Positions 1 to 64,000 of a stretch of DNA of 64,000 nt are shown piece after piece. Numbering within the stretch: the stretch's first letter is position 1; every line of letters starts with the position of its first letter. The notes beneath the pieces are model-generated. The model saw only the letters and a program-made list of their open reading frames with translations. It ran no database searches and was not told where the DNA came from. The translations under genes were made by a program, and so were the position numbers. This DNA comes from an uncultured Thermoleophilia bacterium (GTDB lineage: Bacteria > Actinomycetota > Thermoleophilia > UBA2241): positions 1,043,379 through 1,107,378 of the forward strand of contig CAVPIV010000004.1 of NCBI GenBank assembly GCA_963705085.1, written 5' to 3'.

Positions 1-1
1 G

Positions 2-1243
2 GAGTACCTCGATGCTCTCTCCGGAGGGGTGTTCGCGGTCCTCGCCGGGTACGGGCGAGAAGAGATCGCCCGCGCGATGTACGAGCAGGCCCTGAAGCTG
101 AACTACACGAGTCCCTATGCGACGACGAGCGAGGTCACGATCGAGCTGGCCCGGAAGCTCGCCGAGCTGACGCCGGGCGACCTCTGGGCCTCGTTCTTCT
201 GCACCAGCGGCTCGGAGGCGGTCGAGGCCGCGATCAAGCTCGCGCGCCAGTACCACGAAGCGAGCGGCGAGGGCCGGCGGTACAAGGTCGTTTCACTGCG
301 CCGCGCGTACCACGGCGCGACGATGGGCGCCCTGTCGGCCACCGGCTGGAGTCCCGGCTTCCAGCTCTTTCGTCGCGCCGCCGACCCGATTGTTCCCGGC
401 GCCGGGTACGCGAACGCCATGCCGCCTTACTGCTACCGCTGCGAGCTCGCCCTGACACACCCTGAGTGCCACCTCGCCTGCGGCACCACGATCGAGCAGG
501 CGATCCTCGGGAGCGATCCGGAGCTGGTGTCGTGCGTCATCCTCGAGCCGGTCATGGGGACGGCGGGCTGCATCGTCCCTCCGCCCGGCTATCTGGCCAG
601 GGTGCGTGAGATCTGCGACCGCTATGGGGTCTTGCTGATCTCCGACGAGGTGGTCTGCGGCTTCGGCCGAACGGGGCGGTGGTTCGGAGTCGATCACTTC
701 GCCGTGGTCCCCGACATCATGGTGGTCGCCAAGGGCCTCACCAGCGGCTACGCGCCGATGGCGGCGGCCGTGGCCAGGCGCGAGATCGCGGAGAGGATCC
801 CGGTCTTCTTCGACGTCCACACGTACGGGGGGCATCCGGTCTCCGCCGCGGCAGCGCTCGCCAGCATCCGGGTCATCGAGCGCGAGAGCCTCGTGGAGAA
901 CGCGGCCAAGGTCGGGAACTACATGCTGAACCTCCTCGAGGGACTGCGCCGTCACCCCTGGGTGGGCGATGTCCGAGGAGTCGGGCTCTTCATGGCCGTG
1001 GAACTGATGCGAGACCCTGCCGGACGCGAGGACTTCCCGCCCGACTTGCAGGTGGACAACCAGGTCGCGTCGGCCGCGCTCAGCATGGGACTGTTCGTAC
1101 GCCCGCTGGGCGGCACGATCCTGCTCGGCCCCCCGCTGATCTTCACCAAGGCCCAGGCAGACCGAACGGTCGAGGTGCTCGATGCCGCCCTCACGACGGT
1201 GGAGGCGCGCGTCCGTTCCCGGACGGAGAGCCGGTCCGGCTGA
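2..1243 (+). CDS. Class III PLP-dependent aminotransferase (omega-amino acid/BioA-like), 5'-truncated by window edge
   Basis: Frame is open from nt 2 (EYLDALSGG...). Motifs SGSEAVEAAIK, YHGATMG, ILEPVMG, DEVVCGFGRTG, AKGLTSGYAP, HTYGGHP. Confidence 0.9.
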   Translation, partial: EYLDALSGGVFAVLAGYGREEIARAMYEQALKLNYTSPYATTSEVTIELARKLAELTPGDLWASFFCTSGSEAVEAAIKLARQYHEASGEGRRYKVVSLRRAYHGATMGALSATGWSPGFQLFRRAADPIVPGAGYANAMPPYCYRCELALTHPECHLACGTTIEQAILGSDPELVSCVILEPVMGTAGCIVPPPGYLARVREICDRYGVLLISDEVVCGFGRTGRWFGVDHFAVVPDIMVVAKGLTSGYAPMAAAVARREIAERIPVFFDVHTYGGHPVSAAAALASIRVIERESLVENAAKVGNYMLNLLEGLRRHPWVGDVRGVGLFMAVELMRDPAGREDFPPDLQVDNQVASAALSMGLFVRPLGGTILLGPPLIFTKAQADRTVEVLDAALTTVEARVRSRTESRSG

Positions 1244-1277
1244 CGCGGCCGGGTCCCGGACCCAAGAGGGTGAGTCG

Positions 1278-2690
1278 ATGAGCACCGACAAGGCCGTCAC
1301 GAGCCAGCCGGCCGGCAAGGGGAGCAGCAGGTTCGCGCGTCTGACGCCGTTTGACCGCATGTACCTTCGTGACGAGACTGCCGCGTGGCCGTGCCACTTC
1401 GGCGGCCTGGCCGTCCTCGAAGGGAAGGCGCTGCTTGACCCCACGGGGAAGCTGCGGCTGGCCGAGATCAGAGGCCGGCTGAATCGCCGTCTGGCGCGCG
1501 TCCCCGACCTGCGGCAACGCGTCTACGTCCCCGGGCGATTGAGGGGCGGGCCGCTCTGGGTCGACGATCACCAGTTCGCGATCGAGCACCACGTCTACGA
1601 GGCGGCCGTCGAGCCCCCCGGCGGCGACGCCGAGCTCCTGGCGACGGCCGCCCGGCTCTACGAGGGCCTCCTGGACCGCAGGCGGCCACTCTGGGAGCTG
1701 TGGTTCCTCACCGGCCTCAGCGATGGGCGCGTCGGGGTGCTGCTGAAGCTGCACCACGCCGTCGCCGACGGATCGGCGGCCGTCATGATCATGGAGTCCC
1801 TGTTCGACCTCGAGCCTCACCCCCCGGAACCGGCATCCGCCCTGCGAGCGCTCGAGCCCACCCCGGGGAGCTGGTCCCTGCTCGCGGACAACCTCTCCGG
1901 CAAGATCCGAAACGCTCGGCGCGGAGCCGCCATGCTGGCCCATCCGCGGCGACTCGTGAGCGGTGCGCGCGTCTTCGCAGTGGTTGTCGGACGGTCTCTC
2001 GGCCGGAAGGGAGCACCGCGCACCTCACTCAACCAGGTTGTCCGGGCCGGCCGCCGAATCCGGTTCCTCCGGCTGGATCTTGCCGCCGTGAAGGAGGCGG
2101 CCCACGCCCACGGGGGCAAGGTCAACGACGTGGCCCTCGACCTCTGGACGGGAGGGCTGCGCAGCCTGTTGACTTCCCGCGGCGAGCGCGTTGCGCGAGT
2201 GGAGTTGACCACCGGTCAGGCCGTCTCACTGCGATCCGCGGGCGACGGGACTATCGACAACCAGGCGGGAACCGTGGTCCTGAGACTGCCCGTCTGGGAG
2301 GCCGACGTTGAGCGCCGGCTCGACCTGATCGTCGGCAGGACCCGCAAGGCCAAGGCGCGACAGCGCCCCGCCGCGATCAAGGGTGCGATGGTGGCCATGA
2401 CCGCAACGCCGATCGGGCGCTACTTCAACCTCCACCAGCGCGCGGCCAATGTGATCGTCACCAACGTGGTCGGTCCGCCCGTCCCGATGTACGTCATGGG
2501 GGCGCGCATCCTCGACATCCTGCCGATCATCCAGCTCATCGGCAACATCGGGCTGACGCTGTGCGCCTTCTCGTACGACGGCCGGATCTACCTGGTCGTC
2601 ACCGCCGACGCACGCGGCTTCCCAGACCTGGACGTGCTGATAGCCGGGATGGAGCGGGAGTGGCAGGCCCTGATCGGCAGCCCGACGTGA
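1278..2690 (+). CDS. Wax ester synthase/diacylglycerol acyltransferase (WS/DGAT) family O-acyltransferase
   Basis: LDRRRPLWELWF followed by the catalytic HHAVADG (HHxxxDG); KVNDV; TNVVGP C-terminal domain. ATG at 1278. Confidence 0.9.
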   Translation: MSTDKAVTSQPAGKGSSRFARLTPFDRMYLRDETAAWPCHFGGLAVLEGKALLDPTGKLRLAEIRGRLNRRLARVPDLRQRVYVPGRLRGGPLWVDDHQFAIEHHVYEAAVEPPGGDAELLATAARLYEGLLDRRRPLWELWFLTGLSDGRVGVLLKLHHAVADGSAAVMIMESLFDLEPHPPEPASALRALEPTPGSWSLLADNLSGKIRNARRGAAMLAHPRRLVSGARVFAVVVGRSLGRKGAPRTSLNQVVRAGRRIRFLRLDLAAVKEAAHAHGGKVNDVALDLWTGGLRSLLTSRGERVARVELTTGQAVSLRSAGDGTIDNQAGTVVLRLPVWEADVERRLDLIVGRTRKAKARQRPAAIKGAMVAMTATPIGRYFNLHQRAANVIVTNVVGPPVPMYVMGARILDILPIIQLIGNIGLTLCAFSYDGRIYLVVTADARGFPDLDVLIAGMEREWQALIGSPT

Positions 2691-2697
2691 GGGGTTC

Positions 2698-3984
2698 CTA
2701 GCAAGCGGCCGCGGCCGCCGCCAGGCCATCCGCGAGCACGCCCGCCACCCGCTCGAGCTGCGCGTCCTCGATGACCAGCGGCGGCTGGACGCGCAGCACG
2801 TTGCCGGCGTTGCCGCCGACGCCGATGAGGACGCCGTGTTCGAGGCAGTACTGGCGCACGAAGGCCGCGGCGGCGCCGGCCGGCGCTTTCGTCGCCCGGT
2901 CGGTCACGAGCTCGACGCCGATCATCAGGCCCCTGCCGCGCACCTCGCCGATCAGCGGCTGCGAGTCCGCGAGGTCCTCGAGGCGGGCCTGGAGGGCGGC
3001 GCCCTTCGCGGCCGAGGCCGCGACCACGCCGCCCTCCAGCACCTCGATGTTGGCCAGTGCGGCGGCGCAGCTCACCGGGTTGCCGCCGAAAGTGCTCAGG
3101 TGATCGCCGGGCTGGAAGGCGTCGGCGATCTCCGGCCGGGTCGTGAAGGCCGAGAGCGGCCAGCCGTCGGCGATGCCCTTGGCCATCACGATGATGTCGG
3201 GCTCGACGCCCTCGTGCTCCACGGCGAACATGCGGCCGGTGCGCCCGAAGCCGCTCTGCACCTCGTCGGCGATGAAGAGCACATCCTCCTCGTCGAGGAT
3301 CTCCTTGACCCGCCGGAAGTAGCCGTCCGGCGGCACGATGATGCCGCCCTCGCCCATGACCGGCTCGGCGATGAAGGCACAGACGTTGCCCGACAGGTGC
3401 AGGCGCATGACGTCGGCGACGCGCCGCGCGCAGAGCAGGCCGCACGTCTCCGGGTCCTTCTCGGCGAAGCAGCGGTAGCAGTACGGGGTCGGGGCGAAGG
3501 CGACGCCCGGCATGTACGGGCCGCCGCCCTTCTTGCGGCCCGAGTTGCCGGTCACCGACAGCGTGGCGTACGAGCGCCCGTGGAAGCTCGACTCGAGCGC
3601 CACGAACTCGTTCCTGCCGGTGAAGCGTCTGGCGAGCCGGAAGGCGCCCTCGATCGCCTCCGCGCCGCCGTTGCCGAAGAACGTCTTCTGCAGCCGCCCA
3701 GGCGTGATCTGGGCGAGCTTCTCGGCCAGGGCCGCAACGCTCGCCACGTGGTAGACGTACGAGCAGGCGTGCACCAGCTTCTCCGCCTGCGCCATGGCAG
3801 CCCCCAGCACCCTGGCGTTGTGATGCCCGGCGTTGGTGACGCTGATCCCGGCGAAGCAGTCGATGTACTCGGCGCCGTCCTCGTCGTAGAGGAGCGCCCC
3901 CTCGCCGTGATCGACGACCACGGGCTCGACCCGCTTCATGAACCCGGTGATCACGTAGTCGCGGTACTGCTGCTTCACGTCCAT
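2698..3984 (-). CDS. Class III aminotransferase (GabT/beta-alanine/4-aminobutyrate aminotransferase-like)
   Basis: GGAEAIEGA, SFHGRS, IAEPVMGEGG, DEVQSGFGRTG, MAKGIADG, STFGGNP. Ends in TAG. Confidence 0.9.
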   Translation of the reverse strand: MDVKQQYRDYVITGFMKRVEPVVVDHGEGALLYDEDGAEYIDCFAGISVTNAGHHNARVLGAAMAQAEKLVHACSYVYHVASVAALAEKLAQITPGRLQKTFFGNGGAEAIEGAFRLARRFTGRNEFVALESSFHGRSYATLSVTGNSGRKKGGGPYMPGVAFAPTPYCYRCFAEKDPETCGLLCARRVADVMRLHLSGNVCAFIAEPVMGEGGIIVPPDGYFRRVKEILDEEDVLFIADEVQSGFGRTGRMFAVEHEGVEPDIIVMAKGIADGWPLSAFTTRPEIADAFQPGDHLSTFGGNPVSCAAALANIEVLEGGVVAASAAKGAALQARLEDLADSQPLIGEVRGRGLMIGVELVTDRATKAPAGAAAAFVRQYCLEHGVLIGVGGNAGNVLRVQPPLVIEDAQLERVAGVLADGLAAAAAAC

Positions 3985-4022
3985 CCTCGACCACCCTCTC
4001 GTGACGGGCCTGTGCCCGTGTC

Positions 4023-5555
4023 TCACATCCGGTTGACGGTGCCCTCCCACGTGCCGACCTTCGTCGCCTGCCGGTCCTCGGGCGTGAACCAGCGCGACGT
4101 CACGCACTTGGTCTCGGTGTAGAAGCGCACGCCGTCGGTGCCCAGCACGTGCGCGTCGCCGAAGAACGACTGCTTGTGCCCGGAGAACGGGAAGAAGGAC
4201 ACGGGCACCGGGATGCCCACGTTGATGCCGACCATGCCGGCGTCCGAACGCCGGGCGAATTCGCGCGCGTGGTAGCCGCTCTCCGTGAAGATGCACGAGC
4301 CGTTGGCGAAGCGGCTGCCGTTCATGATCGCCATACCTTCCTCGAAGTCCGCGACGCGCTTGACGAAGAGGACCGGGCCGAACACCTCGTCGCGGCCGCA
4401 GACCATCTCCTCGGTGACCCGGTCGAAGACCGTGGGGCCGACGAAGAAGCCGTTCTCGTAGCCGGGCACGACGACGTTGCGGCCGTCGAGGACGAGCTCC
4501 GCTCCCTCATCGACGGCCTTGTCGATCCAGCCGGTGACGAAGCGTTTGTGCTGGGCCGTGACCAGCGGGCCGAGCTCCGTTCTGGGGTCGTAGGCGCAGC
4601 CGACGACGCGTTCGCGGGCGAAGCGGACGATGTGCCCCAGGAACTCGTCGGCGACAGCCTCCTCGACGACGCAGACCGGCAAGGCCATGCAGCGCATGCC
4701 GGCGCACCCGAAGGTGGAGTTGATGATGCCGGCGGCCGCCCGCTCGAGCGCGGCGTCGCGCAGCACCAGGCCATGGTTCTTGGCCTCGGTCTGCGCCTGC
4801 ACGCGCTTGCCGTGAGCGGCCGCAACGGAGTAGACGTGCAGCCCCGTCTTCGTCGAGCCGACGAAGCTCACTCCCCGGACGGCAGGATGCGTGACGAGGA
4901 CCTCCGCCTCGGCCGGCTTGCAGGTCACGAGGTTGACGACCCCCTTGGGCAGGCCGGCCTCGATGAGCAGCTCGAGCAGCCGCATGCCGGTTGTCGGGAC
5001 CATGCTGCGCAGCTTGAGCACCAGTGTGTTGCCGGTGGCGACACAGAGCGGCAGCATCCAGCCGAACGGGATCATCGCCGGGAAGTTGAAGGGCGCGATC
5101 CCGACGAAGACGCCGAGCGGCTCGCGGTAGCTGACCGTGTCGTGCCCCGCCGACACGTTCATGAGCGACTCGCCCTTCATGAGCATCGGCGCCCCGACGG
5201 CGAGCTCGCAGGCCTCGATGATCTTGACGACCTCGCCGCGCGCCTCCTCGAGGTTCTTGCCGAGCTCGCGGCTCGTCAGATGGGCGATCTCCTCGACGTG
5301 CTCCTCGAGCAGCGCCTTCCAGCGGAAGAGCACCTGGGTGCGGACCGCCACCGGCTTGGCCGCCCAGGCGTCGAACGCCCTGTGGGCGGCCTCGATCGCG
5401 GCGGCCACCTCCTCAGCGGTGCACGCCGGGGTCTCGGCGAACACCTCGCCGGTGCTCGAGTCGCTCACCGGCAGGTACGTCTCGGTCGCCGACTCCCGCC
5501 ACTCGCCGTCCACGCAGTACTTGAGCCTCTTTACCTGGGACGTGTGGTCTGCCAT
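4023..5555 (-). CDS. mmsA: CoA-acylating (methyl)malonate-semialdehyde dehydrogenase
   Basis: PFNFPAMIP, SFVGST, GKRVQAQTEAKNH, FGCAGMRCMAL, GINVGIPVP, FSGHKQSFFGD are MmsA/IolA signatures. Confidence 0.9.
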   Translation of the reverse strand: MADHTSQVKRLKYCVDGEWRESATETYLPVSDSSTGEVFAETPACTAEEVAAAIEAAHRAFDAWAAKPVAVRTQVLFRWKALLEEHVEEIAHLTSRELGKNLEEARGEVVKIIEACELAVGAPMLMKGESLMNVSAGHDTVSYREPLGVFVGIAPFNFPAMIPFGWMLPLCVATGNTLVLKLRSMVPTTGMRLLELLIEAGLPKGVVNLVTCKPAEAEVLVTHPAVRGVSFVGSTKTGLHVYSVAAAHGKRVQAQTEAKNHGLVLRDAALERAAAGIINSTFGCAGMRCMALPVCVVEEAVADEFLGHIVRFARERVVGCAYDPRTELGPLVTAQHKRFVTGWIDKAVDEGAELVLDGRNVVVPGYENGFFVGPTVFDRVTEEMVCGRDEVFGPVLFVKRVADFEEGMAIMNGSRFANGSCIFTESGYHAREFARRSDAGMVGINVGIPVPVSFFPFSGHKQSFFGDAHVLGTDGVRFYTETKCVTSRWFTPEDRQATKVGTWEGTVNRM

Positions 5556-5570
5556 CTCGCGTCCTTCCTC

Positions 5571-6959
5571 CTAGAGCGAAGCCCGCTCCCTGAACCGGTC
5601 GACGCAGTTGATCGGGACGTCGAGCACCCGCGCGATATTGAACTTCGCCTCGATGAAGTTGGCCTGGGCGGGCTGACTGATCGCGTACGAGTGAATGCGG
5701 CCAAAGCCGTGCTCGTTGCGCACGTCCGTCATCACGGCCGGGTCGGAGAGGTCGAACGGCGACACGCCCAGCTTGCCGGCCACGTACTCCTTGGCCTCCT
5801 TGAGACGCATACCCCGGGTCATCTGCATCCGTGCCACCAGATCTCCGGCAGCACGCATACCGCCCATGCCCGCGGCCTGCGTGTGGGTGCCCTGCATGCC
5901 GAGAGGGTCACCCGACCCCACCTACAACCCGTCGATCTTGAGGATGTCGACGAAGGCCTTGGCGGCCCGGCACGCCGCATCGACGACCGGGTGCACGAAC
6001 ATCGGCACGCCGCCGACGCCCATGCCCACGTTGGGGTGGATCGGGATCGTCGCGTCGGCCATGCAGGGTTTGATCAAGGTCAGCGCCCTGGCCATGTTCC
6101 AGGCGCAGCTCTTGCCGGTGTTGATGTTGACAACCGGCCCGAACATGGTGGCCCCCGCCTTCTGGGCGAGGAGCATCTGCTGGTGCGGCCACTGCCCGGC
6201 CAGCCGCACCCCGTCGTACTCGAGCCGCCCGTGCATGCCGAGCACGAACTCGCCGGCCATGCCCAGCTCGACGCCCATCGTCGGGTACTTCTTGCGCACG
6301 ATCTCGGTCGCCCGCAGGGCGGCGAGGAACTCGGGATCGCCCGAGGCCCCGGTTGTGTCCCAGTCGAGGCCGTCGGCGCCCGCCTCCCACATCGCGTCGG
6401 CGAGCTTCACCATGTCGTCGACAGCCATGTCGACGGCCTCCTCCTCGGCCTCCCGGGCCTCCGGGATCTGCCCCGCCGGCAGCAGCTCGTTCCAGTTCGG
6501 GAACGGGCCGTCGGGCTTGGAGTACAGGCCCAGGTTGACCATGACGCCGTACTGCATGGGGACGACCATCTGCAGCTGGGCGTCGTGCAGGCACTGGGCC
6601 TCGTACGGCAGGATCGTGCGGACGACCTTGAGCGAGTAGTCGCCGACGCAGAGCTCCACCAGGTCGGCGCCCATCCACTGCTCGAACGACTGCATGTCCT
6701 GCTGGCGCGTCGCGTGGGTCTTCATGCCTGTGCCGTCGCAGCTCAGCACGACCTCGTCGCCCAGGTCGACGCTGGTGAAGCGCGCGGGCGAGGCGTAGAT
6801 GTCGAGGACGTGCTCCATCTCGTCGGCGTCGAGCGGCGGCACCTTGGCGCGGGCGGCCGCCGCCTCGACGCCTGCTTCGATGTCCGCCTGCAGCTCGCCG
6901 CGCGTCAGGCGCGCGATCGTGCCGTCGCCCATGCGCGTTGGTATCCGGTTCTCGTTCAC
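5571..6959 (-). CDS. mtbB: Dimethylamine:corrinoid methyltransferase, pyrrolysine-containing (in-frame TAG at 5924-5922)
   Basis: ORFs 5922..6959 and 5571..5921 share a frame and are separated by one TAG: ...ILKIDGL-TAG-VGSGDPLGM...MRAAGDLVARMQ...EAKEYVA. This matches the MtbB Pyl context (DGI-O-IGVGDPLGM). N-terminal TRMGDG; IPIHPNVGMGVGGVPM. Confidence 0.93.
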
Positions 6960-7003
6960 CGCTGATCCCTCCCCCGGCAGCCGTTGCCGCCGCGCGAGTC
7001 CAA

Positions 7004-7023
7004 CTAACCGGTCAATCGATCAC
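7004..7023. promoter_or_regulatory. Putative operator (TRAyC-N8-GrTYA) in the mtbB/mttB divergent intergenic region
   Basis: CTAACCGGTCAATCGATCAC resembles the sites at 18119 and 23997. Confidence 0.5.
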
Positions 7024-7191
7024 TTGGTATGCTACACGCCACAGGGGGTCAAGGGCGAGAGGCGCGCTGGCGCGGCGATGGTCGGTCGCCGGCCCGCGGG
7101 CACGGTTCTCGTCCCTGCCGCCCTCGCTTGACGGTGGCGAACGCCGGTGCAATCGTGCGAGCCGTCGCCCGGCGCGGAAGGGGGGAGAACG

Positions 7192-8642
7192 ATGAGAGCG
7201 ACGACGACCTGGCTGAGCGACGCCGAGAAGCGGAGCATCGTCGACGGCGCCCTCGACCTCCTCGCCAACGTCGGCATGCGCTTCGCCGGCTCTCGCACGC
7301 TGCCGCTGCTGGCGGAGCGGGGGGCGCGCATCGACGAGGCGACCGGCATCGTGCGCCTGCCGCGCGACCTCGTCGCCTGGGCCGTCGAGCGCTGCCCGCG
7401 CTCGTTCCTCATGGCCGGCGCCTCGCCGGCGGACGATGTCATGCTCGGCGAGGGGCGGCCGTTCCACTTCCGCCCAGCGGCTGTGTCGCCAAGACCCTCG
7501 ACTACCGCACGGGCACCCGAAGGCCCAGCACGCTGGCCGACGTGCGCGAGGGCACGGCGGTCATGGACGCGCTGCCGCAGCTCGACCTCATGTGGACGCA
7601 GGTGAGCGCAACCGACGTGCCCCTGGAGCGGCGCGAGCTGCTCGAGTACTTCACCGTGCTCACCGAGACGTCGCGGCACGTCACCTTCGTCGACTGCCCG
7701 CAGGAGGTCGACGCCGTCCTGCGCCTCTGCGAGGTCCTGGAGGGCGACCTCGACCGCTTCCGCGAACGGCCGCGCATCTCCACGGTCGTCACGGCGGCGT
7801 CGCCGCTCCAGGTCGACGGGCCCGTCCTCGACACGCACGTCGCCCTCGCGGCACACGGCGTGCCGATCGAGGTCTACTCGATGACGATCGCCGGCGCGAC
7901 GTCGCCGGTGACGCTCGCCGGCACCGTCGCCCAGGGTCTGGCGGAGTTCCTCGGCGTCGCCACCGCGCTCCAGGTCGCGGCGCCCGGCGCGAGGGTGGTC
8001 TTCTGCTTCGGCTCCGGCGTCCTCGACATGCTGCGCACGACCTTCTCGCTCGGCTGCGTGGAGAGCGCCCTCATGGCCGTCATGGCCACCGAGGTCGGCC
8101 ACCACGTGGGCGTGCCGACGCTCAACCCCGGGCTGTCCACCGACGCCAAGCACGCCGGCCTGCAGACCGGCTACGAGAAGGCCCTCAAGGCGGCGACGGT
8201 GTGCGCCGCCAGCCCCGACATCGTGTCCGGCTGGGGTCTCATCGACTCGCACAACACGATGTACCTGCCGCAGTCGGTGGTCGACAACGAGATCGCCGCC
8301 ATGGTGCGCCGCCTCACCTCCGCCGTCGAGGTGTCGCCCGAGACGCTGGCCGCCGACTCAGTCGCCCGTGTCGGGCCGGGCGGCAGCTTTCTCGGCGAGA
8401 AGGCGACGGCGCGCCGCATCCGCGCCGGCGAGCACTACCTGCCGACGGTCTCGACCAGGCTCTCCTACGAGAAGTGGATCGAGGACGGCCAGACCGAGAT
8501 CGACGCGGCGACGGCCACGGTGGAGCGCATCCTCGCGGCCCGCCCCTCCCGGCAACCCCATCTCCGCGACGAGCAGATCGACGAACTGGCCGCGATCTGC
8601 CGCGCCGGCCCCGAGAGCGTGCGCCAGGCGAAGGGAACGTGA
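7192..8642 (+). CDS. Non-pyrrolysine MttB-superfamily methyltransferase, with a 1-nt deletion frameshift near 7470
   Basis: N-terminal half MRATTTWLS...GRPFHF joins PSGCVAKTLDY...SPLQVD...AGATSPVTLAG...GLSTDAKHAGLQTGYEK...VGPGGSFLG after one missing base (ttccgccc). Confidence 0.85.
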
Positions 8643-8643
8643 C

Positions 8644-9558
8644 ATGAGAATCGGCTACATCGGTCTCGGCTGCCTCGGCCGCCCCCTGGCCCACAGCCTG
8701 CTCGAGGCGGGCTTCCCGCTCACCGTCTACGATGTCGACCGGACCTGCGCCACCGATCTGGTGGCGGCCGGCGCCGTCTGCGCCGACTCGGCCGCCGAGA
8801 CGGCCCGGCTGTCGGACACCGTCATCACCTGCCTCCCCTCCCCCGAGATCGTCGCCGAGGCGGTGGCCGGCGAGGACGGCATCCTCGCCGGCCTGGCGCC
8901 CGGAGGGACGTGGATCGACATGAGCACCAACGACCTACACGAGCTGCGGCGGCTCGCCGCGGCGGCGGCGGAGCAAGGCGTCGCGACGCTCGAGGCGCCG
9001 GTCACCGGCGGCGTTCACCGCGCCGCCGCCGGCATGATCACCGTCCTCGTCGGCGGCGACGAAGAGGTCTTCCGGGCGCACCTCCCCGCCTTCGAAGCGA
9101 TGGGCGGCCGCGTCTTCTACATCGGCGAGCTGGGCCAGGCCTCGGTGATCAAGGTGATCACCAACATGCTGGCCTTCATCCACCTCGTCGCCGACGGCGA
9201 GGCGCTGATGCTGGCCAAGCGCGGCGGCGTCGACCTCAAGCTCGCCTGGGACGTGATCAAGGCCAGCTCGGGCAACAGCTTCGTCCACGAGACCGAGGGC
9301 CAGCTCGTCCTCAACGGCAGCTACAACATCAACTTCACGATGGATCTGGCCCGCAAGGATCTCCATTTCGCCCACCAGCTCGGCCGCGAGTTCGGCGTGC
9401 CGCTGGAGCTCGGCGGGCTCACCGAGCAGATCTTCGCCCGAGCCCGGGCGATGTACGGCGGCGGCGCCCAGTCGCCGATGGTCGTCAAGATGCTCGAGGA
9501 CTGCTGCGGCACCGACCTGCGGGCCCCCGGCTTCCCTGCCGAGCTGGCGCCCGAGTGA
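8644..9558 (+). CDS. NAD(P)-dependent beta-hydroxyacid dehydrogenase family oxidoreductase
   Basis: IGYIGLGCLG Rossmann motif, IDMSTN, EAPVTGG, K-VITN catalytic lysine, FTMDLARKDL. Confidence 0.9.
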   Translation: MRIGYIGLGCLGRPLAHSLLEAGFPLTVYDVDRTCATDLVAAGAVCADSAAETARLSDTVITCLPSPEIVAEAVAGEDGILAGLAPGGTWIDMSTNDLHELRRLAAAAAEQGVATLEAPVTGGVHRAAAGMITVLVGGDEEVFRAHLPAFEAMGGRVFYIGELGQASVIKVITNMLAFIHLVADGEALMLAKRGGVDLKLAWDVIKASSGNSFVHETEGQLVLNGSYNINFTMDLARKDLHFAHQLGREFGVPLELGGLTEQIFARARAMYGGGAQSPMVVKMLEDCCGTDLRAPGFPAELAPE

Positions 9559-9595
9559 TGGACTGCCGGTCGTCCGTCGTGGGAGACTGAGAGCC

Positions 9596-10063
9596 GTGCC
9601 GCACGTCCTGATCTCGAGGAAGACCTGCTCCGGCTGCCACCTCTGCGAGCTGGCCTGCTCCGCCTGGCACGAAGGCGTCTACCGCCCGACGCTGGCCCGC
9701 CTGCGCGTCGAGGTCAACCCGACGACGACGGCGATCAAGGGCTTCACCTGCCTGCAGACGGCCTGCCACAAGTGCCAGGACGCCTGCCCGCACGCCGCGA
9801 TCGTCACCGAGTCCGGGGTGCTCCTCGTCGTCGAGGAGCTCTGCAACGCCTGCGCCGACATCGCCGAGGGTCCGCGCTGCGTGACCGCCTGCCCGTACGA
9901 CGTGATCGCCATCCACCCGGACTCGGGCAAGGCCTTCAAGTGCGACATGTGCCGCGGCGGCGAGCCCCAGTGCGTGGCCTTCTGCCAGAACCCCGTCGTG
10001 CTGGCGGTGACGGTGCGGGCGGACAAGGGCGACCCGGCGGACTCGACCCCCGCGCCGGAGTGA
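9596..10063 (+). CDS. 4Fe-4S dicluster ferredoxin-like protein (AOR-associated)
   Basis: CSGCHLCELAC, CLQTACHKCQDACP, CNAC...CVTACP, KCDMC...CVAFC. Confidence 0.9.
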   Translation: MPHVLISRKTCSGCHLCELACSAWHEGVYRPTLARLRVEVNPTTTAIKGFTCLQTACHKCQDACPHAAIVTESGVLLVVEELCNACADIAEGPRCVTACPYDVIAIHPDSGKAFKCDMCRGGEPQCVAFCQNPVVLAVTVRADKGDPADSTPAPE

Positions 10064-10068
10064 CGGCG

Positions 10069-10335
10069 ATGGCCGAGGTCAAGCTGACGCTCCCGCTCGG
10101 CTGGGACCACCCGCGCGCCCTGCGCGAGCTGGAGTGCGACGCGGCCACCGTGGGCGAGGCGATCGACCGCTTCATCGCCCAGGAGCCGCTGCTGGAGCCG
10201 CGCATCAAGCGCGACGGCCGCGTCTGGGTGGGCATCTTCGTCAACGGCCGGAACGTGCACTACCTTGACGGACTCGACACCCGGCTGGCGGACGGCGACA
10301 CGCTGACGCTCCTCACGCCCGTGGCCGGCGGATAG
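10069..10335 (+). CDS. MoaD/ThiS family sulfur carrier protein
   Basis: IFVNGRN...DTRLADGDTLTLLTPVAGG; C-terminal Gly-Gly followed by TAG. Confidence 0.9.
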   Translation: MAEVKLTLPLGWDHPRALRELECDAATVGEAIDRFIAQEPLLEPRIKRDGRVWVGIFVNGRNVHYLDGLDTRLADGDTLTLLTPVAGG

Positions 10336-10344
10336 GACGGCGCG

Positions 10345-12123
10345 ATGGACTTCTACACCGGACGCGTGCTGCGGCTCGACCTCACGGCCGGCACGGCCAC
10401 GGTCGAGCCGCTCAACGAGGAGTGGGCCCGCCTCTACATCGGCGGCAAGGGCCTGCTCCTGCGCTACCTCTTCGCGGAGCTGCCGGCCGGCACGAAGGCG
10501 CTGGCCCCCGAGAACCCGCTCATTCTGGCGACCGGGCCGTTCGCCGGCACGGCTGCCCCCACCTGCTCACGCCTGGCGGTCGGCTGCAAGAGCCCGGCCA
10601 CCGGGACCTTGCTCGACTCGTACGTCGGCGGCTCTTTCGCCACCGAGCTCAAGTTCGCAGGGTACGACCTGGTGCTGATCACCGGCCGGGCGCCCGCGCC
10701 GGTCCTCGTCCTCGTCGAGGACGAGCGGGTCGAGCTCCTCCCGGCCGCAGGCCGGTTCTGGGGTCTCGAGACGGCCGCCCTCGAGGAGGTCGTGCGGCGC
10801 GAGATGGGGCCCCACCACAAGGTGCTCTCGACCGGCCCGGCAGGCGAACGCGAAGTGCCCTTCGCCTGCCTCTCGACCGACCACTACCACAAGGCCGGCC
10901 GCGGCGGCGCCGGCGCCGTGATGGGCAGCAAGAACCTCAAGGCGGTCGTGGTGCGCGGCACCGGCGCCGTGAGCGTCGGCGACACGGCCGCCTTCACCGC
11001 CGACGTGCTCCGCCTGCAGCGCGAGCGCGTGCTGACCGCCGACAACGCCTGGGCCTACGAGGAGGGCACGCCCTTTCTCGTCGAGGCCGTCAACGACGCC
11101 GGCGCCCTGCCTACCCGCAACTTCCGCAGCGGCACCTTCGCCGGCGTGCCGGCGATCGGCTCTGCCGCCCTGCTCGCCGTACGCACCAAGGTGCGGGCCT
11201 GCACGCAGTGTCCACTGGCCTGCCGCCAGGTCCACGCCTTCGCCGACCACGTCTGTGAAGGCCCGGAGTTCGAGACCCTCGGGCTCTGTGGCGCCAACTG
11301 CGGCATCGCCGATCTCGCCGCCGTCGCCGCCTTCACCCGCGACTGCGACGAGCTCGGCCTCGACACGATGTCCGCCGGCGTCATTGTCGGCCTGGCCATG
11401 GAGTTGTGCGAACACGGCGCCGCCGACTACGGCCTCGCCTTCGGCGACGTGGACGCCTACCTGGCGGCGCCCCGCCTCATCGCCGCCCGCGAAGGCTACG
11501 GCGCCGAGCTCGCCCTCGGCGCCCGGGCTTTGGCCGCCCTCAAGGGGCGGCCGGACCTGGCGACCGAGGTCAAGGGCCTCGAGATGCCGGCCTACGATCC
11601 GCGGGGCACGTTCGGCATGGGCCTCGGCTACGCCACCTCCGACCGCGGCGCCTGCCACATGCGCGCCTTCACCGCCTACGACGACATCCTCGGCGGCAGC
11701 GCGCCGCCCGACTCCCTCGAAGGCAAGGCGCAGCTCGTCGTCGACCTACAGGACTTCAGCGCCGTGGCCTGGACCGGCGTGTGGTGCTCCAACATGGCCC
11801 TGGACACCGACTTCCTCGGCGCCTATCTCAGGCACGTCTGGAAGCGGGAAACGTCTCATGAGGAGCTGATGACCGTCGGCGCCCGCATCTGGAACCTCGG
11901 CCGCCTCCTCAACCTGCGCGAGGGCATACGCCGCGAGGACGACCGGCTGCCGGAGCGCATCCTGCGCACTCCTCACCCGGACGGGGTCGCCGCCGGCAAG
12001 GTATTGACCGCCGAGGAGCTGCGGGCGGCGATCGACGAGTACTACCGCCTGCGCGGCTGGACGCCGGAGGGCGTGCCGGAGGAGACAACCCTTCAGCGCC
12101 TGGCGGTCGACGTCCGGGTCTGA
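10345..12123 (+). CDS. aor: Aldehyde:ferredoxin oxidoreductase (tungsten/molybdenum pterin)
   Basis: KSPATG, AGRGGAGAVMGSKNLKAV, CTQCPLAC, GPEFET, CDELGLDTMS, DPRG, DRGACH, YYRLRGW. Confidence 0.93.
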   Translation: MDFYTGRVLRLDLTAGTATVEPLNEEWARLYIGGKGLLLRYLFAELPAGTKALAPENPLILATGPFAGTAAPTCSRLAVGCKSPATGTLLDSYVGGSFATELKFAGYDLVLITGRAPAPVLVLVEDERVELLPAAGRFWGLETAALEEVVRREMGPHHKVLSTGPAGEREVPFACLSTDHYHKAGRGGAGAVMGSKNLKAVVVRGTGAVSVGDTAAFTADVLRLQRERVLTADNAWAYEEGTPFLVEAVNDAGALPTRNFRSGTFAGVPAIGSAALLAVRTKVRACTQCPLACRQVHAFADHVCEGPEFETLGLCGANCGIADLAAVAAFTRDCDELGLDTMSAGVIVGLAMELCEHGAADYGLAFGDVDAYLAAPRLIAAREGYGAELALGARALAALKGRPDLATEVKGLEMPAYDPRGTFGMGLGYATSDRGACHMRAFTAYDDILGGSAPPDSLEGKAQLVVDLQDFSAVAWTGVWCSNMALDTDFLGAYLRHVWKRETSHEELMTVGARIWNLGRLLNLREGIRREDDRLPERILRTPHPDGVAAGKVLTAEELRAAIDEYYRLRGWTPEGVPEETTLQRLAVDVRV

Positions 12124-12132
12124 GCCGCCGGG

Positions 12133-14337
12133 CTAGGCGTCGGCGCCGGAGTCTGCCTCGCCCAGCGCCTGGGCAGCGACTGCCGCCGCAGGCTTCCCGG
12201 ACGTCTGCGCCGCCAGCAGCTCATCCGGCGGGATGTGACAGTTGTACGTGTGCCCAGGCGCGGCTTCCTGCACCGGTGGCTCCTGCGTCTCGCAGATCTT
12301 CCCGAGGAAGCGGTGGCAGCGCGTGTGGAACCGGCAGCCCGAGGGCGGATCGCTGAGGCTCGGCATGCTGCCGCGCAGCGGGATCCGCTGGTGGGGGTCG
12401 TCGAAATCGAGTGTGGGGATCGACGACAGCAGAGCCTCCGTGTAGGGATGGTGCGGTGGGTTGAAGACCTGTTCGGCCGAGCCGACCTCGATGAGCTCCG
12501 CGAGGTACATCACCCCGATGCGGTCGGAGATGTAGCGAACCACGGCGAGGTCGTGGGAAATGAAGACGTACGACACCTGCTTGGTGGTCTGCAGCTCGAC
12601 GAGCAGGTTGAGGATGCTGGCCTGCACCGACACGTCGAGGGCCGAGGCGGGCTCGTCGCAGACGACCAGCGTCGTGGGGTTGCCGGCGAAGGCGCGGGCG
12701 ATGGCGATGCGCTGCTTTTGGCCACCCGAGAGATCCATCGGCTTCTGCAGGAGGAAGCGCGGCTCGACGCGCACGTCGGCCGACAGCTTGTCGACCATGG
12801 CGCGCACCGAACCTTCCCCGGCGCCGCCGAGCTTGCGCACGGAGCGGGTGAGGATGGCACGCGTGCTCCACGACGGGTTGAGTGTGGAGTCGGGGTTCTG
12901 GAAGACCATTTGGATGGCGCGCAGCGCGTTCTGTGAGCGGCGCCCGGCGGTGGAGGGCAGCTTCTTGCCCTCGAACTCCATCGTGCCGGAATCGGCGGCG
13001 ATGAGGCCGGTGACGCACTTGGCCAGGGTAGTTTTGCCGCTGCCCGACTCGCCCACGAGACCGAAGGTCTCGCCGCGCTTGAGCCGGAGCGACACGTCGT
13101 GCACAGCGGTGAGCCTCTTGCGCCCGTCCTTGAACGTGCGATTCACGTCGCCGATGAGGAGCACGTCGCCCTCGCTCGCGCCCCTGGCCTCCAGGCTGGT
13201 GGCGAGGACCGGGGTCCGGCGCGGCATCTCGGGCACGTCCCCAGAGAAGTAGCAGCGCGCGTGGCGCGCTGCCTCCCCGACCGGGTTGGCGTGGTGCGGC
13301 GAGTAGGCTGCCGGGTCCGGCGGCATGGCCTCAGCCTCCGCCGCCCCCTTGGCTCCGCCGTCGCCTGGCCAAGCGTAGAGGTCGGGCTCGCGGCGCGCAC
13401 AGACCGGCTGCGCCATCGGACAGCGCGCCGAGTAGACACAGCCCTTCAGCGGCTCGCCGAGGGCCGGCAGCGTGCCGGGGATGGTCTCCAGCGCCGCGTC
13501 GGTCTTGTTCATGCCGAAGCGCGGCACGCAGCGCAGCAGGCCCATCGTGTACGGGTGCCGCGGGTCGGTGAAGATCTCGCGGGCAGGACCTTCTTCGACC
13601 AGGCGCCCCGCGTAGAGCACGCCGACGCGCTCGCAGAGGCGCGCCACCAGGCCGAGATTGTGCGTGATCAGCAGGATGGCCGCGTTGATGCGCCCGCGCA
13701 GCTCCTCGATAAGGTCGAGGATCTCGGCCTCCACGGTGGCGTCGAGGCCGGTCGTGGGCTCGTCGAGGACCAGCAGGTGCGGGTTGACGGCCAGCGCCAT
13801 GGCGATGACCACGCGCTGCTGCTGCCCGCCGGAGAGCTCGAAGGGGTAGCGGCGCAGGGTCGAGTCAGGGTCGGGGAGCGCAACGCGGCGTAGGCTCTCG
13901 CGAGCGCGCTCGAGCGCCTCGGCCTTGCCGAGACCCTCGTGGTAGCGAAAGACCTCGGCGACCTGGTCGCCGATGCGCATCGCCGGGCTAAGGGCCGTGG
14001 CGGGGTCCTGGTAGACCATGGCGATCTGCTCGCCGCGCCACTTGCGCACCGCCTCTTCGCTCAGCTTGCTGACGTCCTGCCCATCGACCAGCACCCGGCC
14101 GGCGTCGATCGTGCCGTTGGCGGCCAGGTAGCGGAGCGCGGCCATGGCCAGCGTGGTCTTGCCGCAGCCCGACTCGCCGACAAGGCCGTAGGCTTCGCCG
14201 CGCTCGATGCGCAGGGTCACGCCCTTCAGCACCGGCAGGTCGCGGCCGCGACGATGGAACGTGACCTCAAGGTCGCGGACGTCGAGCGCGGCCGGCGCGG
14301 CGTCCGGGGCGTTGGCTGGTTGTTCCACGGTGCTCAT
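12133..14337 (-). CDS. Dipeptide/oligopeptide-type ABC transporter, fused double ATP-binding subunit
   Basis: Two Walker A motifs (GESGCGKT, GESGSGKT), two LSGGQ signatures, HPYT and C-terminal GC-F-RC motifs. ATGA overlap with the upstream permease. Confidence 0.93.
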   Translation of the reverse strand: MSTVEQPANAPDAAPAALDVRDLEVTFHRRGRDLPVLKGVTLRIERGEAYGLVGESGCGKTTLAMAALRYLAANGTIDAGRVLVDGQDVSKLSEEAVRKWRGEQIAMVYQDPATALSPAMRIGDQVAEVFRYHEGLGKAEALERARESLRRVALPDPDSTLRRYPFELSGGQQQRVVIAMALAVNPHLLVLDEPTTGLDATVEAEILDLIEELRGRINAAILLITHNLGLVARLCERVGVLYAGRLVEEGPAREIFTDPRHPYTMGLLRCVPRFGMNKTDAALETIPGTLPALGEPLKGCVYSARCPMAQPVCARREPDLYAWPGDGGAKGAAEAEAMPPDPAAYSPHHANPVGEAARHARCYFSGDVPEMPRRTPVLATSLEARGASEGDVLLIGDVNRTFKDGRKRLTAVHDVSLRLKRGETFGLVGESGSGKTTLAKCVTGLIAADSGTMEFEGKKLPSTAGRRSQNALRAIQMVFQNPDSTLNPSWSTRAILTRSVRKLGGAGEGSVRAMVDKLSADVRVEPRFLLQKPMDLSGGQKQRIAIARAFAGNPTTLVVCDEPASALDVSVQASILNLLVELQTTKQVSYVFISHDLAVVRYISDRIGVMYLAELIEVGSAEQVFNPPHHPYTEALLSSIPTLDFDDPHQRIPLRGSMPSLSDPPSGCRFHTRCHRFLGKICETQEPPVQEAAPGHTYNCHIPPDELLAAQTSGKPAAAVAAQALGEADSGADA

Positions 14338-15317
14338 CTCGAGAAGACCCGTGAGAGTCCGTCGGTGATGAGATTGACGCCCACCACAAGAGAGGCGAGG
14401 GCGGCGGCGGGGATCAGCACCGTCCACGGGGCGATCTGCAGGAAGATCCTCTCCGTGGCGATCGTGAGGCCCCAGTCGGGCGACGGCGGCACCAGGCCGA
14501 AGCCGAGAAACGACAGCGTGGCCGCCGTGAACACGGCGTAACCCAGACGGATCGTACCCTCGACGATGATCGGCTGCGTGATGTTGGGCAGGATCTCGCG
14601 CGCCATGACGAACGCCGAGCGTTCGCCCCGCAGGCGCGCCGCCATGACGTACTCGCGCTCGCGCTCGCCGATGACCGCCGCACGAATGGTGCGGCTGACC
14701 ACCGGTGTGAACAGCGCCCCGATGACGACGATGACGATGGCCAGCGACTTGCCGAGCAGCGACAGGATGAGGATGGAGGTGATGATGACCGGCAGGGCCA
14801 GCAGCACGTCCACCAGCCGCATGATGATCTCGTCGGTCATGCCGCGGTAGAAGCCGGAGACGAGGCCGATGATGCCGCCCCAGAGCAAGGCGAGGAGAGT
14901 CGCCAGGGGCGCGATGATGAGCACGGTGCGGGCACCGGCCATGGTGCGGGCGAGCACGTCGCGGCCGAGGTCGTCGGTGCCGAACCAGTGCGCTGCGCTG
15001 GGCGCCTGGAGACTGGCCGCCGCATCGACATCGAAGGGGCTCTGCGTGATGAACGTCGAGAAGATGGCCATGAAGAGCCAGAAGAGGACGATGAGCAGGC
15101 CGGTCATGAAGGTCGGGCTGCGCAGCAGCGCCTTCGCCAGATAGCGTCGCTGCCGCCGCTGTTCCAGCAGAGAGGCGGCGTCGGCCTGGGCCGTCTGTGC
15201 CTGCCGGTCGGCGGCGGCTTCGGCCTGGAACTCCAGCATCTCGGGATCCGCGTCCACCCAGCTTGCTTCTTCCGCCAGATCGGGGTCCGCCCCGAAGGGG
15301 CCACGCTCTTCGTCCAT
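14334..15317 (-). CDS. ABC transporter permease (DppC/OppC-like)
   Basis: HWFGTDDLGRD, EYVMAAR, LSFLGFG, PDWG. Confidence 0.93.
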   Translation of the reverse strand: MDEERGPFGADPDLAEEASWVDADPEMLEFQAEAAADRQAQTAQADAASLLEQRRQRRYLAKALLRSPTFMTGLLIVLFWLFMAIFSTFITQSPFDVDAAASLQAPSAAHWFGTDDLGRDVLARTMAGARTVLIIAPLATLLALLWGGIIGLVSGFYRGMTDEIIMRLVDVLLALPVIITSILILSLLGKSLAIVIVVIGALFTPVVSRTIRAAVIGEREREYVMAARLRGERSAFVMAREILPNITQPIIVEGTIRLGYAVFTAATLSFLGFGLVPPSPDWGLTIATERIFLQIAPWTVLIPAAALASLVVGVNLITDGLSRVFSR

Positions 15318-15318
15318 G

Positions 15319-16266
15319 TCAGCCGCCCATCCGGATGCGCGGGTTGAGCAGTGCCACCACGATGTCGGCCATCAGGTTGGCGACCATGTAGATCACGGCC
15401 ACGACGAGCACGGCGGCCTCGAGCATCACCACATCGTGCGTCTGCGCGGCGTCGACCATGACCTTGCCGATGCCCGGGTAGACGAACAGGGTCTCGATGA
15501 CCACCAGGCCGCCGATGAGCCAGCCCACCTGGCTGCCGATCACGGTGACGGTCGGCACCATAGCGTTGCGCAGCACGTGGCCGAAGATGACCCGGCGGCG
15601 CGGCAGGCCCTTGAGCACGGCGGTGCGGATGTACGGCGTGGCCAGCACCTGCACGGTGCCGACGCGTGCCATGCGCGCGATGTAGCCCAGCTCGAGGAAC
15701 ATCAGCGGGATGGCGGGGAGGATGAGGTAGTAGAAGCGGTCCACGAAAGGAGAGCCGTCGGGCGGCATGGCGGTCACCGGGAGCCATTTGAGCGACACCG
15801 CGAAGATGTACAGCAGGATGACGCCGCTCACGAACTCGGGGATGACGGTCATCGACAGTGAGGAGACCGTGATCCCCCGATCGAGAAAGCTGTCCTTGCG
15901 CAGCCCCGCGAAGACGCCCACCAGGATGGACACGGGCACGATGATCACCAGCGCGAAGCCGGCGAGCAGCAGCGAGTTGCCGAGCGCCGTCATGACCGTC
16001 GGCCGCACCGGGATGTTGAGGAGAGGCGATTCTCCCCAATCACCGGTGACGAAGCCGGCGGCCCAGCTCGCGTAGCGCTCGTAGATCGGCTTGTCGGCGC
16101 CCAGCTTCTGGTTGAGGATATCGACCTGTTCCTGCGTGGCGTAGGCCCCCAGGATGGAGCGCCCCACGTCGCCGGGCAGCACCTCGGCGAGCGCGAACAC
16201 GAGTATCGACACCAGGATCAGTGTCGGTATCATGAGGAGCAGCCGCCGTCCGATGAGGCGCAGCAT
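15319..16266 (-). CDS. ABC transporter permease (DppB/OppB-like)
   Basis: LPGDV, GDWGES, YIRTAVLKGL, HVLRNA, IETLFVYPGIG. Confidence 0.93.
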   Translation of the reverse strand: MLRLIGRRLLLMIPTLILVSILVFALAEVLPGDVGRSILGAYATQEQVDILNQKLGADKPIYERYASWAAGFVTGDWGESPLLNIPVRPTVMTALGNSLLLAGFALVIIVPVSILVGVFAGLRKDSFLDRGITVSSLSMTVIPEFVSGVILLYIFAVSLKWLPVTAMPPDGSPFVDRFYYLILPAIPLMFLELGYIARMARVGTVQVLATPYIRTAVLKGLPRRRVIFGHVLRNAMVPTVTVIGSQVGWLIGGLVVIETLFVYPGIGKVMVDAAQTHDVVMLEAAVLVVAVIYMVANLMADIVVALLNPRIRMGG

Positions 16267-16311
16267 CCCGGGGACCCTACGTCAGCCGATGTCAGTAGCC
16301 GGTCGTCAGCC

Positions 16312-17997
16312 TCAGGCGGTCTTGAACGCTTCCTTCATGAGGCAGTAGAAGTTGCCGGGGCCCTGGATGCCGTACACGGTCTTCTTCTGTGTGCGCAGCG
16401 CGCTGATGTAGTAGGCCACGAGGATGGGCGTGTCGTCCTGCTGGATCTGCGACAGCTTTGTGGCGAGCGTCGTGCGCGACGCCTCGTCCGCAGTCGACAT
16501 GTACTCGTCGAAGGTGGCGGCGAAGTCCTTGTTGTCCCATTTCGACGAGCTCCACGGTGCGCCGGGCATGAGCATGGCCTGGGCGTACACGCCCGGCGTC
16601 GGCCGGCTGCCCCACTCGACGATGGGCATCGCTGCGTTGAGCCACGGCGTGGAGGTCTCGGTGCCCGCGTAGTAATCTTCGTAGGGGACGAAGTCGAGCG
16701 TCACGTTGATGCCGGCCGGCTTGCACTGCGCCTGGATGAGCTGCGCGTACTGCGGGTTCTCCAGGTACTTGGAGTAGGTCAGCACGATGTCGAGACCGCC
16801 GGCGTGGCCGGCGTCGGCGAGCAGCTGCTTCGCCTTGTCGTAGTCCTGGGCACGCGGCGTGGAAGCCGGGCTGGCCGGGAAGACCGCGGGCTCCCAGAAG
16901 GTGTCATAGCCCAGGCTGCTGCGGCCGTCGAACAACGCCTTGTTGATGGCCTCCCGGTCGAGACAGTAGGCGACCGCCTGGCGAAGGGCGGAGCCGCCGC
17001 TCTTCCACGGCTCCTTTGTGACGTTGAACGCGACCTCGCGGATGCCGGTGCCAGGGTAGACGTCCACCCTGAGGTTGGGATCGCTGAAGAGCGCCTGCGA
17101 GCCCTGGAAGACCGTCTGCGGCTGGAAGTCGATGGTGCCGGACTGCAGCTGCAGGTTGGCGGCCGACTCGTCCAGCACAAAGGCCCAGTTGACCCCGTCC
17201 AGGTACGGGAGCTGGTTGCCCGCGGCGTCTTTGCCCCAGTAGGTGGGGTTCTTGACCATGGTGCACTTCTGCTTGGCGACGTACTCCTTGAGAATGAAGG
17301 GACCAGTGCCTACAGGGTTATTGACGAAGTTGCCGTCGTAGTTGCGCGGCAGCATGACGGCGTTGTAGTTCGACATGCAGACCATGTACGGGAAATCGGC
17401 GAACGGCTTGTCGAGGGTGAACTCGACGGTGTAGGTGTCGACTGCCTTGGTGCCGCCCGGGGAGAGGATGCCCCCGAGGACGGACAGAGCCGAGGAACCG
17501 GTCTTGGGATCGATGAGGCGCTCGAAGGTGGCCACCACGTCCGCCGCCTCGAAGGGGCTTCCGTCGTTGAACTTGACGCCCTGTTGCAGCTTGAAGGTCC
17601 AGACCGAGGCGTCTGCATTCCCCGACCAGCTCTCCGCGAGCCTGGGCACCAGGGCGTTCTGGTTATCCAGATCGATGAGGTACTCACAGAGGTTCATGAT
17701 GAGGACGATGCCGCCCTGGTCCTTGATCGTCGCCGGGTCAATGTCGGTGAGCGACGGCGGGATGACGCCTGTGAGCGTGCCGCCCATGACCGGCGCCGGC
17801 ATGCCGCTGGCGCTCGCCGACGGGGTCGTCGAGGTGCTGCTGCTGCCCCCGCAGGCGGCCAGCAGCGAGCCGGCTGCCGTGAGGGAGAAGCCGAAGACGG
17901 AGGCGCGCACCAAGAGCTGGCGGCGCGTCATCCGCCCGTTCTGCACTTGTTCGATGAGATGGTGGGCGTACTCCCTGCGGAACTGATCGTCGGTCAT
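16312..17997 (-). CDS. ABC transporter family 5 substrate-binding lipoprotein (Tat-type signal)
   Basis: RBS AGGGGGAG before ATG 17997; TRRQLL twin-arginine motif and LAAC lipobox; LAESW, FKLQQGVKFNDG, PVGTGPF. Confidence 0.92.
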   Translation of the reverse strand: MTDDQFRREYAHHLIEQVQNGRMTRRQLLVRASVFGFSLTAAGSLLAACGGSSSTSTTPSASASGMPAPVMGGTLTGVIPPSLTDIDPATIKDQGGIVLIMNLCEYLIDLDNQNALVPRLAESWSGNADASVWTFKLQQGVKFNDGSPFEAADVVATFERLIDPKTGSSALSVLGGILSPGGTKAVDTYTVEFTLDKPFADFPYMVCMSNYNAVMLPRNYDGNFVNNPVGTGPFILKEYVAKQKCTMVKNPTYWGKDAAGNQLPYLDGVNWAFVLDESAANLQLQSGTIDFQPQTVFQGSQALFSDPNLRVDVYPGTGIREVAFNVTKEPWKSGGSALRQAVAYCLDREAINKALFDGRSSLGYDTFWEPAVFPASPASTPRAQDYDKAKQLLADAGHAGGLDIVLTYSKYLENPQYAQLIQAQCKPAGINVTLDFVPYEDYYAGTETSTPWLNAAMPIVEWGSRPTPGVYAQAMLMPGAPWSSSKWDNKDFAATFDEYMSTADEASRTTLATKLSQIQQDDTPILVAYYISALRTQKKTVYGIQGPGNFYCLMKEAFKTA

Positions 17998-18118
17998 CGC
18001 TGCTCCCCCTAGCCTTAGGCCTGCGAAACGACGTGGGCGGGACGCGGCGCGCCGCATGGTCAAAGTCCGCCCCTTGGATAGTTGGATTGCACGATACAGG
18101 CTCGCGGCTCGGAAGACA

Positions 18119-18138
18119 ATGACCAACCGGCCAGTTAG
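18119..18138. promoter_or_regulatory. Putative operator upstream of the ABC importer
   Basis: ATGACCAACCGGCCAGTTAG, similar to the palindrome at 23997. Confidence 0.55.
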
Positions 18139-18210
18139 TTCGCACCCATTTGGGCACGGGAGCCAAGGTCAGGGGAGGCCGGCGGGTGAGTCAGGCGCCG
18201 GGCGGCGAGA

Positions 18211-19362
18211 TCAGACGCCGGGCGGGGGGATCAGGACGAGCTTGCCGGCGGGCCGCCCCTCGAGCAGGGCCGTCTGGGCGACGGCGATCCTCTCCAACGG
18301 GAAGGTCCCGGCGACCGGCAGTCGCAGATCGCCGGCCTCGACGGCGGCGACCACGGCGGCGAAAGTGCCCTGCTCCCACGCCGTGCAGCCGATCAGGGTC
18401 AGATCCTTGAGGTAGAAGGTGCGCTTGTCGAAGGCGACCAGCGGCCCGGCAATCGCACCCGACGAGACGTAGCGGCCGCCGCGCCGGAGGACGCCCAGCA
18501 TGGCCCCGAACTGAGGACCCGAGACGTTGTCGACCACGACATCCACGCTCTGCTGGCCGAGCAAACCGGCGGGGTCGTCGTCGCCGACGACACGATCGGC
18601 GCCCAGCGCCAGCACCTGGTCCGCGCGATCGCGTCGTGCGAGGGCGGTCACAAGGGCGCCGCGCCGCTTCGCGAGTTGCACCACGGCCGAGCCGACGCCG
18701 CCCGAGGCGCCGACGACGAGGACGTGCTCGCCCTCGGCTACGGCAGCCCGGCACAGCATGTTCTCTGCCGTCCCCGAGGCGCAGGGAATCGCGCCGAGCT
18801 CGACATCGCTCAGGGCGCAGTCGACGGCGAAGACCTCGGAGGCCGGCACGCGCGCGTACTGGGCGAAGGCGCCGTCGAAGTCCGAGCCCAGCCAGACCGT
18901 CTCCATCGACGCGAAGCCGAGGGGCCGCATGCACGGCCGCGCCAGGACGCGGCGACCGATGAGGCGGGCGTCGCCGCCGGCGCCCACCTCGACCACGCGG
19001 CCGCAGCAGTCCGTCCCCTGGATGAACGGGAACGGCGTCGCCCCGCGCCACCCGCCGTCGCCCGAGACGTCAGGCGAGCCGGCTGCTTCCTGCGTGGCGC
19101 TCGCCGCGCCGGCGGTGACGCCGGCGGCGTACCACCCGAGGCGCGTGTTGACGTCGGTGGGGTTCACGCCGGCGGCGAGGACCTGCAGCAGCACCTCGCC
19201 CGCCCCCGGGCTGGGACGCGGCACCTCACGATACTCGAGCCTGTCGAGGCCGCCGGCGCCCGTCGTCACGACGGCCGCCATCGTCGGCGTGCCGCGCTTC
19301 ACGGCGAAGCGGTCCGCCCGGAGGTCGATCTGCCTCCTGATCACCTCGTCTGCGAAGGCCAT
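18211..19362 (-). CDS. MDR-superfamily alcohol dehydrogenase/quinone oxidoreductase-like protein
   Basis: AAGVNPTD, IQGTDCCG, VGASGGVGSA, SGAIAGP, GKLVL. Confidence 0.88.
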   Translation of the reverse strand: MAFADEVIRRQIDLRADRFAVKRGTPTMAAVVTTGAGGLDRLEYREVPRPSPGAGEVLLQVLAAGVNPTDVNTRLGWYAAGVTAGAASATQEAAGSPDVSGDGGWRGATPFPFIQGTDCCGRVVEVGAGGDARLIGRRVLARPCMRPLGFASMETVWLGSDFDGAFAQYARVPASEVFAVDCALSDVELGAIPCASGTAENMLCRAAVAEGEHVLVVGASGGVGSAVVQLAKRRGALVTALARRDRADQVLALGADRVVGDDDPAGLLGQQSVDVVVDNVSGPQFGAMLGVLRRGGRYVSSGAIAGPLVAFDKRTFYLKDLTLIGCTAWEQGTFAAVVAAVEAGDLRLPVAGTFPLERIAVAQTALLEGRPAGKLVLIPPPGV

Positions 19363-19392
19363 GTACGCTCCCCGAGCCGGTTGGACCGTCGC

Positions 19393-20796
19393 CTACGCGA
19401 GGCAGTAGGCGTCGAGCTGCCGGCGGGTGACCGCGTCGAGGTCGTCGGGCGGCTCGTAGGTCTCCAGCAGTTCCTCGACCCGACGGCTCGCGACGGCGGC
19501 GAGGTCGTGAGCCCCGAGACCCAACCACATCCGGTACGGGGCACGGTTCATGATCGTCGGGCGGCGGCCGTCCCGGGCGTGACGACGGGTGTGGCGCTGC
19601 CCGAGCACCGAGCCGCCCGGACCCACGACGGCCATAGTGTCGAGGGCCAGCGTCTCGTCGTCCACGACGACCGGCCGCCTCCCGACGCGCAGCGCGCTCA
19701 GCATCTCGTCGTCGATCACGAACTTCGCCGGCGAGAAGCAGTTGAAGGACGAGAGGATGCCGGCGGCCTGCAGCACGAAGTCCGCGTCGTGGTCGAGGGC
19801 CGCCTCGATCGACAAGGCCGACTCGATCCCCGCCTGCGCGTCGGGGACGTGGGCGTCGGTCAGCGACCCTCCGGCACGCACCGGGACGCCGACGAAGTGG
19901 CCGAGCTGTACCGTCGCCTCGGTGAGGGTCCAGTATTCGGGCGTCCCCATGCTCAGAGCGCCGCTCTTCATGCACGCCAGCGACGACGTCCCCCCGTAGA
20001 GGAACGGGCAGCCCGGGCGAGCGAGCTGGCTGAGGACGAGGCCGCTGAGCAGCTCCGCGTGCTGCACGGCCAGCAGGCCGGCGAGCGAGAGCGGCGCGGT
20101 CGTGCCCCCCATGGCGCAGACCGACACGCAGACGGGCTGGCCGAGGCGGGCCAGGCGCAGCAGCGTCTGGGCCGCCTCGGCCGAGAACTGCAGCGGCGAG
20201 GTCGAGTTGATGTTGGTCCACAGCCGCGGCCGCTCGTGCCACCCCGCGCCGTGGACGATCTCGGTCACGTCGAGGACGACCTGGAGGTCGTTCAGGCCGG
20301 CGACGCTGTACCTGACGGCCTTGTCGCTGCCGACGATCTGGGCGTGCGCGGCCGCCCGCGGCCGCTGCTCCTCGGGCAGATCGGTCGGCTCCACGCTGTG
20401 GCCGTGCACGGCGATGTTGGCGGAGAGATGCGCGAGCGCGATGGCCGTCCGCAGATCGGCGAGCGTGCTGTGGCGCTGCGCGCCGCCGTCGAGGACGAAC
20501 GCCGGCCCCGCGGCGCTGCCCAGCACCGGGGGGCCGTCGCCTCCCACGCGCAGATCGAGCTCGGGTCGCCGGCCCGCCACGACGTACTCGGCCGGCGCCG
20601 ACTCCAGCGCGCGGACCACGAGGGCCTCGCCGAAACGGGCGCGCGCGCCGTCCACGGCGGCCCCGTGCGCCGCGAGCAGCGCCAGCGCCTCGGGATCGAG
20701 GACCTCGAACCCGACGTGCTCCAGCAGCCAGAGACCGGCGTCGTGAACGCGCTGCACATCAGGCGCCGACAGCGCCTGACGCCCGTGCCCGCTCAC
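19393..20796 (-). CDS. Non-pyrrolysine MttB-superfamily methyltransferase (MtgB-like)
   Basis: NSTSPLQF, MGGTTAPLSLAG, RAGGSLTDAHVPDAQAG (Leu at the Pyl-equivalent site), VGPGGS. Ends in TAG. Confidence 0.9.
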   Translation of the reverse strand: MSGHGRQALSAPDVQRVHDAGLWLLEHVGFEVLDPEALALLAAHGAAVDGARARFGEALVVRALESAPAEYVVAGRRPELDLRVGGDGPPVLGSAAGPAFVLDGGAQRHSTLADLRTAIALAHLSANIAVHGHSVEPTDLPEEQRPRAAAHAQIVGSDKAVRYSVAGLNDLQVVLDVTEIVHGAGWHERPRLWTNINSTSPLQFSAEAAQTLLRLARLGQPVCVSVCAMGGTTAPLSLAGLLAVQHAELLSGLVLSQLARPGCPFLYGGTSSLACMKSGALSMGTPEYWTLTEATVQLGHFVGVPVRAGGSLTDAHVPDAQAGIESALSIEAALDHDADFVLQAAGILSSFNCFSPAKFVIDDEMLSALRVGRRPVVVDDETLALDTMAVVGPGGSVLGQRHTRRHARDGRRPTIMNRAPYRMWLGLGAHDLAAVASRRVEELLETYEPPDDLDAVTRRQLDAYCLA

Positions 20797-20823
20797 GCCG
20801 CCCCTGCCCCTGGGCCGCCCGCC

Positions 20824-21474
20824 TCAGCCCACCCCGAGGATGGTCTTGGCGGTGGCCACCGCCTCGATCGCGTCCTCGGCGTAGCCGTCGGCGCCGATCT
20901 CCTCGGCCCAGGCGCGGGTCGTCGGGGCGCCGCCGATCATGACCTTGACGGACTCGCGCAGGCCGGCGGCCTTCAAGGCCTCGATCGTCCGGGCCTGGTT
21001 GGGCATCGTCGTGGTCAGCAGGGCGGAGAGCAGCAGCAGATCGGCGCCGGTGTCGCGCACCGTCGCGACGAAGGTCTCGACGGGCACGTCGCAGCCGACG
21101 TCGGTGACCGTGAAGCCGGCGGCGCTGAGCATGCTGCAGACGATCGTCTTGCCGATCTCGTGGATGTCGCCGGCCACCGTGCCGGCCACGGCCACGCCCA
21201 GGGTGCGGCGGCCCTCGCTGGTCTTGTCGAGCTCGGGCTGCAGGACGGCCACGGCGGCCTTCATGGCCTCGGCCCCCTGGACCAGCTCGGGGAGGAAGAA
21301 CTCGCCGCGGCCGAAGAGGTCGCCGACCTCCTCGATGCCCTTGACGAAGCCGTTGTCGAGGATGTCGGCGGGGGCCAGGCCGGCGGCCAGGCCCTGGGCG
21401 GCCAGGGCGGCGGCCTCCTCCGGCTCGCCGTCGAGGATCGTCTGCTTCATCTGCTCGTACAGGTCTGCTGACAT
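20824..21474 (-). CDS. Methyltransferase corrinoid (B12-binding) protein, MttC/MtbC-like
   Basis: GDIHEIGK (DxHxxG), LSALLTTT, MIGGAP, IGADGYAEDA, N-terminal cap FFLPEL. Confidence 0.95.
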   Translation of the reverse strand: MSADLYEQMKQTILDGEPEEAAALAAQGLAAGLAPADILDNGFVKGIEEVGDLFGRGEFFLPELVQGAEAMKAAVAVLQPELDKTSEGRRTLGVAVAGTVAGDIHEIGKTIVCSMLSAAGFTVTDVGCDVPVETFVATVRDTGADLLLLSALLTTTMPNQARTIEALKAAGLRESVKVMIGGAPTTRAWAEEIGADGYAEDAIEAVATAKTILGVG

Positions 21475-21485
21475 GTGATCCTCCG

Positions 21486-22937
21486 TCACTTCCCGGCTTC
21501 GACGTAGGCGTCGACCAGGTCGTCCATCTTGGCCTTGAGCTCCGGCGCGAGCGGCTCCGGCCGATGGTCGGCCAGGATCGCGAGCGCCTTGCGCCGCGCC
21601 TTCTCGCGGAGATCGAGCGAGCCCTCCTCCTCCCAGGCCTGCTGGGTGACGCGGTTGAGGATCGTGGGCTTCCACTGGAGCTGCCGCAGGTGCCGCTTGG
21701 TGTGCTTGGCGCGCAGGAAGTCGCCGCCGGGACCCACGGCGGCGATGGTGTCGAGTCCGAGCGTCTCCTCGCTGACCTCGATGCCCTCGAGCGTGCGGCG
21801 GTTCATGGAGACGTACTCGTCGACGATGACGACGAGTTCGGGCGAGCAGCTCAAACCGAAGTCGACGTAGCCGACGTCGTGGTTGAGGTTCGAGCCCGCC
21901 TGCATCGAGAGGAGCGTGAGCTCGGCGATATCGAGTCCGGCCTGGGCGTCGCAGGTCTGCGAGTCGCTGGTCCCGGCGTACCCCCAGTTGGGGATGTCCA
22001 TCCACTTGGCCATCTCCACCATGCCGAGGTACGTGGTGTAGTACTCGGCCGAGTTGTAGAGGGCCTGCACGGTGTTCATGTCGAGCTTGACCGGGCCCAT
22101 GCCGGTGAGCACCGGCGAGCCGGGCCGGCGGAGCTGGTGGATGACGACACCGAAGAGCGATTCGGCGAGGGCCTGCACGATGTGGCCGGCGTGCGTGATC
22201 GGCGCCGTGGCGCCGGCGATCGGCGCCGGGGAGTAGATGAGCGGGATGCCCCAGTCGGCGCAGAAGAGCAGCTTGTCGATGACCTCGACGGAGTGTCTGA
22301 GCGGGCTCACGGGCTCGCCATACTGGATGAAGTACGGCTTGGCCCGCAGCTCCTCGGCGCCGCCGCGGATCTCGCAGGCGATCTTCCACATGACCTCGAG
22401 GTCCTCGGGGCCGGCGGCCGTCATCACCATCGGCTTGGTGGTGTTGCTGACCATCTGGCGGAAGCTCTCGAGGTATGACGCGTACGCGTCGCAGTCGCTC
22501 GGGTAGGCGCTCGACATGACGAAGTCCATGTTGGGCAGGCCGTCGCAGAGGCGCGCCTGGCGGCCGACGTCGGTGAGCCTGCTCGTGCGACGCTCGCCGG
22601 TCTCGAGATCGTAGATGCTCAGCAGGTCGGAGCCGGTGCCGAAGTACGAGTTGTGGCCGCCCAGCCGCATGGCGAGCTCGCCGGTGCGGCCGTACACGTC
22701 GATCATGGCCGGCACCGTCTCGCGCGCCTTGGCGACGAGCTCGCGCGGGATGCGCACCAGGTCCTCGCCCTCCAGCGTCGCGCCCGCCTGCAGGAGCAGG
22801 TCGCGGGCGACCGCGTGCGGGACCACCATCCCGGTGTCCGCGATGATGGTCAGCGCCGCGTCGTAGATCGCCTGACGCTTCTCGTCGGAGAGAAAGGTCA
22901 GACGGCTGTTGAGCGCGGAGGTGGGCAGGTCGTTCAT
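21486..22937 (-). CDS. Non-pyrrolysine MttB-superfamily methyltransferase
   Basis: FGTGSD, EPVSPL, AGATAPITHAG, GYAGTSDSQTCDAQAG, NLNHDVG, VGPGGDFL. Confidence 0.92.
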   Translation of the reverse strand: MNDLPTSALNSRLTFLSDEKRQAIYDAALTIIADTGMVVPHAVARDLLLQAGATLEGEDLVRIPRELVAKARETVPAMIDVYGRTGELAMRLGGHNSYFGTGSDLLSIYDLETGERRTSRLTDVGRQARLCDGLPNMDFVMSSAYPSDCDAYASYLESFRQMVSNTTKPMVMTAAGPEDLEVMWKIACEIRGGAEELRAKPYFIQYGEPVSPLRHSVEVIDKLLFCADWGIPLIYSPAPIAGATAPITHAGHIVQALAESLFGVVIHQLRRPGSPVLTGMGPVKLDMNTVQALYNSAEYYTTYLGMVEMAKWMDIPNWGYAGTSDSQTCDAQAGLDIAELTLLSMQAGSNLNHDVGYVDFGLSCSPELVVIVDEYVSMNRRTLEGIEVSEETLGLDTIAAVGPGGDFLRAKHTKRHLRQLQWKPTILNRVTQQAWEEEGSLDLREKARRKALAILADHRPEPLAPELKAKMDDLVDAYVEAGK

Positions 22938-23165
22938 CGTCTCTTCTCTCCTCTGCAGTCCCGTGGAGGCCTATGGGCACGGCCGACGTCGAGCCCAGTG
23001 CAGGATGACATGCGGGTACCGTCACGACAACCGGCCGGCGGCGACATCTGGTAGCATCCCGGCCTGAGGTATCCGCTCGGTTAAGCGTCGACCGCGCCGC
23101 GCCATGGGCCCGGGACCAGGCGCCGGGTGGACGGTGGTGGGCCGCGCCAGGGGGAGGTCGCAAGC

Positions 23166-23933
23166 GTGAGCAGCAAGAAGCCGCGTGATGCCGCCGGAGC
23201 GGGCTTGGGCGGGAGTCGGGAGGCAGACGCGGACGAGCCCGACGCGGCCGCCCCGATCCGGGCCTCCGCCGGCGCGGAGAGCCCCAACCGGACAATCCAC
23301 CTGGAGTTCCGCAACCCGCTCTCCGACCTCCCCGAGACCGCACGCAACCTGATCCTCTCGGCCAAGGCGATCATCGCGGAGCACGGCTTCGACGCCCTCA
23401 CGCTGAACCGTCTGGCGGCAGTGTCAGGCGAGAACAAGGCGATGACCGCCTACTACTTCGGCAACAAGGCGGGCCTCGTCGCGGCCGTGCTCGATTCGGT
23501 CATTCACGACGAGTACCTCGCCTCCGAATCCCGCATGGAGAACCTCGGCGCCGGCGAGCTCACCCCGCGACTGATCGAGGAGATGCGGGGGATCGTGAGC
23601 TCGGCCGAGGACTTCCGCGTCTTCTACGAGCTCCTCCCGCGAGTGCTTCGCGACGACGTGCTGCGGACGCGCATGGTGCCGCTCTACCGCTGGTACTGGA
23701 GCGTCAAGCTGGAGTGGCTCGGGTTCGGGGACGACCCCGAGGCGCTGGACGACCCGGATCTGCAGGGCATCGCCAGGCTCCTCTCCGCCATGATCGACGG
23801 ACTCGCCGTCCAGGCGATGATCGAGCCGCGGGCGGACCTCTCCGGGGCCTACCGGATCCTGCAGCAGCTCGTGGCGGAGTCGCTGCCGCGGTTCGTCGCG
23901 GAGCGATCGGCCGGTTGCGACGCGGCCGAGTAG
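23166..23933 (+). CDS. TetR/AcrR family transcriptional regulator (BetI-like C-terminus)
   Basis: ILSAKAIIAEHGFDALTLNRLAAVSG...YYFGNKAGL helix-turn-helix; AMIDGLAVQ. RBS GGGGAGG before GTG. Ends in TAG. Confidence 0.9.
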   Translation: MSSKKPRDAAGAGLGGSREADADEPDAAAPIRASAGAESPNRTIHLEFRNPLSDLPETARNLILSAKAIIAEHGFDALTLNRLAAVSGENKAMTAYYFGNKAGLVAAVLDSVIHDEYLASESRMENLGAGELTPRLIEEMRGIVSSAEDFRVFYELLPRVLRDDVLRTRMVPLYRWYWSVKLEWLGFGDDPEALDDPDLQGIARLLSAMIDGLAVQAMIEPRADLSGAYRILQQLVAESLPRFVAERSAGCDAAE

Positions 23934-23969
23934 CTGCCGAGACACCCGAGAACAGCCTCTCCCCGACCC

Positions 23970-24016
23970 TTGACACGTTCGCACCGCCGTGGGACGCTGA
24001 CCAAACGGTTGGTCAG
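23970..24016 (+). promoter_or_regulatory. Sigma70-type promoter of Pyl-mttB with overlapping palindromic operator
   Basis: TTGACA (23970-75)-N17-GACGCT (23993-98, preceded by TGG); palindrome CTGACCAA-ACGG-TTGGTCAG at 23997-24016. Confidence 0.7.
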
Positions 24017-24071
24017 TCGATCGACGCCCTCCCCGCCCTTGCCGGCGCCTCGCTCAGGAGGTTCGAATGTC

Positions 24072-25541
24072 ATGAGACGCAATCCTCGCGCCGGAGCGCG
24101 CCAGAGCGGCGGCCTGAGACTCGAGGTGTTCACCGAAGACGAGCTGCGCGAGATCCACCTCGCCACGCTCGAGGTGCTGTCGCGTACCGGCGTCTTCGTC
24201 GAGGACGACGAGGCACTCGCCATCTTCGCCGGCGGCGGCGCCGACATCGACACCGACCGCCGGGTCGTCAGGCTCCCCGCCCACGTCGTCGAAGAGGCCC
24301 TGCGCACGGCGCCGCCCAAGGTCGTCCTCTGCGGCCGCACGCCCGAACGCGATGTCGTCCTCGAGGACGGCCGCGTCGGGTTCACGAACTTCGGCGAGGG
24401 CATCCAGGTCGTCGACCCCTACACCGGGGAGTTGCACGAGTCGCTCAAGCAGGATGTCGCCGACTGTGCCCGCCTCATCGACGCCCTCCCCGAGATCGAC
24501 GTCCTCGAGCGCCCTCTCGGCGCCCACGACGTCCCGCCCGACACCGCGGCCCTGCACAATGCCGAGGCCATCTTCTCGAACACGACGAAGCACGCCACCA
24601 TCGGTCCGCTCACCGGGTTCTGCGCCCGCAAGATGATCGACATGGCGGCGGCGATCGCCGGCGGCCGCGATCAGCTCCGCCGGCGGCCGCTCCTCTCGTT
24701 CCTCACCTGCCCGGTGAGCCCTCTCAAGCTGGTGGCCGACTGCTGCCGGATCATCATCGAGGGCGTGCGCGCCGGCGTGCCGGTCAACGTGCTGTCCATG
24801 GCGATGGCCGGCGGCTCCGCGCCCGTCAACCTCGCCGGCGCGCTGGTCGAGCACAACGCCGAGGTGCTGGCCGGGATCACGCTGGCCCAGCTCACGGCGC
24901 CCGGTGCCCCGGTCATCTACGGCTCCTCGACGACCGCCATGGACCTGCGTTTCGCCAGCGCCTCGGTGGGCAGCCCTGAGTGCGGGCTGATCGGCGCCGG
25001 CGTCGCCTGCCTCGCCCGCTTCTACCTGCTGCCGAGCTGGGTGGCCGGTGCGTAGGGGGACGCCAAAGTGGCGGACGCCCAATCCGGCCACGAGAAGACG
25101 ATCACCAGCCTGCTGCCGGCGTTGGCAGGGGCCAACCTGATCTACGGGCTGGGGATGCTGGAGTCGGGCGTCACCATCGATTACGGGCAGCTCGTCATGG
25201 ATGCCGAGTTCGCGCGCATGGTCAAGTTCTGCGTCCCGGGCATCCCCGTCAACGACGAGACCCTGGCCGTCGACGTGATCGCGGAGGTCGGACCCTTTGG
25301 CGACTTCCTCTCGCACGACGACACGTACCGGGGCATGCGCAGCCAGTCGCAGTCACGGCTCATCGACCGGAGGGTCCGGGAGGACTGGACCGCCTCCGGC
25401 TCGACGAGCATCTACGACCGCGCCCTGGCCGAGGCGCGACGTCTGCTCGAGACGTATCAGCCGGAGCCTCTTCCCGACGACGTGGTCCGGCGCCTGCGAG
25501 AGATCGTCGCCGCCGCGGAGCGCGAGCTCGGGGTCGGCTGA
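24072..25541 (+). CDS. mttB: Trimethylamine:corrinoid methyltransferase, pyrrolysine-containing (in-frame TAG at 25053-25055)
   Basis: LPSWVAGA-TAG-GDAKVADAQSGHEKT matches the MttB Pyl context (PSFVAGT-O-SDAK..DQAGHEKT). FTNFGEG, CPVSPL, MAMAGGSAPV, YGSSTT, GANLIYGLGMLE. RBS CAGGAGG. Confidence 0.95.
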
Positions 25542-25582
25542 GCGCCTCGTCGCCGAGGTCGAAGGCCGCCGGACAGCCCCGC

Positions 25583-27010
25583 TCACCTCGGCAGCAGCAG
25601 CGCCTTGATCTCGAGGTAGTCCTCGAGCCCGTACCGTCCGCCTTCACGCCCGTTGCCGGAGTGCTTCATGCCGCCGAAGGGCGTGCCGTAGCGGGACGGG
25701 GCGTAGTTGACGTGCACGCTCCCCGCGCGCAGCCGCCTCGCCACCCGTTCGGCACGCTCCGCGTCGCTCGTGCTCACGTAGGCGGCGAGGCCGTACGGCG
25801 TGTCGTTGGCCAGCACCACTGCCTCGTCCTCGCTGTCGAACGGCATCATCACGAGCACTGGACCGAAGATCTCCTCGCGCGCCACCCGCATGCCGGGCTC
25901 GACGTCGGCGAAGATGGTCGGACGCACGTAGTACCCCTTGTCGAATCCCTCCGGCCGGCCGGGGCCGCCGATCAGGAGGCGAGCCCCTTCGGCGATGCCT
26001 GCCGCGATCAGCCCCTGAACCCGGTCGAACTGGATCTGGCTGATCAGCGGCCCGATGTGCGGGCCCTCAACGATCGGGTCGCCGACGGCTTGCCCACGCC
26101 CGGCTGACGCGGCTACGACGAGCGCGCGGCCGTAGGCGCTGCGCTCGACCAGCATGCGTGTCGGGGCGTCGCAACTCTGCCCGGTGTTGGCGAAGCACGC
26201 CAGCACGCCGTCGGTCACGGCCCGGTCCAGGTCCGAGTCGGCGAAGACGATGTTGGGGGACTTGCCGCCGAGCTCCAGCGTCACCCGCTTGATCGTCTCG
26301 GCCGCGTCGTGCGTGACGGCGATGCCCGCGCGGGTCGAACCGGTGAAGGACATCATGGCGACATCCGGATGTCGGGAGAGCGCCGCGCCGACCGTCGGTC
26401 CATCCCCGTTGACGAGATTGAAGACGCCCGGCGGGAAGCCGGCCTCGTCGATCATCTCGGCGTAGAGCATGGCGTCCAGGGGGGTGAACTCAGAGGGCTT
26501 GAGGACGCAGGTACAGCCAGTGGCCAGGGCCGGGATCACTTTGAGCACGACCTGGTTGATCGGCCAGTTCCAGGGCGTGATCAGCCCACAGATGCCGGCG
26601 GGCTCGCGCACCACCGTGTCGCCGTTCGGCAGGAGCTCGCGCCAGTTCACCTGCTTCATCGCCTTGATGAAGGCGCGCACGTGCCGGATGCCCGCCTCGG
26701 CCTGCTGGTCGCGACACATGGTGATCGGCGCGCCGAGCTCGAGCGTGATGGCCTCGACAACCTCGTCGTAGCGGCGTTCGTAGATCGCCAGCAGGCGCTC
26801 CAGCAAGGCCACACGCTCGTCGGGCCCGGTGAAGGCGTACGTCGCGAAGGCCCGCTTCGCGGCCGCGACCGCCCGATCGACGTCCGCGGGCGTGCCCATC
26901 GACACGATCGCGACCGCTTCCTCGGTTGCAGGGTTGATGATGTAGCGGTCGCAGACCGTCAGAGGATCGACCCACCGCCCGTCGATGTAGAACCTGCGCT
27001 TGTCGAGCAT
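25583..27010 (-). CDS. NAD-dependent aldehyde dehydrogenase
   Basis: ITPWNWP, KPSE, SFTGS, LELGGKSP, GQSCDAP, EEIFGPV. Confidence 0.95.
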   Translation of the reverse strand: MLDKRRFYIDGRWVDPLTVCDRYIINPATEEAVAIVSMGTPADVDRAVAAAKRAFATYAFTGPDERVALLERLLAIYERRYDEVVEAITLELGAPITMCRDQQAEAGIRHVRAFIKAMKQVNWRELLPNGDTVVREPAGICGLITPWNWPINQVVLKVIPALATGCTCVLKPSEFTPLDAMLYAEMIDEAGFPPGVFNLVNGDGPTVGAALSRHPDVAMMSFTGSTRAGIAVTHDAAETIKRVTLELGGKSPNIVFADSDLDRAVTDGVLACFANTGQSCDAPTRMLVERSAYGRALVVAASAGRGQAVGDPIVEGPHIGPLISQIQFDRVQGLIAAGIAEGARLLIGGPGRPEGFDKGYYVRPTIFADVEPGMRVAREEIFGPVLVMMPFDSEDEAVVLANDTPYGLAAYVSTSDAERAERVARRLRAGSVHVNYAPSRYGTPFGGMKHSGNGREGGRYGLEDYLEIKALLLPR

Positions 27011-27036
27011 GGCTGTCTGTCCTCCCGGTCGTGCGG

Positions 27037-27077
27037 GCGACGCGACGGGGCGTCTCTCATGCGCCCCGTCGCGTCGC
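27037..27077 (-). terminator. GC-rich stem-loop after serA (putative terminator)
   Basis: GCGACGCGACGGGGCG / CGCCCCGTCGCGTCGC 16-bp inverted repeat; no clear U tract. Confidence 0.55.
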
Positions 27078-27095
27078 GCCGACTGCCCGTATGCT

Positions 27096-28697
27096 CTACA
27101 GCTTGACGCGCTTGCCGTCGCCGAGCCCGCAACCCTCGACGAGCTCGGCCAGCTGGTCCTCGCTCAGCGGGTCGTCGAGCGTCAGACCCATGACCGCCAT
27201 CTGGTCCCTGACCTCGCGGCCGACGCTCATCTGACCGATGTTGATGCCGAACTGGCCCATCTTGGTGCCGATCTTGCCGATCATGCCCGGTATGTCCCGG
27301 TACTGCAGGAAGACCATGTTGCGGGCCGGTTCGATGTCGAGCTCCTGGCGGAAGACCCTCACGAACCGTGGACGGTGGCGCGGGCCGAGGGTCGTGCCGC
27401 TGACCGTGAGCTCGCCCCTGGCGTCGTACGTCGTGACCGTGATGAGATTGAGGTAGTCGACGGCAGCCGGCTGCTTGGACTCCTTGGCGCTGATCCCGCG
27501 CTCCTCGGCGATGGCCTGGACGTTCACGAAGTTGACCGGGCCCTCGACCTTGTCCGAGAGCACACCCTCGAGTACGGCCAGAGTGAGAATGCGCGTGTCG
27601 TAGCGCGCGATACCGCCGCCGTAGGTGATCTCGAAGCTTTCGACCGGACCGTCGGCGATCTGCACGATGAGCCTGCCGAGTTGCTCGCAGACGGGCAGGA
27701 ACGGCATGAGTTGATCGGCGTCCTCGCCGGGCGCGAGCGGGATGTTGACGGCGTTGCTGGCGAACTTGCCCAGCAGCACGGCGGCCACCTGCTCGGCGAT
27801 GATGGTGCTGGCCCGCAGCTGCGCCTCGACGGTGGAGGCGCCGAGATGCGGCGTGCAGACCACGTTGTCGTACTTGAAGAGCGGGCTCTCGGTGGTCGGC
27901 TCCTTCGGGTACACGTCGACGCCGGCGGCGGCCACCTTGCCGCTCTCGATGGCGCGCGCCCAGGCCTCTTCGTCGATGATGCCGCCGCGCGCCACGTTGA
28001 CGATGCGCACGCCGTCCTTCATCTTGGCGAACTCGTCGTCGGCGATGAAGCCGATGGTCTCGGCGTTCTTGGGCAGGTGCACCGTGATGAAGTCGGCCTC
28101 GCGGTAGATCTTGTCGGGGCTGTCGGCACGCTCGAGACCGAGCTCGATGAAGCGCTCGGCGGGGACGAACGGGTCGTAGGCGACGACCTTCATGCCGAGG
28201 CCGCGGGCGTCCTCGGCCACGAGAAAGCCGATGCGGCCGAGGCCGATGATGCCCAGCGTCTTGTCGCGCAGCTCGACGCCGTTCTTGCCCCATTTACTCT
28301 TCTCCCACTTGCCGGCCTTGAGGTCGGCGTGGGCCTGCGGGATGTTGCGGGCGCAGGCCATGATGAGCGCCATGGTGTGCTCGGCGGCGGAGAGCACGTT
28401 GCTCTGCGGCGCGTTCACGACGATGATGCCGCGCTTGCTGGCCTCCTTGACGTCGACGTTGTCGACACCGACGCCGGCGCGGCCGACGACCTGCAGCTTC
28501 GTGCCGGCCTGCAGGACCTCGCCCGTCACCTTGGTGGCCGAGCGGATGACCAGGCCGTGGTACTCGGGGATGCGCTTGACGAGTTCGTCGGCGTCCCACT
28601 CGTAGCCGAGGTCGACCTGGAAGCCGAGGTCCTCGAGGTACTTGATGCCCTCGGGGGAGAGCTTCTCCTTGGCGAGGATCTTCTTGGTCTCCGTCAT
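27096..28697 (-). CDS. serA: D-3-phosphoglycerate dehydrogenase (type I, with ASB and ACT domains)
   Basis: RSATKV, GRAGVGVDNVD, GLGRIG, NVARGG, TPHLGAST, ACT domain DIPGMIG. Confidence 0.96.
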   Translation of the reverse strand: MTETKKILAKEKLSPEGIKYLEDLGFQVDLGYEWDADELVKRIPEYHGLVIRSATKVTGEVLQAGTKLQVVGRAGVGVDNVDVKEASKRGIIVVNAPQSNVLSAAEHTMALIMACARNIPQAHADLKAGKWEKSKWGKNGVELRDKTLGIIGLGRIGFLVAEDARGLGMKVVAYDPFVPAERFIELGLERADSPDKIYREADFITVHLPKNAETIGFIADDEFAKMKDGVRIVNVARGGIIDEEAWARAIESGKVAAAGVDVYPKEPTTESPLFKYDNVVCTPHLGASTVEAQLRASTIIAEQVAAVLLGKFASNAVNIPLAPGEDADQLMPFLPVCEQLGRLIVQIADGPVESFEITYGGGIARYDTRILTLAVLEGVLSDKVEGPVNFVNVQAIAEERGISAKESKQPAAVDYLNLITVTTYDARGELTVSGTTLGPRHRPRFVRVFRQELDIEPARNMVFLQYRDIPGMIGKIGTKMGQFGINIGQMSVGREVRDQMAVMGLTLDDPLSEDQLAELVEGCGLGDGKRVKL

Positions 28698-28713
28698 CTC
28701 GTCATCCTCCCGC

Positions 28714-29874
28714 TCAGAGCTGGACCGGGCTCTGCATGAACACCTGCTCGGCCGCGGCCAGCGAGGCGCCGAACTTGACATCGTAGCCGAGCTCGGCGAG
28801 CACCATCTCGACGGTCGCGAGGCCGACGACGATGTCGGAGTGGCCGAAGTAGCCGCAGTGGCCGAAGCGGAAGATCTTGCCGGTGACGGCGCCTTGGCCG
28901 CCGGCCAGCCAGACGCCCCACTTGTCGCGGGCGATCTTGCCGATCTTCTTGCCGTCGACGCCCTCCGGCACCTTCACGGCGGTCACGGAGTTGGCCTCCG
29001 GGTCGTCGGGCGCGAAGAGCTCGAGGCCGAGCGCCTTGACGCCCTCGCGACAGGCCTTGCCGAGGACGCGGTGACGCTGGAAGACGTTCTCGAGACCCTC
29101 CTCGCGAATGAGCTCGATGGCGGCGTTCTGCGCGACCATCAGGGAAACCGCCGGGGTGTAGGGCGTCTGGGCGGCGTCGCCGGTCATCTTGGCTCGGGCC
29201 GTGACCCAGTCGTAGTAGAAGCGCGGCGTCGCACACTGCTCGACGACCTTCCAGGCCTTCTCGCTGACCGCCGCATACGCCAGACCTGGCGGCACCATGA
29301 GCGCCTTCTGGGAACCGGTCACGCACACGTCGACGTGCCACTCGTCGGTCTTCAGATCGGAGGCGCCGAGGCCGCTGATGGCATCGACCACGAGGACGGC
29401 CGGCGTCTTCGCGACGACCTCGCCGATCGCCTTGATGTCGTTGAGGACGCCGGTGGACGTCTCGGAGTGCTGCACATACACAGCCTTGATCGCCGGATCG
29501 GCGGCCAGCGCCGCCTCGATGTCGGCCGGCACGGCCCTGGTGCCCCACTCGTACTGGAGGGCGGTCACCTCGGCGCCCCAGGTCTTGGCCAGCTTGATCC
29601 AGCGGTCGCCGAAGTTGCCGACGGACGCGACCAAGGCGTGGTCGCCGGGGTTCAGCAGGTTGACGACGGCGGACTCCATGGCGCCGGTCCCGGAGGCGGC
29701 GAACACGATGATGTCGTTCTCGGTCTGGTAGACGTACTTCATGCCCGCGACGACCTCTTTGAGGATCTCGGTGAAGCGGGGAGCGCGGTGGTGGATCACT
29801 GGCTGGGCGAGCGCGGACAGCACCTCGGGCGGTACGGGCGTCGGTCCGGGAGTGATAAGGAAGCGCTTCTGCAT
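28714..29874 (-). CDS. Class V aminotransferase (AGT/SPT family; likely phosphoserine aminotransferase role next to serA)
   Basis: TPGPTPVP, SGTGAME, HSETSTG, VDAISG, GSQKALMVPPG, TPYTP. Confidence 0.92.
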   Translation of the reverse strand: MQKRFLITPGPTPVPPEVLSALAQPVIHHRAPRFTEILKEVVAGMKYVYQTENDIIVFAASGTGAMESAVVNLLNPGDHALVASVGNFGDRWIKLAKTWGAEVTALQYEWGTRAVPADIEAALAADPAIKAVYVQHSETSTGVLNDIKAIGEVVAKTPAVLVVDAISGLGASDLKTDEWHVDVCVTGSQKALMVPPGLAYAAVSEKAWKVVEQCATPRFYYDWVTARAKMTGDAAQTPYTPAVSLMVAQNAAIELIREEGLENVFQRHRVLGKACREGVKALGLELFAPDDPEANSVTAVKVPEGVDGKKIGKIARDKWGVWLAGGQGAVTGKIFRFGHCGYFGHSDIVVGLATVEMVLAELGYDVKFGASLAAAEQVFMQSPVQL

Positions 29875-30260
29875 CGTCAGTTCCTTTCGTCTGTAGTCGC
29901 GGGGCCGGCGCCCTGGTTCCGGCGCTCCTTGTGAAGATGGAGACAAAGTCGACATTTTAGCGACTCGGGCAGGGCGCCGCGAGCAACGCGCGTCGCGTCG
30001 ACGGCGGGACAGGGGACGACGATCGGGAGATCGCGAGACGTGGCAGAAGGCGGGCGCGACGCCAGCGCCGGGAAGCTTCGTGGTGACAGGCGGGGAGAGG
30101 CTGGACCGGGCGCAGCGGCGACGCCGCTCTTCCCGCTCCAGCCGCTACGACGGGCGATGCAACGGCTTCTTCATGCGGTCCAGAGTACCGGCATCTCCCT
30201 CTCGCCGCAAGACGCGGCCTAGCGGCCGGCGAGGTAGTGCGGAGGAAGGTTCGGCACAGA

Positions 30261-30304
30261 GGCGGGGCGGCGGGGCGCTCGGATGAGCGCCCCGCCGCCC
30301 CGCC
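30261..30304 (-). terminator. Perfect 20-bp stem-loop downstream of ilvC
   Basis: GGCGGGGCGGCGGGGCGCTC-GGAT-GAGCGCCCCGCCGCCCCGCC. Confidence 0.7.
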
Positions 30305-30338
30305 ACACCCGCACAGGAGCGTCGACCCGGACGAGACC

Positions 30339-31343
<1,005 letters not shown>

Positions 31344-31447
31344 GCGTGTCCTCCTCTGTGCGCCCCTTGGGCGAGTGCGCTCGAACGCAGAAGTCTAGTC
31401 GGTCACGCGAGGCACGGCAACGGTCAGGCCGAGCGCGCCGAGACGCG

Positions 31448-31680
31448 TCAGCCGAGCGGCCCGAGGAGCAGGGCGAGGGGAACCGCGAGGATGGCCGCCG
31501 ACAGCAGCCACCAGCGCGCGTCAGCTCCGCCCCGCCGGCCGCTGCGTGCGCTGAGGCCAAGCGTGACGAACGCGGCGACGGCCGCCAGGGCCGCGACGCC
31601 CAGGGCCAGCAGGCCGCGGGTCACGCAGCCGACCAATGCCGGCGGCGCGAAGTACAGGCCGACGATGGCCGCCGGCGCCG
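31448..31680 (-). CDS. Small membrane protein or gene remnant; start not identifiable
   Basis: Hydrophobic segments (IVGLYFAPPALV, LLALGVAALAAVAAFVTLGL, WWLLSAAILAVPLALLLG) but no convincing start codon or RBS. Confidence 0.35.
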
Positions 31681-31814
31681 GCTCCCGGTCGCTACTGCGG
31701 CGCCACGAACCCGCGACTGCTAGGCTATCGCGCAGCCCAGTTCTCGCGCCGGCGTCAACGTGCGCGGCGGGCGAAGAGAACCAGTGCAGCGGAGCGTGCG
31801 CTGAAAGGAAGCAC

Positions 31815-33881
31815 ATGTCGATCGAGCGTCTGTTGAAACCACGTTCCATCGCCGTGTTCGGCGGCGCCCAGGCCCAGGAGGTGATCCGCCAGAGCGATCT
31901 CATGGGCTACGAAGGGCAGATCTGGCCGGTCCATCCCAGCAAGACCGAGATCCTCGGCCGTCCGGTCTACCGCTCCGTTGCGGAGCTGCCTGGGAGCCCG
32001 GACGCCGCGTACGTCGGGATCAATCGCACGCTCACCGTCGACGTCGTCAGGGATCTGGCGGCGCGGAACGCCGGCGGCGCCGTCTGCTACGCCACGGGCT
32101 TCGTCGAAGCCGGCGAGGAAGGCTCCGAACTCCAGAGGCGACTCCTGGAGGCGTCGGGCGACATGCCCCTGATCGGACCGAACTGCTACGGGTTCCTCAA
32201 CTACCTCAACGGGGCCATGCTCTGGCCGGACCAGCAGGGCGGCCGGCGGGTGGACCGGGGCGTGGCGATCATCACGATGTCGTCCAACGTCGGGTTCAAC
32301 CTCACCATGCAGCGGCGCGGGCTGCCGATCGCCTACATGGTGTCTCTCGGGAACAGGCTGAAGTTCGACCTCCACGATGCCATTCGGGCGCTCGCGCGCC
32401 AGGACGAGGTCACGGCGCTCGGGCTCTACGTGGAATCGATGCCCGACCCGACGGCGTTCGAGGCGGCCGTCAACGTCGCCAGGGCGCTGGGCAAGCCGAT
32501 CGTTGCCGTCAAGACCGGCCGCTCTGAGGTCGCGCAGAGGATGGTCGTTTCGCACACGGCGTCGCTCGCCGGTTCCGATGCCCTGGTGAGCGCCCTGTTC
32601 GAGCGCCTCGGCGTGGCCCGCGTCTCCTCCCTGGAAGCGCTCGTGGAAGCCCTCAAGGTGCTGCACGTCCTCGGACCACTGAACGGCGGCCGGGTCGCCG
32701 CCATGAGCACCTCGGGCGGCGACCTCACACTCCTCGCCGACGCCATGGGCCCGGACCTGGCGATGCCCCCGCTCTCACTGGAGGCGACGGCGCGCCTGCG
32801 CGCGATCGCCCACGAGCGCATGGTGGCCGCGAATCCGTTCGACTACCAGATGTTCGACTGGAACGACGAGGACCGCCTGGCCGACCTCTTCAGCGCCCTC
32901 CTGTCGGGAGAATTCGATGTGTCGCTCTGTCTGCTCGACTACCCACGGGCAGACACCTGCGACCAGTCGACCTGGGCCGGGGCGGAGCGGGGGTTCGTCC
33001 GGGCAACGCGGCAGACCGGCACCAAGGGCGCGGTGCTGGCAACCTTCTCCGACACGATGGCGGAGCCTGTGGCGGCTCGCCTGATGGAGGACGGCGTGGC
33101 AATGCTGGCCGGCATCGACGCCGGACTCGCAGGCATCCAGGCGGCCGTGGATGTGGGCGCCGCCTGGAGCCGGCCCCCCTGCCCGCCACTGCTGACGCCG
33201 GCCCGCGGGCAGCAGGATCGTGGCATCCGGACCCTGGACGAGGCGGAGTCCAAGGCAATGCTCGCCGAGAGTGGCGTACCCGTCCCTCCCGCGCGCGTGG
33301 TTCGCAGCCCGCACGAGGCCGTCGCGGCGGCCGAGGCGCTGGGCTACCCGGTGGTCGTCAAGGCCCTGGGCGTGGCGCATAAGACCGAGCTCGGCGGCGT
33401 CAAACTCAGCCTCAACTGTGCCGACGATGTGGCGGACGCGGTGAGGGGCATGTCGGGCCTCTCCGAGTCCTACCTGGTCGAAACGATGATCAATGGAACG
33501 GTGGCCGAGATCATCGTCGGCGTGGCCTGCGACGCGAGCTGCGGTCCGTACCTTCTGGTCGGAGGCGGCGGGGTGCTGGTGGAGATGATGAAGGACAGCG
33601 CGCCCCTGCTGCTGCCGACCACGAGGGAGCGCGTGCTGCACGCCCTGGGTCGGCTCCAGTGCGCGCCGCTCCTCTGCGGCTTCAGAGGAGCCCCGGCCGC
33701 CGACGTGGAAGCCGCCGCCGACGCCATTCTGGCGGTCGCGGGGATGGTCGCGCGCGACCCGGCGTCCATCGTCGAGCTTGACATCAACCCGCTCATGCTG
33801 CTGGCGGAAGGCCGGGGTGTGGTCGCGGCGGATGCTCTGATCAGGCTGGATGCGCCGGCGCCGAGCGGCCAGGAGATCTGA
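31815..33881 (+). CDS. NDP-forming acyl-CoA synthetase (acetate-CoA ligase family, fused alpha/beta)
   Basis: PRSIAVFG, IGPNCYG, SHTASLAG (phospho-His), STSGG, ATP-grasp AHKTELGGV, ELDINP. RBS AAAGGAAG before ATG 31815. Confidence 0.92.
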   Translation: MSIERLLKPRSIAVFGGAQAQEVIRQSDLMGYEGQIWPVHPSKTEILGRPVYRSVAELPGSPDAAYVGINRTLTVDVVRDLAARNAGGAVCYATGFVEAGEEGSELQRRLLEASGDMPLIGPNCYGFLNYLNGAMLWPDQQGGRRVDRGVAIITMSSNVGFNLTMQRRGLPIAYMVSLGNRLKFDLHDAIRALARQDEVTALGLYVESMPDPTAFEAAVNVARALGKPIVAVKTGRSEVAQRMVVSHTASLAGSDALVSALFERLGVARVSSLEALVEALKVLHVLGPLNGGRVAAMSTSGGDLTLLADAMGPDLAMPPLSLEATARLRAIAHERMVAANPFDYQMFDWNDEDRLADLFSALLSGEFDVSLCLLDYPRADTCDQSTWAGAERGFVRATRQTGTKGAVLATFSDTMAEPVAARLMEDGVAMLAGIDAGLAGIQAAVDVGAAWSRPPCPPLLTPARGQQDRGIRTLDEAESKAMLAESGVPVPPARVVRSPHEAVAAAEALGYPVVVKALGVAHKTELGGVKLSLNCADDVADAVRGMSGLSESYLVETMINGTVAEIIVGVACDASCGPYLLVGGGGVLVEMMKDSAPLLLPTTRERVLHALGRLQCAPLLCGFRGAPAADVEAAADAILAVAGMVARDPASIVELDINPLMLLAEGRGVVAADALIRLDAPAPSGQEI

Positions 33882-33909
33882 CCGGGTCGGCAAGGGGGAT
33901 GATCGGGAG

Positions 33910-34653
33910 ATGAAGCCCGCAGACACGAAGATCGAACACGTCATCATCGCAAAGGCGAAGGAGCTCGGCGCGTCGCTGGCGGGGATCGCACGCGTCGACG
34001 ACCTGAAGGCGGCGCCTTCCTACGAGGCCTACGACAAGGACCCGTTCTACGAGGACTACAAGGGGGTGGAGTGGCGCCCGGAACACCGATCGGTGCTGGT
34101 GTGGGCCCTGGTTCACCCGGCATCCGAGCCCGTGCTCGACTGGTGGAGCATGAAGGTCCCGGGAATGACCCCCGGCAACGGCGTCATGAGACTGCAGTCG
34201 CGCCAGCTCCGGATCTGGCTGGGCGAGGAGCTCGGCATCAACGCGCTCTCGCTGCCCTACCAGATCGAGTACGGAGGGGCCTTCCTCAAGGACGCCGCCG
34301 CGCTGGCCGGCCTGGGGGTGATCGGCAGACACAACCTCCTGATCACGCCCGAGTTCGGCACGCGGGTGCGTCTTCGCGCCATCTTCATGGAGGCGGAGCT
34401 CGAGCCGAGCCGCCCTCTTCACTTCGAACCGTGCAGCGGCTGCGACATGCCCTGCCGTCGCGCCTGTCCACGCGACGCCTTCCGCAGCGGAGCCTTCGAG
34501 AGGGCGCGCTGCAAGGAGGAGCAAGACCAGCGCGACGCCGACGCGGAACTGCTCGACGGCTCGATCATGGGCATTGAGGAAGCGAGCATGGTCGCCAAGT
34601 ACTGCCGGCGCTGCGAGTTCGCGTGTCCCGTCGCGCAGGGCGCCGCCCCCTGA
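33910..34653 (+). CDS. QueG/epoxyqueuosine reductase-like iron-sulfur protein
   Basis: AAALAGLGVIGRHNLLITPEFGTRVRL, CSGCDMPCRRACP, CRRCEFACP. Confidence 0.8.
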   Translation: MKPADTKIEHVIIAKAKELGASLAGIARVDDLKAAPSYEAYDKDPFYEDYKGVEWRPEHRSVLVWALVHPASEPVLDWWSMKVPGMTPGNGVMRLQSRQLRIWLGEELGINALSLPYQIEYGGAFLKDAAALAGLGVIGRHNLLITPEFGTRVRLRAIFMEAELEPSRPLHFEPCSGCDMPCRRACPRDAFRSGAFERARCKEEQDQRDADAELLDGSIMGIEEASMVAKYCRRCEFACPVAQGAAP

Positions 34654-34660
34654 GGACATC

Positions 34661-35245
34661 TCAGGGTGAAGCCGCCGCCTCCGCGAGAGCCAGCACGGTC
34701 CGCCAGTTCCTCGTCGTCGCCGAGGTCCCCAGGGCGCGTTCGAAGAACGCGTTCGTGAGCTTCGTGCGGCCGTAGCCGTACGGCAAGTAGAGGTACACGA
34801 TGGAGCCAGTCACGACGGCTCGCTCGCCCGCGGCGCCGGGCAGATTGGGAAGCGGCGCCTGGCCCGCCGCGGGCGCGAAGAGAAACGTGACGTGCAGCCA
34901 GCGCTCGTCGACGCCCGGCTCAGCGACGAACGGGTTGGCGGCGGCGATCTCGCGAAGCTCCCAGTCGGGCACGACGAGTGTCTGGACGTCGTGCCCGAAG
35001 TCGGCCGCGATCCGCGCTCGTATCGCGGCCGCCAGATCCGAGGCGGACCGGCCGGGTGCGACGCGCTCGGAGGCGTCAAAGACGACGTTGCCGCTTTGCA
35101 GGTAGGTCCTCACACGCCGCAGTCCCAGATCCTCCAGACTGCGCCGCAGCTCGGCCATCCCCATGCGCCGCTGCCCGGAGACGTTGACGCCGCGCAGCAG
35201 CGCCACGTACGTGCCGGGACTGCGCTGGAGCTCAGACGTACCCAT
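34661..35245 (-). CDS. DUF1697 family protein
   Basis: YVALLRGVNVSG, TYLQSGNVVF, TTRNWRT. Confidence 0.9.
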   Translation of the reverse strand: MGTSELQRSPGTYVALLRGVNVSGQRRMGMAELRRSLEDLGLRRVRTYLQSGNVVFDASERVAPGRSASDLAAAIRARIAADFGHDVQTLVVPDWELREIAAANPFVAEPGVDERWLHVTFLFAPAAGQAPLPNLPGAAGERAVVTGSIVYLYLPYGYGRTKLTNAFFERALGTSATTRNWRTVLALAEAAASP

Positions 35246-35262
35246 CGCACATGCCGCCGGAG

Positions 35263-37635
35263 TCACTCCATGACCTTCGTCGCCTCCGCCAGATCGAGGC
35301 GAAAGACCCGGCGCAGCGACGGGACCTCGGAGAGCAGGAGGATAGCGAGGACCGAGAGCGCGATCCAGACGTAGCTCAACGGACGGATGTACGCCGGCAT
35401 GGTGTAGGCCTCGGTCGACATGGCGGCGAACATCGCCTCCGCGGCCAGTCTGCCGGCCCACACGCCGATCGGCACGCTGACGAGGGCCAGCAGCAGGTTC
35501 TCGGCCGTGATCATCACTGCGAGGTGCACCCGGTCCTCCCCGATCGTGCGCATCGTGGCGATCTCGCGCGTGCGCTCGATCACGTTGGTCGTGAACGTGT
35601 TGTAGACGACGACGAAGGCCACCGCGAACGCGAAGGCGAACAGCAGCGCGAGGAAGAAGCGGGCGAAGGCCATCATGGAGTCGAGCACGTCGACCAGCGC
35701 CTCCTTGATCGTGACGCTGGCGACCCCCGGCAGCGCGTAGAGGGCCCGCTCGAGCGCGTCCACGTCGACGCTGCCGTACGTGAGGTAGACGACGTTCATG
35801 AGGTCCTCACCCGACGCGATGAGGGAGTGTCCGACCTGCTCGCCCACGAAGACGGGCGAGCCGAACATCTCTGCCGACAGCGTCATGATCTCGAGCTTGA
35901 TGGGTCGCTGCACGTAGGGGCTGCGTACCTCCACCTGGTCGCCGACGTCGACGCCGAGGCGCTCGGCCAGACCCTCGGGAAAGACGAGCCCGCCGCGACG
36001 AAGTGTCTCCTCCACCGGCGCGCCGGCGGCCACGGTGAAGCCGTGGAAGGTGACCTCGGGCGCAATCGCCGTGAGCATCAGCTCGCGCGTCTCGGCGCCG
36101 GCGCGCAGCCGCACCGGGACGATGAGCGCGGGCTCCGCCGACGCCACACCCGGGATCGCCGCGATCCCCGTCATCTGCGCCGCCGGCACGTTGCCCTCGT
36201 ACGCGACGACCGCGTCCCAGGTATCGATGTCCTCGAGCTGGTGGGCGATGAGGTAGCTCATGGAGTCGTTCATCGCCCAGGTCGAGACGATCAGGACGAG
36301 GGCGAACACCGTGCCGACGATCGTGTAGATGCTGCGGCGCCGCGTGCGAAAGACGTTGCGCAACGGCAGCCGGAAGACGATCGAGCGCGGCAGCGCCCAC
36401 CCCACGGCGCGCTCCACGATCGGTATGGTCCCCTTCGTCTGGGACAGCGTGGGGTCGCTGTGCATCGCCCGAGCAGGCTGCATGCGCGCACTGCGCAGCG
36501 CCGGCCCGAGGCCCGCCAGCAGGCAGACCAGGAGGCTGATCGCGACGGCGCTGCCGATGACCTCAGCATGCACGCTCGTCTCGTGCAGGGGCAGATTGAG
36601 GAAGCCGCGGTACATCTCCCCGATGCCGTAGGCCATCGCCAGGCCGAGGCCGATGCCGACGACCGAGCCCGCGAGGCCGACGATCAGCGAGAAGCCGAGG
36701 TACTGGACGAGGATCTGGCGATCGGTGTAGCCGAGCGCCTTGGACAGGCCGATCTCCCCCCGCTGGCTCTGCACGAGTCGGGCCATCGCGATGCCGAGGG
36801 CCATGGCGCTGACCGCGAGGATCATCAACGGAACGATCTCGGCCATGGTCTCGTTCTGACGGATCTCCTCCCGCAGGCCGAAGTTGGAGGGCTGATCCTC
36901 CTGCGTCGTCGAGCTCAGCACGTAGTACGGCGCCAGGATCTCCTCGACGGCGGCGATGACCGCCGTCCGGTCCGCGCTCTCCTCGACGAGAACGGCAAAC
37001 GAATTCATGCGGCCCGGTCGACCGCCGACAGCCGCAACGCTCTCCTGCGGGGCGAAGACGACGGCGAACTCGGCCGGGTTGGGGATCTCGTCCTTGCTGC
37101 GACGCAAGAAGAAGTACTCGGCGGTGGCGACGATGCCTCGGACGGTGAGCTCGCGCGCCGTCCCGCCCACCCGGATGGTCAGCTTGTCGCCGACGCCGAC
37201 GCCGCGCTCTTCCGCGAAGGCGTTGTGCAGAAGCACGCCCGTGGGATCGCCTGGGTCGAGGTACGACCCTTCCAGCACCTTGACGTCGTCCACCACGGGA
37301 TGCGCGCCGGCGGGGATGCCGATCGCGCGCACCGCGACCTCGTCCCCGCCGACGGAGAGGCCGGTGTCGAGAACGAGACGGCCCTGCACTGCGGCCAGGC
37401 CGTCCACCTGCTCGAGCCGCGCGACCACGTCCGCCGGGGCGTCTGCCACCTTGGTCTCGAAGTCGGCGAGGAGAAACGTCTCGTTGGCGAGGTCGGCAGA
37501 GGCGCGCAGATCGAGGGCGGCGCCGACGAACGCCACGTAGATCGCGACGCCGAGCGTCACCAGGACGATGATCCCCGCGAACTGACCCTTGCGGGCCTTC
37601 ATGTCGCGCCAGGTCTTGAGCTGCAGCATTCCCAC
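35263..37635 (-). CDS. ABC exporter permease, duplicated FtsX/MacB-like
   Basis: QRGEIGLSKALG and ERTREIATMRTIG FtsX motifs; two membrane plus extracellular repeats. Confidence 0.9.
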   Translation of the reverse strand: MGMLQLKTWRDMKARKGQFAGIIVLVTLGVAIYVAFVGAALDLRASADLANETFLLADFETKVADAPADVVARLEQVDGLAAVQGRLVLDTGLSVGGDEVAVRAIGIPAGAHPVVDDVKVLEGSYLDPGDPTGVLLHNAFAEERGVGVGDKLTIRVGGTARELTVRGIVATAEYFFLRRSKDEIPNPAEFAVVFAPQESVAAVGGRPGRMNSFAVLVEESADRTAVIAAVEEILAPYYVLSSTTQEDQPSNFGLREEIRQNETMAEIVPLMILAVSAMALGIAMARLVQSQRGEIGLSKALGYTDRQILVQYLGFSLIVGLAGSVVGIGLGLAMAYGIGEMYRGFLNLPLHETSVHAEVIGSAVAISLLVCLLAGLGPALRSARMQPARAMHSDPTLSQTKGTIPIVERAVGWALPRSIVFRLPLRNVFRTRRRSIYTIVGTVFALVLIVSTWAMNDSMSYLIAHQLEDIDTWDAVVAYEGNVPAAQMTGIAAIPGVASAEPALIVPVRLRAGAETRELMLTAIAPEVTFHGFTVAAGAPVEETLRRGGLVFPEGLAERLGVDVGDQVEVRSPYVQRPIKLEIMTLSAEMFGSPVFVGEQVGHSLIASGEDLMNVVYLTYGSVDVDALERALYALPGVASVTIKEALVDVLDSMMAFARFFLALLFAFAFAVAFVVVYNTFTTNVIERTREIATMRTIGEDRVHLAVMITAENLLLALVSVPIGVWAGRLAAEAMFAAMSTEAYTMPAYIRPLSYVWIALSVLAILLLSEVPSLRRVFRLDLAEATKVME

Positions 37636-37641
37636 GGGGAA

Positions 37642-38397
37642 TCACCACACGATGTCATCGGGATCGACAGGGTTGGCGACCCGTTCCTCGGAGGCGATCC
37701 TGCCGTCACGAAGGCGCACGATACGATCGGCGACCTGGGCGACGGGCGAGTTGTGCGTCACCAGGACGACGCTTCGGCCCTGGGCGTTGAGCTGTTTGAG
37801 CGTGCCGAGCACGAGCTTGCCCGTGCCGAAGTCAAGGTTACCCGTCGGCTCATCGCCGAGGATGAGCGGCGGGTCCTTCGCCAGCGCCCGCGCGACAGCC
37901 ACCCGCTGCTGCTCGCCCCCCGAGAGTTGGCTGGGGAAGTGGTGCGCCCGGTCGCCCAGGCCCACAGCCTCGAGAAGCTTCAGAGGGTCGGTCTCCGGCG
38001 GCCGGCGATCCCGCGACGCCAACTCGAAGGCGTAGCGCACGTTCTCTTCCGCGGTGAGGGTCGGGATCAGATTGAAGAACTGGAAGATGAACCCGATCTT
38101 CTCGCGGCGGTAGTAGGCGAGCTGCTTCCCGGTATGGCGGGTGATGTCTTCGCCGTCGACGACGATGCTCCCGGCGCTCGGGGAATCGAGGCCCCCCAGC
38201 AGATTCAGCAGCGTGGTCTTGCCTGATCCCGACGGACCCAGGACGGCCACGAACTCACCGCGGCCGATCTCGAGATCGAGGCCGTCGAGCGCGTTCACGA
38301 CGACTTCGCCCATGGTGTAGATCTTGGACACGCTCCTCAGGGCGACGAGCGCGCCCGGCTCGTGACCGATCACCGCGTCCCCTCCTGCCCTTGTCAC
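37642..38397 (-). CDS. ABC transporter ATP-binding protein (LolD/MacB-type)
   Basis: GPSGSGKT, IGFIFQFFNL, LSGGEQQRV, DEPTGNLD. Confidence 0.95.
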   Translation of the reverse strand: MTRAGGDAVIGHEPGALVALRSVSKIYTMGEVVVNALDGLDLEIGRGEFVAVLGPSGSGKTTLLNLLGGLDSPSAGSIVVDGEDITRHTGKQLAYYRREKIGFIFQFFNLIPTLTAEENVRYAFELASRDRRPPETDPLKLLEAVGLGDRAHHFPSQLSGGEQQRVAVARALAKDPPLILGDEPTGNLDFGTGKLVLGTLKQLNAQGRSVVLVTHNSPVAQVADRIVRLRDGRIASEERVANPVDPDDIVW

Positions 38398-38521
38398 CCC
38401 GCGTCGCCGCCGCGACCCTCTTCCTGCTGACGTTCCACTCGTGGCCTGTCCGGAAACAGCGCGTGGAGGTGACGGCAGCCGCGCCGCCGACGATTGGGCT
38501 CGTCGCCGGTCACCGGCAGGC

Positions 38522-38552
38522 TTGACCCTGACGTGACGTCATGGTCTAGGCT
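38522..38552 (+). promoter_or_regulatory. MerR-type promoter with 19-bp spacer and dyad operator
   Basis: TTGACC-N19-TAGGCT, with GACC-c-TGACGT-g-ACGTCA-t-GGTC dyad overlapping the -35 and spacer, as in TipA/Mta promoters. Confidence 0.85.
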
Positions 38553-38579
38553 TGGACGCGGCGAGTGGAGGTGACGGCG

Positions 38580-39332
38580 GTGTACAAGGTCGGCGAGGTG
38601 GCAAAGCTTGCGCACGTGAGCGTGCGCGCGCTCCACCACTACGACGCGACCGGCCTGCTCGCGCCGTCGGGCCGCTCGGCGAACGGCTACCGGCTGTACG
38701 CGGCCGAGGACCTCGAGCGACTGCAGCTCGTCCTCTTCTACCGCGAGTTGGGCTTCGGCCTCGACGAGATCCGCGGCCTGCTGACGGACCCGGCGTTCGA
38801 GCGGCGTCGTACCCTGAACGAGCAGCGCCGCCTGCTCACCGTGCAGGCCCTGCGCCTCGAGAACATGCTCACCCTCATCGACAGGACACTGGCGTCCGAA
38901 GGAACGGTCATGAACGACGAGGAGATGTTCGAGGTCTTCGGCGACTTCGACCCCGCGACCTGCGAGGACGAGGTCAGGGAGCGCTGGGGAGAGACCGACG
39001 CCTACCGCGAGTCGGCGCGCCGCACCAGTGGCTACACCAGGGCCGACTGGCAGCGGTTCAGAGAGGAGAGCGAGCGGGTCGGGGCGACGATCGCATCCCT
39101 GATGGATGCCGGCGTCGCCCCCGACGACCCTCGTGCGCTGGACGCCGTCGAAGAAGCCCGCCTGCAGATCGACCGCTGGTTCTACCAGTGCTCACGTGCT
39201 CTGCACGCCCGGCTCGGCGAGATGTACGTCGCCGACCCGCGCTTCACGGCGACCTATGAGAGCATTCGTCCCGGCATGGCCGCGTACATCCGCGCTGCGA
39301 CCGCGGCCAACGCGGCTCGCGGCGACGTGTGA
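38580..39332 (+). CDS. MerR family regulator, TipA/Mta type (TipAS domain)
   Basis: YKVGEVA...VRALHHYD...GYRLY; EVRERWGETDAY, FYQC, GEMYVADPRF. RBS GGAGGT. Confidence 0.93.
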   Translation: MYKVGEVAKLAHVSVRALHHYDATGLLAPSGRSANGYRLYAAEDLERLQLVLFYRELGFGLDEIRGLLTDPAFERRRTLNEQRRLLTVQALRLENMLTLIDRTLASEGTVMNDEEMFEVFGDFDPATCEDEVRERWGETDAYRESARRTSGYTRADWQRFREESERVGATIASLMDAGVAPDDPRALDAVEEARLQIDRWFYQCSRALHARLGEMYVADPRFTATYESIRPGMAAYIRAATAANAARGDV

Positions 39333-39389
39333 TGCAGACGCCGTCGAGCGTACTGCGCACCGAGCAAAGACGCGCGCGCCGCTCGGTGG

Positions 39390-39926
39390 TCAACCGGCCG
39401 CCAGCCTCCGGGCAACCGACCGGTACTTCTCGTGGATCATGCGCCGATCGAACTCGTCGAACTCCGCCAGCATGGCCCGCTCCTCGTCGTCGGTCACGTA
39501 CGCCCTGATGAGCGGGAAGAAGACCCTGTCCTCCCTGGCGATGTGGGCTGGATACAGGTCGACGAGGGTCCGCAGGCAGTCGCGCATGGCCGCCAGCGAG
39601 GACGCATCGCCGTCGCGATGCGCCCCGTTCGCCGCAGCCAGATCCTTCGTCGTCTGGCGGCTTAGAGCATGCTCGTCGATCAGTTGCTCGAGGATCACCC
39701 GATGCTCGAGCGTCAGCGGCCGGCTGCTGAGATGGCGGAAGAGGATGTCCTCCTCCTTGCCGTGATGCGTGCGGTCGGCGTAGGTGCGGAGGAAGTCGAC
39801 GCAGTCGTCGATCACGCGCGCGTCGACGCGACCTCCGACCGCGATGACGTCGAGCTGAGTCTGCATGACGCCGACCATCTGCTCGATGACCCGGTGCTCG
39901 ACCATGAGAGGGCCGCGTACCTGCAT
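39390..39926 (-). CDS. Hemerythrin (HHE) domain protein
   Basis: LMVEH, HHGKEEDILF, EH, HIAREDRVFFP. Confidence 0.9.
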   Translation of the reverse strand: MQVRGPLMVEHRVIEQMVGVMQTQLDVIAVGGRVDARVIDDCVDFLRTYADRTHHGKEEDILFRHLSSRPLTLEHRVILEQLIDEHALSRQTTKDLAAANGAHRDGDASSLAAMRDCLRTLVDLYPAHIAREDRVFFPLIRAYVTDDEERAMLAEFDEFDRRMIHEKYRSVARRLAAG

Positions 39927-40001
39927 GGTTCACCTCCCCAATCGGGATCGTGCGCGAGTATGCCCTGCACAGACAAGGAATAGTCGTCCGGGCGCGGTGC
40001 G

Positions 40002-41336
40002 TCAGAGCAGGTGCACGATCTCCCAGCCGCCGGTCGGGTACGCCCAGATCAGTCCTCTGAGCTGGGCCGCGGTCAGGCCTCCGGCCATCGCCGCGGCGAA
40101 GACGTTGATCATCTCGTCGGCGTGCTCGCCGAGCAGATGCGCGCCGACGACCCTGTCGCTGCTCTCCTCGACGAGCACCTTGGCTCCCGCCGCGCGCGCC
40201 CCAACGCGACGGGCCGACGCCCACGGCGTCTGGTCGTGCAGGCGGACCGTGACGGTCCGCTCCTCTTCCCCAGCCCCCCGCTCGGTCAAGCCGATCGCCG
40301 CCAGCGGCGGATGAGAGAACACCACGCTGGGGATAGCGCCCGGATCGAAGACCGTGTCGCGGGAGCCGAGGATGTTGCCGGCGAGGACGTGGCCCTGGGA
40401 GACGCCGACGGGCGTGAGCGGAAGGCCGCGGGCGGCCGCGTCGCCCGCGGCCCAGACCCGCGGGTTCGTCGTGCTGCGCAGGCTACCGTCGACCTCGATG
40501 CCGAGGGGGCCGAAGCGCACGCCGGCCGCCGGCAGGTCGAGGGCGTCCAGGTCCGGGACGCGACCGGCGCCGTGCACGACCATGTCGGCGGGCAGACGCC
40601 TGCCGTCGGCGAGCATCACCGCCAGGGCGTCGCCGCTCCGCTCGACAGCGGCGACCGCCGCGCTCGTGAGCACCTCGATACCCCGGCTCGCGTATGCCGC
40701 CACGAGCAGCGCCACGAGGTCGGGGTCGAACCCGACGAGCGGCCGCGGGCCGCGGTTGCAGATCGTGACCGCGGCCCCAGCGGCGGACGCGATGTGCGCG
40801 AACTCGAAGCTGATGTATCCCCCGCCGATGAACACGATCCTGGCGCCGATCTGTTCGGCCGCCAGGAATCGCTCGCTCGTCACGACGAGCTCCTCGCCCG
40901 GGATGCCCAAGGGGACCGGCCGGGCGCCGGTGGCGATCACGATGTGCCCGGCCTCGTACGACTCACCGCCGATCGCCAGCGTGGCGGCGCCCACGAAGCG
41001 CGCCTCGCCGTGCAGGGCGACGGCGCCCACGTCCGTGAGCGACGCCTCGACGCCGGCCGGCGCCGGGTCTGTGAACGTACGTTTGAAGGCGAGCAACGCC
41101 GGCCAATCGAGGCGGAGGCTGCCCTCTATGCCGTTGCCGCGCTGGTCGGCGGCGCGTTCGACGACCTCAGCCGCCGAGTACAGCACCTTCTTGGCCTCGC
41201 AGCCCCGAAGCAGGCACGTGCCGCCAAACTCGCGCCGGTCGGCGACGGCCACCCGTAGCCCGCCCCGGGCGAGCCCGGCGGCGACGGTCTGCCCGGTCAC
41301 CCCAGTGCCGATCACGATCGCGTCGAAGGACGTCAC
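40002..41336 (-). CDS. Pyridine nucleotide-disulfide oxidoreductase (glutathione reductase-like)
   Basis: IGTGVTG, GGTCLLRGCEAKK redox-active disulfide, IGGGYI, WAAGD, C-terminal AYPT. Confidence 0.9.
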   Translation of the reverse strand: MTSFDAIVIGTGVTGQTVAAGLARGGLRVAVADRREFGGTCLLRGCEAKKVLYSAAEVVERAADQRGNGIEGSLRLDWPALLAFKRTFTDPAPAGVEASLTDVGAVALHGEARFVGAATLAIGGESYEAGHIVIATGARPVPLGIPGEELVVTSERFLAAEQIGARIVFIGGGYISFEFAHIASAAGAAVTICNRGPRPLVGFDPDLVALLVAAYASRGIEVLTSAAVAAVERSGDALAVMLADGRRLPADMVVHGAGRVPDLDALDLPAAGVRFGPLGIEVDGSLRSTTNPRVWAAGDAAARGLPLTPVGVSQGHVLAGNILGSRDTVFDPGAIPSVVFSHPPLAAIGLTERGAGEEERTVTVRLHDQTPWASARRVGARAAGAKVLVEESSDRVVGAHLLGEHADEMINVFAAAMAGGLTAAQLRGLIWAYPTGGWEIVHLL

Positions 41337-42139
41337 GCGACCCTCTGCAGGAAGGCGAGCACGTCGCGCCGGAAGCGCGCATCAACGACACCGTGGCCCT
41401 TGCCCTCGTACAAGAGCAGCTGAGCCCCGGGGATGCCCGCCGCGGTAGCCCGCACCAGCGGCTCTGGGTAGAAGCGGTCGGCGCCGCCGGCCACGACGAG
41501 CGTCGGCGCGGCGATCTCGGCCAGCCGGCCTCCGAAGTCGTGTGCATCCTCCGCCAGCGCCGTGATGACGAAGTCGGCGGGGTCGCGCGGGGCGCCCAGC
41601 GCCATGAGGCGCGACCCCGCCCAGACCAACGGCCCCGCCCACGGACCGGGCGGCACCATCAACCTCAACAGCTCGGCGGCGGCGGCCTGCCAGCGCCGTT
41701 CGTGGGCCGCCCTGGCGGCCCGCATCTGCGCGGCCCTGGCGTCGGCGCCGAGCTTGCAGGCGCTGGCGTGCAGGATGAGCGACCCGACGAGGTCTGGGTG
41801 ATCGGCGGCGAACTCCTGCGCGATCGCGCCGCCGGTCGACGTCCCGATCACGTCGACGGGGCCGCCGAACTCCTGCCGCATAGTCACGGCGTAGTCATCC
41901 GCCAGGTCCTTGATGGACGCACGCTTCGGCAGGTGCGGCCGCCGATTGACCACGTACACCGTGCACTCGCCGGCCAGGCCGGCATACGCCGACAGCATGA
42001 AGCGGGCGCTCAGACCCCTGAGCGGTGCGTTCTCGAGAAGGAGGCCCTGGAAGACGACGAGCACGCGCTCGCCGCCGCCGATGCGATTGTACGGCAGCCC
42101 GCTGCGGAAGTACCCGGCGCTCGTCTCGCGCTTCGGCGT
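41333..42139 (-). CDS. Alpha/beta hydrolase; best-placed start codon is ACG
   Basis: GTSTGG nucleophile elbow, GKGH. GGAGGT RBS lies 5 nt before the in-frame ACG at 42139; the first canonical start is GTG 42064. Confidence 0.8.
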   Translation of the reverse strand, partial: TPKRETSAGYFRSGLPYNRIGGGERVLVVFQGLLLENAPLRGLSARFMLSAYAGLAGECTVYVVNRRPHLPKRASIKDLADDYAVTMRQEFGGPVDVIGTSTGGAIAQEFAADHPDLVGSLILHASACKLGADARAAQMRAARAAHERRWQAAAAELLRLMVPPGPWAGPLVWAGSRLMALGAPRDPADFVITALAEDAHDFGGRLAEIAAPTLVVAGGADRFYPEPLVRATAAGIPGAQLLLYEGKGHGVVDARFRRDVLAFLQRVA

Positions 42140-42156
42140 CTCGCACCTCCCCGTCC

Positions 42157-42624
42157 TCAGTGCAGGGGCGCCGAGAGCAGCTCCACATCGGCGATCTGGA
42201 CTCGACCGGCGCCCTCGATCACCACGTTCAGCTTGATGAGGTCAGGTCGCTGCCCCTTCTTGAGCCAGAAGGGTACCTCACACGACGTCCATCCGGTAGT
42301 GCCGGTGAGCGCCTGGTGAAAGCCCCTGGAGAAGAACTCCCCCCTGCCGGGCAACCGGCACCACATCTCGAGGTAGGCCCGGCCGCGCAGGCCTTCGGCC
42401 CGCAGCCGTGCCCTGTACGTCAACAGGCAGTGCTCCAGGCCAGGTTCTTCGAGCTCGAAGAGGCGGACCGCCTGACCGCCCGGCAAGTCGATCCGCCAGG
42501 CGTCCCCGTCGACCGCCAGGCACGCTCGACTCAGCGTCGGGTCGCCGGTCCCGAAGCGGCGCACCAGCTCCGGCGCCCCCGCGGCCTCACGCCCGCCGAA
42601 CAGCGATCTCAGCACGGTAGTCAT
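42157..42624 (-). CDS. Hypothetical protein (beta-sandwich-like)
   Basis: GAGGAGG RBS; coding-like composition (YLEMWC...GEFFSRG...KLNVVIEG). Confidence 0.7.
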   Translation of the reverse strand: MTTVLRSLFGGREAAGAPELVRRFGTGDPTLSRACLAVDGDAWRIDLPGGQAVRLFELEEPGLEHCLLTYRARLRAEGLRGRAYLEMWCRLPGRGEFFSRGFHQALTGTTGWTSCEVPFWLKKGQRPDLIKLNVVIEGAGRVQIADVELLSAPLH

Positions 42625-42896
42625 GATCATCCCTCCTCGGGTGCACCCGGGCCGGCGCCCTCGGCCCTCTGCGTGGGGCAAGCACCGGGACTGCCGGCGT
42701 CGCAAGATTGCGGACGGCGGCGGCGGTGCCGAGGACACCTGAGTCATCGGCTACAGTGAGCACGAGGTTGACCGTTGACGAGGCAACGGCGGAGAGACCG
42801 ATCCGCTGCCCGCGCCAACTCCCAGGCCAAGGAGACCATGTGGGCGACGAGCCCGCGGCGCGAGCCGGGCAGGCCGCGCGACGGCCGAAACGCACC

Positions 42897-43367
42897 CTAC
42901 GACCGCAGCGTCGCGATCAGACGGCGCCGCTCACGCAGGAGGGCGAGCGCGTCCAGGACGCTGGCCGCGACGATGTCGGCGGCGGCCAGCGCCTCCGCCG
43001 CGGCCCCCTCGCTCTGGAGAAGGGCGATGCCCAGCCGCGCGGCCTTCAGCATCCCGGCGTCGTTGCGGCCGTTGCCAAGGGCGACAACACTCGCGGCTCC
43101 GAGCCTGGTGACGTACTCGAGCTTGGCCGCCGTCTGGTCCCCTGTCGGCAGAACGGTCAGCTCGACCGGCAAGCCCGTCAGTTCCGCAGCCGCCCGGCCG
43201 AAAGTGTCGGCGGTCACCACATGGAGGCGGACATCAAGCGCCAGCACGCGCAGAGCCTGGTCGACGCCGGGAAGGAGCAGGCCGTCGAAGGCGAGCGTCC
43301 CGTTGAAGTCACACACGACGTGCTCCAGGCGTAGCTCGCCGAACCCCGGGATCACCACCTCGATCAT
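42897..43367 (-). CDS. Soluble P-type ATPase-like HAD family phosphatase
   Basis: DFNGTLAFDG, TADTFG, LGNGRNDAGML. Confidence 0.88.
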   Translation of the reverse strand: MIEVVIPGFGELRLEHVVCDFNGTLAFDGLLLPGVDQALRVLALDVRLHVVTADTFGRAAAELTGLPVELTVLPTGDQTAAKLEYVTRLGAASVVALGNGRNDAGMLKAARLGIALLQSEGAAAEALAAADIVAASVLDALALLRERRRLIATLRS

Positions 43368-43506
43368 CGCCCCTCCTGCCCGCTGCTCCGCCCGCCTGGC
43401 CTTCGATGCCTACCGCAGGCGCGGTTCCCTGTCAACGACGCGTGGGAGCGGGCACCGCGCGGCCTGTTCGCGGCCCCGCTCACCTGCTCGCACGCCGCGA
43501 GTCCCA

Positions 43507-44349
43507 TCACGCCTCCTCCGCGCTGTTGCGCAACATGACGGCGCCGATCTCCTTGGCGAGCTTCGCCGCCACCATGGCCGTCATCCCGAAGTGATCGTGC
43601 CGAGGGTTGTACTCGACGACGTCGGCGCCGACCAGCGGCGTCCGCACGCGGTGCACGATCGAGAGGACGTCGCGCACGGAGAGCCCGCCCGGCTCGAAGT
43701 GCGAGACGCCGGGCGCGAAGGCCGGGTCGAGTGCGTCCAGGTCGAACGAAAGGTAGGCGGGCGCGGTCAGATCGGGATCGAAGGAGGCCACGTCGAACGA
43801 CCGCATCTCGTGGATCTCGACGCCGAAGCGCGCCGCCTGTCTGCGCTGCGGCGCATTGAGCGTGCGGATGCCGACCTGAACAAGACGGCGCGCCAAGCCC
43901 TCCTCCATGATGCGCGCGAACGGCGACGCGTGCGACAGCCGATTGCCGCCGTACTCGTCGTAGAGGTCTGGATGGGCGTCGAAGTGAAGAATGGTCAGCG
44001 GCCCGTGCTCGCGGGCGAGGCCGCGGACGGCTGGGTAGGTGATCGAGTGATCGCCGCCGAGGACGAGGGGCATACCGCCGGCGGCGGCTATCGCCGCGAC
44101 CCTCACCTCGATCGCCGCGTGACCTTCGACGCCCGGGCCGGGCGTCAGGTCGCCGAGGTCGGCGACGCGCGGGTCGTCGGCAAGGTTGATCCCCGTCTCT
44201 GCCGTGGGGTTCGAGGACTCGCCAAACAGGGCGGCGCGGATGAGCGGCGGCGCCTCGGCGGCGCCGCGCAGCATGCTCGAGTTGGCGTCGGAGCAGACGC
44301 CGAGCAGAACGAGGCTGCCGCGCAGGCCGGCCTCCGTCACCGAACTCAC
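43507..44349 (-). CDS. Ureohydrolase (agmatinase/arginase family)
   Basis: GGDHSITYP, FDAHPD, SHASPF, SFDLDALDPAFAPG. GTGA overlap with the upstream KamA-like gene. Confidence 0.93.
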   Translation of the reverse strand: MSSVTEAGLRGSLVLLGVCSDANSSMLRGAAEAPPLIRAALFGESSNPTAETGINLADDPRVADLGDLTPGPGVEGHAAIEVRVAAIAAAGGMPLVLGGDHSITYPAVRGLAREHGPLTILHFDAHPDLYDEYGGNRLSHASPFARIMEEGLARRLVQVGIRTLNAPQRRQAARFGVEIHEMRSFDVASFDPDLTAPAYLSFDLDALDPAFAPGVSHFEPGGLSVRDVLSIVHRVRTPLVGADVVEYNPRHDHFGMTAMVAAKLAKEIGAVMLRNSAEEA

Positions 44350-45491
44350 ACGCCCCCAGTGGCCGGGACGAGCTCGTCGAGCCAGAGAGCCGCGTCGTCG
44401 CGGCGGTAGACGAGGAAGCGGCCCTCGTCGGCTGGGTGCTTGGCGCGGTGGTAGCGGGCGTAGATCTGCCGGTCGTCGACGCCGACGATCTCTATCTTGC
44501 CGGATTCGTGCGACAGGCAGAGCCTGGCCCGCCGCGATAGCCCTGAGACACGCGTCCGGGCCTGTTCGACGATGTCGGCCACGCGCACGATCGGCAGGGC
44601 GAAGTGCGTCGTGCCGATCGTCGGCCGGCACTGGAAGATGTAGTACTGCGGGCAACCGGCGTCGGTGCAGCGCTGGAAGAGCTCTGCCAACACGTCGGAG
44701 TCGTCGTTGATGCCGGCCGACACCGGGCACTGGTTGAGGCAGGCGGCGCCGGCGGCGCGCAGCGCCGCCACGGCCGCCAAAGCCTGAGCAGTCAGCTCCC
44801 GAGGGTGGTCGAAGTGCGTCATCACGTACAGCGTGCGGCCGCTGCGCACGACGTCCCGGACGAGCGACGCAAGATCCGGGTCGTCGGTCACCCTGTACGG
44901 ATTGAAGGCGGGGATCTTGGAGCCGATGCGCAGCGTCCGGACGTGTGGCACTGTCAGGATCTGCGAGACGATCTCCCGTAGTCGGCTGGTCCCCAGCGAG
45001 AGGGGATCGCCGCCGGTGAGCAGTACATCGGTGATCTCGGGGTGGGCGGCGATGTAGGCGAGACCCTCTCGGCAGTCACGGAAGGTCTCGCGGCTTCCGG
45101 GCAGGAAGAGGCGCTTGCGAAAGCAGTAGCGGCAGAAGCCGGCGCACTGGTCCGTGACGAGAAGCAGGACGGTGTCGGGGTACTTGTGCTGCAGCCCCTG
45201 CAGCCGCGTGTTGGCGGCCTCGTTGGAGGCGTCGAGGGAGCCGTCTCCCGCCACCTCGTCCTCACTAGGCACGATCAGCTTGCGAATCGGGTCGCACGGG
45301 TCGTTCCAGTCGATGAGCGACGTGTAGTAGTCGTTTGCCCGGAAGGCGAACCGGTCGACGACCTCACGCGTGCGAGTGGCAACAGCATCGGCCGGAGGAA
45401 GCTCGGAGAGGTGCAGGTAGCACAGCGAGGGACGAGCGGACGGAGCTGCCGCATCGTTCGGGGGCTGAGGCACCGACTCGACTACAGGCAC
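44346..45491 (-). CDS. KamA-family radical SAM aminomutase-like protein
   Basis: GLQHKYP, CAGFCRYCFRKR, LLTGGDPL, THFDHPRELT, GINDD, SHESGKIEI. Start approximate. Confidence 0.88.
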   Translation of the reverse strand: MPVVESVPQPPNDAAAPSARPSLCYLHLSELPPADAVATRTREVVDRFAFRANDYYTSLIDWNDPCDPIRKLIVPSEDEVAGDGSLDASNEAANTRLQGLQHKYPDTVLLLVTDQCAGFCRYCFRKRLFLPGSRETFRDCREGLAYIAAHPEITDVLLTGGDPLSLGTSRLREIVSQILTVPHVRTLRIGSKIPAFNPYRVTDDPDLASLVRDVVRSGRTLYVMTHFDHPRELTAQALAAVAALRAAGAACLNQCPVSAGINDDSDVLAELFQRCTDAGCPQYYIFQCRPTIGTTHFALPIVRVADIVEQARTRVSGLSRRARLCLSHESGKIEIVGVDDRQIYARYHRAKHPADEGRFLVYRRDDAALWLDELVPATGGV

Positions 45492-45627
45492 AGGCACTCC
45501 GGTTCGCTCATGAGGGCGGGCGGCCGAGCCAGCGACCGCAGCCCTAGACCTCGTTCTGAATAGCGGCCCGACTACCCACCTGCCTCCAGGGCGCACGCCC
45601 CGGACCCATGCATCGCTGCTGTGCACG

Positions 45628-45655
45628 ATTGTACACGGCCGGCCTGCGACGACAA
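45628..45655 (-). promoter_or_regulatory. Putative sigma70 promoter for the KamA-like/ureohydrolase operon
   Basis: TTGTCG-N16-TACAAT on the minus strand. Confidence 0.55.
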
Positions 45656-45882
45656 GGGATCGGCGGACCACGGCGGCTCCAGGCTGAGGAGCATCATCCG
45701 CCCTGTGTCATGTCTCACTCTCAGGTTGACATCAAGGCTTCGCCTCGTCGGCTCCTCGCTGGGCAGCGAGGGGAGCAGACGGCTGCTGTCGGCGAACCTG
45801 ATCCTCGGCCCGATCTCGCTCGCGGGCGCAACCCCCTGCGGGACGCGGCCGCCCAGGGTGCAGCCGCCGGCCGCCGGCGCCC

Positions 45883-47037
45883 TCAGACTCCCGGCGCGAC
45901 GGGCAGGTGCGGATAGACCGGGTCGCGCCCCTGGAAGGCGAGAATGGCCGGGTTCTGAATCTCGCCCTCGTCGATCTCGATGGCCCGGCGCAGCGTCTCG
46001 TGCTCTGTCCAGCTGTCGCGACCGGCCACCATGGCCGGGAGATGCACCAGGAGGGCGGCCGAGATCGTCCGGGTCGCCGCCTCCCACAGATAGGTCGGGC
46101 TGTGGTCGACGCCGTAGTAGTCGACGGAGCCGACCTTCAACATCGGATCGTTGAAGCTCGTGGGCTTGGCGAAGGAGAATCCCATCCCCTCGTCGCAGCT
46201 CACGTCGACGATGAGGCAGCCCCGCTTGAGCCAGGGGATCTCACCCTCCTCGACGAACATCAGCGGCGCGTTCGGATCCTGGAGGGTGCCGTTGACCATG
46301 ATGTCGGTCTCACTCAGGAGATCGAGGAAGGAGCGCTCGGTACCGTCGTCCTCCACCACGATCATGCGGTCGTCACCCTCGCCTCCCGCATGCAGACGTA
46401 CGTAGTGACAGCCCAGGATCTCCTCACGGATATCGTGCTCCGGCCGGCGAATGCAGACCGTGATGTCGCGAAAGCCCAGCGCCTTGAGCGCGTAGATCGC
46501 GCCGCGACTCACGGAACCGAAGCTGAAGACGAGGCACTTGCGCTGGTTGCCGTAGTGCCCGTCGATGCCCCGCAGCTGCGAGGCGTGGAGCACAGAGCAG
46601 TAGCCGGCCATCTCGTTGTTCTTGTAGAAGGTGTGGCGACCCGCGTGGCCGCTGGGCGACCAGAAGTACATCTGCTCGAAGGCCAGCAAGGTCAGCCGGC
46701 GATCGACGGCTGCCTGAGTGACGTCGTAGTGTTGCACGCAGTGCGGCCAGCCCCAGAGAATGCCGCCTTCGCGGAGCTCCTCGAAGTCCTGCAGCAGGGG
46801 CTTGGCGAGCACGACCACGCCGAGATCGGTGAGCAGCTCGTGGCGGGAAGCGAGCCCGCCGCAGAGCGCGGCGAGCTCGTCGTCGGTCATGCCGTACGCG
46901 GCTGCGTAGCCCGTCTCGAAGATCAGTTGGCGTCGTACGCGCTCGGGCAGGCGCAGCAGGTGGTCGGGGTGGATCGGCATGCGCCGCTCGTTCTCCTTGC
47001 GGGAGCTGCCGACGACCCCCAGCTTCAGATCAGTCAT
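45883..47037 (-). CDS. N5-(carboxyethyl)ornithine synthase-like protein (AlaDH/PNT family)
   Basis: SRKENERRMPIHP, WGWPHCVQ, KNNEMAGYCSV, DVSCDEGMGF, VDHSP. Confidence 0.85.
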   Translation of the reverse strand: MTDLKLGVVGSSRKENERRMPIHPDHLLRLPERVRRQLIFETGYAAAYGMTDDELAALCGGLASRHELLTDLGVVVLAKPLLQDFEELREGGILWGWPHCVQHYDVTQAAVDRRLTLLAFEQMYFWSPSGHAGRHTFYKNNEMAGYCSVLHASQLRGIDGHYGNQRKCLVFSFGSVSRGAIYALKALGFRDITVCIRRPEHDIREEILGCHYVRLHAGGEGDDRMIVVEDDGTERSFLDLLSETDIMVNGTLQDPNAPLMFVEEGEIPWLKRGCLIVDVSCDEGMGFSFAKPTSFNDPMLKVGSVDYYGVDHSPTYLWEAATRTISAALLVHLPAMVAGRDSWTEHETLRRAIEIDEGEIQNPAILAFQGRDPVYPHLPVAPGV

Positions 47038-47130
47038 GGAGCCTCTCTTCCCTCGCCGCCCGAATCTGGTGACGGCCCCATGATACCCCGGGTCGACGTC
47101 CATCGAGGGTGCCGCGTCGCCGTTTGCGAA

Positions 47131-48210
47131 TCAGCCCTTGCCGGTCTCCTGATAGTACCGCCGAGCCTTCGCGACGCTCTTCCACCGCCGCTGCTCCTCC
47201 GCGCGCAGGCGCGCATCGGTCTTCATGGCGGCCACGCGAGCCTCGCGCACCAGCTTCTGATAACTCCCCAGGCGCTCCGCCGGCATCGTCCCAGCCTCAA
47301 CGGCAGCCGCGACGGCGCAGCCCGGCTCGCCGTCGTGCGCGCAGTCGCGGAAGCGGCAGCCGGCGGCCGCCGCTTCGACGTCGGCGAACACGGCGGCGAT
47401 GCCCTCCTCGCCGCCCGTCAGGCCGAGAGACCGCAGCCCGGGCGTGTCGACGATGAGACTCCCATTGGCCAGCCGGATGAGCTCCCGATCGACCGTCGTG
47501 TGGCGGCCACGACCGTCGGCGACGCGCACCTCGCGCGTCGCCTGCCGCTCTTCGCCGAGCAGCGCGTTGACAAGCGTCGACTTGCCGGCCCCGGACGGCC
47601 CGATCAGCGCCGCCGTGCGCCGCGGGCCTACGGCGGCGAGCAACGCTTCAAGGCCGGCGCCGGTCGGCGCGCTCGTCACCAGGACCTCGACGCCCAGCGC
47701 CACGGCCAGGACGTCGGCGAGGGTCTCCTCGGGCGCCACCGACAGGTCGGCCTTGGTGAGCACGACGACGGGGACGGCGTCCGACTCCCAGGCCAACGAG
47801 AGCTCGCGCTCGATCCGGCGCAGGTTCGGAGCCGCGGCGATCGAGTGCACGACGAAGACGACATCGACGTTGGCGGCCAGCACCTGTGGCCCGGAGTTCT
47901 CTCCCGGGTCGCCGCGCGCGATCGCGCCGGAGCGCTCGAGCACTGCCTCGACGAGCGGGACGTCGAGGTCGTCGCCGGCGAGCACGGCGACCCAGTCGCC
48001 GACGGCCGGCAGGCCCGCCTCGCCGGCCGACCTGAGGAGCGCGGCGGACGGCTTGGCCCGGCGCGGGCCGGCGGCGGTCGTGACGATCGAGCCGCCGCGG
48101 GCGGAGCGCACGACGCGGGCCGGCTCGAGCCCGCGCGCTTCGTAGGGGGCGAACAGCGCGCGCCAGTGATCGGAGTAGCCGAGATCCTCGAGAGCGGAGG
48201 GGTCAGTCAC
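47131..48210 (-). CDS. rsgA: Ribosome small subunit-dependent GTPase A family (RsgA-like)
   Basis: PAVGDWV, ANVD, LTKADL, GPSGAGKSTL, GRHTT, DTPGLR, CRFRDCAHDGEPGC. GTG start after GGAAGGA. Confidence 0.93.
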   Translation of the reverse strand: MTDPSALEDLGYSDHWRALFAPYEARGLEPARVVRSARGGSIVTTAAGPRRAKPSAALLRSAGEAGLPAVGDWVAVLAGDDLDVPLVEAVLERSGAIARGDPGENSGPQVLAANVDVVFVVHSIAAAPNLRRIERELSLAWESDAVPVVVLTKADLSVAPEETLADVLAVALGVEVLVTSAPTGAGLEALLAAVGPRRTAALIGPSGAGKSTLVNALLGEERQATREVRVADGRGRHTTVDRELIRLANGSLIVDTPGLRSLGLTGGEEGIAAVFADVEAAAAGCRFRDCAHDGEPGCAVAAAVEAGTMPAERLGSYQKLVREARVAAMKTDARLRAEEQRRWKSVAKARRYYQETGKG

Positions 48211-48245
48211 CGCGGGTCCTTCCGACGAGGCGCCCGCGAGCTGTG

Positions 48246-48364
48246 TCAGCCCAAGGGCACCGGAGTGAAGACGAACGAGAGATGGAACGCTGTGTACGCC
48301 CACGTGGGTGCACTCTCCATCTGCGTCGCCTCCCTTCCTCCGGGCAAGTTGGCTGATCGTACCA
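48246..48364 (-). promoter_or_regulatory. Extended -10 promoter and structured leader with a 24-aa uORF upstream of rsgA
   Basis: TGG-TACGAT (48364-48356); GGAGGAAGGGAGG RBS; uORF 48320-48246 MESAPTWAYTAFHLSFVFTPVPLG; long hairpin 48260-48343. Confidence 0.6.
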
Positions 48365-48517
48365 CGTCCGGCGGCGCCACAGCCCCTTGTGTTTCGTCCA
48401 CAGAGATCCGACAAACGCGGTGCCGCGCTCGAGCCGGCGCCCCAGAACAGGCTCCGCCTCGATCCCCTGCGGCGCGACGCCAGTCGTCTGGCAGCACTCA
48501 TGTCCGGTCATGGCCAC

Positions 48518-48841
48518 TCACGCCTCCCGGATCGGCACGTCCGGCGGAAGCTGGCGGCGTCTTAGGAAGCCGCGACGACTCCCTTGGGCGTCGCGCGACT
48601 CGTAGCGCAGCTTGATGTAGGGCCGCCGGCTGTCGCCTTCCCCGTACTCGGCGGTGAGCCGTCGCCGCTCGACCTCCGTCACCTCGCGGGCGCTGCCGTC
48701 GTCTTCGATGTAGACGTACGCGAATCCCTCCTCCTCCGGTCGCCGGGCCCGGGTCATGGCGGAGAGCCAGATGACGTAAGCGCCGACTACGACGACGGCC
48801 ACGCCCATGAGACCTGCCGCGATGATGAAGAGCTGCGTCAC
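48518..48841 (-). CDS. Hypothetical membrane-anchored protein
   Basis: N-terminal TM helix; YVYIEDDGSARE...RPYIK; sits 4 nt after the GNAT stop. Confidence 0.65.
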   Translation of the reverse strand: MTQLFIIAAGLMGVAVVVVGAYVIWLSAMTRARRPEEEGFAYVYIEDDGSAREVTEVERRRLTAEYGEGDSRRPYIKLRYESRDAQGSRRGFLRRRQLPPDVPIREA

Positions 48842-48845
48842 GTCG

Positions 48846-49349
48846 TCAGAGCGGCCGCTCCAGCCGCACCACCTCGGTCTCGACGCCCCCGACCACGATC
48901 GGGCGGCGCCGGGCCTCCTCCGTGAAGCCTTCGCGGCGCCAGAAGGAGAGGGACCGCTCGCGGGCGACGATGACGCCGGCGGCGAGTGAGCCGGCGCCGG
49001 CCTGAGCGGCGTCGGCGGCGATCGCCGCGACGATCGCCTTCCCCATTCCCCGCCCGCGCTGCTCCGCGTCGACGAGCACGATGCCGATCATCCACTGGTC
49101 GGGCGCGGCGAATCCCCGCAGGACTTCCGCGTAGCCGACCGGGCGCCCGTCGTCGTACGCCCGGTAGATGGTCTCGTCAGCGCGCGTGAAGCCGTCGGGG
49201 AGATCGTCGAGGTCGGCCCGGAAGGACGCAGGCGTCGGCGGCGGGTCGCCGACCTCCCGGAAGAAGTCAGAGGCCCGGGTGCGAACATCGTGGATCTCGG
49301 CGAGATCGGCCTCGCCGAGCGCCAGGACCTCCGTGCGGGTGACGCGCAC
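48846..49349 (-). CDS. GNAT family N-acetyltransferase (start approximate)
   Basis: VDAEQRGRGMG acetyl-CoA motif, FWRREGF. Confidence 0.8.
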   Translation of the reverse strand: MRVTRTEVLALGEADLAEIHDVRTRASDFFREVGDPPPTPASFRADLDDLPDGFTRADETIYRAYDDGRPVGYAEVLRGFAAPDQWMIGIVLVDAEQRGRGMGKAIVAAIAADAAQAGAGSLAAGVIVARERSLSFWRREGFTEEARRRPIVVGGVETEVVRLERPL

Positions 49350-49529
49350 GGCGGGACGCGGCGACGCGTCGTACGCCCCAATCTGACGGTCGCGGTCCAG
49401 CGGCACACTCCTCTTCCGGCTCGTGCCGCGGCCAAACCGCGGCACATCTCTCGAGCGAACGCTCCGCGATTCTCTCACGCGGAGCGCGTCCGGGTCGGCG
49501 GCCGTCACCACCGGGAGACCGCTGCGTGC

Positions 49530-49644
49530 CTACCCCTCTGCTCGCCCTGGCTTGGCCGATACCCCAGAAGAGCACGCCCAGGCCGGCGAGGAAGGCTCCG
49601 ACGCCGATTGGCCCCGTCCAGAAGAAGGCGAGCCACATGTCCAT
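49530..49644 (-). CDS. Putative ~37-aa single-TM small protein (stop displaced by a probable extra G)
   Basis: MDMWLAFFWTGPIGVGAFLAGLGVLFWGIGQARASRG, purine-rich RBS; TAG is 1 nt out of frame after a GGGG run. Confidence 0.4.
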
Positions 49645-49863
49645 TGCGTCCCCCGATCCCCGACTGCCCGTTTCGCCCCAACGACTCAGTGCTTCCCAGG
49701 ATCGCGAGACGCGACACGCGGTGGGCAGGCTCGCCTGCCGCACCACGCGGCGCACTATGCGCCGGTCGGCCGCGGGCGGGCCTTGCCGGGCAGATGAAGA
49801 GTCTGCGTTTGCTCGCGGGCGATCACGTCCATCCAGTCCGAGCGGTCCGTCGCGCCCGGTCCG

Positions 49864-50943
49864 TCAGCCGCTGATGCCGCAGCTCGCCCCGCCCGTCTTC
49901 TCGATGTACTGCTGGTGATACTCCTCGGCCCGCCAGAACGTCGTGGCCGGCACGATCTCGGTCGTGATCGGCGCGTCGTAGGCGCGGGACTCCTCGAGCC
50001 GTGCCTGGGAGACCCGCGCTCGCCGCTCCTGGTCGGCTGTGCGCACGAAGATGGCCGAGCGATACTGCGACCCGACGTCCGGGCCCTGGCGGTCCTTCGA
50101 CGTCGGGTCGTGGTTCTGCCAGAAGACAGTCAGCAGATCGTCGTAGCTCACGAGGCTCGAGTCGTAGGTGATCTCGACCGCCTCGGCGTGGCCGGTGCCG
50201 TGGCCGCTGACCTCCTCGTACGTCGGGTTCGCCGTCGTCCCGCCGGTGTAGCCGACCTGCGTCTGGAGGACGCCGGGCAGATGGCGGAAGACCTCCTCCA
50301 CATGCCAGAAGCAGCCGGCCGCGAACGCAGCCGTCTGGAGCTGTGCCACGGCGGCCGTCTCTTCGGCGACGAGCTTCGCCTGGGGCGTGAAGACGAGAGC
50401 GGCCGAGTTCATGCAGTACCGCCGCCGGGTCGGCGGCGGACCGTCGCCGAAGTTGTGCCCGAGGTGGGCGCCACAGCGGGCACAGAGGGTCTCGATGCGG
50501 GGCATGACCATGCTGTAGTCCCAGCGCCGGGCCACGTTCTCGGGAGCAAACGGCTGGAAGAAGCTCGGCCAGCCGGTGCCCGAGTCGAACTTCGCGTTGG
50601 AGGAGAACAGCGGCAGACCGCAGCCGACGCAGCTGTAGACCCCGTCTTCATGGACGTCTACGAGGCCGCCGCAGAAGGCCGGCTCGGTGCCCGCGGCCCG
50701 TGTGATCTCGTAGACGTCGTCGCCGAGCTGCTGGCGCCACTCGGCGTCGGACTTCACCACCTTCGCCGTCGTCACAAGTCCGGACGGCTCGCCGTCGGCG
50801 CCGACCAGCCGAACGCGGATGCTGTCCTCGTCGAGCGCGGCGGCGTCGGTCGACCGGCCGCCGCTCAACTTCGCGTACACCGCCAGACTGCCGAGGATCG
50901 TCAGCGCGAGGACGCCGACCCACATGACCGCAGAGTGCCTCAT
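49864..50943 (-). CDS. msrAB: Bifunctional methionine sulfoxide reductase MsrB-MsrA with N-terminal signal/TM segment
   Basis: MsrB: [30 protein letters not shown]. MsrA: [36 protein letters not shown]. Confidence 0.93.
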
Positions 50944-51182
50944 CGTCTCCTCCTGAGCACGACTACTCTCCCATGGTAGCGCGCTTGCGAAGAAGCGGCA
51001 GCCCACCAGGTGTCGGCGGCCAGCGGGCGCCGTCGGCTTCTGCATCCGGGAGTGACCCCGACGACCGTGGCGGCGAGTGAGGGCCGGCCCCCATCGCCGC
51101 GGTCCGCGCCGCGACCGGCGACCGCAACAGGCAGCCCGTCGCGGCTCCGTTGCTGCGCGGTGAGCCCGGACATGGATCAGGC

Positions 51183-52172
51183 CTAGCGCCGCGCGACCAG
51201 CCTGGACGCCTTGTCGATCCGGGCGAGCTCGTCGACCGTGAGGCGCAACTCCATCGCCGCCGCGCTCTCGGCCGCCTGTTCCGGCCGAGTCGCCCCGGGG
51301 ACGGCCACGACGGTCTCCCCATAGAAGGTGATCAGCCATGCCAGCGCGACCTGGGCGATCGAGGCGCCCTGCCCGGCGGCGACGGCGCGCAGCTCCTCGA
51401 TCAACGGCCGGGTGCGCGCCAGGTTGTGCGGGCCGAACACGCGGCCCGACACCCGAGGATGATACCTGCGCCACACTGGGAGGGCAGCGACCAGCTCGGG
51501 GTGGTTGTGGAACTTGCCGGTCAGCAGGCCCTGCGCCAGCGGCGAGTAGGCGATGAGCGTCACGCCCAGATCTCGCGCCGCGGCGAGGACGCCGTTGTGC
51601 TCGACGCGGCGGTCCAGCAGACTGATCGGCACCTGGTTGGAGGCGAGCGCCAGGCCCTCCAGCCGCAGCGCCTCGCTCGCGGCGACCATCTGCCGGGCCG
51701 AGAAGTTGCTCACGCCCACCGCGCCGATCTTGCCCGCGCGCACCAACCCCGCCATGGCTCGCATCTGGGCAGGGACAGAGGAGAAGCTCCAGGGTTGATG
51801 GATCTGATACAGCCCGATCGGGTAGCCCTGCAGGTGGTCCAGCCGCGTGTCGATGGTGGCAGGGATGCTGGCTGCGGTCCGCGGAACCGGCAGCCATTTA
51901 TCCGCCACCAGGACCCGCGCAGGATGCACCCGCAGGTGATGGAACGCCGTGCTGAGCGTAAGCTCCGACTGGCCGTTACCGTACGCCTCGGCGGTATCGA
52001 ACCAGGTGATGCCGCCGTCCAGGGCCGCGGCGACGATCGCGTCGATCGTCTCCTGGTCGAGGACGGCCCAGATGCCCTGCGTGTAGCCCTTGTCCTGCGA
52101 GAATTGCCAGCAGCCGAGACCAATCGACGACACCCGCAGGGACGTGCTGCCGAGCGTGCGCCGCGTCACCAC
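51183..52172 (-). CDS. Aldo/keto reductase
   Basis: [33 protein letters not shown]. Confidence 0.93.
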
Positions 52173-52402
52173 GCCATGCCCATAGAGACGCCGCCTGCCG
52201 CGAGCTCGTCAAGCATCTGCTGCAGACGCCGCGTGCGTGTCTCCGGGCGCTTCGCCCGGGCGATCCAGCCGAGATAGTCGCTCTGCTGGTACGCCGGCCG
52301 CGACGCGTACGCCGTCATGAGGCCGCGCTCCTCGAGCGCCCGCCTCACATCGTCGGGCATGGGGTGGCGCGGCCGCTTGAGCCGCCTGAAGTCCGCGGTC
52401 AC
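52166..52402 (-). CDS. YdeI/OmpD-associated family small protein
   Basis: MPDDVRRAL...RPAYQQSDYLGWIARAKRPETRTRRL; GTGA overlap with the upstream gene. Confidence 0.8.
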   Translation of the reverse strand: MTADFRRLKRPRHPMPDDVRRALEERGLMTAYASRPAYQQSDYLGWIARAKRPETRTRRLQQMLDELAAGGVSMGMAW

Positions 52403-52917
52403 TGATCGTCTCCCTGTCTGGTCTGCGGCGAGCCCCCGCGCGCCGGCGGCCGCCGGCGCGCGGGGGCGCCGCGCGGACCGCGCTGCAACGCGAGTGAAGC
52501 GAGCCGCACGTAGACGGCGTCGGCCTGAGCGGCGATCGCGCCGCGGTCGCCGCCCTTCTCCTCGACCTCGTGCAGCACCGCCTCGACGGCCCGATCGTAG
52601 TCGCGCCTCGCCTCGTCGTTGAGGCGCTTCCAGGGGATACCGGCCAGCAGGCGCGCGACGCCCGGGTCGTAGCTGATCACGCCCGTCAGCAGCAGCACCG
52701 CGATGATCGGATACCCGGCGTACCTCCGCCAGTACGAGGCGTTGTCGTTGGCCGAGTAGGTGACCCCGTCCGCGGACCACGTCACGGTATACGTCCTGTC
52801 CCCGGACGAGGATGTGACCTCGGCCTCCCCCGCGCCCGTCAGCCGGACCCTGCCGTCGGCCACGGCCGTGAGAGCCTCGTAGACCTTGGCCTTCGGCGGC
52901 ATCTCCCAGGCCGGCAC
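52399..52917 (-). CDS. Conserved hypothetical protein
   Basis: PPKAKVYEALTAVADGRV...SANDNASYW...GYPIIA...GIPWKRLN; operonic spacing. Confidence 0.75.
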   Translation of the reverse strand: MPAWEMPPKAKVYEALTAVADGRVRLTGAGEAEVTSSSGDRTYTVTWSADGVTYSANDNASYWRRYAGYPIIAVLLLTGVISYDPGVARLLAGIPWKRLNDEARRDYDRAVEAVLHEVEEKGGDRGAIAAQADAVYVRLASLALQRGPRGAPARRRPPARGGSPQTRQGDDQ

Positions 52918-52926
52918 GGCGCGACC

Positions 52927-53682
52927 TCAGCCCGCCGGCCCCGTCTCCGTCCCGGTCCCGAACGCCTGCGCCCCCGGCCCGGCGGGCCAGAGGACGGGGT
53001 CGTGGGAGGTCGGCATACCCACGTACGTGGCGACGTGTTCCGGCCTGCCGGCGAGCAGGAAGCTCATGTTCATGTGGTCGCGCTCGTCGAGGCCGACGCG
53101 CCGAAAGACATCGGCCCACGTCGCCTGCTGGCCGTAGCGGCGCACGACCTCGCTGGTAACCGCCTGCCCCTCCCATTCCGGATGATCGGCCACGAGCTTC
53201 GCGTAGACGTGCTCCGCGTGGTCCTCGAACTCGGCGTTGAAAAGGAAGGCCCGGCGGATGTCGACGAGCGCCATCGCCCAGGTCATGAGACGGTAGAAGG
53301 TGACCATGAGGAAGGTGACGGGTGCCGCGAGATAGCGCGGATCGCTGACGCCGTCCTCTCTCATCTTCTCGCTGAGGACCAGCAGGTGCCAGTACTCGTT
53401 GTCCTGGGCCTCGCGGGCCCACGACGTGATCGCCCGGGCGCGCTCCACGAGGGCCCGGTCGCGGTAGTGCCAGGTCATGCGGGCGTACTGGCGGTGCTCC
53501 CACGCCCGATACGGCACGGACGCCAGGATCTCGACCAGCTTCGCTTTGGGCAGCGTCGTCCGCACGCCGGTCAGCACATCCATGCTGAGGAAGAAGAGGC
53601 GGGCGGCAATGGAGTACCCGTAGCGCGGCCGCGCCAGCGAGGCCCGCTGCTCCCTCTGGAGATCAATCGCTACCTGGTCCAT
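52927..53682 (-). CDS. Alternative oxidase/PTOX-like di-iron carboxylate protein
   Basis: Four-helix ligand pattern EILASVPY, DNEYWH, EFEDHA..Y, DERDH. Confidence 0.75.
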   Translation of the reverse strand: MDQVAIDLQREQRASLARPRYGYSIAARLFFLSMDVLTGVRTTLPKAKLVEILASVPYRAWEHRQYARMTWHYRDRALVERARAITSWAREAQDNEYWHLLVLSEKMREDGVSDPRYLAAPVTFLMVTFYRLMTWAMALVDIRRAFLFNAEFEDHAEHVYAKLVADHPEWEGQAVTSEVVRRYGQQATWADVFRRVGLDERDHMNMSFLLAGRPEHVATYVGMPTSHDPVLWPAGPGAQAFGTGTETGPAG

Positions 53683-53788
53683 CGACTCCCTCCGTGATCG
53701 ACGCCGGACTCATCACTCCGTATACCACAGACGGACCACCTACGGGCAACCCCCGGGAGAGCCGGCCGGCGCGACGCCGGCGCGAATG

Positions 53789-53811
53789 GGGCGGGCGCAC
53801 CGCGCCCGCCC
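53789..53811 (-). terminator. Stem-loop directly after the SDR gene
   Basis: GGGCGGGCGC-ACC-GCGCCCGCCC. Confidence 0.5.
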
Positions 53812-53817
53812 GGTCCG

Positions 53818-54576
53818 TCACTGCGCCGTGTACCCACCGTCGGCGAGATAGAAGCCGCCGGTGAGGAACGATGCGTTCTCCGAGCAGAGATAGGCCACCA
53901 GGTCCGCCACCTCCTGCGGCTCGCCCATGCGGCCCATCGCGTGCAACCCGCTGAGGTAGGTCTGGGTCGGCTCATCCAGGTTCGCCGTCAGCATCGGGGT
54001 CTTGATGAACCCGGGACCCACGGCGTTGACCCGGATCCCCTGCTTGGCGTACTCGAGCGCGGCGGTCTGGGTGAGCCCGACGACACCGTGCTTGGCGGCC
54101 ACGTAGGCCGGGGCCGTGGCGAAGCCCAGCGAGCCGAGAATCGATGCCATGTTGACGATCGCCCCGCCGCCGTGCGCGAGCATCCGCGGGATCTCCGCCC
54201 GCATGCAGTAGAAGACGCCGTTGAGGTTGACGTCGATGACCCGCCGCCACTCCTCGACGCCGTAGTCGCCGACGAAGCTGGCCTCGCCGGCGACGCCGGC
54301 GTTGTTGACGGCCATGTCGAGGCCCCCGAACGCCTCTATCGTGGTCTGAACGGCCTGCTCGACCGCCTCAGGGTCGCTGACGTCGCAGCGCAGGAAGAGC
54401 GCGTCGCCGCCAAGCCGCTTCGCCGTGGCGGCGACGCGCTCCCCGAGCTGGACATCCGTGTCGGCGACGACCACCTTCGCCCCATCCAGCGCGAAGGTGC
54501 GCACGCACGCCTCACCTATGCCCGATGCGCCACCGGTGACCAGCGCGACCTTGCCGGCGAAGTCTGAACCACACAT
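53818..54576 (-). CDS. Short-chain dehydrogenase/reductase
   Basis: TGGASGIG, NNAG, YVAAK, DGGYTAQ. Confidence 0.95.
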   Translation of the reverse strand: MCGSDFAGKVALVTGGASGIGEACVRTFALDGAKVVVADTDVQLGERVAATAKRLGGDALFLRCDVSDPEAVEQAVQTTIEAFGGLDMAVNNAGVAGEASFVGDYGVEEWRRVIDVNLNGVFYCMRAEIPRMLAHGGGAIVNMASILGSLGFATAPAYVAAKHGVVGLTQTAALEYAKQGIRVNAVGPGFIKTPMLTANLDEPTQTYLSGLHAMGRMGEPQEVADLVAYLCSENASFLTGGFYLADGGYTAQ

Positions 54577-54837
54577 CTGGACCTCCTCGGGTGATTCCCC
54601 TGAGACTGCCGCCGGCGTCTGGCCGCAAGGGCCCAACGCCGAGGAGCACTTGTCGAGTGCCGCTCCGGGGCATAGTGTCGAACGACCAGAGACCGGCCGG
54701 CGCGCCGGGCGTATGGTTTTCGCGTACCGGCGCGCGGCGACCCGGCCCAAAACGCCGTAGCGGCGCCCACGACGGCGGCGCGTGCATCATGATTCTATAC
54801 GGTGCTAAGGGTGCATGAAGCGGCGAGGAGGTCCACG

Positions 54838-55311
54838 ATGCTCGAACCCCGCACACTACGACTGGAGCCGATGACCGTCGCCTACCTCGAGATGCGCGGC
54901 GCCTACGGCCAGATCCCGGCAGGGTTCGCGACCCTCTATCAGTGGCTCGCAACCATGGGCCTCGCGCCCGAGGGGATGCCGCAGGCGGTCTACTACACGA
55001 ATCCGGCGGAGGTCCCCGAGTCGGAGTCGAGGTGGGAGCTGTGGGCGCCCGTCGCTCCCGGATCCCCGCCGCAGGCGACTGACGGTCGAGGACGGGGCGT
55101 CAAGGTCGTGCCGGCACGGACTGTGGCGACGGCCGTCCACAAGGGCACGTACGACTCGATCGACGAGACCTACGAGGAGCTCTGGAGGTGGGTCGCCGAG
55201 CGCGACTACGAGGTGATCGGCCCGCCGGAGGAGGCCTACCTCACCGACCCGGCCGAAGCCCCGCCCGAGGAGTACCTCACGCAGGTCTCCTTCCCGATCA
55301 GGACGCCCTGA
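54838..55311 (+). CDS. GyrI-like small-molecule-binding domain protein
   Basis: HKGTYDSI...WV...GPPEEAYLTDP...TQVSFPI. RBS GAGGAGG. Confidence 0.88.
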   Translation: MLEPRTLRLEPMTVAYLEMRGAYGQIPAGFATLYQWLATMGLAPEGMPQAVYYTNPAEVPESESRWELWAPVAPGSPPQATDGRGRGVKVVPARTVATAVHKGTYDSIDETYEELWRWVAERDYEVIGPPEEAYLTDPAEAPPEEYLTQVSFPIRTP

Positions 55312-55361
55312 AAGACAGGTCACGTGGAGGCGGACGGCCTCCCAAGGAGCCCGCAACCTCC

Positions 55362-55862
55362 TCACTGGTAGGTGCGCCCGCCGTGCTCGAGCCACCCGTC
55401 GGTATGCTCGCCGGCGGGGTCCTTGTGCGTCCAGTGAATGGTACCCCCCTCCTCGTTCCACTCGTACACCCCGAAGAAGGCGACTGAGTCGCGGACCCGC
55501 AGCCCGCGGATGCGGGGCGCGAGATCGATGTTGTGCGCGATGAGGAGCGTCTGGCCGGAGGCGAGGCGAAGGATGAAGCGCTGGTGGCGGCCGCCGTCCT
55601 CATCGTCCTCGAGCAGGCGAACAACCGTGCCACGGCCTTTCACCTGCAGGTTGTGAGCCCGGGTGGCGTAGGCCTCCGCGAGGACGGCGTCGTCGCCGGC
55701 GCCTGGGGCCGCGGGCGACGACCCGGCGGCGGGGGGGCCGGCCTCGCCCGGCGGCGGTGCGCCGCCGCATCCGGCAAGGCCGGCGACTCCCGCCAGCACG
55801 AGCGCAAACAGCATCGCGGCCCTCATCGTCGTTCGGCCCAGGAGCGGCGTCGGACGCGTCAC
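55362..55862 (-). CDS. DUF3465 family lipoprotein
   Basis: LAGC lipobox; [28 protein letters not shown]. Confidence 0.88.
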
Positions 55863-57053
55863 TGCGCGAGGACGCCGGCCAGCACGTCGTCGAGCACCGC
55901 CAGCATCGTGTCGATCTCCTCGCGCGACACGGTGAGAGACGGCATGAAGCGCAGGACGGCGGGGCGGGGCGCGTTGAGGAGCAGCCCCGCGTCGCGAGCG
56001 CGGTCGACGACCTCCCCGGCGACGTCCCCCCCCAGCTCGAGCGCGATCAGCAGGCCACGGCCGCGGACCTCTCCCAGCCCGCGGCGGCTCGAGAGCTCCT
56101 CAAGCCCGGCGACAAGGTAGGCGCCACGCACCCGAACGTCCTCAAGGAACCCAGGAGCGAGCACGGCGTCGAGCACGGCGCACCCGGCGGCCGCCATGAG
56201 CGGATTGCCGTTGAAGGTGCCGCCCTGATCGCCCGGCGCGAAGCAGGAAACCTCCTCGGTCGCCGCCATAGCCGCCAACGGCACGCCGCCGCCCAGCATC
56301 TTGCCCAGCGTCATGATGTCCGGCTCGATGCGGGCGTGCTCGTACCCCCACAGCGTCCCGGTACGCCCCACGCCGGTCTGGATCTCGTCGGCGATGAGCA
56401 GGAGACCGCGTTCCGGGTCAGCTCGCGCACATCGCGAAGGAAGGATCCGTGGCCGGGATGACCCCCGCCTCGCCCTGAACCGGCTCCAGCATGACGGCCA
56501 CGGTCTTCGCCCCGATCAGCTCCTCCACCGAGGCGAGGTCGTTGAGTCTCGCCTTCGGGAAGCCGGGGACCTTGGGCTCGAACAGCTCGCGGAACTGCGG
56601 CTTGCCCGAGGCGGACATGGTGGCCAGCGTCCGGCCGTGGAACGAGTCCTCGAAGGTGATGATCTCGTAGGCTCCATCCCTGTGCAGCGACCCCCACTTG
56701 CGGGCCAGCTTGATCGCGCCCTCGTTGGCCTCCGCGCCGCTGTTGGCGAAGAAGACCCGGTCGCAGCAGCTGTGGCCGGTGATCCGCGCGGCGAGCTCGA
56801 GGGCGGGCTCGTTGTAGAAGGCTGGGCTCGGCGTGATCAGGACGCGCGCCTGCGCGACGAGCGCGTCGGCGATGACGGCCGGGCTGTGGCCGAGGCAGTT
56901 GACCGCCCAGCCCTGGACGAAGTCGAGGTAGCGCCTGCCGGCGTGGTCCCACAGCCAGGAGCCCTCGCCGCGGACGAAGACGAGCGGCGGACGGACGGTG
57001 ATCTCCATGAGGGACCCGATGGGGAAGCGGCCGAACTCCATGTCCTCGCTCAC
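55859..57053 (-). CDS. argD: Acetylornithine aminotransferase with two single-base deletions (~56445, ~56413)
   Basis: [32 protein letters not shown], then three successive frames rebuild [11 protein letters not shown]-(E)[18 protein letters not shown]...GGTFNGNP. Pseudogene or assembly error. Confidence 0.85.
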
Positions 57054-57209
57054 GCCCAGCGCGGCGCCCTCATGCGCACGCTGCCCGCGGCGGCGGGCTC
57101 GAGAGAGGCGAGCGGCCGCCGCCCCCCATTCTCGATACCTCAGAGGCGTCGCCGGCGAGCAGCCGCGACACCGCCTCGGCGTCGACGTCGCACAGGCGCA
57201 CGCCCAACG

Positions 57210-58163
57210 TCAGGCCCCCGGTCTGGCTGGAGGCCCCGGGCGGCGCGGCATCTCCACCTGCGGGATCCCGCCCGGAATGCCCGGGCCGGGCGTCGTTCCT
57301 TGCGGTGTGGCCCCATCCCCATCCCCGATCCGCCAGGGCCGGCGGGCGGTGACCAACCACAGGTGCGGAGCAGTGGGATCCTCGTCGGGCGCGGGAAACG
57401 GCCAGCGCCCGTAGCTGACGGCCGGTGAGCCGCACTGAACGACCTCGGCCTTCCAGCCGCGCCTCTTGAGAAGCGTCTTGGGATCGTCGAGCGCCCCGAC
57501 CCAGGGAGCGCCGTTCTCGGCCTGCATCTCGACCCATGGCGCCGTGAGCGGCGAGGTGAGGGTCGCGCCGTTGATCACGTCGAAGCCGATGTAGCTGCCG
57601 CCAGAAGCCCCGTCCAGGGTCTTCGCGAGCAGCGGCAAGAGCTCCTCGGCAGGAAGGTAGAAGAGGAAGCCCTCGAGCAGCCACAGGGCCGGCTGTGCCG
57701 CGTCGAGGCCGGCGGCGGCGAGCGCCGCCTGCCAGCCGCCGGTCAGGTCGGCCGGAACGACGACGCGCTCGCAGGTCGGCGTCGCACCGGCCGCGTCGAG
57801 CATCTTCTGCTTGCGCTCCAAGACGGCCGGCTGATCGACCTCGAAGAGCCTCATCCCCGCCGGCCACTCGATCCGGTAGGCACGGGTATCGAGACCGGCT
57901 GCCATGATGACGACCTGGCGAATCGCGTCCTCCTTCGCCATCCCCAGCAGGAAGTCGTCGAAGTAGCGGGTCCGCAGAACGATCGGCAGTACGGCCTCAG
58001 GAGACCGCTGCGCGAGCCAGGCCGGTCCTTCGTCGCCGGCCAAGGCCGCCGCCCAGGGATCGTCGAAGAGCCGGTCCTCGCGCGCGCTCTCGCCGGCGCG
58101 CACGGCCGCAGTCCACGACGCGGTCAACGCCAGAAGCTGCTGTGACGAGGCCTCTTCCACCAT
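57210..58163 (-). CDS. SAM-dependent methyltransferase (LCM/ML2640-like)
   Basis: RLFDDPWA, RTRYFDD, AAGLDTRAYR, EVDQP, LEGFLFYL. Confidence 0.9.
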   Translation of the reverse strand: MVEEASSQQLLALTASWTAAVRAGESAREDRLFDDPWAAALAGDEGPAWLAQRSPEAVLPIVLRTRYFDDFLLGMAKEDAIRQVVIMAAGLDTRAYRIEWPAGMRLFEVDQPAVLERKQKMLDAAGATPTCERVVVPADLTGGWQAALAAAGLDAAQPALWLLEGFLFYLPAEELLPLLAKTLDGASGGSYIGFDVINGATLTSPLTAPWVEMQAENGAPWVGALDDPKTLLKRRGWKAEVVQCGSPAVSYGRWPFPAPDEDPTAPHLWLVTARRPWRIGDGDGATPQGTTPGPGIPGGIPQVEMPRRPGPPARPGA

Positions 58164-58649
58164 TGTTCCCCTTTCGTGTTGACGAGCGCAGCGGCCAGAC
58201 GACCCGTCGCTGCTCGCGCCCAGCTCGCGCCAAGTCTATCGCGTCTCGACCGCCCTCTACGGACTCGAGCGGACGCGCCATGCTGCGAGATGGCGGTCAC
58301 AGAACGGCCCTCGATTCTCCCACTGTCGAGAGGCGACGGCCGGCGGACTATGGGATCCGCCGTCGCCACTGGTCGCGAGTGTTCTGGCGGGCGCGGGCTA
58401 CGTCTTGGGCGTTTCCCCCGCCGCGCCCGGCGCAGCCCCTTCGCTCACGCCCATACTCACCTCAGGGTCGTGATCGCCCGATCTGGGCGCAGGTGAACGC
58501 CGTCGCCTCCAGCGCCTCAAGAACGCTGACGGCGGAACGCGACCCCCACCGTGGAGGCCGACGCGAGCGCCGAATTCGCCGCGGGGCAGAAGCCCTTCTC
58601 CAGCAGGTCGATCGCAGCATCCCGCGACGGGCGCGCCGGCGGCTGCAGC

Positions 58650-59852
58650 CTAGGGTAGGTACACCAGCCCGTGCTTGATCCTCGTCAGGTAGTACTTCTC
58701 GAAGATGAGTTTTGCCCAATGCGACCAGGGACCAGGGATCATGATCTCGTAGCGGCGCGGCTTGAAGACGCGATCGAGGACGATGATCATCCCCTGGCTG
58801 CCGGCGTCCATGATGCACAGCGGCTTGATGTCGGCAAAGGGCAGGTCGCGCGGCTCTCCACCTTGGACGGAGGCCACGATGTTGTGTGCCGCGACCTTGC
58901 CCATGACCTCCGACATCCAGCCCGTCTTGGGCACGCCTGTGGGAATCTGTGTTGCCACTTCCGGCTTGATCTGCACCGCGATGCCGGCCGCGTAGATGTT
59001 CTCGTAGTGGCGGTGCCGGTAGCGGTCGTCGACGGGGATGAAGCCCCGCTCATCGCCCAGACCCGGTGAGTCGAAGATGGCCTGGACGCCGGTGAACGGC
59101 GGGATGACGATGGCGTACTTGTGATGCAGCACCTGCCCGTTGGAGAGGGTGATGGAGTCCTTGGTCGCCTCCTTCATCCCCACGTTGACGATCGGTTTGA
59201 TGCCGAGCAGCTTGAGGTAGGCCCTGAGCATCGCCTCGCCGCCGCGCATTCCGCCCAGGCCGAAGTGACCGAGGAAGGGTTCAGACGTCACGAACGTGAG
59301 CGGGACCTTGCTGCGGATCTTGGCCTGGCGCAGAGCTCGGTCGATGTTGAAGACCACTTCGTAGGCGGCGCCGAAGCAGCTCGCCCCCTGCGTGGACCCA
59401 ATGACGACAGGGCCCGGGTCCTCGAGGAACCGCAACCAGGCCTCGGCTGACTCCATGGCGTGATGGATGTTGCAGACCGAGTACGAGCCCCCCGCCTCCG
59501 GGCCAAGACCCGGGACGCTCGACCAGTCATACATGGCCCCCGTGGCGATCAGCAGATAGTCGTAAGCAATCTCACCCTTGTCGGTGTAGACCGTGTTTGC
59601 CGCCGGGTCGATCCGCTCCACCGTGGCATGTCGGAACTTGATGCCGCGCCGGTAGAGGATGGGGGCGAGATCGAGACTGATCTGCCCTGGCTTGCGCCAG
59701 CCAGGCGGCACCCAGATGAGAGACGGCAGAAAGACGAACCGAGGGTCGCGCGAGACCACCGTGATCTCAGCGGCGTGGCCAAGCTCGAGCTCCAGTTCAA
59801 AGGCAGCGTTGATGCCCGCAAAGCTGCCACCGAGAACAACGATTGACGTCAT
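58650..59852 (-). CDS. Sulfide:quinone oxidoreductase-like FAD-dependent oxidoreductase
   Basis: GGSFAG, FLPSL, YSVC, ASCFGAAYE, VPKTGWMSE, CIMDAG. Confidence 0.85.
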   Translation of the reverse strand: MTSIVVLGGSFAGINAAFELELELGHAAEITVVSRDPRFVFLPSLIWVPPGWRKPGQISLDLAPILYRRGIKFRHATVERIDPAANTVYTDKGEIAYDYLLIATGAMYDWSSVPGLGPEAGGSYSVCNIHHAMESAEAWLRFLEDPGPVVIGSTQGASCFGAAYEVVFNIDRALRQAKIRSKVPLTFVTSEPFLGHFGLGGMRGGEAMLRAYLKLLGIKPIVNVGMKEATKDSITLSNGQVLHHKYAIVIPPFTGVQAIFDSPGLGDERGFIPVDDRYRHRHYENIYAAGIAVQIKPEVATQIPTGVPKTGWMSEVMGKVAAHNIVASVQGGEPRDLPFADIKPLCIMDAGSQGMIIVLDRVFKPRRYEIMIPGPWSHWAKLIFEKYYLTRIKHGLVYLP

Positions 59853-59994
59853 GGTTCCCCTCCCCGAGCGTAGGCTGAACTCCCCTCAGATGTGCATGAC
59901 TGCACTATGCCCCGAAACTATCGGTTCGCGCGGACCATGCTCGTTTTTCGGCGCCGTGCTCACCGACGGCGGCGGAGCGGCATCTGCGCAGACC

Positions 59995-60047
59995 GTCCAC
60001 GACGCGGTCAGCGCCAGAAGCTCCTGTGCCGCAGCGTTGTCAGTCAT
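59995..60047 (-). pseudogene. 5' remnant of a paralog of the 57210..58163 methyltransferase
   Basis: 59995-60028 matches 58111-58144 at 32/34 nt; ATG at the same offset; encodes MTDNAAAQELLALTASWT versus MVEEASSQQLLALTASWT. Confidence 0.7.
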
Positions 60048-60151
60048 TGGTCCCGCTCGCGTCGCCGACGAGAGAACCCGGAGTCTGCTTCAGCCACCCG
60101 GACAGAAGAAGACTACGCTCGCGGCAACGCCGGCGAAAACCAAGTCCGCCG

Positions 60152-60580
60152 TCAGCGACGGGCGAGCCTGCGCCCGACCGCCAAGCCGACGGACGCCACG
60201 ATCACGCTCAGGGCGGCGCCCCACACCATGTCGACGACGGTGAGGCTCAGCGGCCAGCCTTCGAGCGTCGCCAGGTTGGTCAGGTCGTAGGTGCCGTACG
60301 CGACGACACCGAGGAGGGCCGCCCTGGCGAGGGTAGAGCCCAGGCGGTTCGCCGCCAGCCCGGGCGCGACAACGAGGACGACGAGCCCGGCGACGAACAG
60401 CAGGTAGAAGACGATCGCCGCCGCCCACGTGACCTCATCGGCCATGAGATGGCCGATGCGCGGCTCGTAGAAGCGCGGCGACATGAGGATGAGCCAGACG
60501 AAGTCGACCACGAGGAACGCGGCGAGGCAGGAGGCGTAGAGCTTGAGGTAGACGCCGAGCCCGACGGTACGGGGCTTCAT
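60152..60580 (-). CDS. DUF2177 family membrane protein
   Basis: DFVWL, AYGTYDLTNLATL..W...VDMVWG. ATGA overlap with porB. Confidence 0.9.
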   Translation of the reverse strand: MKPRTVGLGVYLKLYASCLAAFLVVDFVWLILMSPRFYEPRIGHLMADEVTWAAAIVFYLLFVAGLVVLVVAPGLAANRLGSTLARAALLGVVAYGTYDLTNLATLEGWPLSLTVVDMVWGAALSVIVASVGLAVGRRLARR

Positions 60581-61494
60581 GCGGACGGTCCCTGCACGCG
60601 CTGCCCGTCCCGCGCCGCGAAGTCCGCCCAGCGCTCGTCCACCCAGGCCTGCGTCTGGGCGACGCCCTCGTCGCTCATTCCCCGAAATCGCGCCTGAGCG
60701 GCGAGGAACTGCGCCACCGGCTTGCGACCGCCCGCTCTGGCCAGCGAGCGCGAGCGGCCGGTGAGCCGCAAGACGCCGTTCTCGACCTCGTAGAGGACGA
60801 CGAGGCCGGTCTGGACGGCGAGCTTGCCGAGCGTGACGGTGTCTTTGGGGTCGAAGCCCCAGCCCGAGGGACAGGGCGTGTTCATGTGGATGTAGCGCAG
60901 GCCGGCGATGCCGCGAGCCTTTGCTACCTTGTCGTAGACGTCCTCGGGGTAGGCCGCGGAGGTCGAGGCCACGTAGGGGATCCCGTGGGCCTCCATGATG
61001 CGCGGCATGTCCTTGGGGTTCTCGCGCTTGCCCGTCGAGGTCGTCGTCGTCCTCGCCCCCTGTGGCGTGAGACCGGAACGCTGCGTCCCCGTGTTCATGT
61101 ACGCCTCGTTGTCGTAGCAGAGGTAGATGAAGTCCTCGTTGCGTTCGGCGGCGCCGGAGAGCGCCTGGATGCCGATGTCGGCCGTGCCGCCGTCGCCTGC
61201 CATGGCGAGCACGGTCATCTCATGGGAGCGGCCCAGAGCGCGCAGACCCGCCGCCGCGCCCGTCGCCGCGGCGGCGGTCGAGGGAAAGGCCACGTTGATC
61301 CACGGCACTGCGACGGAGCTGACGGGATACATGCCGCCGAGCACGGTGAGGCAACTCGCCGGCACCGTCATCACCATCTGGCCCTCGAGGGCCTTGGTGA
61401 TGGCCCGCAGCCCGATGCCCAGGCTGCAGCCGGCGCAGGCGCGGTTGCCGGAGAGCACGTACTCGCGCTCGGGGAGATCGATGATCTTCGTCAC
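60577..61494 (-). CDS. porB: 2-oxoacid:ferredoxin oxidoreductase beta subunit (TPP-binding)
   Basis: ACAGC, GDGGTADIG, YDNEAYMNTG, PCPSGW. Confidence 0.9.
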   Translation of the reverse strand: MTKIIDLPEREYVLSGNRACAGCSLGIGLRAITKALEGQMVMTVPASCLTVLGGMYPVSSVAVPWINVAFPSTAAAATGAAAGLRALGRSHEMTVLAMAGDGGTADIGIQALSGAAERNEDFIYLCYDNEAYMNTGTQRSGLTPQGARTTTTSTGKRENPKDMPRIMEAHGIPYVASTSAAYPEDVYDKVAKARGIAGLRYIHMNTPCPSGWGFDPKDTVTLGKLAVQTGLVVLYEVENGVLRLTGRSRSLARAGGRKPVAQFLAAQARFRGMSDEGVAQTQAWVDERWADFAARDGQRVQGPSA

Positions 61495-61507
61495 AGCGCA
61501 GCTCCTG

Positions 61508-62731
61508 CTAGATCGCGAGGTTGAGCCAGTCGTCGGGCCGATCGTCGACGCCGGCGGCGCGGTCGGCCAGCGCCCGGCGAGCCGCCGCCGCCAGATCCTC
61601 CGGCGTCGTGTCGCGGCCGCCGAGGCCGCAGATCGCGCCGAAGACGGCAGGGGCGTCGGCGCGACCGCAGAGGGCGGCTCGCAGATCGTTGCAGATCGGG
61701 CCGCCGAGGCCGTACGAGAGCGCCTTGTCGAAGACGAGCGCGATGCGGCGGCCGGCGAGAGCCGCGCGCAGGGCGGCGGCCGGGAACGGCCGGTAGGCGC
61801 GCACGCCGAGCACGCCCGCCTTGACGCCCTCCGCCCGCAGAGCATCGGCGGTCACGGTGAGTTGCGTCGCCAGCGAGCCGGCCGCGACGAGGGCGATCTC
61901 GGCGTCGTCGAGACGATCGGCCCAGCAGAGGCCTCCCCACGACCGGCCGAGGGCGGCCTCGTACTCGGCGTCCACGCGCGGGATGACCTCGAGCGCCTCG
62001 ATCATCGCCCGTTGGTGCAGCGCCCGCAGCTCCATGTAGCCGTGACAGGTCGCCCCCCCGGCGTCGTTGCGCGGATCGGCCAGGGTCACCTGGCCGATGT
62101 TGCGCGGATCCGCGGCGTCGACAACCTGCAGCGGCTCGGGTCGCGGAGGCAGGAAGGCGTCGACCGCGCCCTGTGCCGGCACGTCGACAGGCATGACGGT
62201 ATGCGACAGCAGAAAGCCGTCGTAGCACACCATCACCGGCACGTTCACGGTCTCGGCGATGCGAAACGCGTGGAGGAACGAGTCCAGGATCTCCTGGTTG
62301 TCGCGGCAGTAGAGCTGTACCCAGCCGGCGTCGCGCTCGGCCATGGAGTCCTGCTGATCGTTGAGGACGTTCCAGGGCGCGGCCAAGGCTCGGTTGACGA
62401 CGCCCATGACCACGGGCAGCCGGGCGCCCGCCGTCCACCAGACCTGCTCGTTCATGTAGGCGAGCCCATTGGAGCTGGTCGCGGTGAAGACGCGGGCGCC
62501 CACGGTCGAGGCGGCCAGGCACACGGTCAGCGCCGAGTGCTCCGACTCGACCGCGACGAACTCAGCCGCCAGCTCGCCGTCCTCCACCCAGCGGGAGAGC
62601 GACTCCACGACGGGCGACTGCGGCGTGATCGGGTAGGCGGCCACGACTTGCACGCGGGCCAGCTTCGCGGCGGTGGCGGCGGCCTCGTTGCCGGTCATGA
62701 CCACGATGTTGGCGGTGGTGCCCTCAGGCAT
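61508..62731 (-). CDS. porA: 2-oxoacid:ferredoxin oxidoreductase alpha subunit
   Basis: GNEAAA, AYPITPQ, ESEHSA, TATSSNGL, NRAL, DGFLLSH, GLGGRD. Confidence 0.92.
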   Translation of the reverse strand: MPEGTTANIVVMTGNEAAATAAKLARVQVVAAYPITPQSPVVESLSRWVEDGELAAEFVAVESEHSALTVCLAASTVGARVFTATSSNGLAYMNEQVWWTAGARLPVVMGVVNRALAAPWNVLNDQQDSMAERDAGWVQLYCRDNQEILDSFLHAFRIAETVNVPVMVCYDGFLLSHTVMPVDVPAQGAVDAFLPPRPEPLQVVDAADPRNIGQVTLADPRNDAGGATCHGYMELRALHQRAMIEALEVIPRVDAEYEAALGRSWGGLCWADRLDDAEIALVAAGSLATQLTVTADALRAEGVKAGVLGVRAYRPFPAAALRAALAGRRIALVFDKALSYGLGGPICNDLRAALCGRADAPAVFGAICGLGGRDTTPEDLAAAARRALADRAAGVDDRPDDWLNLAI

Positions 62732-62752
62732 CGGTCACATCCCCCTGCGCAG

Positions 62753-63062
62753 TCAGTACCCGCACGTGCCGGTCTCGTACTCGGGCTCCATGACGAGCGC
62801 GTCGGCGGGGCAGACCTCGGCGCAGATCCCACAGCCTTTGCAGTAGGTCAGGTCGATCTCCGGCCCGACGCTCTGCGTGATGCAGGCGTCGGGGCAGTAC
62901 GCCCAGCACAGCTGGCAGGTCACCCTGCCGGCCATGACGGCAAGACAGGCCTCACGCGCAGCCAGGACCGGCCGGCTAGGACCGCCAGTCGCCGGTCCTG
63001 CCGGCCTCGCCGACGCTCGGCGTCGCCATACAGATCTCGTGCCCGCAGTCGCTCGTGCCCAT
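62753..63062 (-). CDS. porD: 2-oxoacid:ferredoxin oxidoreductase delta subunit, interrupted by one extra base at ~62978
   Basis: GRTGDWRS-[T]-SRPVL...CLAV..CQLCWAYCPD...YCKGCGICAEVCP. Confidence 0.85.
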
Positions 63063-63071
63063 CCGCCGCTC

Positions 63072-63698
63072 CTACCTGCTCGTGCATCCCGCGGCGATCG
63101 TCGCCGCCTCGTAGTTCAGCTGCGCCGGCCCCGACGGGAAAGCGTGCCCGATCGCCTCTTCGAGCGCGTCCATGCCGATGAGACCGGTGGCCGCGGCGAT
63201 GGCGCCGAGCATCGCCGTGTTGACCATCGGCGTCCCGCGAACGACGAGACCGGCCGCCTGAGCGGCGCCGGTCACGTCGGCGGTGACGACGCGGGCGCCG
63301 TCGGGCAGCGAGGCGGCCTCGATTCCCAGGTCGGCGACTGACCGCGCCGTGTTGACGATGACGACGGCGCCCGGCCGCAGCCCGGCGGTGATGCCGTCGG
63401 AGCCGATCAGGGTCTCGTCGAGCACGACGACGACGTCCGGCGTCGCGACCTGCGAGAGCACCCGGATCGGGTGATGCGCGAGCCGGGTCGAGGCCGTGAT
63501 CGGCGCCCCGCGGCGCTCAGCGCCGAAGGTCGGGGCGCTCGTCACGCCGGAGAACCCGCTGCGATAGCCGGCGTCGGCCAGGATCTTGGCGCTGGTCACC
63601 GCGCCCTGCCCGCCGCGCCCGTGCCAGCGGATCTCGTAGAGCTCCTGCTCATGCATCCTGAGCGCTTCGCGAGTCGTCACCGGCTCGTCCGTCGTCAT
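63072..63698 (-). CDS. porG: 2-oxoacid:ferredoxin oxidoreductase gamma subunit
   Basis: EIRWHGRGGQGAVT, FGAERRGAP, NTAMLGA. Confidence 0.92.
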   Translation of the reverse strand: MTTDEPVTTREALRMHEQELYEIRWHGRGGQGAVTSAKILADAGYRSGFSGVTSAPTFGAERRGAPITASTRLAHHPIRVLSQVATPDVVVVLDETLIGSDGITAGLRPGAVVIVNTARSVADLGIEAASLPDGARVVTADVTGAAQAAGLVVRGTPMVNTAMLGAIAAATGLIGMDALEEAIGHAFPSGPAQLNYEAATIAAGCTSR

Positions 63699-63712
63699 CG
63701 GCTCGCCTCGCC

Positions 63713-64000
63713 TCACGCGTCGCGCATCTCTTCGTGGACCTCGTCGCCCGTCTCGCCGGCGAAGACGCCGATGTGGAGGTCGAGCAGTTCCTTGGCCTGT
63801 TCCCGCAGCTTGTATTTCTGGATCTTCCCGGAAGCCGTCAGCGGGAACTGGCCGACGAAGAAGACGTACTTCGGCGTCTTGTAGCGGGCCAGGCGAGCGC
63901 GGGCGAACTCCTGCACGTCCGACTCGGTGACGTCGGCGCCCGCCTTGCGGCGGATGAACGCCCCCACGACCTCGCCGTACTTCTCGTCCGGCACGCCGAC
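63713..64000 (-). CDS. AMP-dependent acyl-CoA synthetase, C-terminal part (truncated by window edge)
   Basis: [28 protein letters not shown]. Confidence 0.9.

Follow-up and report, generated by a model that had tools for sequence, protein, structure and literature searches.

An apparently mosaic island of pyrrolysine and non-pyrrolysine corrinoid methyltransferases in a Thermoleophilia genome predicted to read some UAG codons as pyrrolysine

The DNA analysed in the present study (the window, 64,000 nucleotides) derives from an uncultured Thermoleophilia bacterium, and a region of approximately 24 kb within it (positions 2698-27010) carries an island of corrinoid methyltransferases in which enzymes containing pyrrolysine (Pyl), the rare 22nd amino acid, are mixed with non-Pyl enzymes (Table 1). 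Matches to Pfam and NCBIfam profiles were obtained at the coordinates of every gene named in the original prediction, so that both the predicted inventory and the mixture of the two enzyme types were confirmed.

Table 1. Genes of the methyltransferase island (positions in the window; values are scores against profile cut-offs or E values).
Feature	Position	Strand	Profile evidence and remarks
Class-III (omega/GABA-type) aminotransferase	2698-3984	-	PF00202 E 2.3e-111; no NCBIfam cut-off passed, top matches aspartate/GABA aminotransferase families; stop TAG
MmsA, CoA-acylating methylmalonate/malonate-semialdehyde dehydrogenase	4023-5555	-	TIGR01722 541.6 (cut-off 448.5); PF00171
Pyl-MtbB, dimethylamine:corrinoid methyltransferase	5571-6959	-	PF09505 E 6e-168; TIGR02368 436 (cut-off 369.1)
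Non-Pyl MttB1	7192-8642	+	two PF06253 pieces in different frames
Beta-hydroxyacid dehydrogenase (HIBADH / tartronate-semialdehyde reductase-like)	8644-9558	+	top NCBIfam TIGR01505 196.7, TIGR01692 184.3, both below cut-off
4Fe-4S dicluster ferredoxin-like protein	9596-10063	+	Fer4 families
MoaD/SAMP-like small protein, C-terminal Gly-Gly	10069-10335	+	NF041918 46.8, TIGR01687 38.8, both below cut-off
AOR family aldehyde:ferredoxin oxidoreductase	10345-12123	+	PF02730 E 1.2e-71; PF01314 E 1.3e-103
Fused double ABC ATPase (Dpp/Opp type)	12133-14427	-	two ABC_tran and two oligo_HPY stretches
ABC permeases (two)	15319-16266, 14334-15317	-	PF00528, OppC_N, BPD_transp_1_N
Family-5 solute-binding protein (SBP_bac_5), Tat/lipoprotein-like N-terminus	16312-18126	-	PF00496 E 6.8e-83; no NCBIfam cut-off passed
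MDR-superfamily oxidoreductase (quinone oxidoreductase / enoyl-reductase-like)	18211-19362	-	ADH_N and ADH_zinc_N
Non-Pyl MttB2	19393-20796	-	PF06253 E 2e-108
Methyltransferase-cognate corrinoid protein	20824-21474	-	TIGR02370 221.7 (cut-off 215.3)
Non-Pyl MttB3	21486-22937	-	PF06253 E 1.5e-80
TetR-family regulator	23127-23933	+	TetR_N; TetR_C_6 31.3 (cut-off 27); stop TAG
Pyl-MttB, trimethylamine:corrinoid methyltransferase	24072-25541	+	TIGR02369 731.4 (cut-off 525)
Aldehyde dehydrogenase (ALDH), substrate uncertain	25583-27010	-	PF00171 E 3.4e-153; matches below cut-off to models for HpaE, BADH (430 bits) and aminobutyraldehyde dehydrogenase

First, the two Pyl methyltransferase genes are each interrupted by an in-frame TAG, at 5924-5922 in MtbB and at 25053-25055 in MttB, and in both genes a coding-type GC3 of 0.87-0.91 persists past this codon. 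The TAG occupies the Pyl column in all three MtbB paralogs of the genome, exactly one TAG is present in 150 of 150 MtbB matches from the genus among the matches listed, and a stop falls at the TAG column of Pyl-MttB in all 51 related matches with at least 50% identity that span it. The components for Pyl decoding were observed elsewhere in the genome. The pylT gene at C7:12163-12235 carries the anticodon CUA, its D stem comprises 3 bp and its anticodon stem 6 bp, and the scores of pylSc (307.5, cut-off 178), pylSn (116.7, cut-off 51), pylC (261.6, cut-off 248.3), pylB (414.8, cut-off 348) and pylD (216.6, cut-off 150) all exceed the curated cut-offs; pylB and pylD are located on contig C4, the window's own, while pylT, pylS and pylC are on C7. 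Since all of these components were found, Pyl decoding in this genome is plausible from its gene content. TAG is not avoided as a terminator (371 of 1439 crude high-GC3 frames), and therefore UAG read-through must compete with termination. The MtbB gene itself ends in TAG (5573-5571), a codon that falls within the mmsA ribosome-binding site and shares the reading frame of mmsA. If UAG were only a stop here, MtbB and MttB would be truncated, inactive relics, and the frequent use of TAG as a stop, the scattering of the pyl genes over two contigs with no single cassette and the presence of further broken genes of the methyltransferase family in this genome are consistent with such decay. However, decay is very unlikely considering that the set of six pyl components is complete, that every ortholog and paralog examined has its stop precisely at the Pyl column, that coding-type composition continues 3' of the TAG, and that PylS is retained across the family of the host. 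Neither of the two MtmB homologs in the genome has an in-frame stop, indicating that no Pyl MtmB is present, and the one that was aligned carries Val at the Pyl position; thus, the "stepwise" demethylation that had been predicted would stop at monomethylamine.

Second, the results are consistent with the predicted high-GC actinobacterial host. The best 80 of 191 MtbB relatives are nearly all titled Thermoleophilia, Actinomycetota or Actinomycetes, with one Alphaproteobacteria title among them, and the nearest relatives are Thermoleophilia metagenome-assembled genomes (MAGs). The same picture could arise from chimerism of the contig or from the binning of foreign Pyl genes with actinobacterial DNA, and the genome is indeed MAG-like (8 contigs, estimated contamination 2.24%), with a GC content slightly lower in C7 (0.658) than in C4 (0.694). 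We regard such an artefact as extremely improbable, because pylB and pylD share the 1.37-Mb contig of the window, GC is even through the window (0.65-0.73), colinearity with the window extends over 17 kb in the relative G092, the same genes occur in dozens of independent Thermoleophilia MAGs, and in another relative, G331, pylS and an MtbB paralog are neighbours on the same contig. Of 79 genomes from the same family, 73 encode PylSc, as do 44 of 48 from the genus; in other words, the trait is common to the whole family of the host, and it is already briefly in print. Passages in two papers report PylRS in two actinobacterial genomes in 2022 (PMC9630628) and the expression of Pyl-encoding mttB and mtbB by mire Actinobacteriota MAGs in 2023 (PMC10805028), so the notion that such systems are not known from actinobacteria is, by these passages, out of date.

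Third, the three non-Pyl MttB paralogs, all matching PF06253, are only 27-30% identical to one another. MttB1, MttB2 and MttB3 reach 251, 266 and 344.9 bits against TIGR02369, all below the trimethylamine equivalog cut-off of 525, and have Ser, Leu and Thr, respectively, at the Pyl column. A 1-nt deletion at 7470/7471 disrupts the frame of MttB1; the extra base is present in 4 of 4 relatives compared, and in relatives the frame is intact, with 501-529 codons. The nearest solved relative of MttB2 is the glycine betaine methyltransferase MtgB (PDB 9yce/2qne, 268 bits, compared with 169 for MttB 7xcl), and both enzymes have Leu at the Pyl column, whereas among PDB entries MttB3 is equally close to MtgB and to MttB. 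Because of this low mutual identity and the distance from any characterised enzyme, substrates assigned to the non-Pyl paralogs are guesses. The corrinoid protein of the island is the sole B12-binding match in the window. That the five methyltransferases share it is conjectural, as a tblastn search with this protein located corrinoid-protein sequences at 9 other sites in the genome; the gene also has a 676-bp copy on contig C7 that is 99.85% identical.

The comparison of gene neighbourhoods suggests that the island is a mosaic and not one pathway. Among the neighbours of 20 MttB2 orthologs in the genus, TetR was found in 19, AOR in 16, MDR and an MttB3 ortholog in 15 each, and the corrinoid protein in 7, which points to a recurrent module (module A) of MttB3-corrinoid protein-MttB2 with TetR, AOR and MDR. 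In 47 MtbB-orthologous loci, MttB1 and HIBADH adjoin MtbB in 27, and MtbB is followed downstream by Pyl-MttB in 23. A second module recurring across the genus (module B) comprises MttB1-HIBADH, transcribed divergently from MtbB and, in the majority of relatives, from Pyl-MttB as well. The family-5 ABC importer, MmsA and the aminotransferase appear to be add-ons in the small sublineage of the window.

For module A, a more specific role might be proposed, in which choline, or some other amino-alcohol or amino-aldehyde, would be converted anaerobically to glycine betaine and the latter demethylated; a BetI-like TetR would sense choline, the dehydrogenases and AOR would make betaine, and MttB2 (with MttB3) would demethylate it. 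The MtgB-like character of MttB2 and the retention of AOR and MDR near it are in agreement with this route. The TetR regulator passes the cut-off for the Pfam BetI-type C-terminal domain, and its top NCBIfam matches are BetI models, but the latter cover the HTH region alone, scoring 32.7 bits where the cut-off is 201. The BADH match of the ALDH would likewise fit, but this enzyme passes no cut-off. The MDR protein is matched best in NCBIfam by the models for PIG3 quinone oxidoreductase and for acryloyl-CoA reductase, both far below cut-off, and looks more like an enoyl or quinone reductase than an alcohol dehydrogenase. Therefore, we consider the choline route unlikely.

The original prediction had joined the whole 24 kb into one co-conserved pathway of ABC import, demethylation by five enzymes and oxidation of the carbon skeleton by the remaining enzymes, as might occur, for example, from beta-alanine betaine to beta-alanine, malonate semialdehyde and acetyl-CoA. 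All genes are adjacent, those from MttB3 to the ABC ATPase are co-stranded with small gaps, and beta-alanine or 3-aminoisobutyrate is usually broken down by just such a pair of an aminotransferase and a CoA-acylating MmsA. The import step has gained support, as 7 of 13 SBP5 paralogs in the genome have a methyltransferase or corrinoid-protein gene no more than 3 kb away, compared with a mean of 0.97 under random placement (0 of 20,000 placements reached 7); this proximity is a new point in favour of an import role. On the other hand, family-5 binding proteins are customarily annotated for peptides, nickel or opines. Overall, the prediction of a single pathway is partly supported, and it is the two modules that recur across the genus. 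Of 47 orthologous loci, 2 have MmsA after MtbB, and this order is also kept in 2 of 50 other genus genomes (G092 and G104); conversely, 13 MmsA loci from other genomes of the genus were all devoid of methyltransferase or corrinoid-protein genes within approximately 6 kb, and the aminotransferase adjoins MmsA in 1 of the 13. One co-conserved pathway with skeleton oxidation through the aminotransferase and MmsA is thus not supported. Moreover, Pyl-MttB and Pyl-MtbB pass equivalog cut-offs for free trimethylamine and dimethylamine, not for a carbon skeleton, and the ALDH belongs to a serC-serA-ALDH run beyond a convergent junction from the rest of the island. A single pathway is accordingly improbable.

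Herein, we propose that the region is quite probably one of several corrinoid methyltransferase islands in a Thermoleophilia genome that reads some UAG codons as Pyl, and that this island is a mosaic. Pyl-MttB and Pyl-MtbB would transfer a methyl group from trimethylamine and dimethylamine, respectively, to a Co(I) corrinoid protein, and the non-Pyl MttB paralogs might perform the same transfer from quaternary or other N-methyl compounds, MttB2 being most similar to the glycine betaine enzyme MtgB. The methyl group of the corrinoid protein would then be passed to tetrahydrofolate by a second methyltransferase (MT2), and from there into C1 and acetyl-CoA metabolism, while a RamA-type activase would keep the corrinoid protein active. 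No gene for an MT2 or a RamA-type activase was found within the window; both are encoded elsewhere in the genome, where the Wood-Ljungdahl pathway is represented by its carbonyl branch. CdhC/AcsB (acetyl-CoA synthase, C4:848169), a RACo-type activase (C4:852878) and a pterin-binding methyltransferase (C4:854572) are located 4-11 kb from pylBD. In addition, a second RACo/RamA-type gene at C3:129714 adjoins MttB genes, and a URO-D-type gene at C4:1238247 adjoins a corrinoid protein.

Every gene named in the original prediction was recovered when real genes were chosen by third-position G+C and the window was then scanned with Pfam and NCBIfam profiles, and the island is real, not an artefact. 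The G+C content is about 70% across the whole window, and the host genome (2.89 Mb, 8 contigs) is estimated to be 97.7% complete. The MoaD-like protein of the island ends in Gly-Gly. A promoter and terminator scan of 2500-22400 returned one promoter-like and five terminator-like sites, counts not above those of shuffled sequence, and thus no operon boundaries are drawn from it. Among the sequencing runs matching 18211-27010 no RNA run was listed, and the share was at most 0.19 in every run. Just outside the island, a wax-ester synthase/DGAT gene (1182-2690) and a second class-III aminotransferase gene (29-1243), which extends past the window start, were also observed.

Features of the island and their positions in the window (scores in bits versus the curated NCBIfam cut-off; Pyl, pyrrolysine; MttB1, MttB2 and MttB3, non-Pyl MttB paralogs)
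Feature	Position	Strand	Remarks
MtbB (Pyl)	within 6959-2698	-	in-frame TAG at 5924-5922; TIGR02368, 436 vs 369.1
MmsA, CoA-acylating methylmalonate-semialdehyde dehydrogenase	3' of MtbB, within 6959-2698	-	TIGR01722, 541.6 vs 448.5
Class-III aminotransferase	last of the run 6959-2698	-	Pfam/NCBIfam
MttB1, HIBADH-like dehydrogenase, ferredoxin, MoaD-like protein, AOR	7192-12123	+	divergent from the MtbB run
MttB3, corrinoid protein, MttB2, MDR oxidoreductase, SBP5, two permeases, fused double ATPase	22937-12133	-	short gaps
Corrinoid protein	20824-21474	-	TIGR02370, 221.7 vs 215.3
SBP5, family-5 binding protein	16312-18126	-	Tat/lipoprotein-like leader
TetR regulator, then MttB (Pyl)	23127-25541	+	Pfam/NCBIfam
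MttB (Pyl)	24072-25541	+	TAG at 25053; TIGR02369, 731.4 vs 525 (read with TAG as K)
ALDH	25583-27010	-	after serA

First, the decoding of UAG as pyrrolysine is plausible in this genome on sequence grounds, and every component of the pyl system (pylT, pylS, pylB, pylC and pylD) is present. The tRNA gene pylT (C7:12163-12235), called by ARAGORN, has a CUA anticodon, and its D and anticodon stems measure 3 and 6 bp, respectively. The NCBIfam cut-offs were exceeded by PylSc (307.5 bits versus 178.15), PylSn (116.7 versus 51.15), PylB (414.8 versus 348.2), PylD (216.6 versus 150.05) and PylC (261.6 versus 248.3, in a full open frame). The genes pylC, pylSn and pylSc lie beside pylT on contig C7, and pylB and pylD lie at 842-844 kb of the window's contig C4 (locus L094, C4:842169-855123), 4-11 kb from the genes at 848169 (CdhC/AcsB, acetyl-CoA synthase), 852878 (RACo-type activase) and 854572 (pterin-binding methyltransferase). 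The MtbB TAG falls at residue 346 in all three paralogs of the genome, and exactly one in-frame TAG was observed in 150 of 150 genus MtbB sequences among the matches listed, besides which there were 208 further matches. A stop likewise occupies the Pyl column of MttB, residue 328 of the window's enzyme, in all 51 related matches that span the column with at least 50% identity, and matches below 50% identity carry S, H, T or another residue there. A retron-type reverse transcriptase gene (C7:10055-10909, minus strand, locus L003), scoring 134.5 bits with NF038233, below the cut-off of 235, is the immediate neighbour of pylC, with pylT 1.3 kb away.

A genome-wide reassignment of UAG was considered and rejected, as 371 of 1439 crude high-GC3 frames terminate with TAG, at positions matching normal protein ends. 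TAG is an ordinary stop, and Pyl insertion must therefore compete with termination, as in other Pyl bacteria. At three places in the island, the reading frame of a gene ending in TAG runs on into the following gene without a further stop, namely MtbB (TAG 5571-5573) with MmsA, MttB2 (19393-19395) with MDR, and TetR (23931-23933) with Pyl-MttB; the terminal TAG of MtbB lies inside the mmsA ribosome-binding site. Programmed read-through fusions are not supported as an explanation, since MtbB of relatives ends in TGA (loci L037 and L055) or TAG (L011) with other genes downstream, and since the next in-frame stop is only slightly further away after TAG-ended frames (median 57 codons) than after TGA-ended ones (48). 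As the pairs are not conserved in relatives, they are probably due to chance.

Second, the stepwise demethylation of the original prediction holds for part of its course: the sequences predict that conversion of trimethylamine to dimethylamine and monomethylamine is encoded, but that canonical monomethylamine demethylation is not, given that the genome has no Pyl MtmB. Two MtmB homologs, each directly after a corrinoid-protein gene, were found at C8:600510-601859 (L091:3499-4878) and C4:408581-409927. Neither has an in-frame stop, and the C8 homolog, which aligns over its full length to the structure 1l2q (E 3e-60), has Val at the Pyl of that structure; both look like non-Pyl members of the family. 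Matches to PF01208 (URO-D), PF00809 (pterin-binding) and PF14574 (RamA/RACo) were absent from the window and present elsewhere in the genome, and the island by itself does not encode the complete set of amine:corrinoid methyltransferase (MT1), corrinoid protein, second methyltransferase (MT2) and reductive activase.

The five methyltransferases had also been proposed to share one corrinoid carrier. The island does contain a single corrinoid-protein gene, but tblastn revealed nine further places in the genome, so one shared carrier is not forced. One of these is a 676-bp copy of the gene, 99.85% identical between window 20798-21473 and C7:31614-32289, which lies amid housekeeping genes (phosphate-transporter, GCS2 ligase and DUF1638) with no adjoining methyltransferase and could reflect a recent duplication, gene conversion or an assembly repeat. 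MttB1 is broken by a 1-base deletion at 7470/7471, the extra base being present in all four relatives compared and the frame being single and intact in relatives; the break is either a true pseudogene or an assembly error. Other MtbB/MttB genes are similarly split in two frames (C4:778920-780298, C4:1192946-1194197, C4:1214119-1215577 and C4:413374-414779), which points either to single-base errors being common in the assembly or to a large number of recent pseudogenes.

Third, the synteny of relatives bears out only part of the claim that the island forms one pathway. The methyltransferases, TetR, AOR, MDR and HIBADH make up a conserved neighbourhood, whereas MmsA and the aminotransferase, and to some extent the ABC system as well, joined it recently. 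Among 47 MtbB orthologs of at least 75% identity, MttB1 and HIBADH were divergently upstream at 27 loci, several of the loci lacking this pair having too little flank; Pyl-MttB was directly downstream at 23 and MmsA at two. Across 50 other genus genomes, MmsA adjoins MtbB only in G092 and G104, the former colinear with the window over 17 kb, and where the two genes share a contig elsewhere they are 138-200 kb apart. At 13 MmsA loci from other genus genomes, no methyltransferase or corrinoid-protein gene was found within about 6 kb, and the aminotransferase was found at one. A beta-alanine-betaine skeleton branch formed by the aminotransferase and MmsA was rejected as a conserved feature on these counts (MmsA beside MtbB, 2/47; methyltransferase near MmsA, 0/13). 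Within 6 kb of MttB2, 20 genus loci showed TetR in 19, AOR in 16, MDR in 15, MttB3 in 15 and the corrinoid protein in seven, and in the five genomes examined over 30-36 kb a distance of 10-15 kb separates the MttB2 modules from the MtbB module.

The genome encodes about 25 MttB-family proteins (29 matches, some of which are fragments). MttB1, MttB2 and MttB3 share 27-30% identity with one another and with Pyl MttB, match PF06253 (E of 6e-56, 2e-108 and 1.5e-80, respectively) and carry the canonical residues Ser, Leu and Thr at the Pyl column. The best PDB match of MttB2 is the distant MtgB (9yce/2qne; residues 9-460, 268 bits, versus 169 for MttB), no MtgB model was returned among its NCBIfam matches, and MttB1 and MttB3 are equidistant from the solved structures of MtgB and MttB. 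The TetR regulator passes the Pfam BetI-type C-terminal domain, with BetI equivalogs matched only in the HTH, and MDR is most like quinone or enoyl reductases. Given the restriction of the BetI match to the HTH and the reductase-like MDR, a choline/aldehyde to glycine betaine route in module A, with MttB2, TetR and MDR, would be a low-probability sub-hypothesis only. In two relatives (L037:4912-7137 and L028:4328-6541), MttB1-HIBADH is followed by genes for an SDR, an FGGY-family kinase, an FAD-binding oxidase and an ETF-like protein, a context that may point to a polyol-like or sugar-like MttB1 substrate. At both loci the SDR gene, terminated by TAG, shares its reading frame with the kinase gene.

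With respect to the transporter, seven of the 13 family-5 binding-protein paralogs found by tblastn have a corrinoid-protein gene or a gene for MttB, MtbB or MtmB at most 3 kb away, compared with a random mean of 0.97 and at least seven in none of 20,000 placements, the genes being clustered in islands and thus not amounting to seven independent events. This placement test supports the import of methylated compounds by the family-5 system. The best family models of SBP5 are nickel, peptide and opine binders, all scoring far under cut-off.

The trait extends well beyond this genome. A scan of species-representative genomes with MtbB returned 191 relatives, the best 80 of which were nearly all MAGs of Thermoleophilia or Actinomycetota/Actinomycetes, with one Alphaproteobacteria title. 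Of 401 genomes sampled evenly across the class, 83 had PylSc, with 73/79 in the window's family, 9/61 in a second family and 0 in the other families. The number of MtbB matches per genus genome (E<=1e-100, 50 genomes) ranged from 0 to 12 with a median of 8, possibly including fragments from fragmented MAGs, and the window's genome has only three; the paralogs show mutual identities of 45-66%. Two genomes of the same genus (G002 and G014; 1.7-1.8 Mb, 1-2 contigs, 98% complete) have neither PylS nor an MtbB match, and the Pyl trait may have been lost there along with genome reduction.

Compared with the Methanosarcina system (MttB/MttC, MtbB/MtbC, MtmB/MtmC, MtbA and RamA), the same MT1 families were observed, each with its Pyl position encoded by an in-frame UAG, the window's MttB and MtbB pass equivalog cut-offs, the corrinoid protein passes TIGR02370, and full-length alignments were obtained with the solved MttB (7xcl) and MtmB (1l2q). 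However, the host is a bacterium with PylS split into PylSn and PylSc, Pyl MtmB is missing, MT2 and RamA lie outside the cluster, and TAG is not depleted as a stop, whereas Methanosarcina has few TAG stops and three mtbB copies. The methyl acceptor here is presumably tetrahydrofolate with the Wood-Ljungdahl pathway and not coenzyme M, in view of the acs genes near pylB and pylD. The Firmicutes demethylases (MtgB of Desulfitobacterium hafniense; MtcB, MtpB and MtyB of Eubacterium limosum) are similar in PF06253, in the ordinary residue at the Pyl column and in the adjoining corrinoid protein, and the MttB multiplicity of this genome resembles that of E. limosum, which has many MttB-family genes. 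In contrast, MttB1-3 are too distant for substrate assignment, and their neighbours are AOR, an MDR oxidoreductase, TetR and a family-5 ABC importer instead of the BCCT-type transporters and MtqA of the Firmicute systems. With other Pyl bacteria (such as Desulfitobacterium and Acetohalobium among the Firmicutes, and Bilophila and the Olavius symbiont among the Deltaproteobacteria), the genome shares split pylSn/pylSc, TAG kept as a normal stop and Pyl confined, as far as examined here, to methylamine methyltransferases; it differs in its dispersed pyl genes (pylB and pylD by the acs cluster on C4, the rest on C7), the usual layout being a single cassette, and in a trait spanning nearly the whole Thermoleophilia family (73/79).

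In sediments and wetlands, the "non-competitive" substrates on which methylotrophic methanogens grow are chiefly methylamines and betaines, and a widespread actinobacterial family able to remove the methyl groups of these compounds would divert carbon from methane. The makeup of this family is broad, with Pyl enzymes of two kinds, around 25 genes of the MttB family in each genome and an acetyl-CoA synthase, and it extends the known range of the 22nd amino acid beyond a few Firmicutes and Deltaproteobacteria to a large lineage of high GC content. Herein, we tentatively offer a joint reading that we consider rather unlikely in its entirety: for an uncultured sediment/wetland Thermoleophilia family the 22nd amino acid might be a core feature, its expanded MtbB paralogs might have evolved specificity for amines other than dimethylamine, "peptide/nickel" binding proteins of family 5 might have been recruited as methylated-amine importers, and all of these might feed a Wood-Ljungdahl-based methylotrophy that competes with methylotrophic methanogens. 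The non-Pyl MttB and Pyl-MtbB paralogs are leads for substrate discovery, the GC-rich bacterial PylRS/tRNAPyl pair is another, and the link of family-5 ABC importers to methylated amines is a testable one.

The original prediction had regarded such a system as known mainly from methanogens, Firmicutes and Deltaproteobacteria, and not from an actinobacteria-like genome. In the literature found on pyrrolysine and methylamine methyltransferases in Actinobacteria or Thermoleophilia, only two papers bear on this claim: Guo et al. 2022 (PMC9630628) reported 81 bacterial PylRS genomes in four phyla, including two Actinobacteria, and Ellenbogen et al. 2023 (PMC10805028) reported Actinobacteriota MAGs that express Pyl-encoding mttB and mtbB. 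These MAGs are from Stordalen Mire, and one of the 80 related loci (L059) comes from a MAG titled "palsa"; the present analysis differs in its gene-cluster anatomy, pyl gene inventory, transporter link and class-level distribution, on which the supplementary tables of PMC10805028 may hold more. Nothing was found in print on how PylS is distributed across the family, the scattering of the pyl genes with pylB and pylD by acs, the genus MtbB expansion, the MttB3-MttB2-TetR-AOR-MDR module or the link between SBP5 and methyltransferases, and the supplements of both papers may hold more on these points. The parts belong to known families, and methyl transfer follows the established three-component corrinoid mechanism; since this mechanism is unchanged and the basic observation of Pyl in Actinobacteria is already in print in these papers, the value of the findings lies in breadth, not in principle.

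Finally, ARAGORN detected a tRNA-Sec (anticodon TCA) and an odd tRNA with the four-base anticodon cgtg (C3:195896-195993 and C5:80529-80612), and the organism may employ the 21st amino acid as well as the 22nd.

Follow-up and report, generated by a model that had tools for sequence, protein, structure and literature searches.

A predicted pyrrolysine codon and a covarying downstream mRNA hairpin in mtbB of an uncultured Thermoleophilia bacterium

Introduction

Bacteria known to decode pyrrolysine (Pyl) include Firmicutes such as Desulfitobacterium and Acetohalobium as well as Deltaproteobacteria, and PylRS has been reported in two Actinobacteria. In the archaeal MtbB of Methanosarcina, the Pyl residue is number 356. 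The bacterial PylRS enzymes covered by two reports are all described as split into PylSn and PylSc (PMC9630628, PMC11764691). In Actinobacteriota MAGs from a thawing-permafrost mire, Pyl-encoding mttB and mtbB genes are reportedly expressed and were recognised by their truncation at the amber codon (PMC10805028), and the PYLIS_2 structure of mtbB is given as a prediction of Have et al. 2013 (PMC3639795). Pyl in Actinobacteria, expressed Pyl-containing mtbB and mttB genes in that group, and Pyl-encoding bacterial mtbB are already published.

Here, an mtbB gene was analyzed in a 64,000-nucleotide stretch of DNA (the window) from an uncultured Thermoleophilia bacterium. It is an ordinary case of an already known type of recoding, and the understanding of how pyrrolysine works is unchanged by it. 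The encoded protein resembles Methanosarcina MtbB in its family (TIGR02368/PF09505, above the equivalog cut-off), its length, its single UAG at the same profile position and an RNA element of the same Rfam family past that UAG. In contrast to the archaeal system, it occurs in a bacterial host with a synthetase split into PylSn and PylSc; this copy belongs to a diverged subclade, and tetrahydrofolate presumably takes the place of coenzyme M as the downstream methyl acceptor. The known Pyl-decoding bacteria share with this genome the split synthetase, the use of UAG as an ordinary stop elsewhere and the confinement of Pyl to methylamine methyltransferases, whereas here a whole Thermoleophilia family has Pyl, MtbB is expanded and pylSc is convergent to pylSn. 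The mire MAGs match in phylum and in both gene families; what is documented in the part of that report dealing with these genes is their expression, rather than pyl genes, an RNA element or taxonomic spread. The newest point of the present analysis is covariation at synonymous sites, in support of an mRNA hairpin under selection 69-94 nt past the UAG.

Table 1. Coordinates of features at the mtbB locus and of the pyl genes on contig C7 of the same genome.
Feature	Location	Strand	Basis or remarks
mtbB, [dimethylamine--corrinoid protein] Co-methyltransferase	5571..6959	-	462 codons including one in-frame TAG; ORFs, translation, PF09505, TIGR02368
UAG, codon 346, predicted to be read as pyrrolysine	5922..5924	-	only unmatched profile position; conserved TAG; bridged by contigs of other runs
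mtbB terminator TAG	5571..5573	-	translation, sequence
Rfam RF02509 PYLIS_2 (pyrrolysine insertion sequence mtbB) match	5825..5924	-	model 1-100; 74 bits, E 5e-16
Inner hairpin of PYLIS_2 element	5830..5855	-	9 pairs and 4-nt loop; covariation
CoA-acylating methylmalonate-semialdehyde dehydrogenase family, downstream gene	4023..5555	-	TIGR01722, 541.6 bits (cut-off 448.5)
MttB-family gene without Pyl codon, divergent to mtbB	7210..8597	+	two pieces, profile 5-87 and 92-464
3-hydroxyisobutyrate-dehydrogenase-like NAD-binding dehydrogenase	8644..9558, start approximate	+	PF03446, PF14833
Nearest corrinoid protein (B12-binding_2 and B12-binding)	20824..21480	-	TIGR02370, 221.4 bits (cut-off 215.3); Pfam
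mttB, second Pyl gene of the window	24072..25541, start approximate	+	in-frame TAG 25053-25055
tRNA-Pyl(cta), pylT	C7:12163-12235		cloverleaf, 5-nt D loop
PylSn	C7:13282-13542	+	116.7 bits
PylSc	C7:13628-14350	-	307.5 bits

A single mtbB gene with an in-frame amber codon

The mtbB region (Table 1) was listed as two abutting minus-strand ORFs in the same frame, one of 345 aa that ends in TAG (5922-6959) and one of 116 aa (5571-5921). The start codon is GTG, with the Shine-Dalgarno-like run GGGGGAGGGA ahead of it. The sequence around the internal stop codon reads ...ATC GAC GGG TTG TAG GTG GGG TCG GGT GAC..., and read-through of the TAG gives a 462-residue protein with ...KIDGL-O-VGSGDPLG...; the predicted Pyl-spanning peptide is ...ILKIDGL-Pyl-VGSGDPLGMQGTHTQAAGMGGMR.

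A preliminary description, made from the letters of the window, had proposed one 462-aa MtbB whose two parts are linked by a TAG at the Pyl site, with MtbB similarity on both sides, and the profile coordinates agree with this. The first ORF covers positions 4-353 of PF09505 and 7-355 of TIGR02368, and the second covers 355-462 and 357-464, respectively; in each profile the position under the TAG (354 and 356, respectively) is the sole one skipped. The joined protein scores 559.6 bits against PF09505 (profile 4-462 of 463) and 435.8 bits against TIGR02368 (NCBIfam), above the equivalog cut-off of 369.1 bits, while the single halves score 309.9 and 105.2 bits, both below it. Together with an RNA element that starts at the UAG and complete conservation of the TAG (see below), these coordinates indicate that 5571-6959 is a single genuine bacterial mtbB whose in-frame TAG is predicted to encode pyrrolysine. 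The expectation that standard annotation would split such a gene also holds, since nearly all of the database relatives (best 120 listed) are fragments of about 345 aa that stop at the TAG.

Conservation of UAG 346 and translation past it

The same codon is TAG in all 79 related loci from other genomes and in 118/118 mtbB copies across all related loci examined. An alignment of 27 sequences shows the motif DG-[LMY]-O-[VA]-G-x-GD without variation. MtbB matches were found in 24/24 genomes of the same genus and, among the matches listed, essentially all have exactly one internal TAG. The preliminary description had named reads with a sense codon at this site as a refuting result. Other single-base problems are present in the assembly, which would be in keeping with an ordinary sense codon that appears as TAG through a sequencing or assembly error or has become TAG by a private nonsense mutation. 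However, the homologous copies that carry the TAG come from many independent assemblies, and contigs of runs from two other metagenomes bridge the codon unchanged (X2, 5766-5958, 0 differences; X4, 5860-6017, 1 difference, at 5979). An error or private mutation is refuted by these data, and its remaining probability is negligible.

The codon directly after the TAG is a GTG, from which the 116-aa ORF was called. This could suggest that two polypeptides are made without pyrrolysine, a 345-aa part that stops at the UAG and a 116-aa part for which translation restarts at the GTG, and that the two assemble together. Such an arrangement is highly improbable. The codon corresponds to Val/Ala347 of the conserved O-[VA]-G and is GCN, which is unable to start translation, in the relatives L076 and L086; moreover, no ribosome-binding site precedes the GTG. 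A split gene would not require TAG, yet TAG and no other stop is found in every copy, and the genome holds a complete set of pyl gene families.

Substitution rates were compared on the two sides of the UAG. Against the closest orthologue, L028, dN/dS is 0.019/0.53 (~0.04) after the TAG and 0.041/0.54 before it, and seven more orthologue pairs gave similar values. This indicates that the part of mtbB past the TAG is under purifying selection and hence that it is translated.

About 27% of the genes in the genome end in TAG. UAG is therefore not reassigned genome-wide, and read-through at codon 346 would compete with termination. The terminator of mtbB is itself TAG, so efficient suppression would extend MtbB into the next gene, whose ATG lies 5 codons past the terminator in the mtbB frame. 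A conserved read-through fusion of mtbB with this aldehyde dehydrogenase gene was considered and rejected: the two genes are out of frame in L028, and mtbB ends in TAG at only 9 of the 79 related loci (TGA or TAA at 69, lost at a contig end at 1).

Pyrrolysine machinery in the genome

The preliminary description took the amber codon to imply a working pyl system elsewhere in the genome, and pylT, pylSn, pylSc, pylB, pylC and pylD were all found when the genome was searched for them. PylSn and PylSc are encoded by separate genes beside pylT, which specifies tRNA-Pyl(CUA), and the convergent layout of pylSc and pylSn is shared by two relatives. PylB (414.8 bits) and PylD (216.6 bits) are both full length, PylC scores 262.2 bits summed, and all five proteins are above their own cut-offs. 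Six other genes of the genome are Pyl genes, two more mtbB and four mttB, with one TAG apiece. The word 'working' stands on less firm ground than the gene inventory; because pylC is cut about 30 codons in, a functional system is something that we infer.

In the case of pylC, the match begins only at profile position 21 and about 30 N-terminal residues are absent compared with relatives, where the match begins at position 2-4 in 40 of the 41 that have one. The frame runs into DNA of 30% GC at an abrupt composition break (C7, ~10,850). The missing 5' end was sought elsewhere in the genome with the sequence of a relative as blastn and tblastn query, and only pylB homology on C4 and chance matches were returned. 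The order of the genes is also unusual. pylB and pylD are on C4, and the truncated pylC lies on C7 with pylT, pylSn and pylSc, whereas pylB-pylC-pylD are contiguous in 29/30 relatives' loci; no alignment in the 49 relatives with a match spans a direct pylB-pylD junction. Among 54 genomes of the genus, this rearrangement is present in the window genome only. In addition, frameshifts split the MttB-like neighbour of mtbB, the third mtbB copy (in two pieces) and a corrinoid gene, so that some decay or assembly error must be present.

These features could be taken to mean that the Pyl system of this genome is broken, that UAG terminates, and that mtbB and the other Pyl genes are recently inactivated relics. 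We consider this quite unlikely. At the junction, which lies at the extreme start of a contig, pylC and a reverse-transcriptase gene are both truncated and face each other head to head, and similar low-GC blocks occur at the start of C5 and inside C8; this fits a chimeric assembly join better than an insertion, and the break in pylC is probably such a join. The seven TAG-containing methyltransferase genes are otherwise open. Furthermore, the dN/dS value past the TAG was obtained against an orthologue that has diverged by 6% in protein, so any loss of Pyl would have to be very recent.

Taken on the genomic evidence, it is very likely that a full-length MtbB is made, with UAG 346 decoded as pyrrolysine by machinery encoded elsewhere in the genome. 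In the proposed scheme, PylB, PylC and PylD would make pyrrolysine from lysine, the split PylSn and PylSc would charge tRNA-Pyl(CUA) with it, and the charged tRNA would decode the UAG.

A hairpin downstream of the UAG

The PYLIS_2 match lies well above the gathering score of the family (36 bits), extends over the full-length model and has as its model position 1 the U of the mtbB UAG. Of the two hairpins in the model, the second is the one that covaries here, so that its base pairs are supported. The first hairpin, in contrast, pairs poorly in the window sequence and is weakly supported in the alignment (pair 15-37 is paired in 75.7% of sequences vs 58.3% expected).

In the alignment, the inner hairpin occupies columns 70-95, which correspond to +69 to +94 when counted from the U of the UAG. 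Three of its pairs link synonymous third positions (R369/A376, A370/V375 and A371/L374), and the fold z-score is -3.2. Over the alignment on which the structure was both derived and tested, 94.6% of cells are paired and covariation is 0.184 vs 0.095 in shuffles, with 0/500 shuffles reaching the observed value. Across 107 sequences, pair 72-93 forms in 87.9% vs 45.5% expected, and it shows at least 8 independent compensated changes in 53 sister pairs, whereas none of 738 control column pairs reached 5. Among the four closest orthologues, all four Watson-Crick combinations are present at this pair. For the constant pairs, the pairing is in large part dictated by the conserved peptide R-A-A-G-D-L-V-A-R. 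From these patterns, an mRNA hairpin 69-94 nt past the UAG appears to be kept by selection on synonymous sites, and this synonymous-site compensatory support is new relative to the published PYLIS_2 prediction.

The PYLIS_2 structure may favor read-through. That the hairpin is a functional cis-element which biases the ribosome toward Pyl insertion over termination in bacteria is a tentative suggestion, and one that we regard as possible but rather doubtful. If true, the long-standing question whether a PYLIS element matters would be answered in the case of mtbB. The lineage provides well over 100 natural mtbB sequences. Their covariation evidence for an RNA structure past the UAG is unusually clean, and with it the disputed role of PYLIS becomes testable. 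A match to PYLIS_3 was also found, in the window mttB (25053-25152).

Substrate and neighboring genes

Passing the TIGR02368 equivalog cut-off suggests that the window MtbB uses dimethylamine. Identity between its subclade and the clade with the highest TIGR02368 scores is about 50%, and the subclade differs by an 11-residue deletion and a 4-residue insertion (27-sequence alignment); because of this divergence, including the lack of the 11 residues, dimethylamine as the substrate is an assumption. The enzyme could instead be a Pyl-dependent member of the family that acts on another methylated amine. Genomes of the genus hold up to 17 MtbB matches, more than one substrate seems to need, and the neighbors of mtbB include dehydrogenases. 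The non-Pyl MttB-family gene and the 3-hydroxyisobutyrate-dehydrogenase-like gene form a divergent pair conserved in about 30 related loci, and the methylmalonate-semialdehyde dehydrogenase gene lies downstream. This last gene, however, adjoins mtbB at only three loci (the window, L028 and L072). In relatives, the mtbB orthologue is followed directly by the orthologue of the window's Pyl mttB, in the row Lrp/AsnC - mtbB(Pyl) - mttB(Pyl), which is the expected partnership for conversion of trimethylamine to dimethylamine to monomethylamine. The new substrate suggested by the dehydrogenase neighbors is weakened by this arrangement, and an amine other than dimethylamine is unlikely.

The ribosome-binding site of the downstream dehydrogenase gene, GGAGGAAGG, overlaps the mtbB stop codon. 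In the divergent MttB-family gene, one base is lacking near 7470 (a 1-base gap vs L028, L072 and L045), which divides the coding sequence between two frames. A contig from an RNA library (X19) spans 5671-5922 of the window; it is short and is no proof of transcription.

No corrinoid protein gene adjoins mtbB. The nearest one, 14 kb off and located between two non-Pyl MttB-family genes, encodes a candidate methyl acceptor and partner of MtbB. The genome contains about 10 corrinoid proteins and two RamA-like proteins as candidate partners, and a URO-D/MtaA-like gene found in a genome search with PF01208 adjoins a corrinoid protein gene. With dimethylamine as the presumed substrate, MtbB would take a methyl group from this amine and pass it to Co(I) in a corrinoid protein. 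The methyl group would presumably pass from there to tetrahydrofolate via an MtaA/MtqA-like enzyme, with a RamA-like protein presumably reactivating the corrinoid.

Predicted fold of MtbB

An AF2 model of MtbB (pLDDT 86.9, pTM 0.90) places residue 346 in strand 344-347. In VIA-align comparisons, the best matches are corrinoid and methyl-transfer TIM barrels at Z 16-18, including the MetH Hcy domain (Z 17.9) and a Methanosarcina mazei methyltransferase (4ay7, Z 17.5), and unrelated TIM barrels score little below these at Z 14-15. Foldseek against the PDB returned generic TIM barrels only (TM ~0.3). A sequence search for a solved MtbB structure yielded only chance matches to chlorophyll-binding proteins (E >= 0.009). 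The modeled fold can be called a TIM barrel and nothing more specific.

Host lineage and distribution

The relatives of the window mtbB are Thermoleophilia MAGs. Among the genomes sampled, PylSc was found in 51/55 from the host family, 9/55 from a second family and 0/190 from the other families. The host is an anaerobic member of the Thermoleophilia (Actinomycetota) rich in genes of the MttB, MtbB and MtmB families. This places a full set for Pyl-dependent demethylation of tri- and dimethylamine in a high-GC actinobacterial family, and such bacteria would be competitors of methylotrophic methanogens for methylamines. Because annotation systematically cuts the window mtbB and its database relatives short at the Pyl codon, methylamine use by these Actinomycetota of wetlands, freshwater and sediment is under-called. 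One of the related loci, L076, belongs to a 'palsa' Actinomycetota MAG.

An mtbB gene probably read across an in-frame UAG

The preliminary description had joined two ORFs into one 462-aa MtbB across a TAG, with MtbB similarity on both sides, and the ORFs, their translation and the sequence agree with it exactly. Translation of the frame across the TAG gives 462 residues, including ...KIDGL-O-VGSGDPLG... (O, pyrrolysine). The first ORF matches positions 4-353 of the Pfam PF09505 profile and 7-355 of TIGR02368, and the second matches 355-462 and 357-464, respectively. The joined protein scores 435.8 bits compared to the TIGR02368 equivalog cut-off of 369.1, and each half alone falls below that cut-off. 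The start codon is a GTG at 6959 with a GGGGGAGGGA run just 5' of it. The gene's own terminator (5573-5571) is likewise TAG, a point absent from the preliminary description.

Coordinates of features in the window and elsewhere in the genome (unprefixed, window positions; C, contigs of this genome; L003, a genomic locus; Pyl, pyrrolysine)
Feature	Position	Strand	Remarks
mtbB 5' ORF	5922-6959	-	345 aa, TAG-terminated, same frame as 3' ORF
mtbB 3' ORF	5571-5921	-	116 aa, same frame as 5' ORF
In-frame TAG of mtbB	5924-5922	-	...GAC GGG TTG TAG GTG GGG TCG...
CoA-acylating methylmalonate-semialdehyde dehydrogenase gene	4023-5555		3' of mtbB, same frame, starts 5 codons past terminal TAG
MttB-family gene without Pyl codon	7210-8597	+	5' of mtbB, divergent
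Corrinoid protein nearest to mtbB	20824-21480
Pyl mttB, orthologue of relatives' mtbB-adjacent mttB	~24072-25541	+	TIGR02369, 729 bits; 17 kb from mtbB
In-frame TAG of Pyl mttB	25053-25055	+	Single
PYLIS_3 (Rfam) match in mttB	25053-25152		71.5 bits, begins at TAG
tRNA-Pyl(cta)	C7:12163-12235		ARAGORN
PylSn	C7:13282-13542	+	116.7 bits, above curated cut-off
PylSc	C7:13628-14350	-	307.5 bits, above curated cut-off
PylC	C7:10824-11948	+	262.2 bits summed, above curated cut-off
PylB	C4:842169-843179		414.8 bits, above curated cut-off
PylD	C4:843360-844148		216.6 bits, above curated cut-off
MtmB-family (PF05369) genes	C8:600510-601859; C4:408581-409927	+	Whole profile matched, each directly 3' of a corrinoid-protein gene
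~30% GC block in 69% GC genome	C7:1-10850 (= L003:1-6850)		First 10.8 kb of contig
Further low-GC blocks	C5:1-3000; several in C8:10000-87000

The UAG is a coding position

The homologous codon is TAG in all 79 related loci of a scan with one genome per species, and in 118 of 118 mtbB copies across all loci compared, which carry 107 distinct downstream sequences. The surrounding motif D-G-[LMY]-O-[VA]-G-x-G-D is invariant in an alignment of 27 sequences with 47-94% identity. In the comparison with the closest orthologue (locus L028, 94% identical), the part upstream of the TAG has a dN/dS of 0.041/0.54 and the part downstream 0.019/0.53, and seven further sequence pairs behave similarly. This pattern after the TAG indicates that the 116 codons beyond it are translated in the mtbB frame.

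A sense codon at this position, which would have spoken against the preliminary description, was sought in contigs from other metagenomes, and the difference rows, all but 19 weaker ones, hold none at 5922-5924. Two public contigs bridge the TAG unchanged, one in run X2 (record 13, 5766-5958, 0 differences) and one in run X4 (record 21, 5860-6017, 1 difference, at 5979). The Rfam family PYLIS_2 ('pyrrolysine insertion sequence mtbB') matches 5924-5825 with 74 bits (gathering score, 36), and its model position 1 falls on the U of the TAG. The mtbB TAG is a coding position and not a lesion.

Pyrrolysine machinery

A working set of pyl genes elsewhere in the genome had been implied, and tRNA-Pyl, PylSn, PylSc, PylB, PylC and PylD were all found, with the 5' end of pylC missing. 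The genome comprises 2.89 Mb at 69% GC in 8 contigs, is rated 97.7% complete, and has the window on contig C4. The tRNA-Pyl folds as a cloverleaf with a D loop of 5 nt and an atypical T loop. These observations bear out the reading that this actinobacterium decodes Pyl and that its mtbB encodes it, and mtbB is very probably translated through its UAG as pyrrolysine. TAG terminates 387 of 1445 ORFs (27%, by a GC3-based ORF heuristic), and UAG is thus used without genome-wide reassignment. A tRNA-Sec(tca) is present at C3:195896-195993 (minus strand), so the organism probably decodes selenocysteine as well as pyrrolysine. ARAGORN also called one tRNA whose anticodon loop has four bases (cgtg; C5:80529-80612), and two over-long tRNAs, tRNA-Asp (C3:16323-16415) and tRNA-Ala (C4:1308310-1308405); these are possibly false calls or intron-bearing genes.

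The pylC match begins only at position 21 of the profile. The PylC of a relative extends ~30 residues further at the N terminus, a glycine-rich start among them, and the missing start was not found elsewhere in this genome. Exactly at the pylC break, at about C7:10,847, GC content jumps from 30% to 72%, and on the low-GC side lies a reverse-transcriptase gene (RVT_1), also 5'-cut and head to head with pylC. A DUF4268 gene lies in the same block, as does a weak match to ResIII. Relatives carry pylB-pylC-pylD-pylT followed by pylSn convergent with pylSc (29 of the 30 loci whose flanks were long enough, and two longer regions). Here the order is pylB-pylD and then tRNA-Ser (C4:842070-844172), with truncated pylC-pylT-pylSn and convergent pylSc on C7 (10818-14442); pylB-pylD contiguity is found only in this genome among 54 of the genus. 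The pattern at the C7 break suggests a chimeric join to DNA that comes either from another organism or from a mobile element.

A conserved hairpin downstream of the UAG

The 120 nt from the mtbB UAG fold with -64.3 kcal/mol (z-score -3.2). RNAalifold predicted 28 pairs from 26 mtbB orthologues, with 94.6% of cells paired and a covariation score of 0.184, compared to 0.095 in shuffles (reached by 0 of 500) and at most 0.046 with partners slid. The inner hairpin (alignment columns 70-95, window 5855-5830) corresponds to hairpin 2 of PYLIS_2. For the most part, the conserved peptide R-A-A-G-D-L-V-A-R fixes those of its pairs that do not vary, but three pairs connect third positions that are synonymous. 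Across the 107 distinct sequences, pair 72-93 (Arg369 CGN with Ala376 GCN) forms in 87.9%, where column frequencies predict 45.5%, pair 75-90 in 86% (57% predicted) and pair 78-87 in 99% (82% predicted). These percentages are inflated, since part of the data tested had also served to derive the structure. Pair 72-93 occurred as GC (51), CG (21), AT (14) and TA (6). The sister-pair test is unaffected by this inflation: among 53 non-overlapping nearest-neighbour sequence pairs, both sides of 72-93 changed 11 times and 8 were still paired, compared to a maximum of 4 among control third-position pairs (0 of 738 reaching 5). From this comparative evidence we conclude that the predicted mtbB hairpin exists and is under selection. 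For mtbB, the prediction of a canonical structure has already been published (PMC3639795) and is included in Rfam.

Sequence search gave no solved MtbB structure. An AlphaFold2 model (27-sequence alignment; pLDDT 86.9, pTM 0.90) places residue 346 within strand 344-347. Its top structural neighbours are methyl-transfer TIM barrels (MetH homocysteine domain, Z 17.9; M. mazei methyltransferase 4ay7, Z 17.5), with Z scores just slightly above those of unrelated TIM barrels.

Distribution and methyltransferase set

The related loci are mostly from Thermoleophilia MAGs, some labelled Actinomycetota or Actinomycetes. MtbB with one internal TAG occurs in all 24 sampled genomes of the genus and in 1 of 16 genomes from six other families of the class. 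The 24 genomes hold up to 17 MtbB profile matches each, nearly all with exactly one TAG, in at least two clades that are about 50% identical and set apart by an 11-residue insertion in the alignment. PylSc was detected in 61 of 301 sampled genomes of the class (51/55 in this family, 9/55 in a second family, 0/190 in the rest), and PylC in 41 of 45 other genomes of the genus.

This genome has mtbB at three loci, each with a single TAG (one of these loci is in two pieces), four mttB genes with one TAG, about twenty MttB-family genes without TAG, about ten corrinoid proteins, two RamA-like activators and a URO-D/MtaA-like gene adjoining a corrinoid protein. Its two MtmB-family genes, homologues of monomethylamine methyltransferase, have no internal stop and do without pyrrolysine.

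Bacterial PylRS is described as invariably split into PylSn and PylSc (PMC9630628, PMC11764691), and a 2023 permafrost mire study reports expression of Pyl-encoding mttB and mtbB by some Actinobacteriota MAGs (PMC10805028). The Pyl-encoding mtbB system is therefore of a fully known kind. No description of the pyl genes of this lineage was found in the partial texts available on pyrrolysine in Thermoleophilia or Actinomycetota. Within the reach of these searches, no earlier description was found of the spread through this Thermoleophilia family, the expansion of paralogues or the hairpin covariation; wider significance would follow only if the hairpin turned out to influence how the UAG is decoded.

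Gene neighbourhood of mtbB

Relatives share the gene row Lrp/AsnC regulator-mtbB(Pyl)-mttB(Pyl)-non-Pyl MttB. Together with the Pyl mttB and the nearest corrinoid gene of the window, this row fits the usual trimethylamine/dimethylamine pathway. A TetR-family gene (23127-23933) lies 5' of the Pyl mttB. Divergent from mtbB, on its 5' side, a 3-hydroxyisobutyrate-dehydrogenase-like gene is paired with the non-Pyl MttB-family gene, an arrangement kept in about 30 related loci. The latter gene lies in two frames, with one base missing near 7470 compared to three orthologues, and is either a pseudogene or an assembly error. Other split methyltransferase or corrinoid genes are at C4:778932-780283, C4:413383-414758, C4:1192946-1194333, C4:1214206-1215589 and C4:1230597-1231185.

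The aldehyde dehydrogenase gene adjoins mtbB only in the window, L028 and one other locus (L072); in the window, the mtbB stop lies partly within the ribosome-binding site of this gene. Because its ATG is in frame downstream of the terminal TAG (5556-5573, minus strand), UAG suppression there would fuse the two genes into a product of ~978 residues. A conserved fusion frame was rejected: in L028 the two reading frames do not match, and a terminal TAG on mtbB is seen in just 9 of the 79 loci.

Close to the methyltransferase genes are an aldehyde:ferredoxin oxidoreductase gene (10345-12123, plus strand) and an oligopeptide-type ABC transporter operon (12133-18126, minus strand) with a fused double ATPase, two permeases and a family-5 binding protein. 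An Rfam nhaA-I riboswitch-like motif lies at 45558-45607 (minus strand; 40.1 bits against a gathering score of 37).

Follow-up and report, generated by a model that had tools for sequence, protein, structure and literature searches.

An open reading frame in an uncultured Thermoleophilia bacterium (Actinomycetota), a soil and sediment actinobacterium, is confirmed by sequence comparison as a predicted genuine, full-length pyrrolysine (Pyl)-type trimethylamine:corrinoid methyltransferase, MttB. The gene lies at 24072-25541 (+) of the window, the stretch of 64,000 nucleotides that was analysed, and carries an in-frame TAG exactly where the archaeal enzyme carries Pyl. The most coherent reading of the locus, and one that we consider very probable, is a Pyl-dependent MttB that would be completed by read-through of the TAG with Pyl-tRNA, would transfer a methyl group from trimethylamine, and would be transcribed from the upstream tetR gene or the spacer between the two genes. 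The MttB class, its mechanism and the decoding of Pyl in bacteria are already established; what is gained here is distribution and detail, not principle.

The mttB gene and its in-frame TAG codon

The gene is described by three elements:
24072-25541 (+), MttB with the UAG predicted to be read as Pyl, 489 aa; read-through translation, Pfam match and structure-database alignment
25053-25055 (+), in-frame TAG, the predicted pyrrolysine codon (codon 328), opposite X (Pyl334) of 7xcl
24056-24061 (+), Shine-Dalgarno motif AGGAGG, 10 nt ahead of the ATG, with GGAGG-like motifs at the same place in orthologues

Translation from the ATG to the TGA terminator at 25539-25541 gives 489 residues with a single internal stop. 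The read-through product matches the Pfam family MTTB (PF06253) with 303.4 bits over profile positions 30-499 of 500, and the match spans the TAG. Its best solved relatives are structures of M. barkeri MttB (phmmer; 7xcm, E 2.2e-123, and 7xcl, E 1.3e-122), and in the phmmer alignment codon 328 stands exactly opposite residue 334, printed as X in 7xcl. D. hafniense MtgB (2QNE) and other non-Pyl quaternary-amine methyltransferases share fold and family with the target; the match to MtgB is weaker (E 3e-67, about 185 bits below that to true MttB), and MtgB has a Leu in the Pyl column, where a TAG instead of a sense codon separates the target from the MtgB type. An earlier note had read the gene as a Pyl-type MttB with its TAG in an AG(A)-O-GDAK context and had named these two proteins as the alignment to make; the alignment bears this out, the residues around the codon reading WVAGA-O-GDAKV.

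The residues that work together with Pyl are present as well. In M. barkeri MttB, PMC9842639 names Gly110, Met249 and Tyr364 as catalytic and gives Gly110 and Tyr364 as invariant (100%) in Pyl-MttBs; their counterparts in the target are G108, M243 and Y358. Among the 25 MttB-family matches in the genome, only the four TAG-bearing copies combine this Gly and Tyr, and in all four the TAG occupies the identical column. The likeness to the M. barkeri system (7XCL, 7XCM, 7XCN; PMC9842639) thereby comprises full-length alignment, the UAG opposite Pyl334, the three catalytic residues and an MttC-like protein nearby. The target differs in its bacterial host with 70% G+C, in having Glu109 for Thr111 (a substitution that counts against the assignment), in the absence of an adjacent co-directional mttC, in the TetR gene upstream, and in that its methyl group is presumably passed to tetrahydrofolate, not to coenzyme M. 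A PYLIS-like fold was not found 3' of the TAG; segments of 108 nt (z -1.53) and 75 nt (z +0.57) were indistinguishable from shuffled sequences.

Conservation of the TAG codon among relatives

A total of 36 orthologous loci were inspected, three of which carry indels and were not readable ungapped. The remaining 33, at 83-90% identity, all have TAG at codon 328. Every orthologue keeps a continuous frame, and the start ATG and the upstream GGAGG are conserved. Substitutions per site at codon positions 1/2/3 amount to 0.135/0.097/0.303 downstream of the TAG and 0.100/0.072/0.328 upstream of it; since the downstream substitutions are dominated by third positions, the 161 codons 3' of the TAG evolve like coding sequence. 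Compared with the closest relative, the same part of the gene shows 12/11/40 differing sites at codon positions 1/2/3, a pattern that indicates purifying selection.

These observations bear directly on two alternatives. Under translation table 11 the gene has one internal stop, and another member of the family in the window is frameshifted, as would be expected if a random nonsense mutation had inactivated a gene of the MttB family. The TAG is shared by all 33 readable orthologues and by about 100 paralogues of the genus among the matches listed, the downstream codon-position pattern is that of coding sequence, and the catalytic partner residues are conserved; the conservation across the genus and the coding-type substitutions effectively refute a pseudogene, the probability of which is close to nil. 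The second alternative is a split enzyme without Pyl, in which the TAG is a true stop, the 157-codon ORF at 25068-25541 is translated separately from a GTG, and the two pieces assemble. A GTG-start ORF does begin four codons past the TAG, and public gene calls stop at the TAG, with 79 of the best 120 database matches being 298-329 aa long, but table-11 gene callers yield such shortened entries for any Pyl gene, and no Shine-Dalgarno motif was seen ahead of 25068. The break falls exactly at the catalytic Pyl column, the frame runs on in every orthologue and the genome holds the full pyl decoding genes, and on these grounds the split enzyme was rejected as very improbable.

The Pyl-dependent reading is also in keeping with the distribution of the decoding machinery. 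Across 41 related genomes, which are kin and not independent of each other, a TAG-bearing mttB occurs in 24/24 genomes of the same genus and in 1/16 of the same class, while PylSc was found in 23 of the 24 same-genus genomes, in the same single same-class genome and in none of the 15 remaining ones. Covering contigs from three metagenome runs show no variant at the TAG; this coverage consists only of short contigs of relatives in small shares, with no piece bridging the TAG by 31 nt on both sides, and one raw-read run gave 0 reads. MAG records of relatives, sampled from palsa, bog and fen, contain orthologues with 84-87% identity.

The novelty implied by the earlier note is overstated, as expression of such genes in Actinobacteriota is already in print: according to the accessible part of PMC10805028, Pyl-encoding mttB and mtbB are transcribed by Actinobacteriota MAGs in a thawing permafrost mire, that is, in the same phylum and with the same two Pyl gene types as here. 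In that part of the article Pyl genes are identified by ORF truncation only, and pyl genes, TAG usage, paralogue numbers and regulation are not described. It was the only relevant result of a literature search on pyrrolysine in Actinobacteriota or Actinomycetota, in which the available portions of PMC13695967 and PMC10654671 were also checked; a search on pyrrolysine in Thermoleophilia returned only an unrelated soil survey, and Actinobacteria terms do not occur in the PylRS review PMC11363022.

The pyrrolysine genes of the genome

The genome encodes tRNA-Pyl(cta), detected by ARAGORN, with a cloverleaf fold of z -3.1 and 73/73 positions identical to the tRNA of a relative; Rfam returned nothing at gathering thresholds in the pyl region. 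Both halves of the split synthetase score above their cut-offs (PylSc 307 bits, PylSn 116.7 bits), as do the intact PylB (414.8 bits) and PylD (216.6 bits). The genes are distributed over two separate loci, pylB-pylD on the contig of the window and pylC-pylT-pylS on contig C7, in place of the single cassette of the relatives. Each pyl gene is present exactly once across the two loci combined, and pylSn and pylSc face each other from opposite strands. Release factor RF1 is intact and found only on contig C7, as far from the pyl cassette as it is in relatives, which indicates that C7 belongs to the same chromosome.

The exception is pylC. Its sole copy (262 bits summed) is missing some 33 residues at the N-terminus, and no start codon occurs within 95 codons. 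The gene breaks off where the G+C content shifts from 30% to 72%, a change that extends to the end of the contig; the 5' cut is therefore probably an assembly chimera at this junction, although the truncation may alternatively be real. In the latter case, mttB could have been built for Pyl in a strain that with a broken pylC makes none: the TAG would then act as a stop, and both mttB and mtbB would be very recent relics or be fed by pyrrolysine or a precursor from outside. This would fit the 5'-truncated pylC without a start codon, a cassette split over two loci with pylC deleted from the pylB-pylD locus, and the closest relative, G004 (93% complete), in which PylSc, PylC and PylD were all not found. 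Against it, the truncation point lies exactly at the 30%/72% G+C junction typical of a chimeric join, each pyl gene occurs once across the two loci, and pylT, pylSn, pylSc, pylB and pylD are intact. Open frames are kept in 4/4 mttB and in at least two of the three mtbB TAG genes of the genome, and the purifying selection on the post-TAG part is seen in comparison with that same closest relative. Taken together, a loss of Pyl synthesis in this strain is unlikely.

Split PylSn/PylSc Pyl systems are known from bacteria such as Desulfitobacterium and Acetohalobium. The present genome resembles them in its tRNA-Pyl(CUA), in the use of TAG also as an ordinary stop and in the retention of RF1, and is unlike them in its two pyl loci and the convergent arrangement of pylSn and pylSc. 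TAG terminates 27% of 1,699 confidently called ORFs, and back-up stops are not enriched behind it, a TGA or TAA following within 10 codons after 7% of TAG-ended genes compared with 13% after TGA. A TAG so common as a stop, the lack of additional back-up stops and an intact RF1 count against the Pyl-dependent reading, since read-through would have to be avoided genome-wide. An attempt to delineate the whole Pyl proteome from adjacent same-frame ORFs across a TAG gave 50 candidates that were mostly plain neighbours, and is uninformative without homology.

Neighbouring genes, candidate regulation and proposed mechanism

The window holds a further Pyl-type gene, three non-Pyl members of the MttB superfamily and a possible methyl acceptor:
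5571-6959 (-), MtbB, predicted Pyl-type dimethylamine methyltransferase; Dimeth_Pyl 559.6 bits, TAG at 5922-5924
7192-8642 (+), non-Pyl MttB-superfamily paralogue with Ser (PGL-S-TDAK), split between two frames by a frameshift near 7478-7494
19393-20796 (-), non-Pyl MttB-superfamily paralogue with Leu (GGS-L-TDAH); domain match and column alignment
20824-21480 (-), corrinoid protein resembling MttC, the closest candidate for accepting the methyl group; B12-binding and B12-binding_2 domains
21486-22937 (-), non-Pyl MttB-superfamily paralogue with Thr (YAG-T-SDSQ), divergent from tetR; domain match and column alignment

The earlier note had counted two independent Pyl sites in the window, and the mtbB gene with its own TAG is indeed real. 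It had also assigned Ser, Leu and Thr to the equivalent position of the three paralogues, an assignment reproduced by the column alignment, and had offered the locus as a Pyl versus non-Pyl comparison set. The three paralogues, which fall into the same non-Pyl part of the family as MtgB, do exist; the Ser member weakens the set, as its two frames make it either a pseudogene or an assembly error. The best solved match of the corrinoid protein at 20824-21480 (-) is M. barkeri MttC (7xcn_M, E 6.8e-60), and a copy with 99.85% identity is located on contig C7. No corrinoid gene adjoins mttB on the same strand; genome-wide, there are 17 B12-binding matches, two RamA-like activases, a URO-D/MtbA-like methyltransferase and a MeTr.

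Upstream of mttB, the following features were considered:
23052-23057 (+), -10-like TAGCAT upstream of tetR, common to the closest relative; a putative element from by-eye comparison
23166-23933 (+), TetR-family regulator; TetR_N 30 bits and, as BetI-type C-terminal domain, TetR_C_6 31.3 bits
23934-24071 (+), tetR-mttB spacer of 138 bp, lineage-specific, without a counterpart in the closest relative
23970-23975 (+), TTGACA, a perfect -35-like hexamer, putative
23997-24016 (+), CTGACCAAACGGTTGGTCAG, a perfect 8-4-8 inverted repeat and candidate TetR operator, unique in the 2.89-Mb genome

The tetR gene, whose probable start is the GTG at 23166 in an ORF that at its longest extends from 23127, lies directly upstream of mttB. 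The closest relative has the same order, with a 79% TetR orthologue directly ahead of its mttB orthologue; there the stop of tetR overlaps the start of mttB by ATGA, which leaves no spacer. Of 80 related loci, 16 have a TetR paralogue no more than 3 kb from mttB. In contigs from two metagenome runs the spacer is unchanged or altered only downstream of the palindrome, and the palindrome is not conserved at orthologous loci. A near-palindrome is conserved upstream of tetR orthologues, and by-eye comparison suggests that the same site may precede mtbB at about 7003-7016 (-).

The TTGACA, the unique palindrome, the TetR gene and the parallel layout of the paralogous tetR-mtbB spacer in the same genome (TTGACA and, 16 nt further on, TACCAT, followed by a perfect palindrome of 20 nt) speak for the earlier claim that mttB has its own promoter and operator. 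Against it stand the poor -10 hexamer GACGCT 17 nt 3' of the TTGACA, the missing spacer in the closest relative, and the background of the genome, at which about 0.07 perfect inverted repeats of such size are expected per 138 bp, a chance of roughly 7%. A scan of 22800-25800 for the sigma-70 consensus found no promoter; the same scan noted a terminator-like site at 22920, unrelated to mttB. Judged from these motifs, a promoter and operator of its own for mttB is only a candidate.

The preferred reading, a Pyl-dependent MttB, can be cast as a mechanism. Transcription of mttB would probably arise from read-through out of tetR, from a spacer promoter gated by TetR at 23997-24016, or from both. 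Translation would start at the ATG at 24072, and at the UAG at 25053-25055 Pyl-tRNA(CUA), loaded by the PylSn/PylSc split synthetase, would compete with RF1, letting the ribosome insert pyrrolysine and go on to complete the C-terminal 161 residues. Pyl328 is expected to act with Gly108 and Tyr358 to activate trimethylamine as the likely substrate. One methyl group would be transferred to the Co(I) of an MttC-like corrinoid protein, for which 20824-21480 is the nearest candidate, and may be passed on to tetrahydrofolate and the Wood-Ljungdahl/CODH-ACS machinery of the genome.

Because the gene calls in public databases break off at the TAG, as in the matches above, surveys of annotated proteins under-report or mislabel Pyl genes. 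The genome has four Pyl-MttB copies, relatives have up to about eight, and Pyl-free homologues in the clade, at 53-62% identity, carry Leu, Trp, Ala, Val or Ser in place of Pyl; together with these close homologues of relatives, the locus is a usable comparison set for the catalytic contribution of pyrrolysine. A more far-reaching scenario, which we regard as speculative and rather unlikely, is that Pyl-MttB radiated into paralogue groups, many with their own TetR and a private palindrome, and repeatedly gave rise to Pyl-free derivatives, in which case the target may serve a tertiary amine other than trimethylamine and be induced via TetR. If true, the lineage would represent a natural series of pyrrolysine gain, retention and replacement, while TAG ends a quarter of its genes. 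At the level of genes, the locus puts on record that a widespread uncultured Thermoleophilia genus of soil, peat and sediment appears to demethylate methylamines with the help of the 22nd amino acid, and such bacteria would compete with methylotrophic methanogens for trimethylamine.

The in-frame TAG of mttB

The host genome (2.89 Mb in 8 contigs, 97.7% complete; the window, with a G+C content of 70%, lies on contig C4) encodes an MttB-family protein whose reading frame contains a single internal TAG in the context WVAGA-O-GDAKV (O, Pyl).

24056–24061 (+): AGGAGG, 10 nt 5′ of the target ATG
24072–25541 (+): target mttB, 489 residues with TAG read as a residue, TGA terminator
25053–25055 (+): internal TAG, codon 328

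Translation table 11 splits the gene into two ORFs (23970–25055 and 25068–25541), and the protein translated through the TAG gives a Pfam MTTB match spanning positions 30–499 of the 500-position profile (303 bits). Some 40 related loci have the ATG and a GGAGG-like motif at the equivalent place. Among all solved structures the top matches are M. barkeri MttB (7xcm, E = 2.2e-123; 7xcl, E = 1.3e-122), and codon 328 aligns with residue 334 of 7xcl (X in that entry), i.e. Pyl334. The TAG thus occupies the MttB Pyl site, as the earlier note had claimed; at this column D. hafniense MtgB (2qne, E = 3e-67 against the target) has Leu. The M. barkeri active site is reported to consist of Gly110, Met249, Pyl334 and Tyr364, with Gly110 and Tyr364 described as 100% conserved among Pyl-MttBs (PMC9842639). 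In the sequence alignment these residues correspond to G108, M243, O328 and Y358 of the target; Thr111 is replaced by Glu109. Among 25 MttB-family stretches of the genome, the Gly and Tyr pair is restricted to the four TAG-bearing copies.

The codon is conserved within and between genomes. Four of the 29 PF06253 matches in the host carry exactly one TAG, all four in one common alignment column. Across 41 related genomes, the target finds a match at E ≤ 1e-60 in 24/24 same-genus genomes and in 1/16 other genomes of the class, and nearly all listed matches above ~45% identity contain exactly one TAG. Read ungapped, 33 of 36 orthologous loci (83–90% identity) have TAG at codon 328; the remaining three carry indels that make them unreadable in this way. 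Per-site differences in the 33 orthologues, split by codon position (1/2/3), amount to 0.100/0.072/0.328 upstream of the TAG and 0.135/0.097/0.303 downstream; the C-terminal 161 codons are thus under purifying selection in the read-through frame. Judged from sequence, the target is very probably a Pyl-type MttB.

Public protein sets mostly contain a 327-residue truncated form (79 of the best 120 matches). Pyl-free homologues also exist: all 13 aligned full-length homologues (53–62% identity; among P0028–P0117) have a sense residue in the Pyl column (Leu in seven, Trp in three, Ala, Val and Ser in one each). A tandem array in one relative (locus L104, G020:C3:51000–66000) combines three Pyl copies with one Leu(CTC) copy in which Tyr358 has become Ala. 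The three paralogues in the window, put forward earlier as a Pyl versus non-Pyl set, do carry Ser, Leu and Thr at this column, but the Ser copy is frameshifted and the paralogues are distant; close Pyl-free derivatives make the better comparison set.

Pyl biosynthesis, decoding and the use of TAG

Genes for making and decoding Pyl are present once each, at two loci, with the window ~200 kb downstream of pylB and pylD on the same contig.

C4:842169–843179: PylB, 414.8 bits
C4:843360–844148: PylD, 216.6 bits
C7:10824–11948 (+): PylC, 262 bits summed
C7:12163–12235 (+): tRNA-Pyl(cta), ARAGORN
C7:13282–13542 (+): PylSn, 116.7 bits
C7:13628–14350 (−): PylSc, 307 bits (cut-off 178)

The pylB–pylD pair (locus L105) is followed by a tRNA-Ser; the C7 locus (10824–14350; L003, 6819–10720) reads pylC–pylT–(ORF)–pylSn with a convergent pylSc. 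Relatives, in contrast, have a single pylB–pylC–pylD–pylT cassette. The fold of the tRNA-Pyl is a compact cloverleaf whose D loop measures 5 nt, and its sequence is identical to that of one relative at 73/73 nt. RF1 is intact and occurs on C7 alone; since its spacing from the pyl cassette is similar in three relatives, C7 belongs to the host chromosome. C7 shares just 28 kb of paralogue-level matches with the other contigs and has a tetranucleotide correlation of 0.97–0.99; by these comparisons it is no duplicate of them. PylSc occurs in 23/24 genus genomes and in the sole outside genome with a TAG-containing mttB, and was absent from the other 15 class genomes searched; PylC and PylD follow the same distribution. 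As kin are not independent, this co-occurrence is presented as a pattern rather than a statistic.

Compared with two relatives and solved PylC (4ffl), the C7 pylC lacks ~33 N-terminal residues, and no start codon was found over 95 codons. This defect, together with the failure to find PylSc, PylC and PylD in the closest relative (G004, 93% complete), would fit a strain currently unable to make Pyl. However, PylC homology starts precisely at a G+C step from 30% to 72%, and the 30% stretch reaches the 5′ end of the contig; the break is therefore read as a likely chimeric join, a real truncation being less likely, and loss of Pyl synthesis appears improbable. Stretches of ~30% G+C occur at several places in this 70% G+C genome (C7:1–10860, C5:1–3000 and several pieces of C8:10–87 kb) and probably represent either chimeric joins or inserted foreign DNA; the one on C7, which abuts pylC, encodes a retron-type reverse transcriptase.

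TAG is also an ordinary stop codon, terminating 454 of 1,699 confidently called ORFs (27%). In six mttB orthologues (loci L028, L032, L037, L038, L061 and L100) the Pyl codon and the terminator are both TAG; one gene family uses TAG for an internal residue and as terminator alike. Back-up stops are not enriched after TAG-terminated ORFs, and folding detected no PYLIS-like structure 3′ of the target Pyl codon. Read-through at ordinary TAG stops could be limited by substrate-induced pyl expression, which is reported for Acetohalobium.

The tetR–mttB spacer

A TetR-family gene (TetR_N plus a BetI-type C-terminal domain) precedes the target.

23166 (+): probable GTG start of tetR
23934–24071 (+): 138-bp spacer between tetR and the target
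23970–23975 (+): perfect TTGACA
23997–24016 (+): perfect 8-4-8 inverted repeat, CTGACCAAACGGTTGGTCAG, unique in the genome

The promoter and operator claimed for mttB are candidates. The TTGACA and the unique palindrome are present, and contigs of two metagenome runs contain the spacer with an unaltered palindrome. But 0.07 such repeats are expected by chance per 138 bp, the hexamer 17 nt after TTGACA, GACGCT, whose end the palindrome overlaps, is a poor −10, a consensus scan of the tetR–mttB region returned no promoter, and the palindrome occurs in 0 of ~40 related loci. A parallel exists in the spacer that separates Pyl-mtbB from a tetR paralogue (C4:1270955–1271120, −), where TTGACA, 16 nt and TACCAT are followed by a perfect 20-nt palindrome, likewise unique in the genome; the two spacers share their architecture, while the palindromes differ, as expected for paralogous repressors. 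Taken together, the palindrome is tentatively considered a candidate TetR operator, with the odds slightly against it.

The closest relative has no such spacer, its tetR (79% identical) and mttB overlapping by ATGA. Of 80 related loci, 16 have a TetR-like gene no more than 3 kb from mttB, which speaks for the regulatory reading. More distant tetR orthologues (~60% identity; 10 loci of other genus genomes) stand divergent to an AOR-like gene and not beside mttB, and share a conserved −10-like element together with a near-palindrome of 20 nt in their upstream regions. On these observations, the direct linkage of tetR and mttB arose recently, within this sub-lineage. Upstream of the mtbB in the window (~7003–7034, −), a TAGCAT −10-like hexamer precedes an imperfect palindrome, which on visual comparison looks like the relatives' near-palindrome; this site may belong to a shared TetR regulon.

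Gene neighbourhood and methyl route

The other Pyl site of the window, to which the earlier note alluded, lies in mtbB.

5571–6959: Pyl-MtbB, TAG at 5922–5924
7192–8642 (+): MttB-family paralogue, Ser at the Pyl column, one-base shift near 7478–7494, two frames
19393–20796 (−): non-Pyl MttB paralogue, Leu at the Pyl column
20824–21480 (−): MttC-like corrinoid protein, best solved match MttC (7xcn_M, 6.8e-60)
21486–22937 (−): non-Pyl MttB paralogue, Thr at the Pyl column
25583–27010: aldehyde dehydrogenase, downstream of and convergent with the target
C4:1266803–1271714, outside the window: canonical cluster of tetR paralogue, mtbB(Pyl), mttB(Pyl) and two corrinoid genes

The three minus-strand genes belong to an operon divergent from tetR that also encodes a Zn-dehydrogenase and an Opp/Dpp-type ABC transporter; the Ser paralogue is a pseudogene or contains an assembly error. 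The MttC-like gene (20798–21473) has a 676-bp copy at C7:31614–32289 (99.85% identical). A ferredoxin-like 4Fe-4S protein and an aldehyde:ferredoxin oxidoreductase are encoded at 9596–12123 (+). Two non-Pyl MtmB homologues (PF05369) have no in-frame stop (C8:600510–601859 and C4:408581–409927), with a corrinoid-protein gene ahead of each; such homologues are described as acting in tetramethylammonium and choline use (PMC13044021).

Related records are MAGs assembled from peat, soil, lake and sediment samples and assigned to uncultured Thermoleophilia, Actinomycetota or Actinomycetes. Transcription of Pyl-encoding mttB and mtbB by Actinobacteriota MAGs of a thawing permafrost mire has been published (PMC10805028). 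In the article texts searched, neither pyl genes nor Pyl decoding came up for Thermoleophilia as such, and the lineage's system has so far been noted only briefly in print. The target is a well-supported Pyl-MttB of known enzyme type, and its novelty is modest. Elsewhere the genome encodes two RamA-like proteins, one URO-D/MtbA-like protein and a MeTr. Methyl groups from TMA would pass via Pyl-MttB to a corrinoid protein, on to tetrahydrofolate and into the Wood–Ljungdahl pathway.
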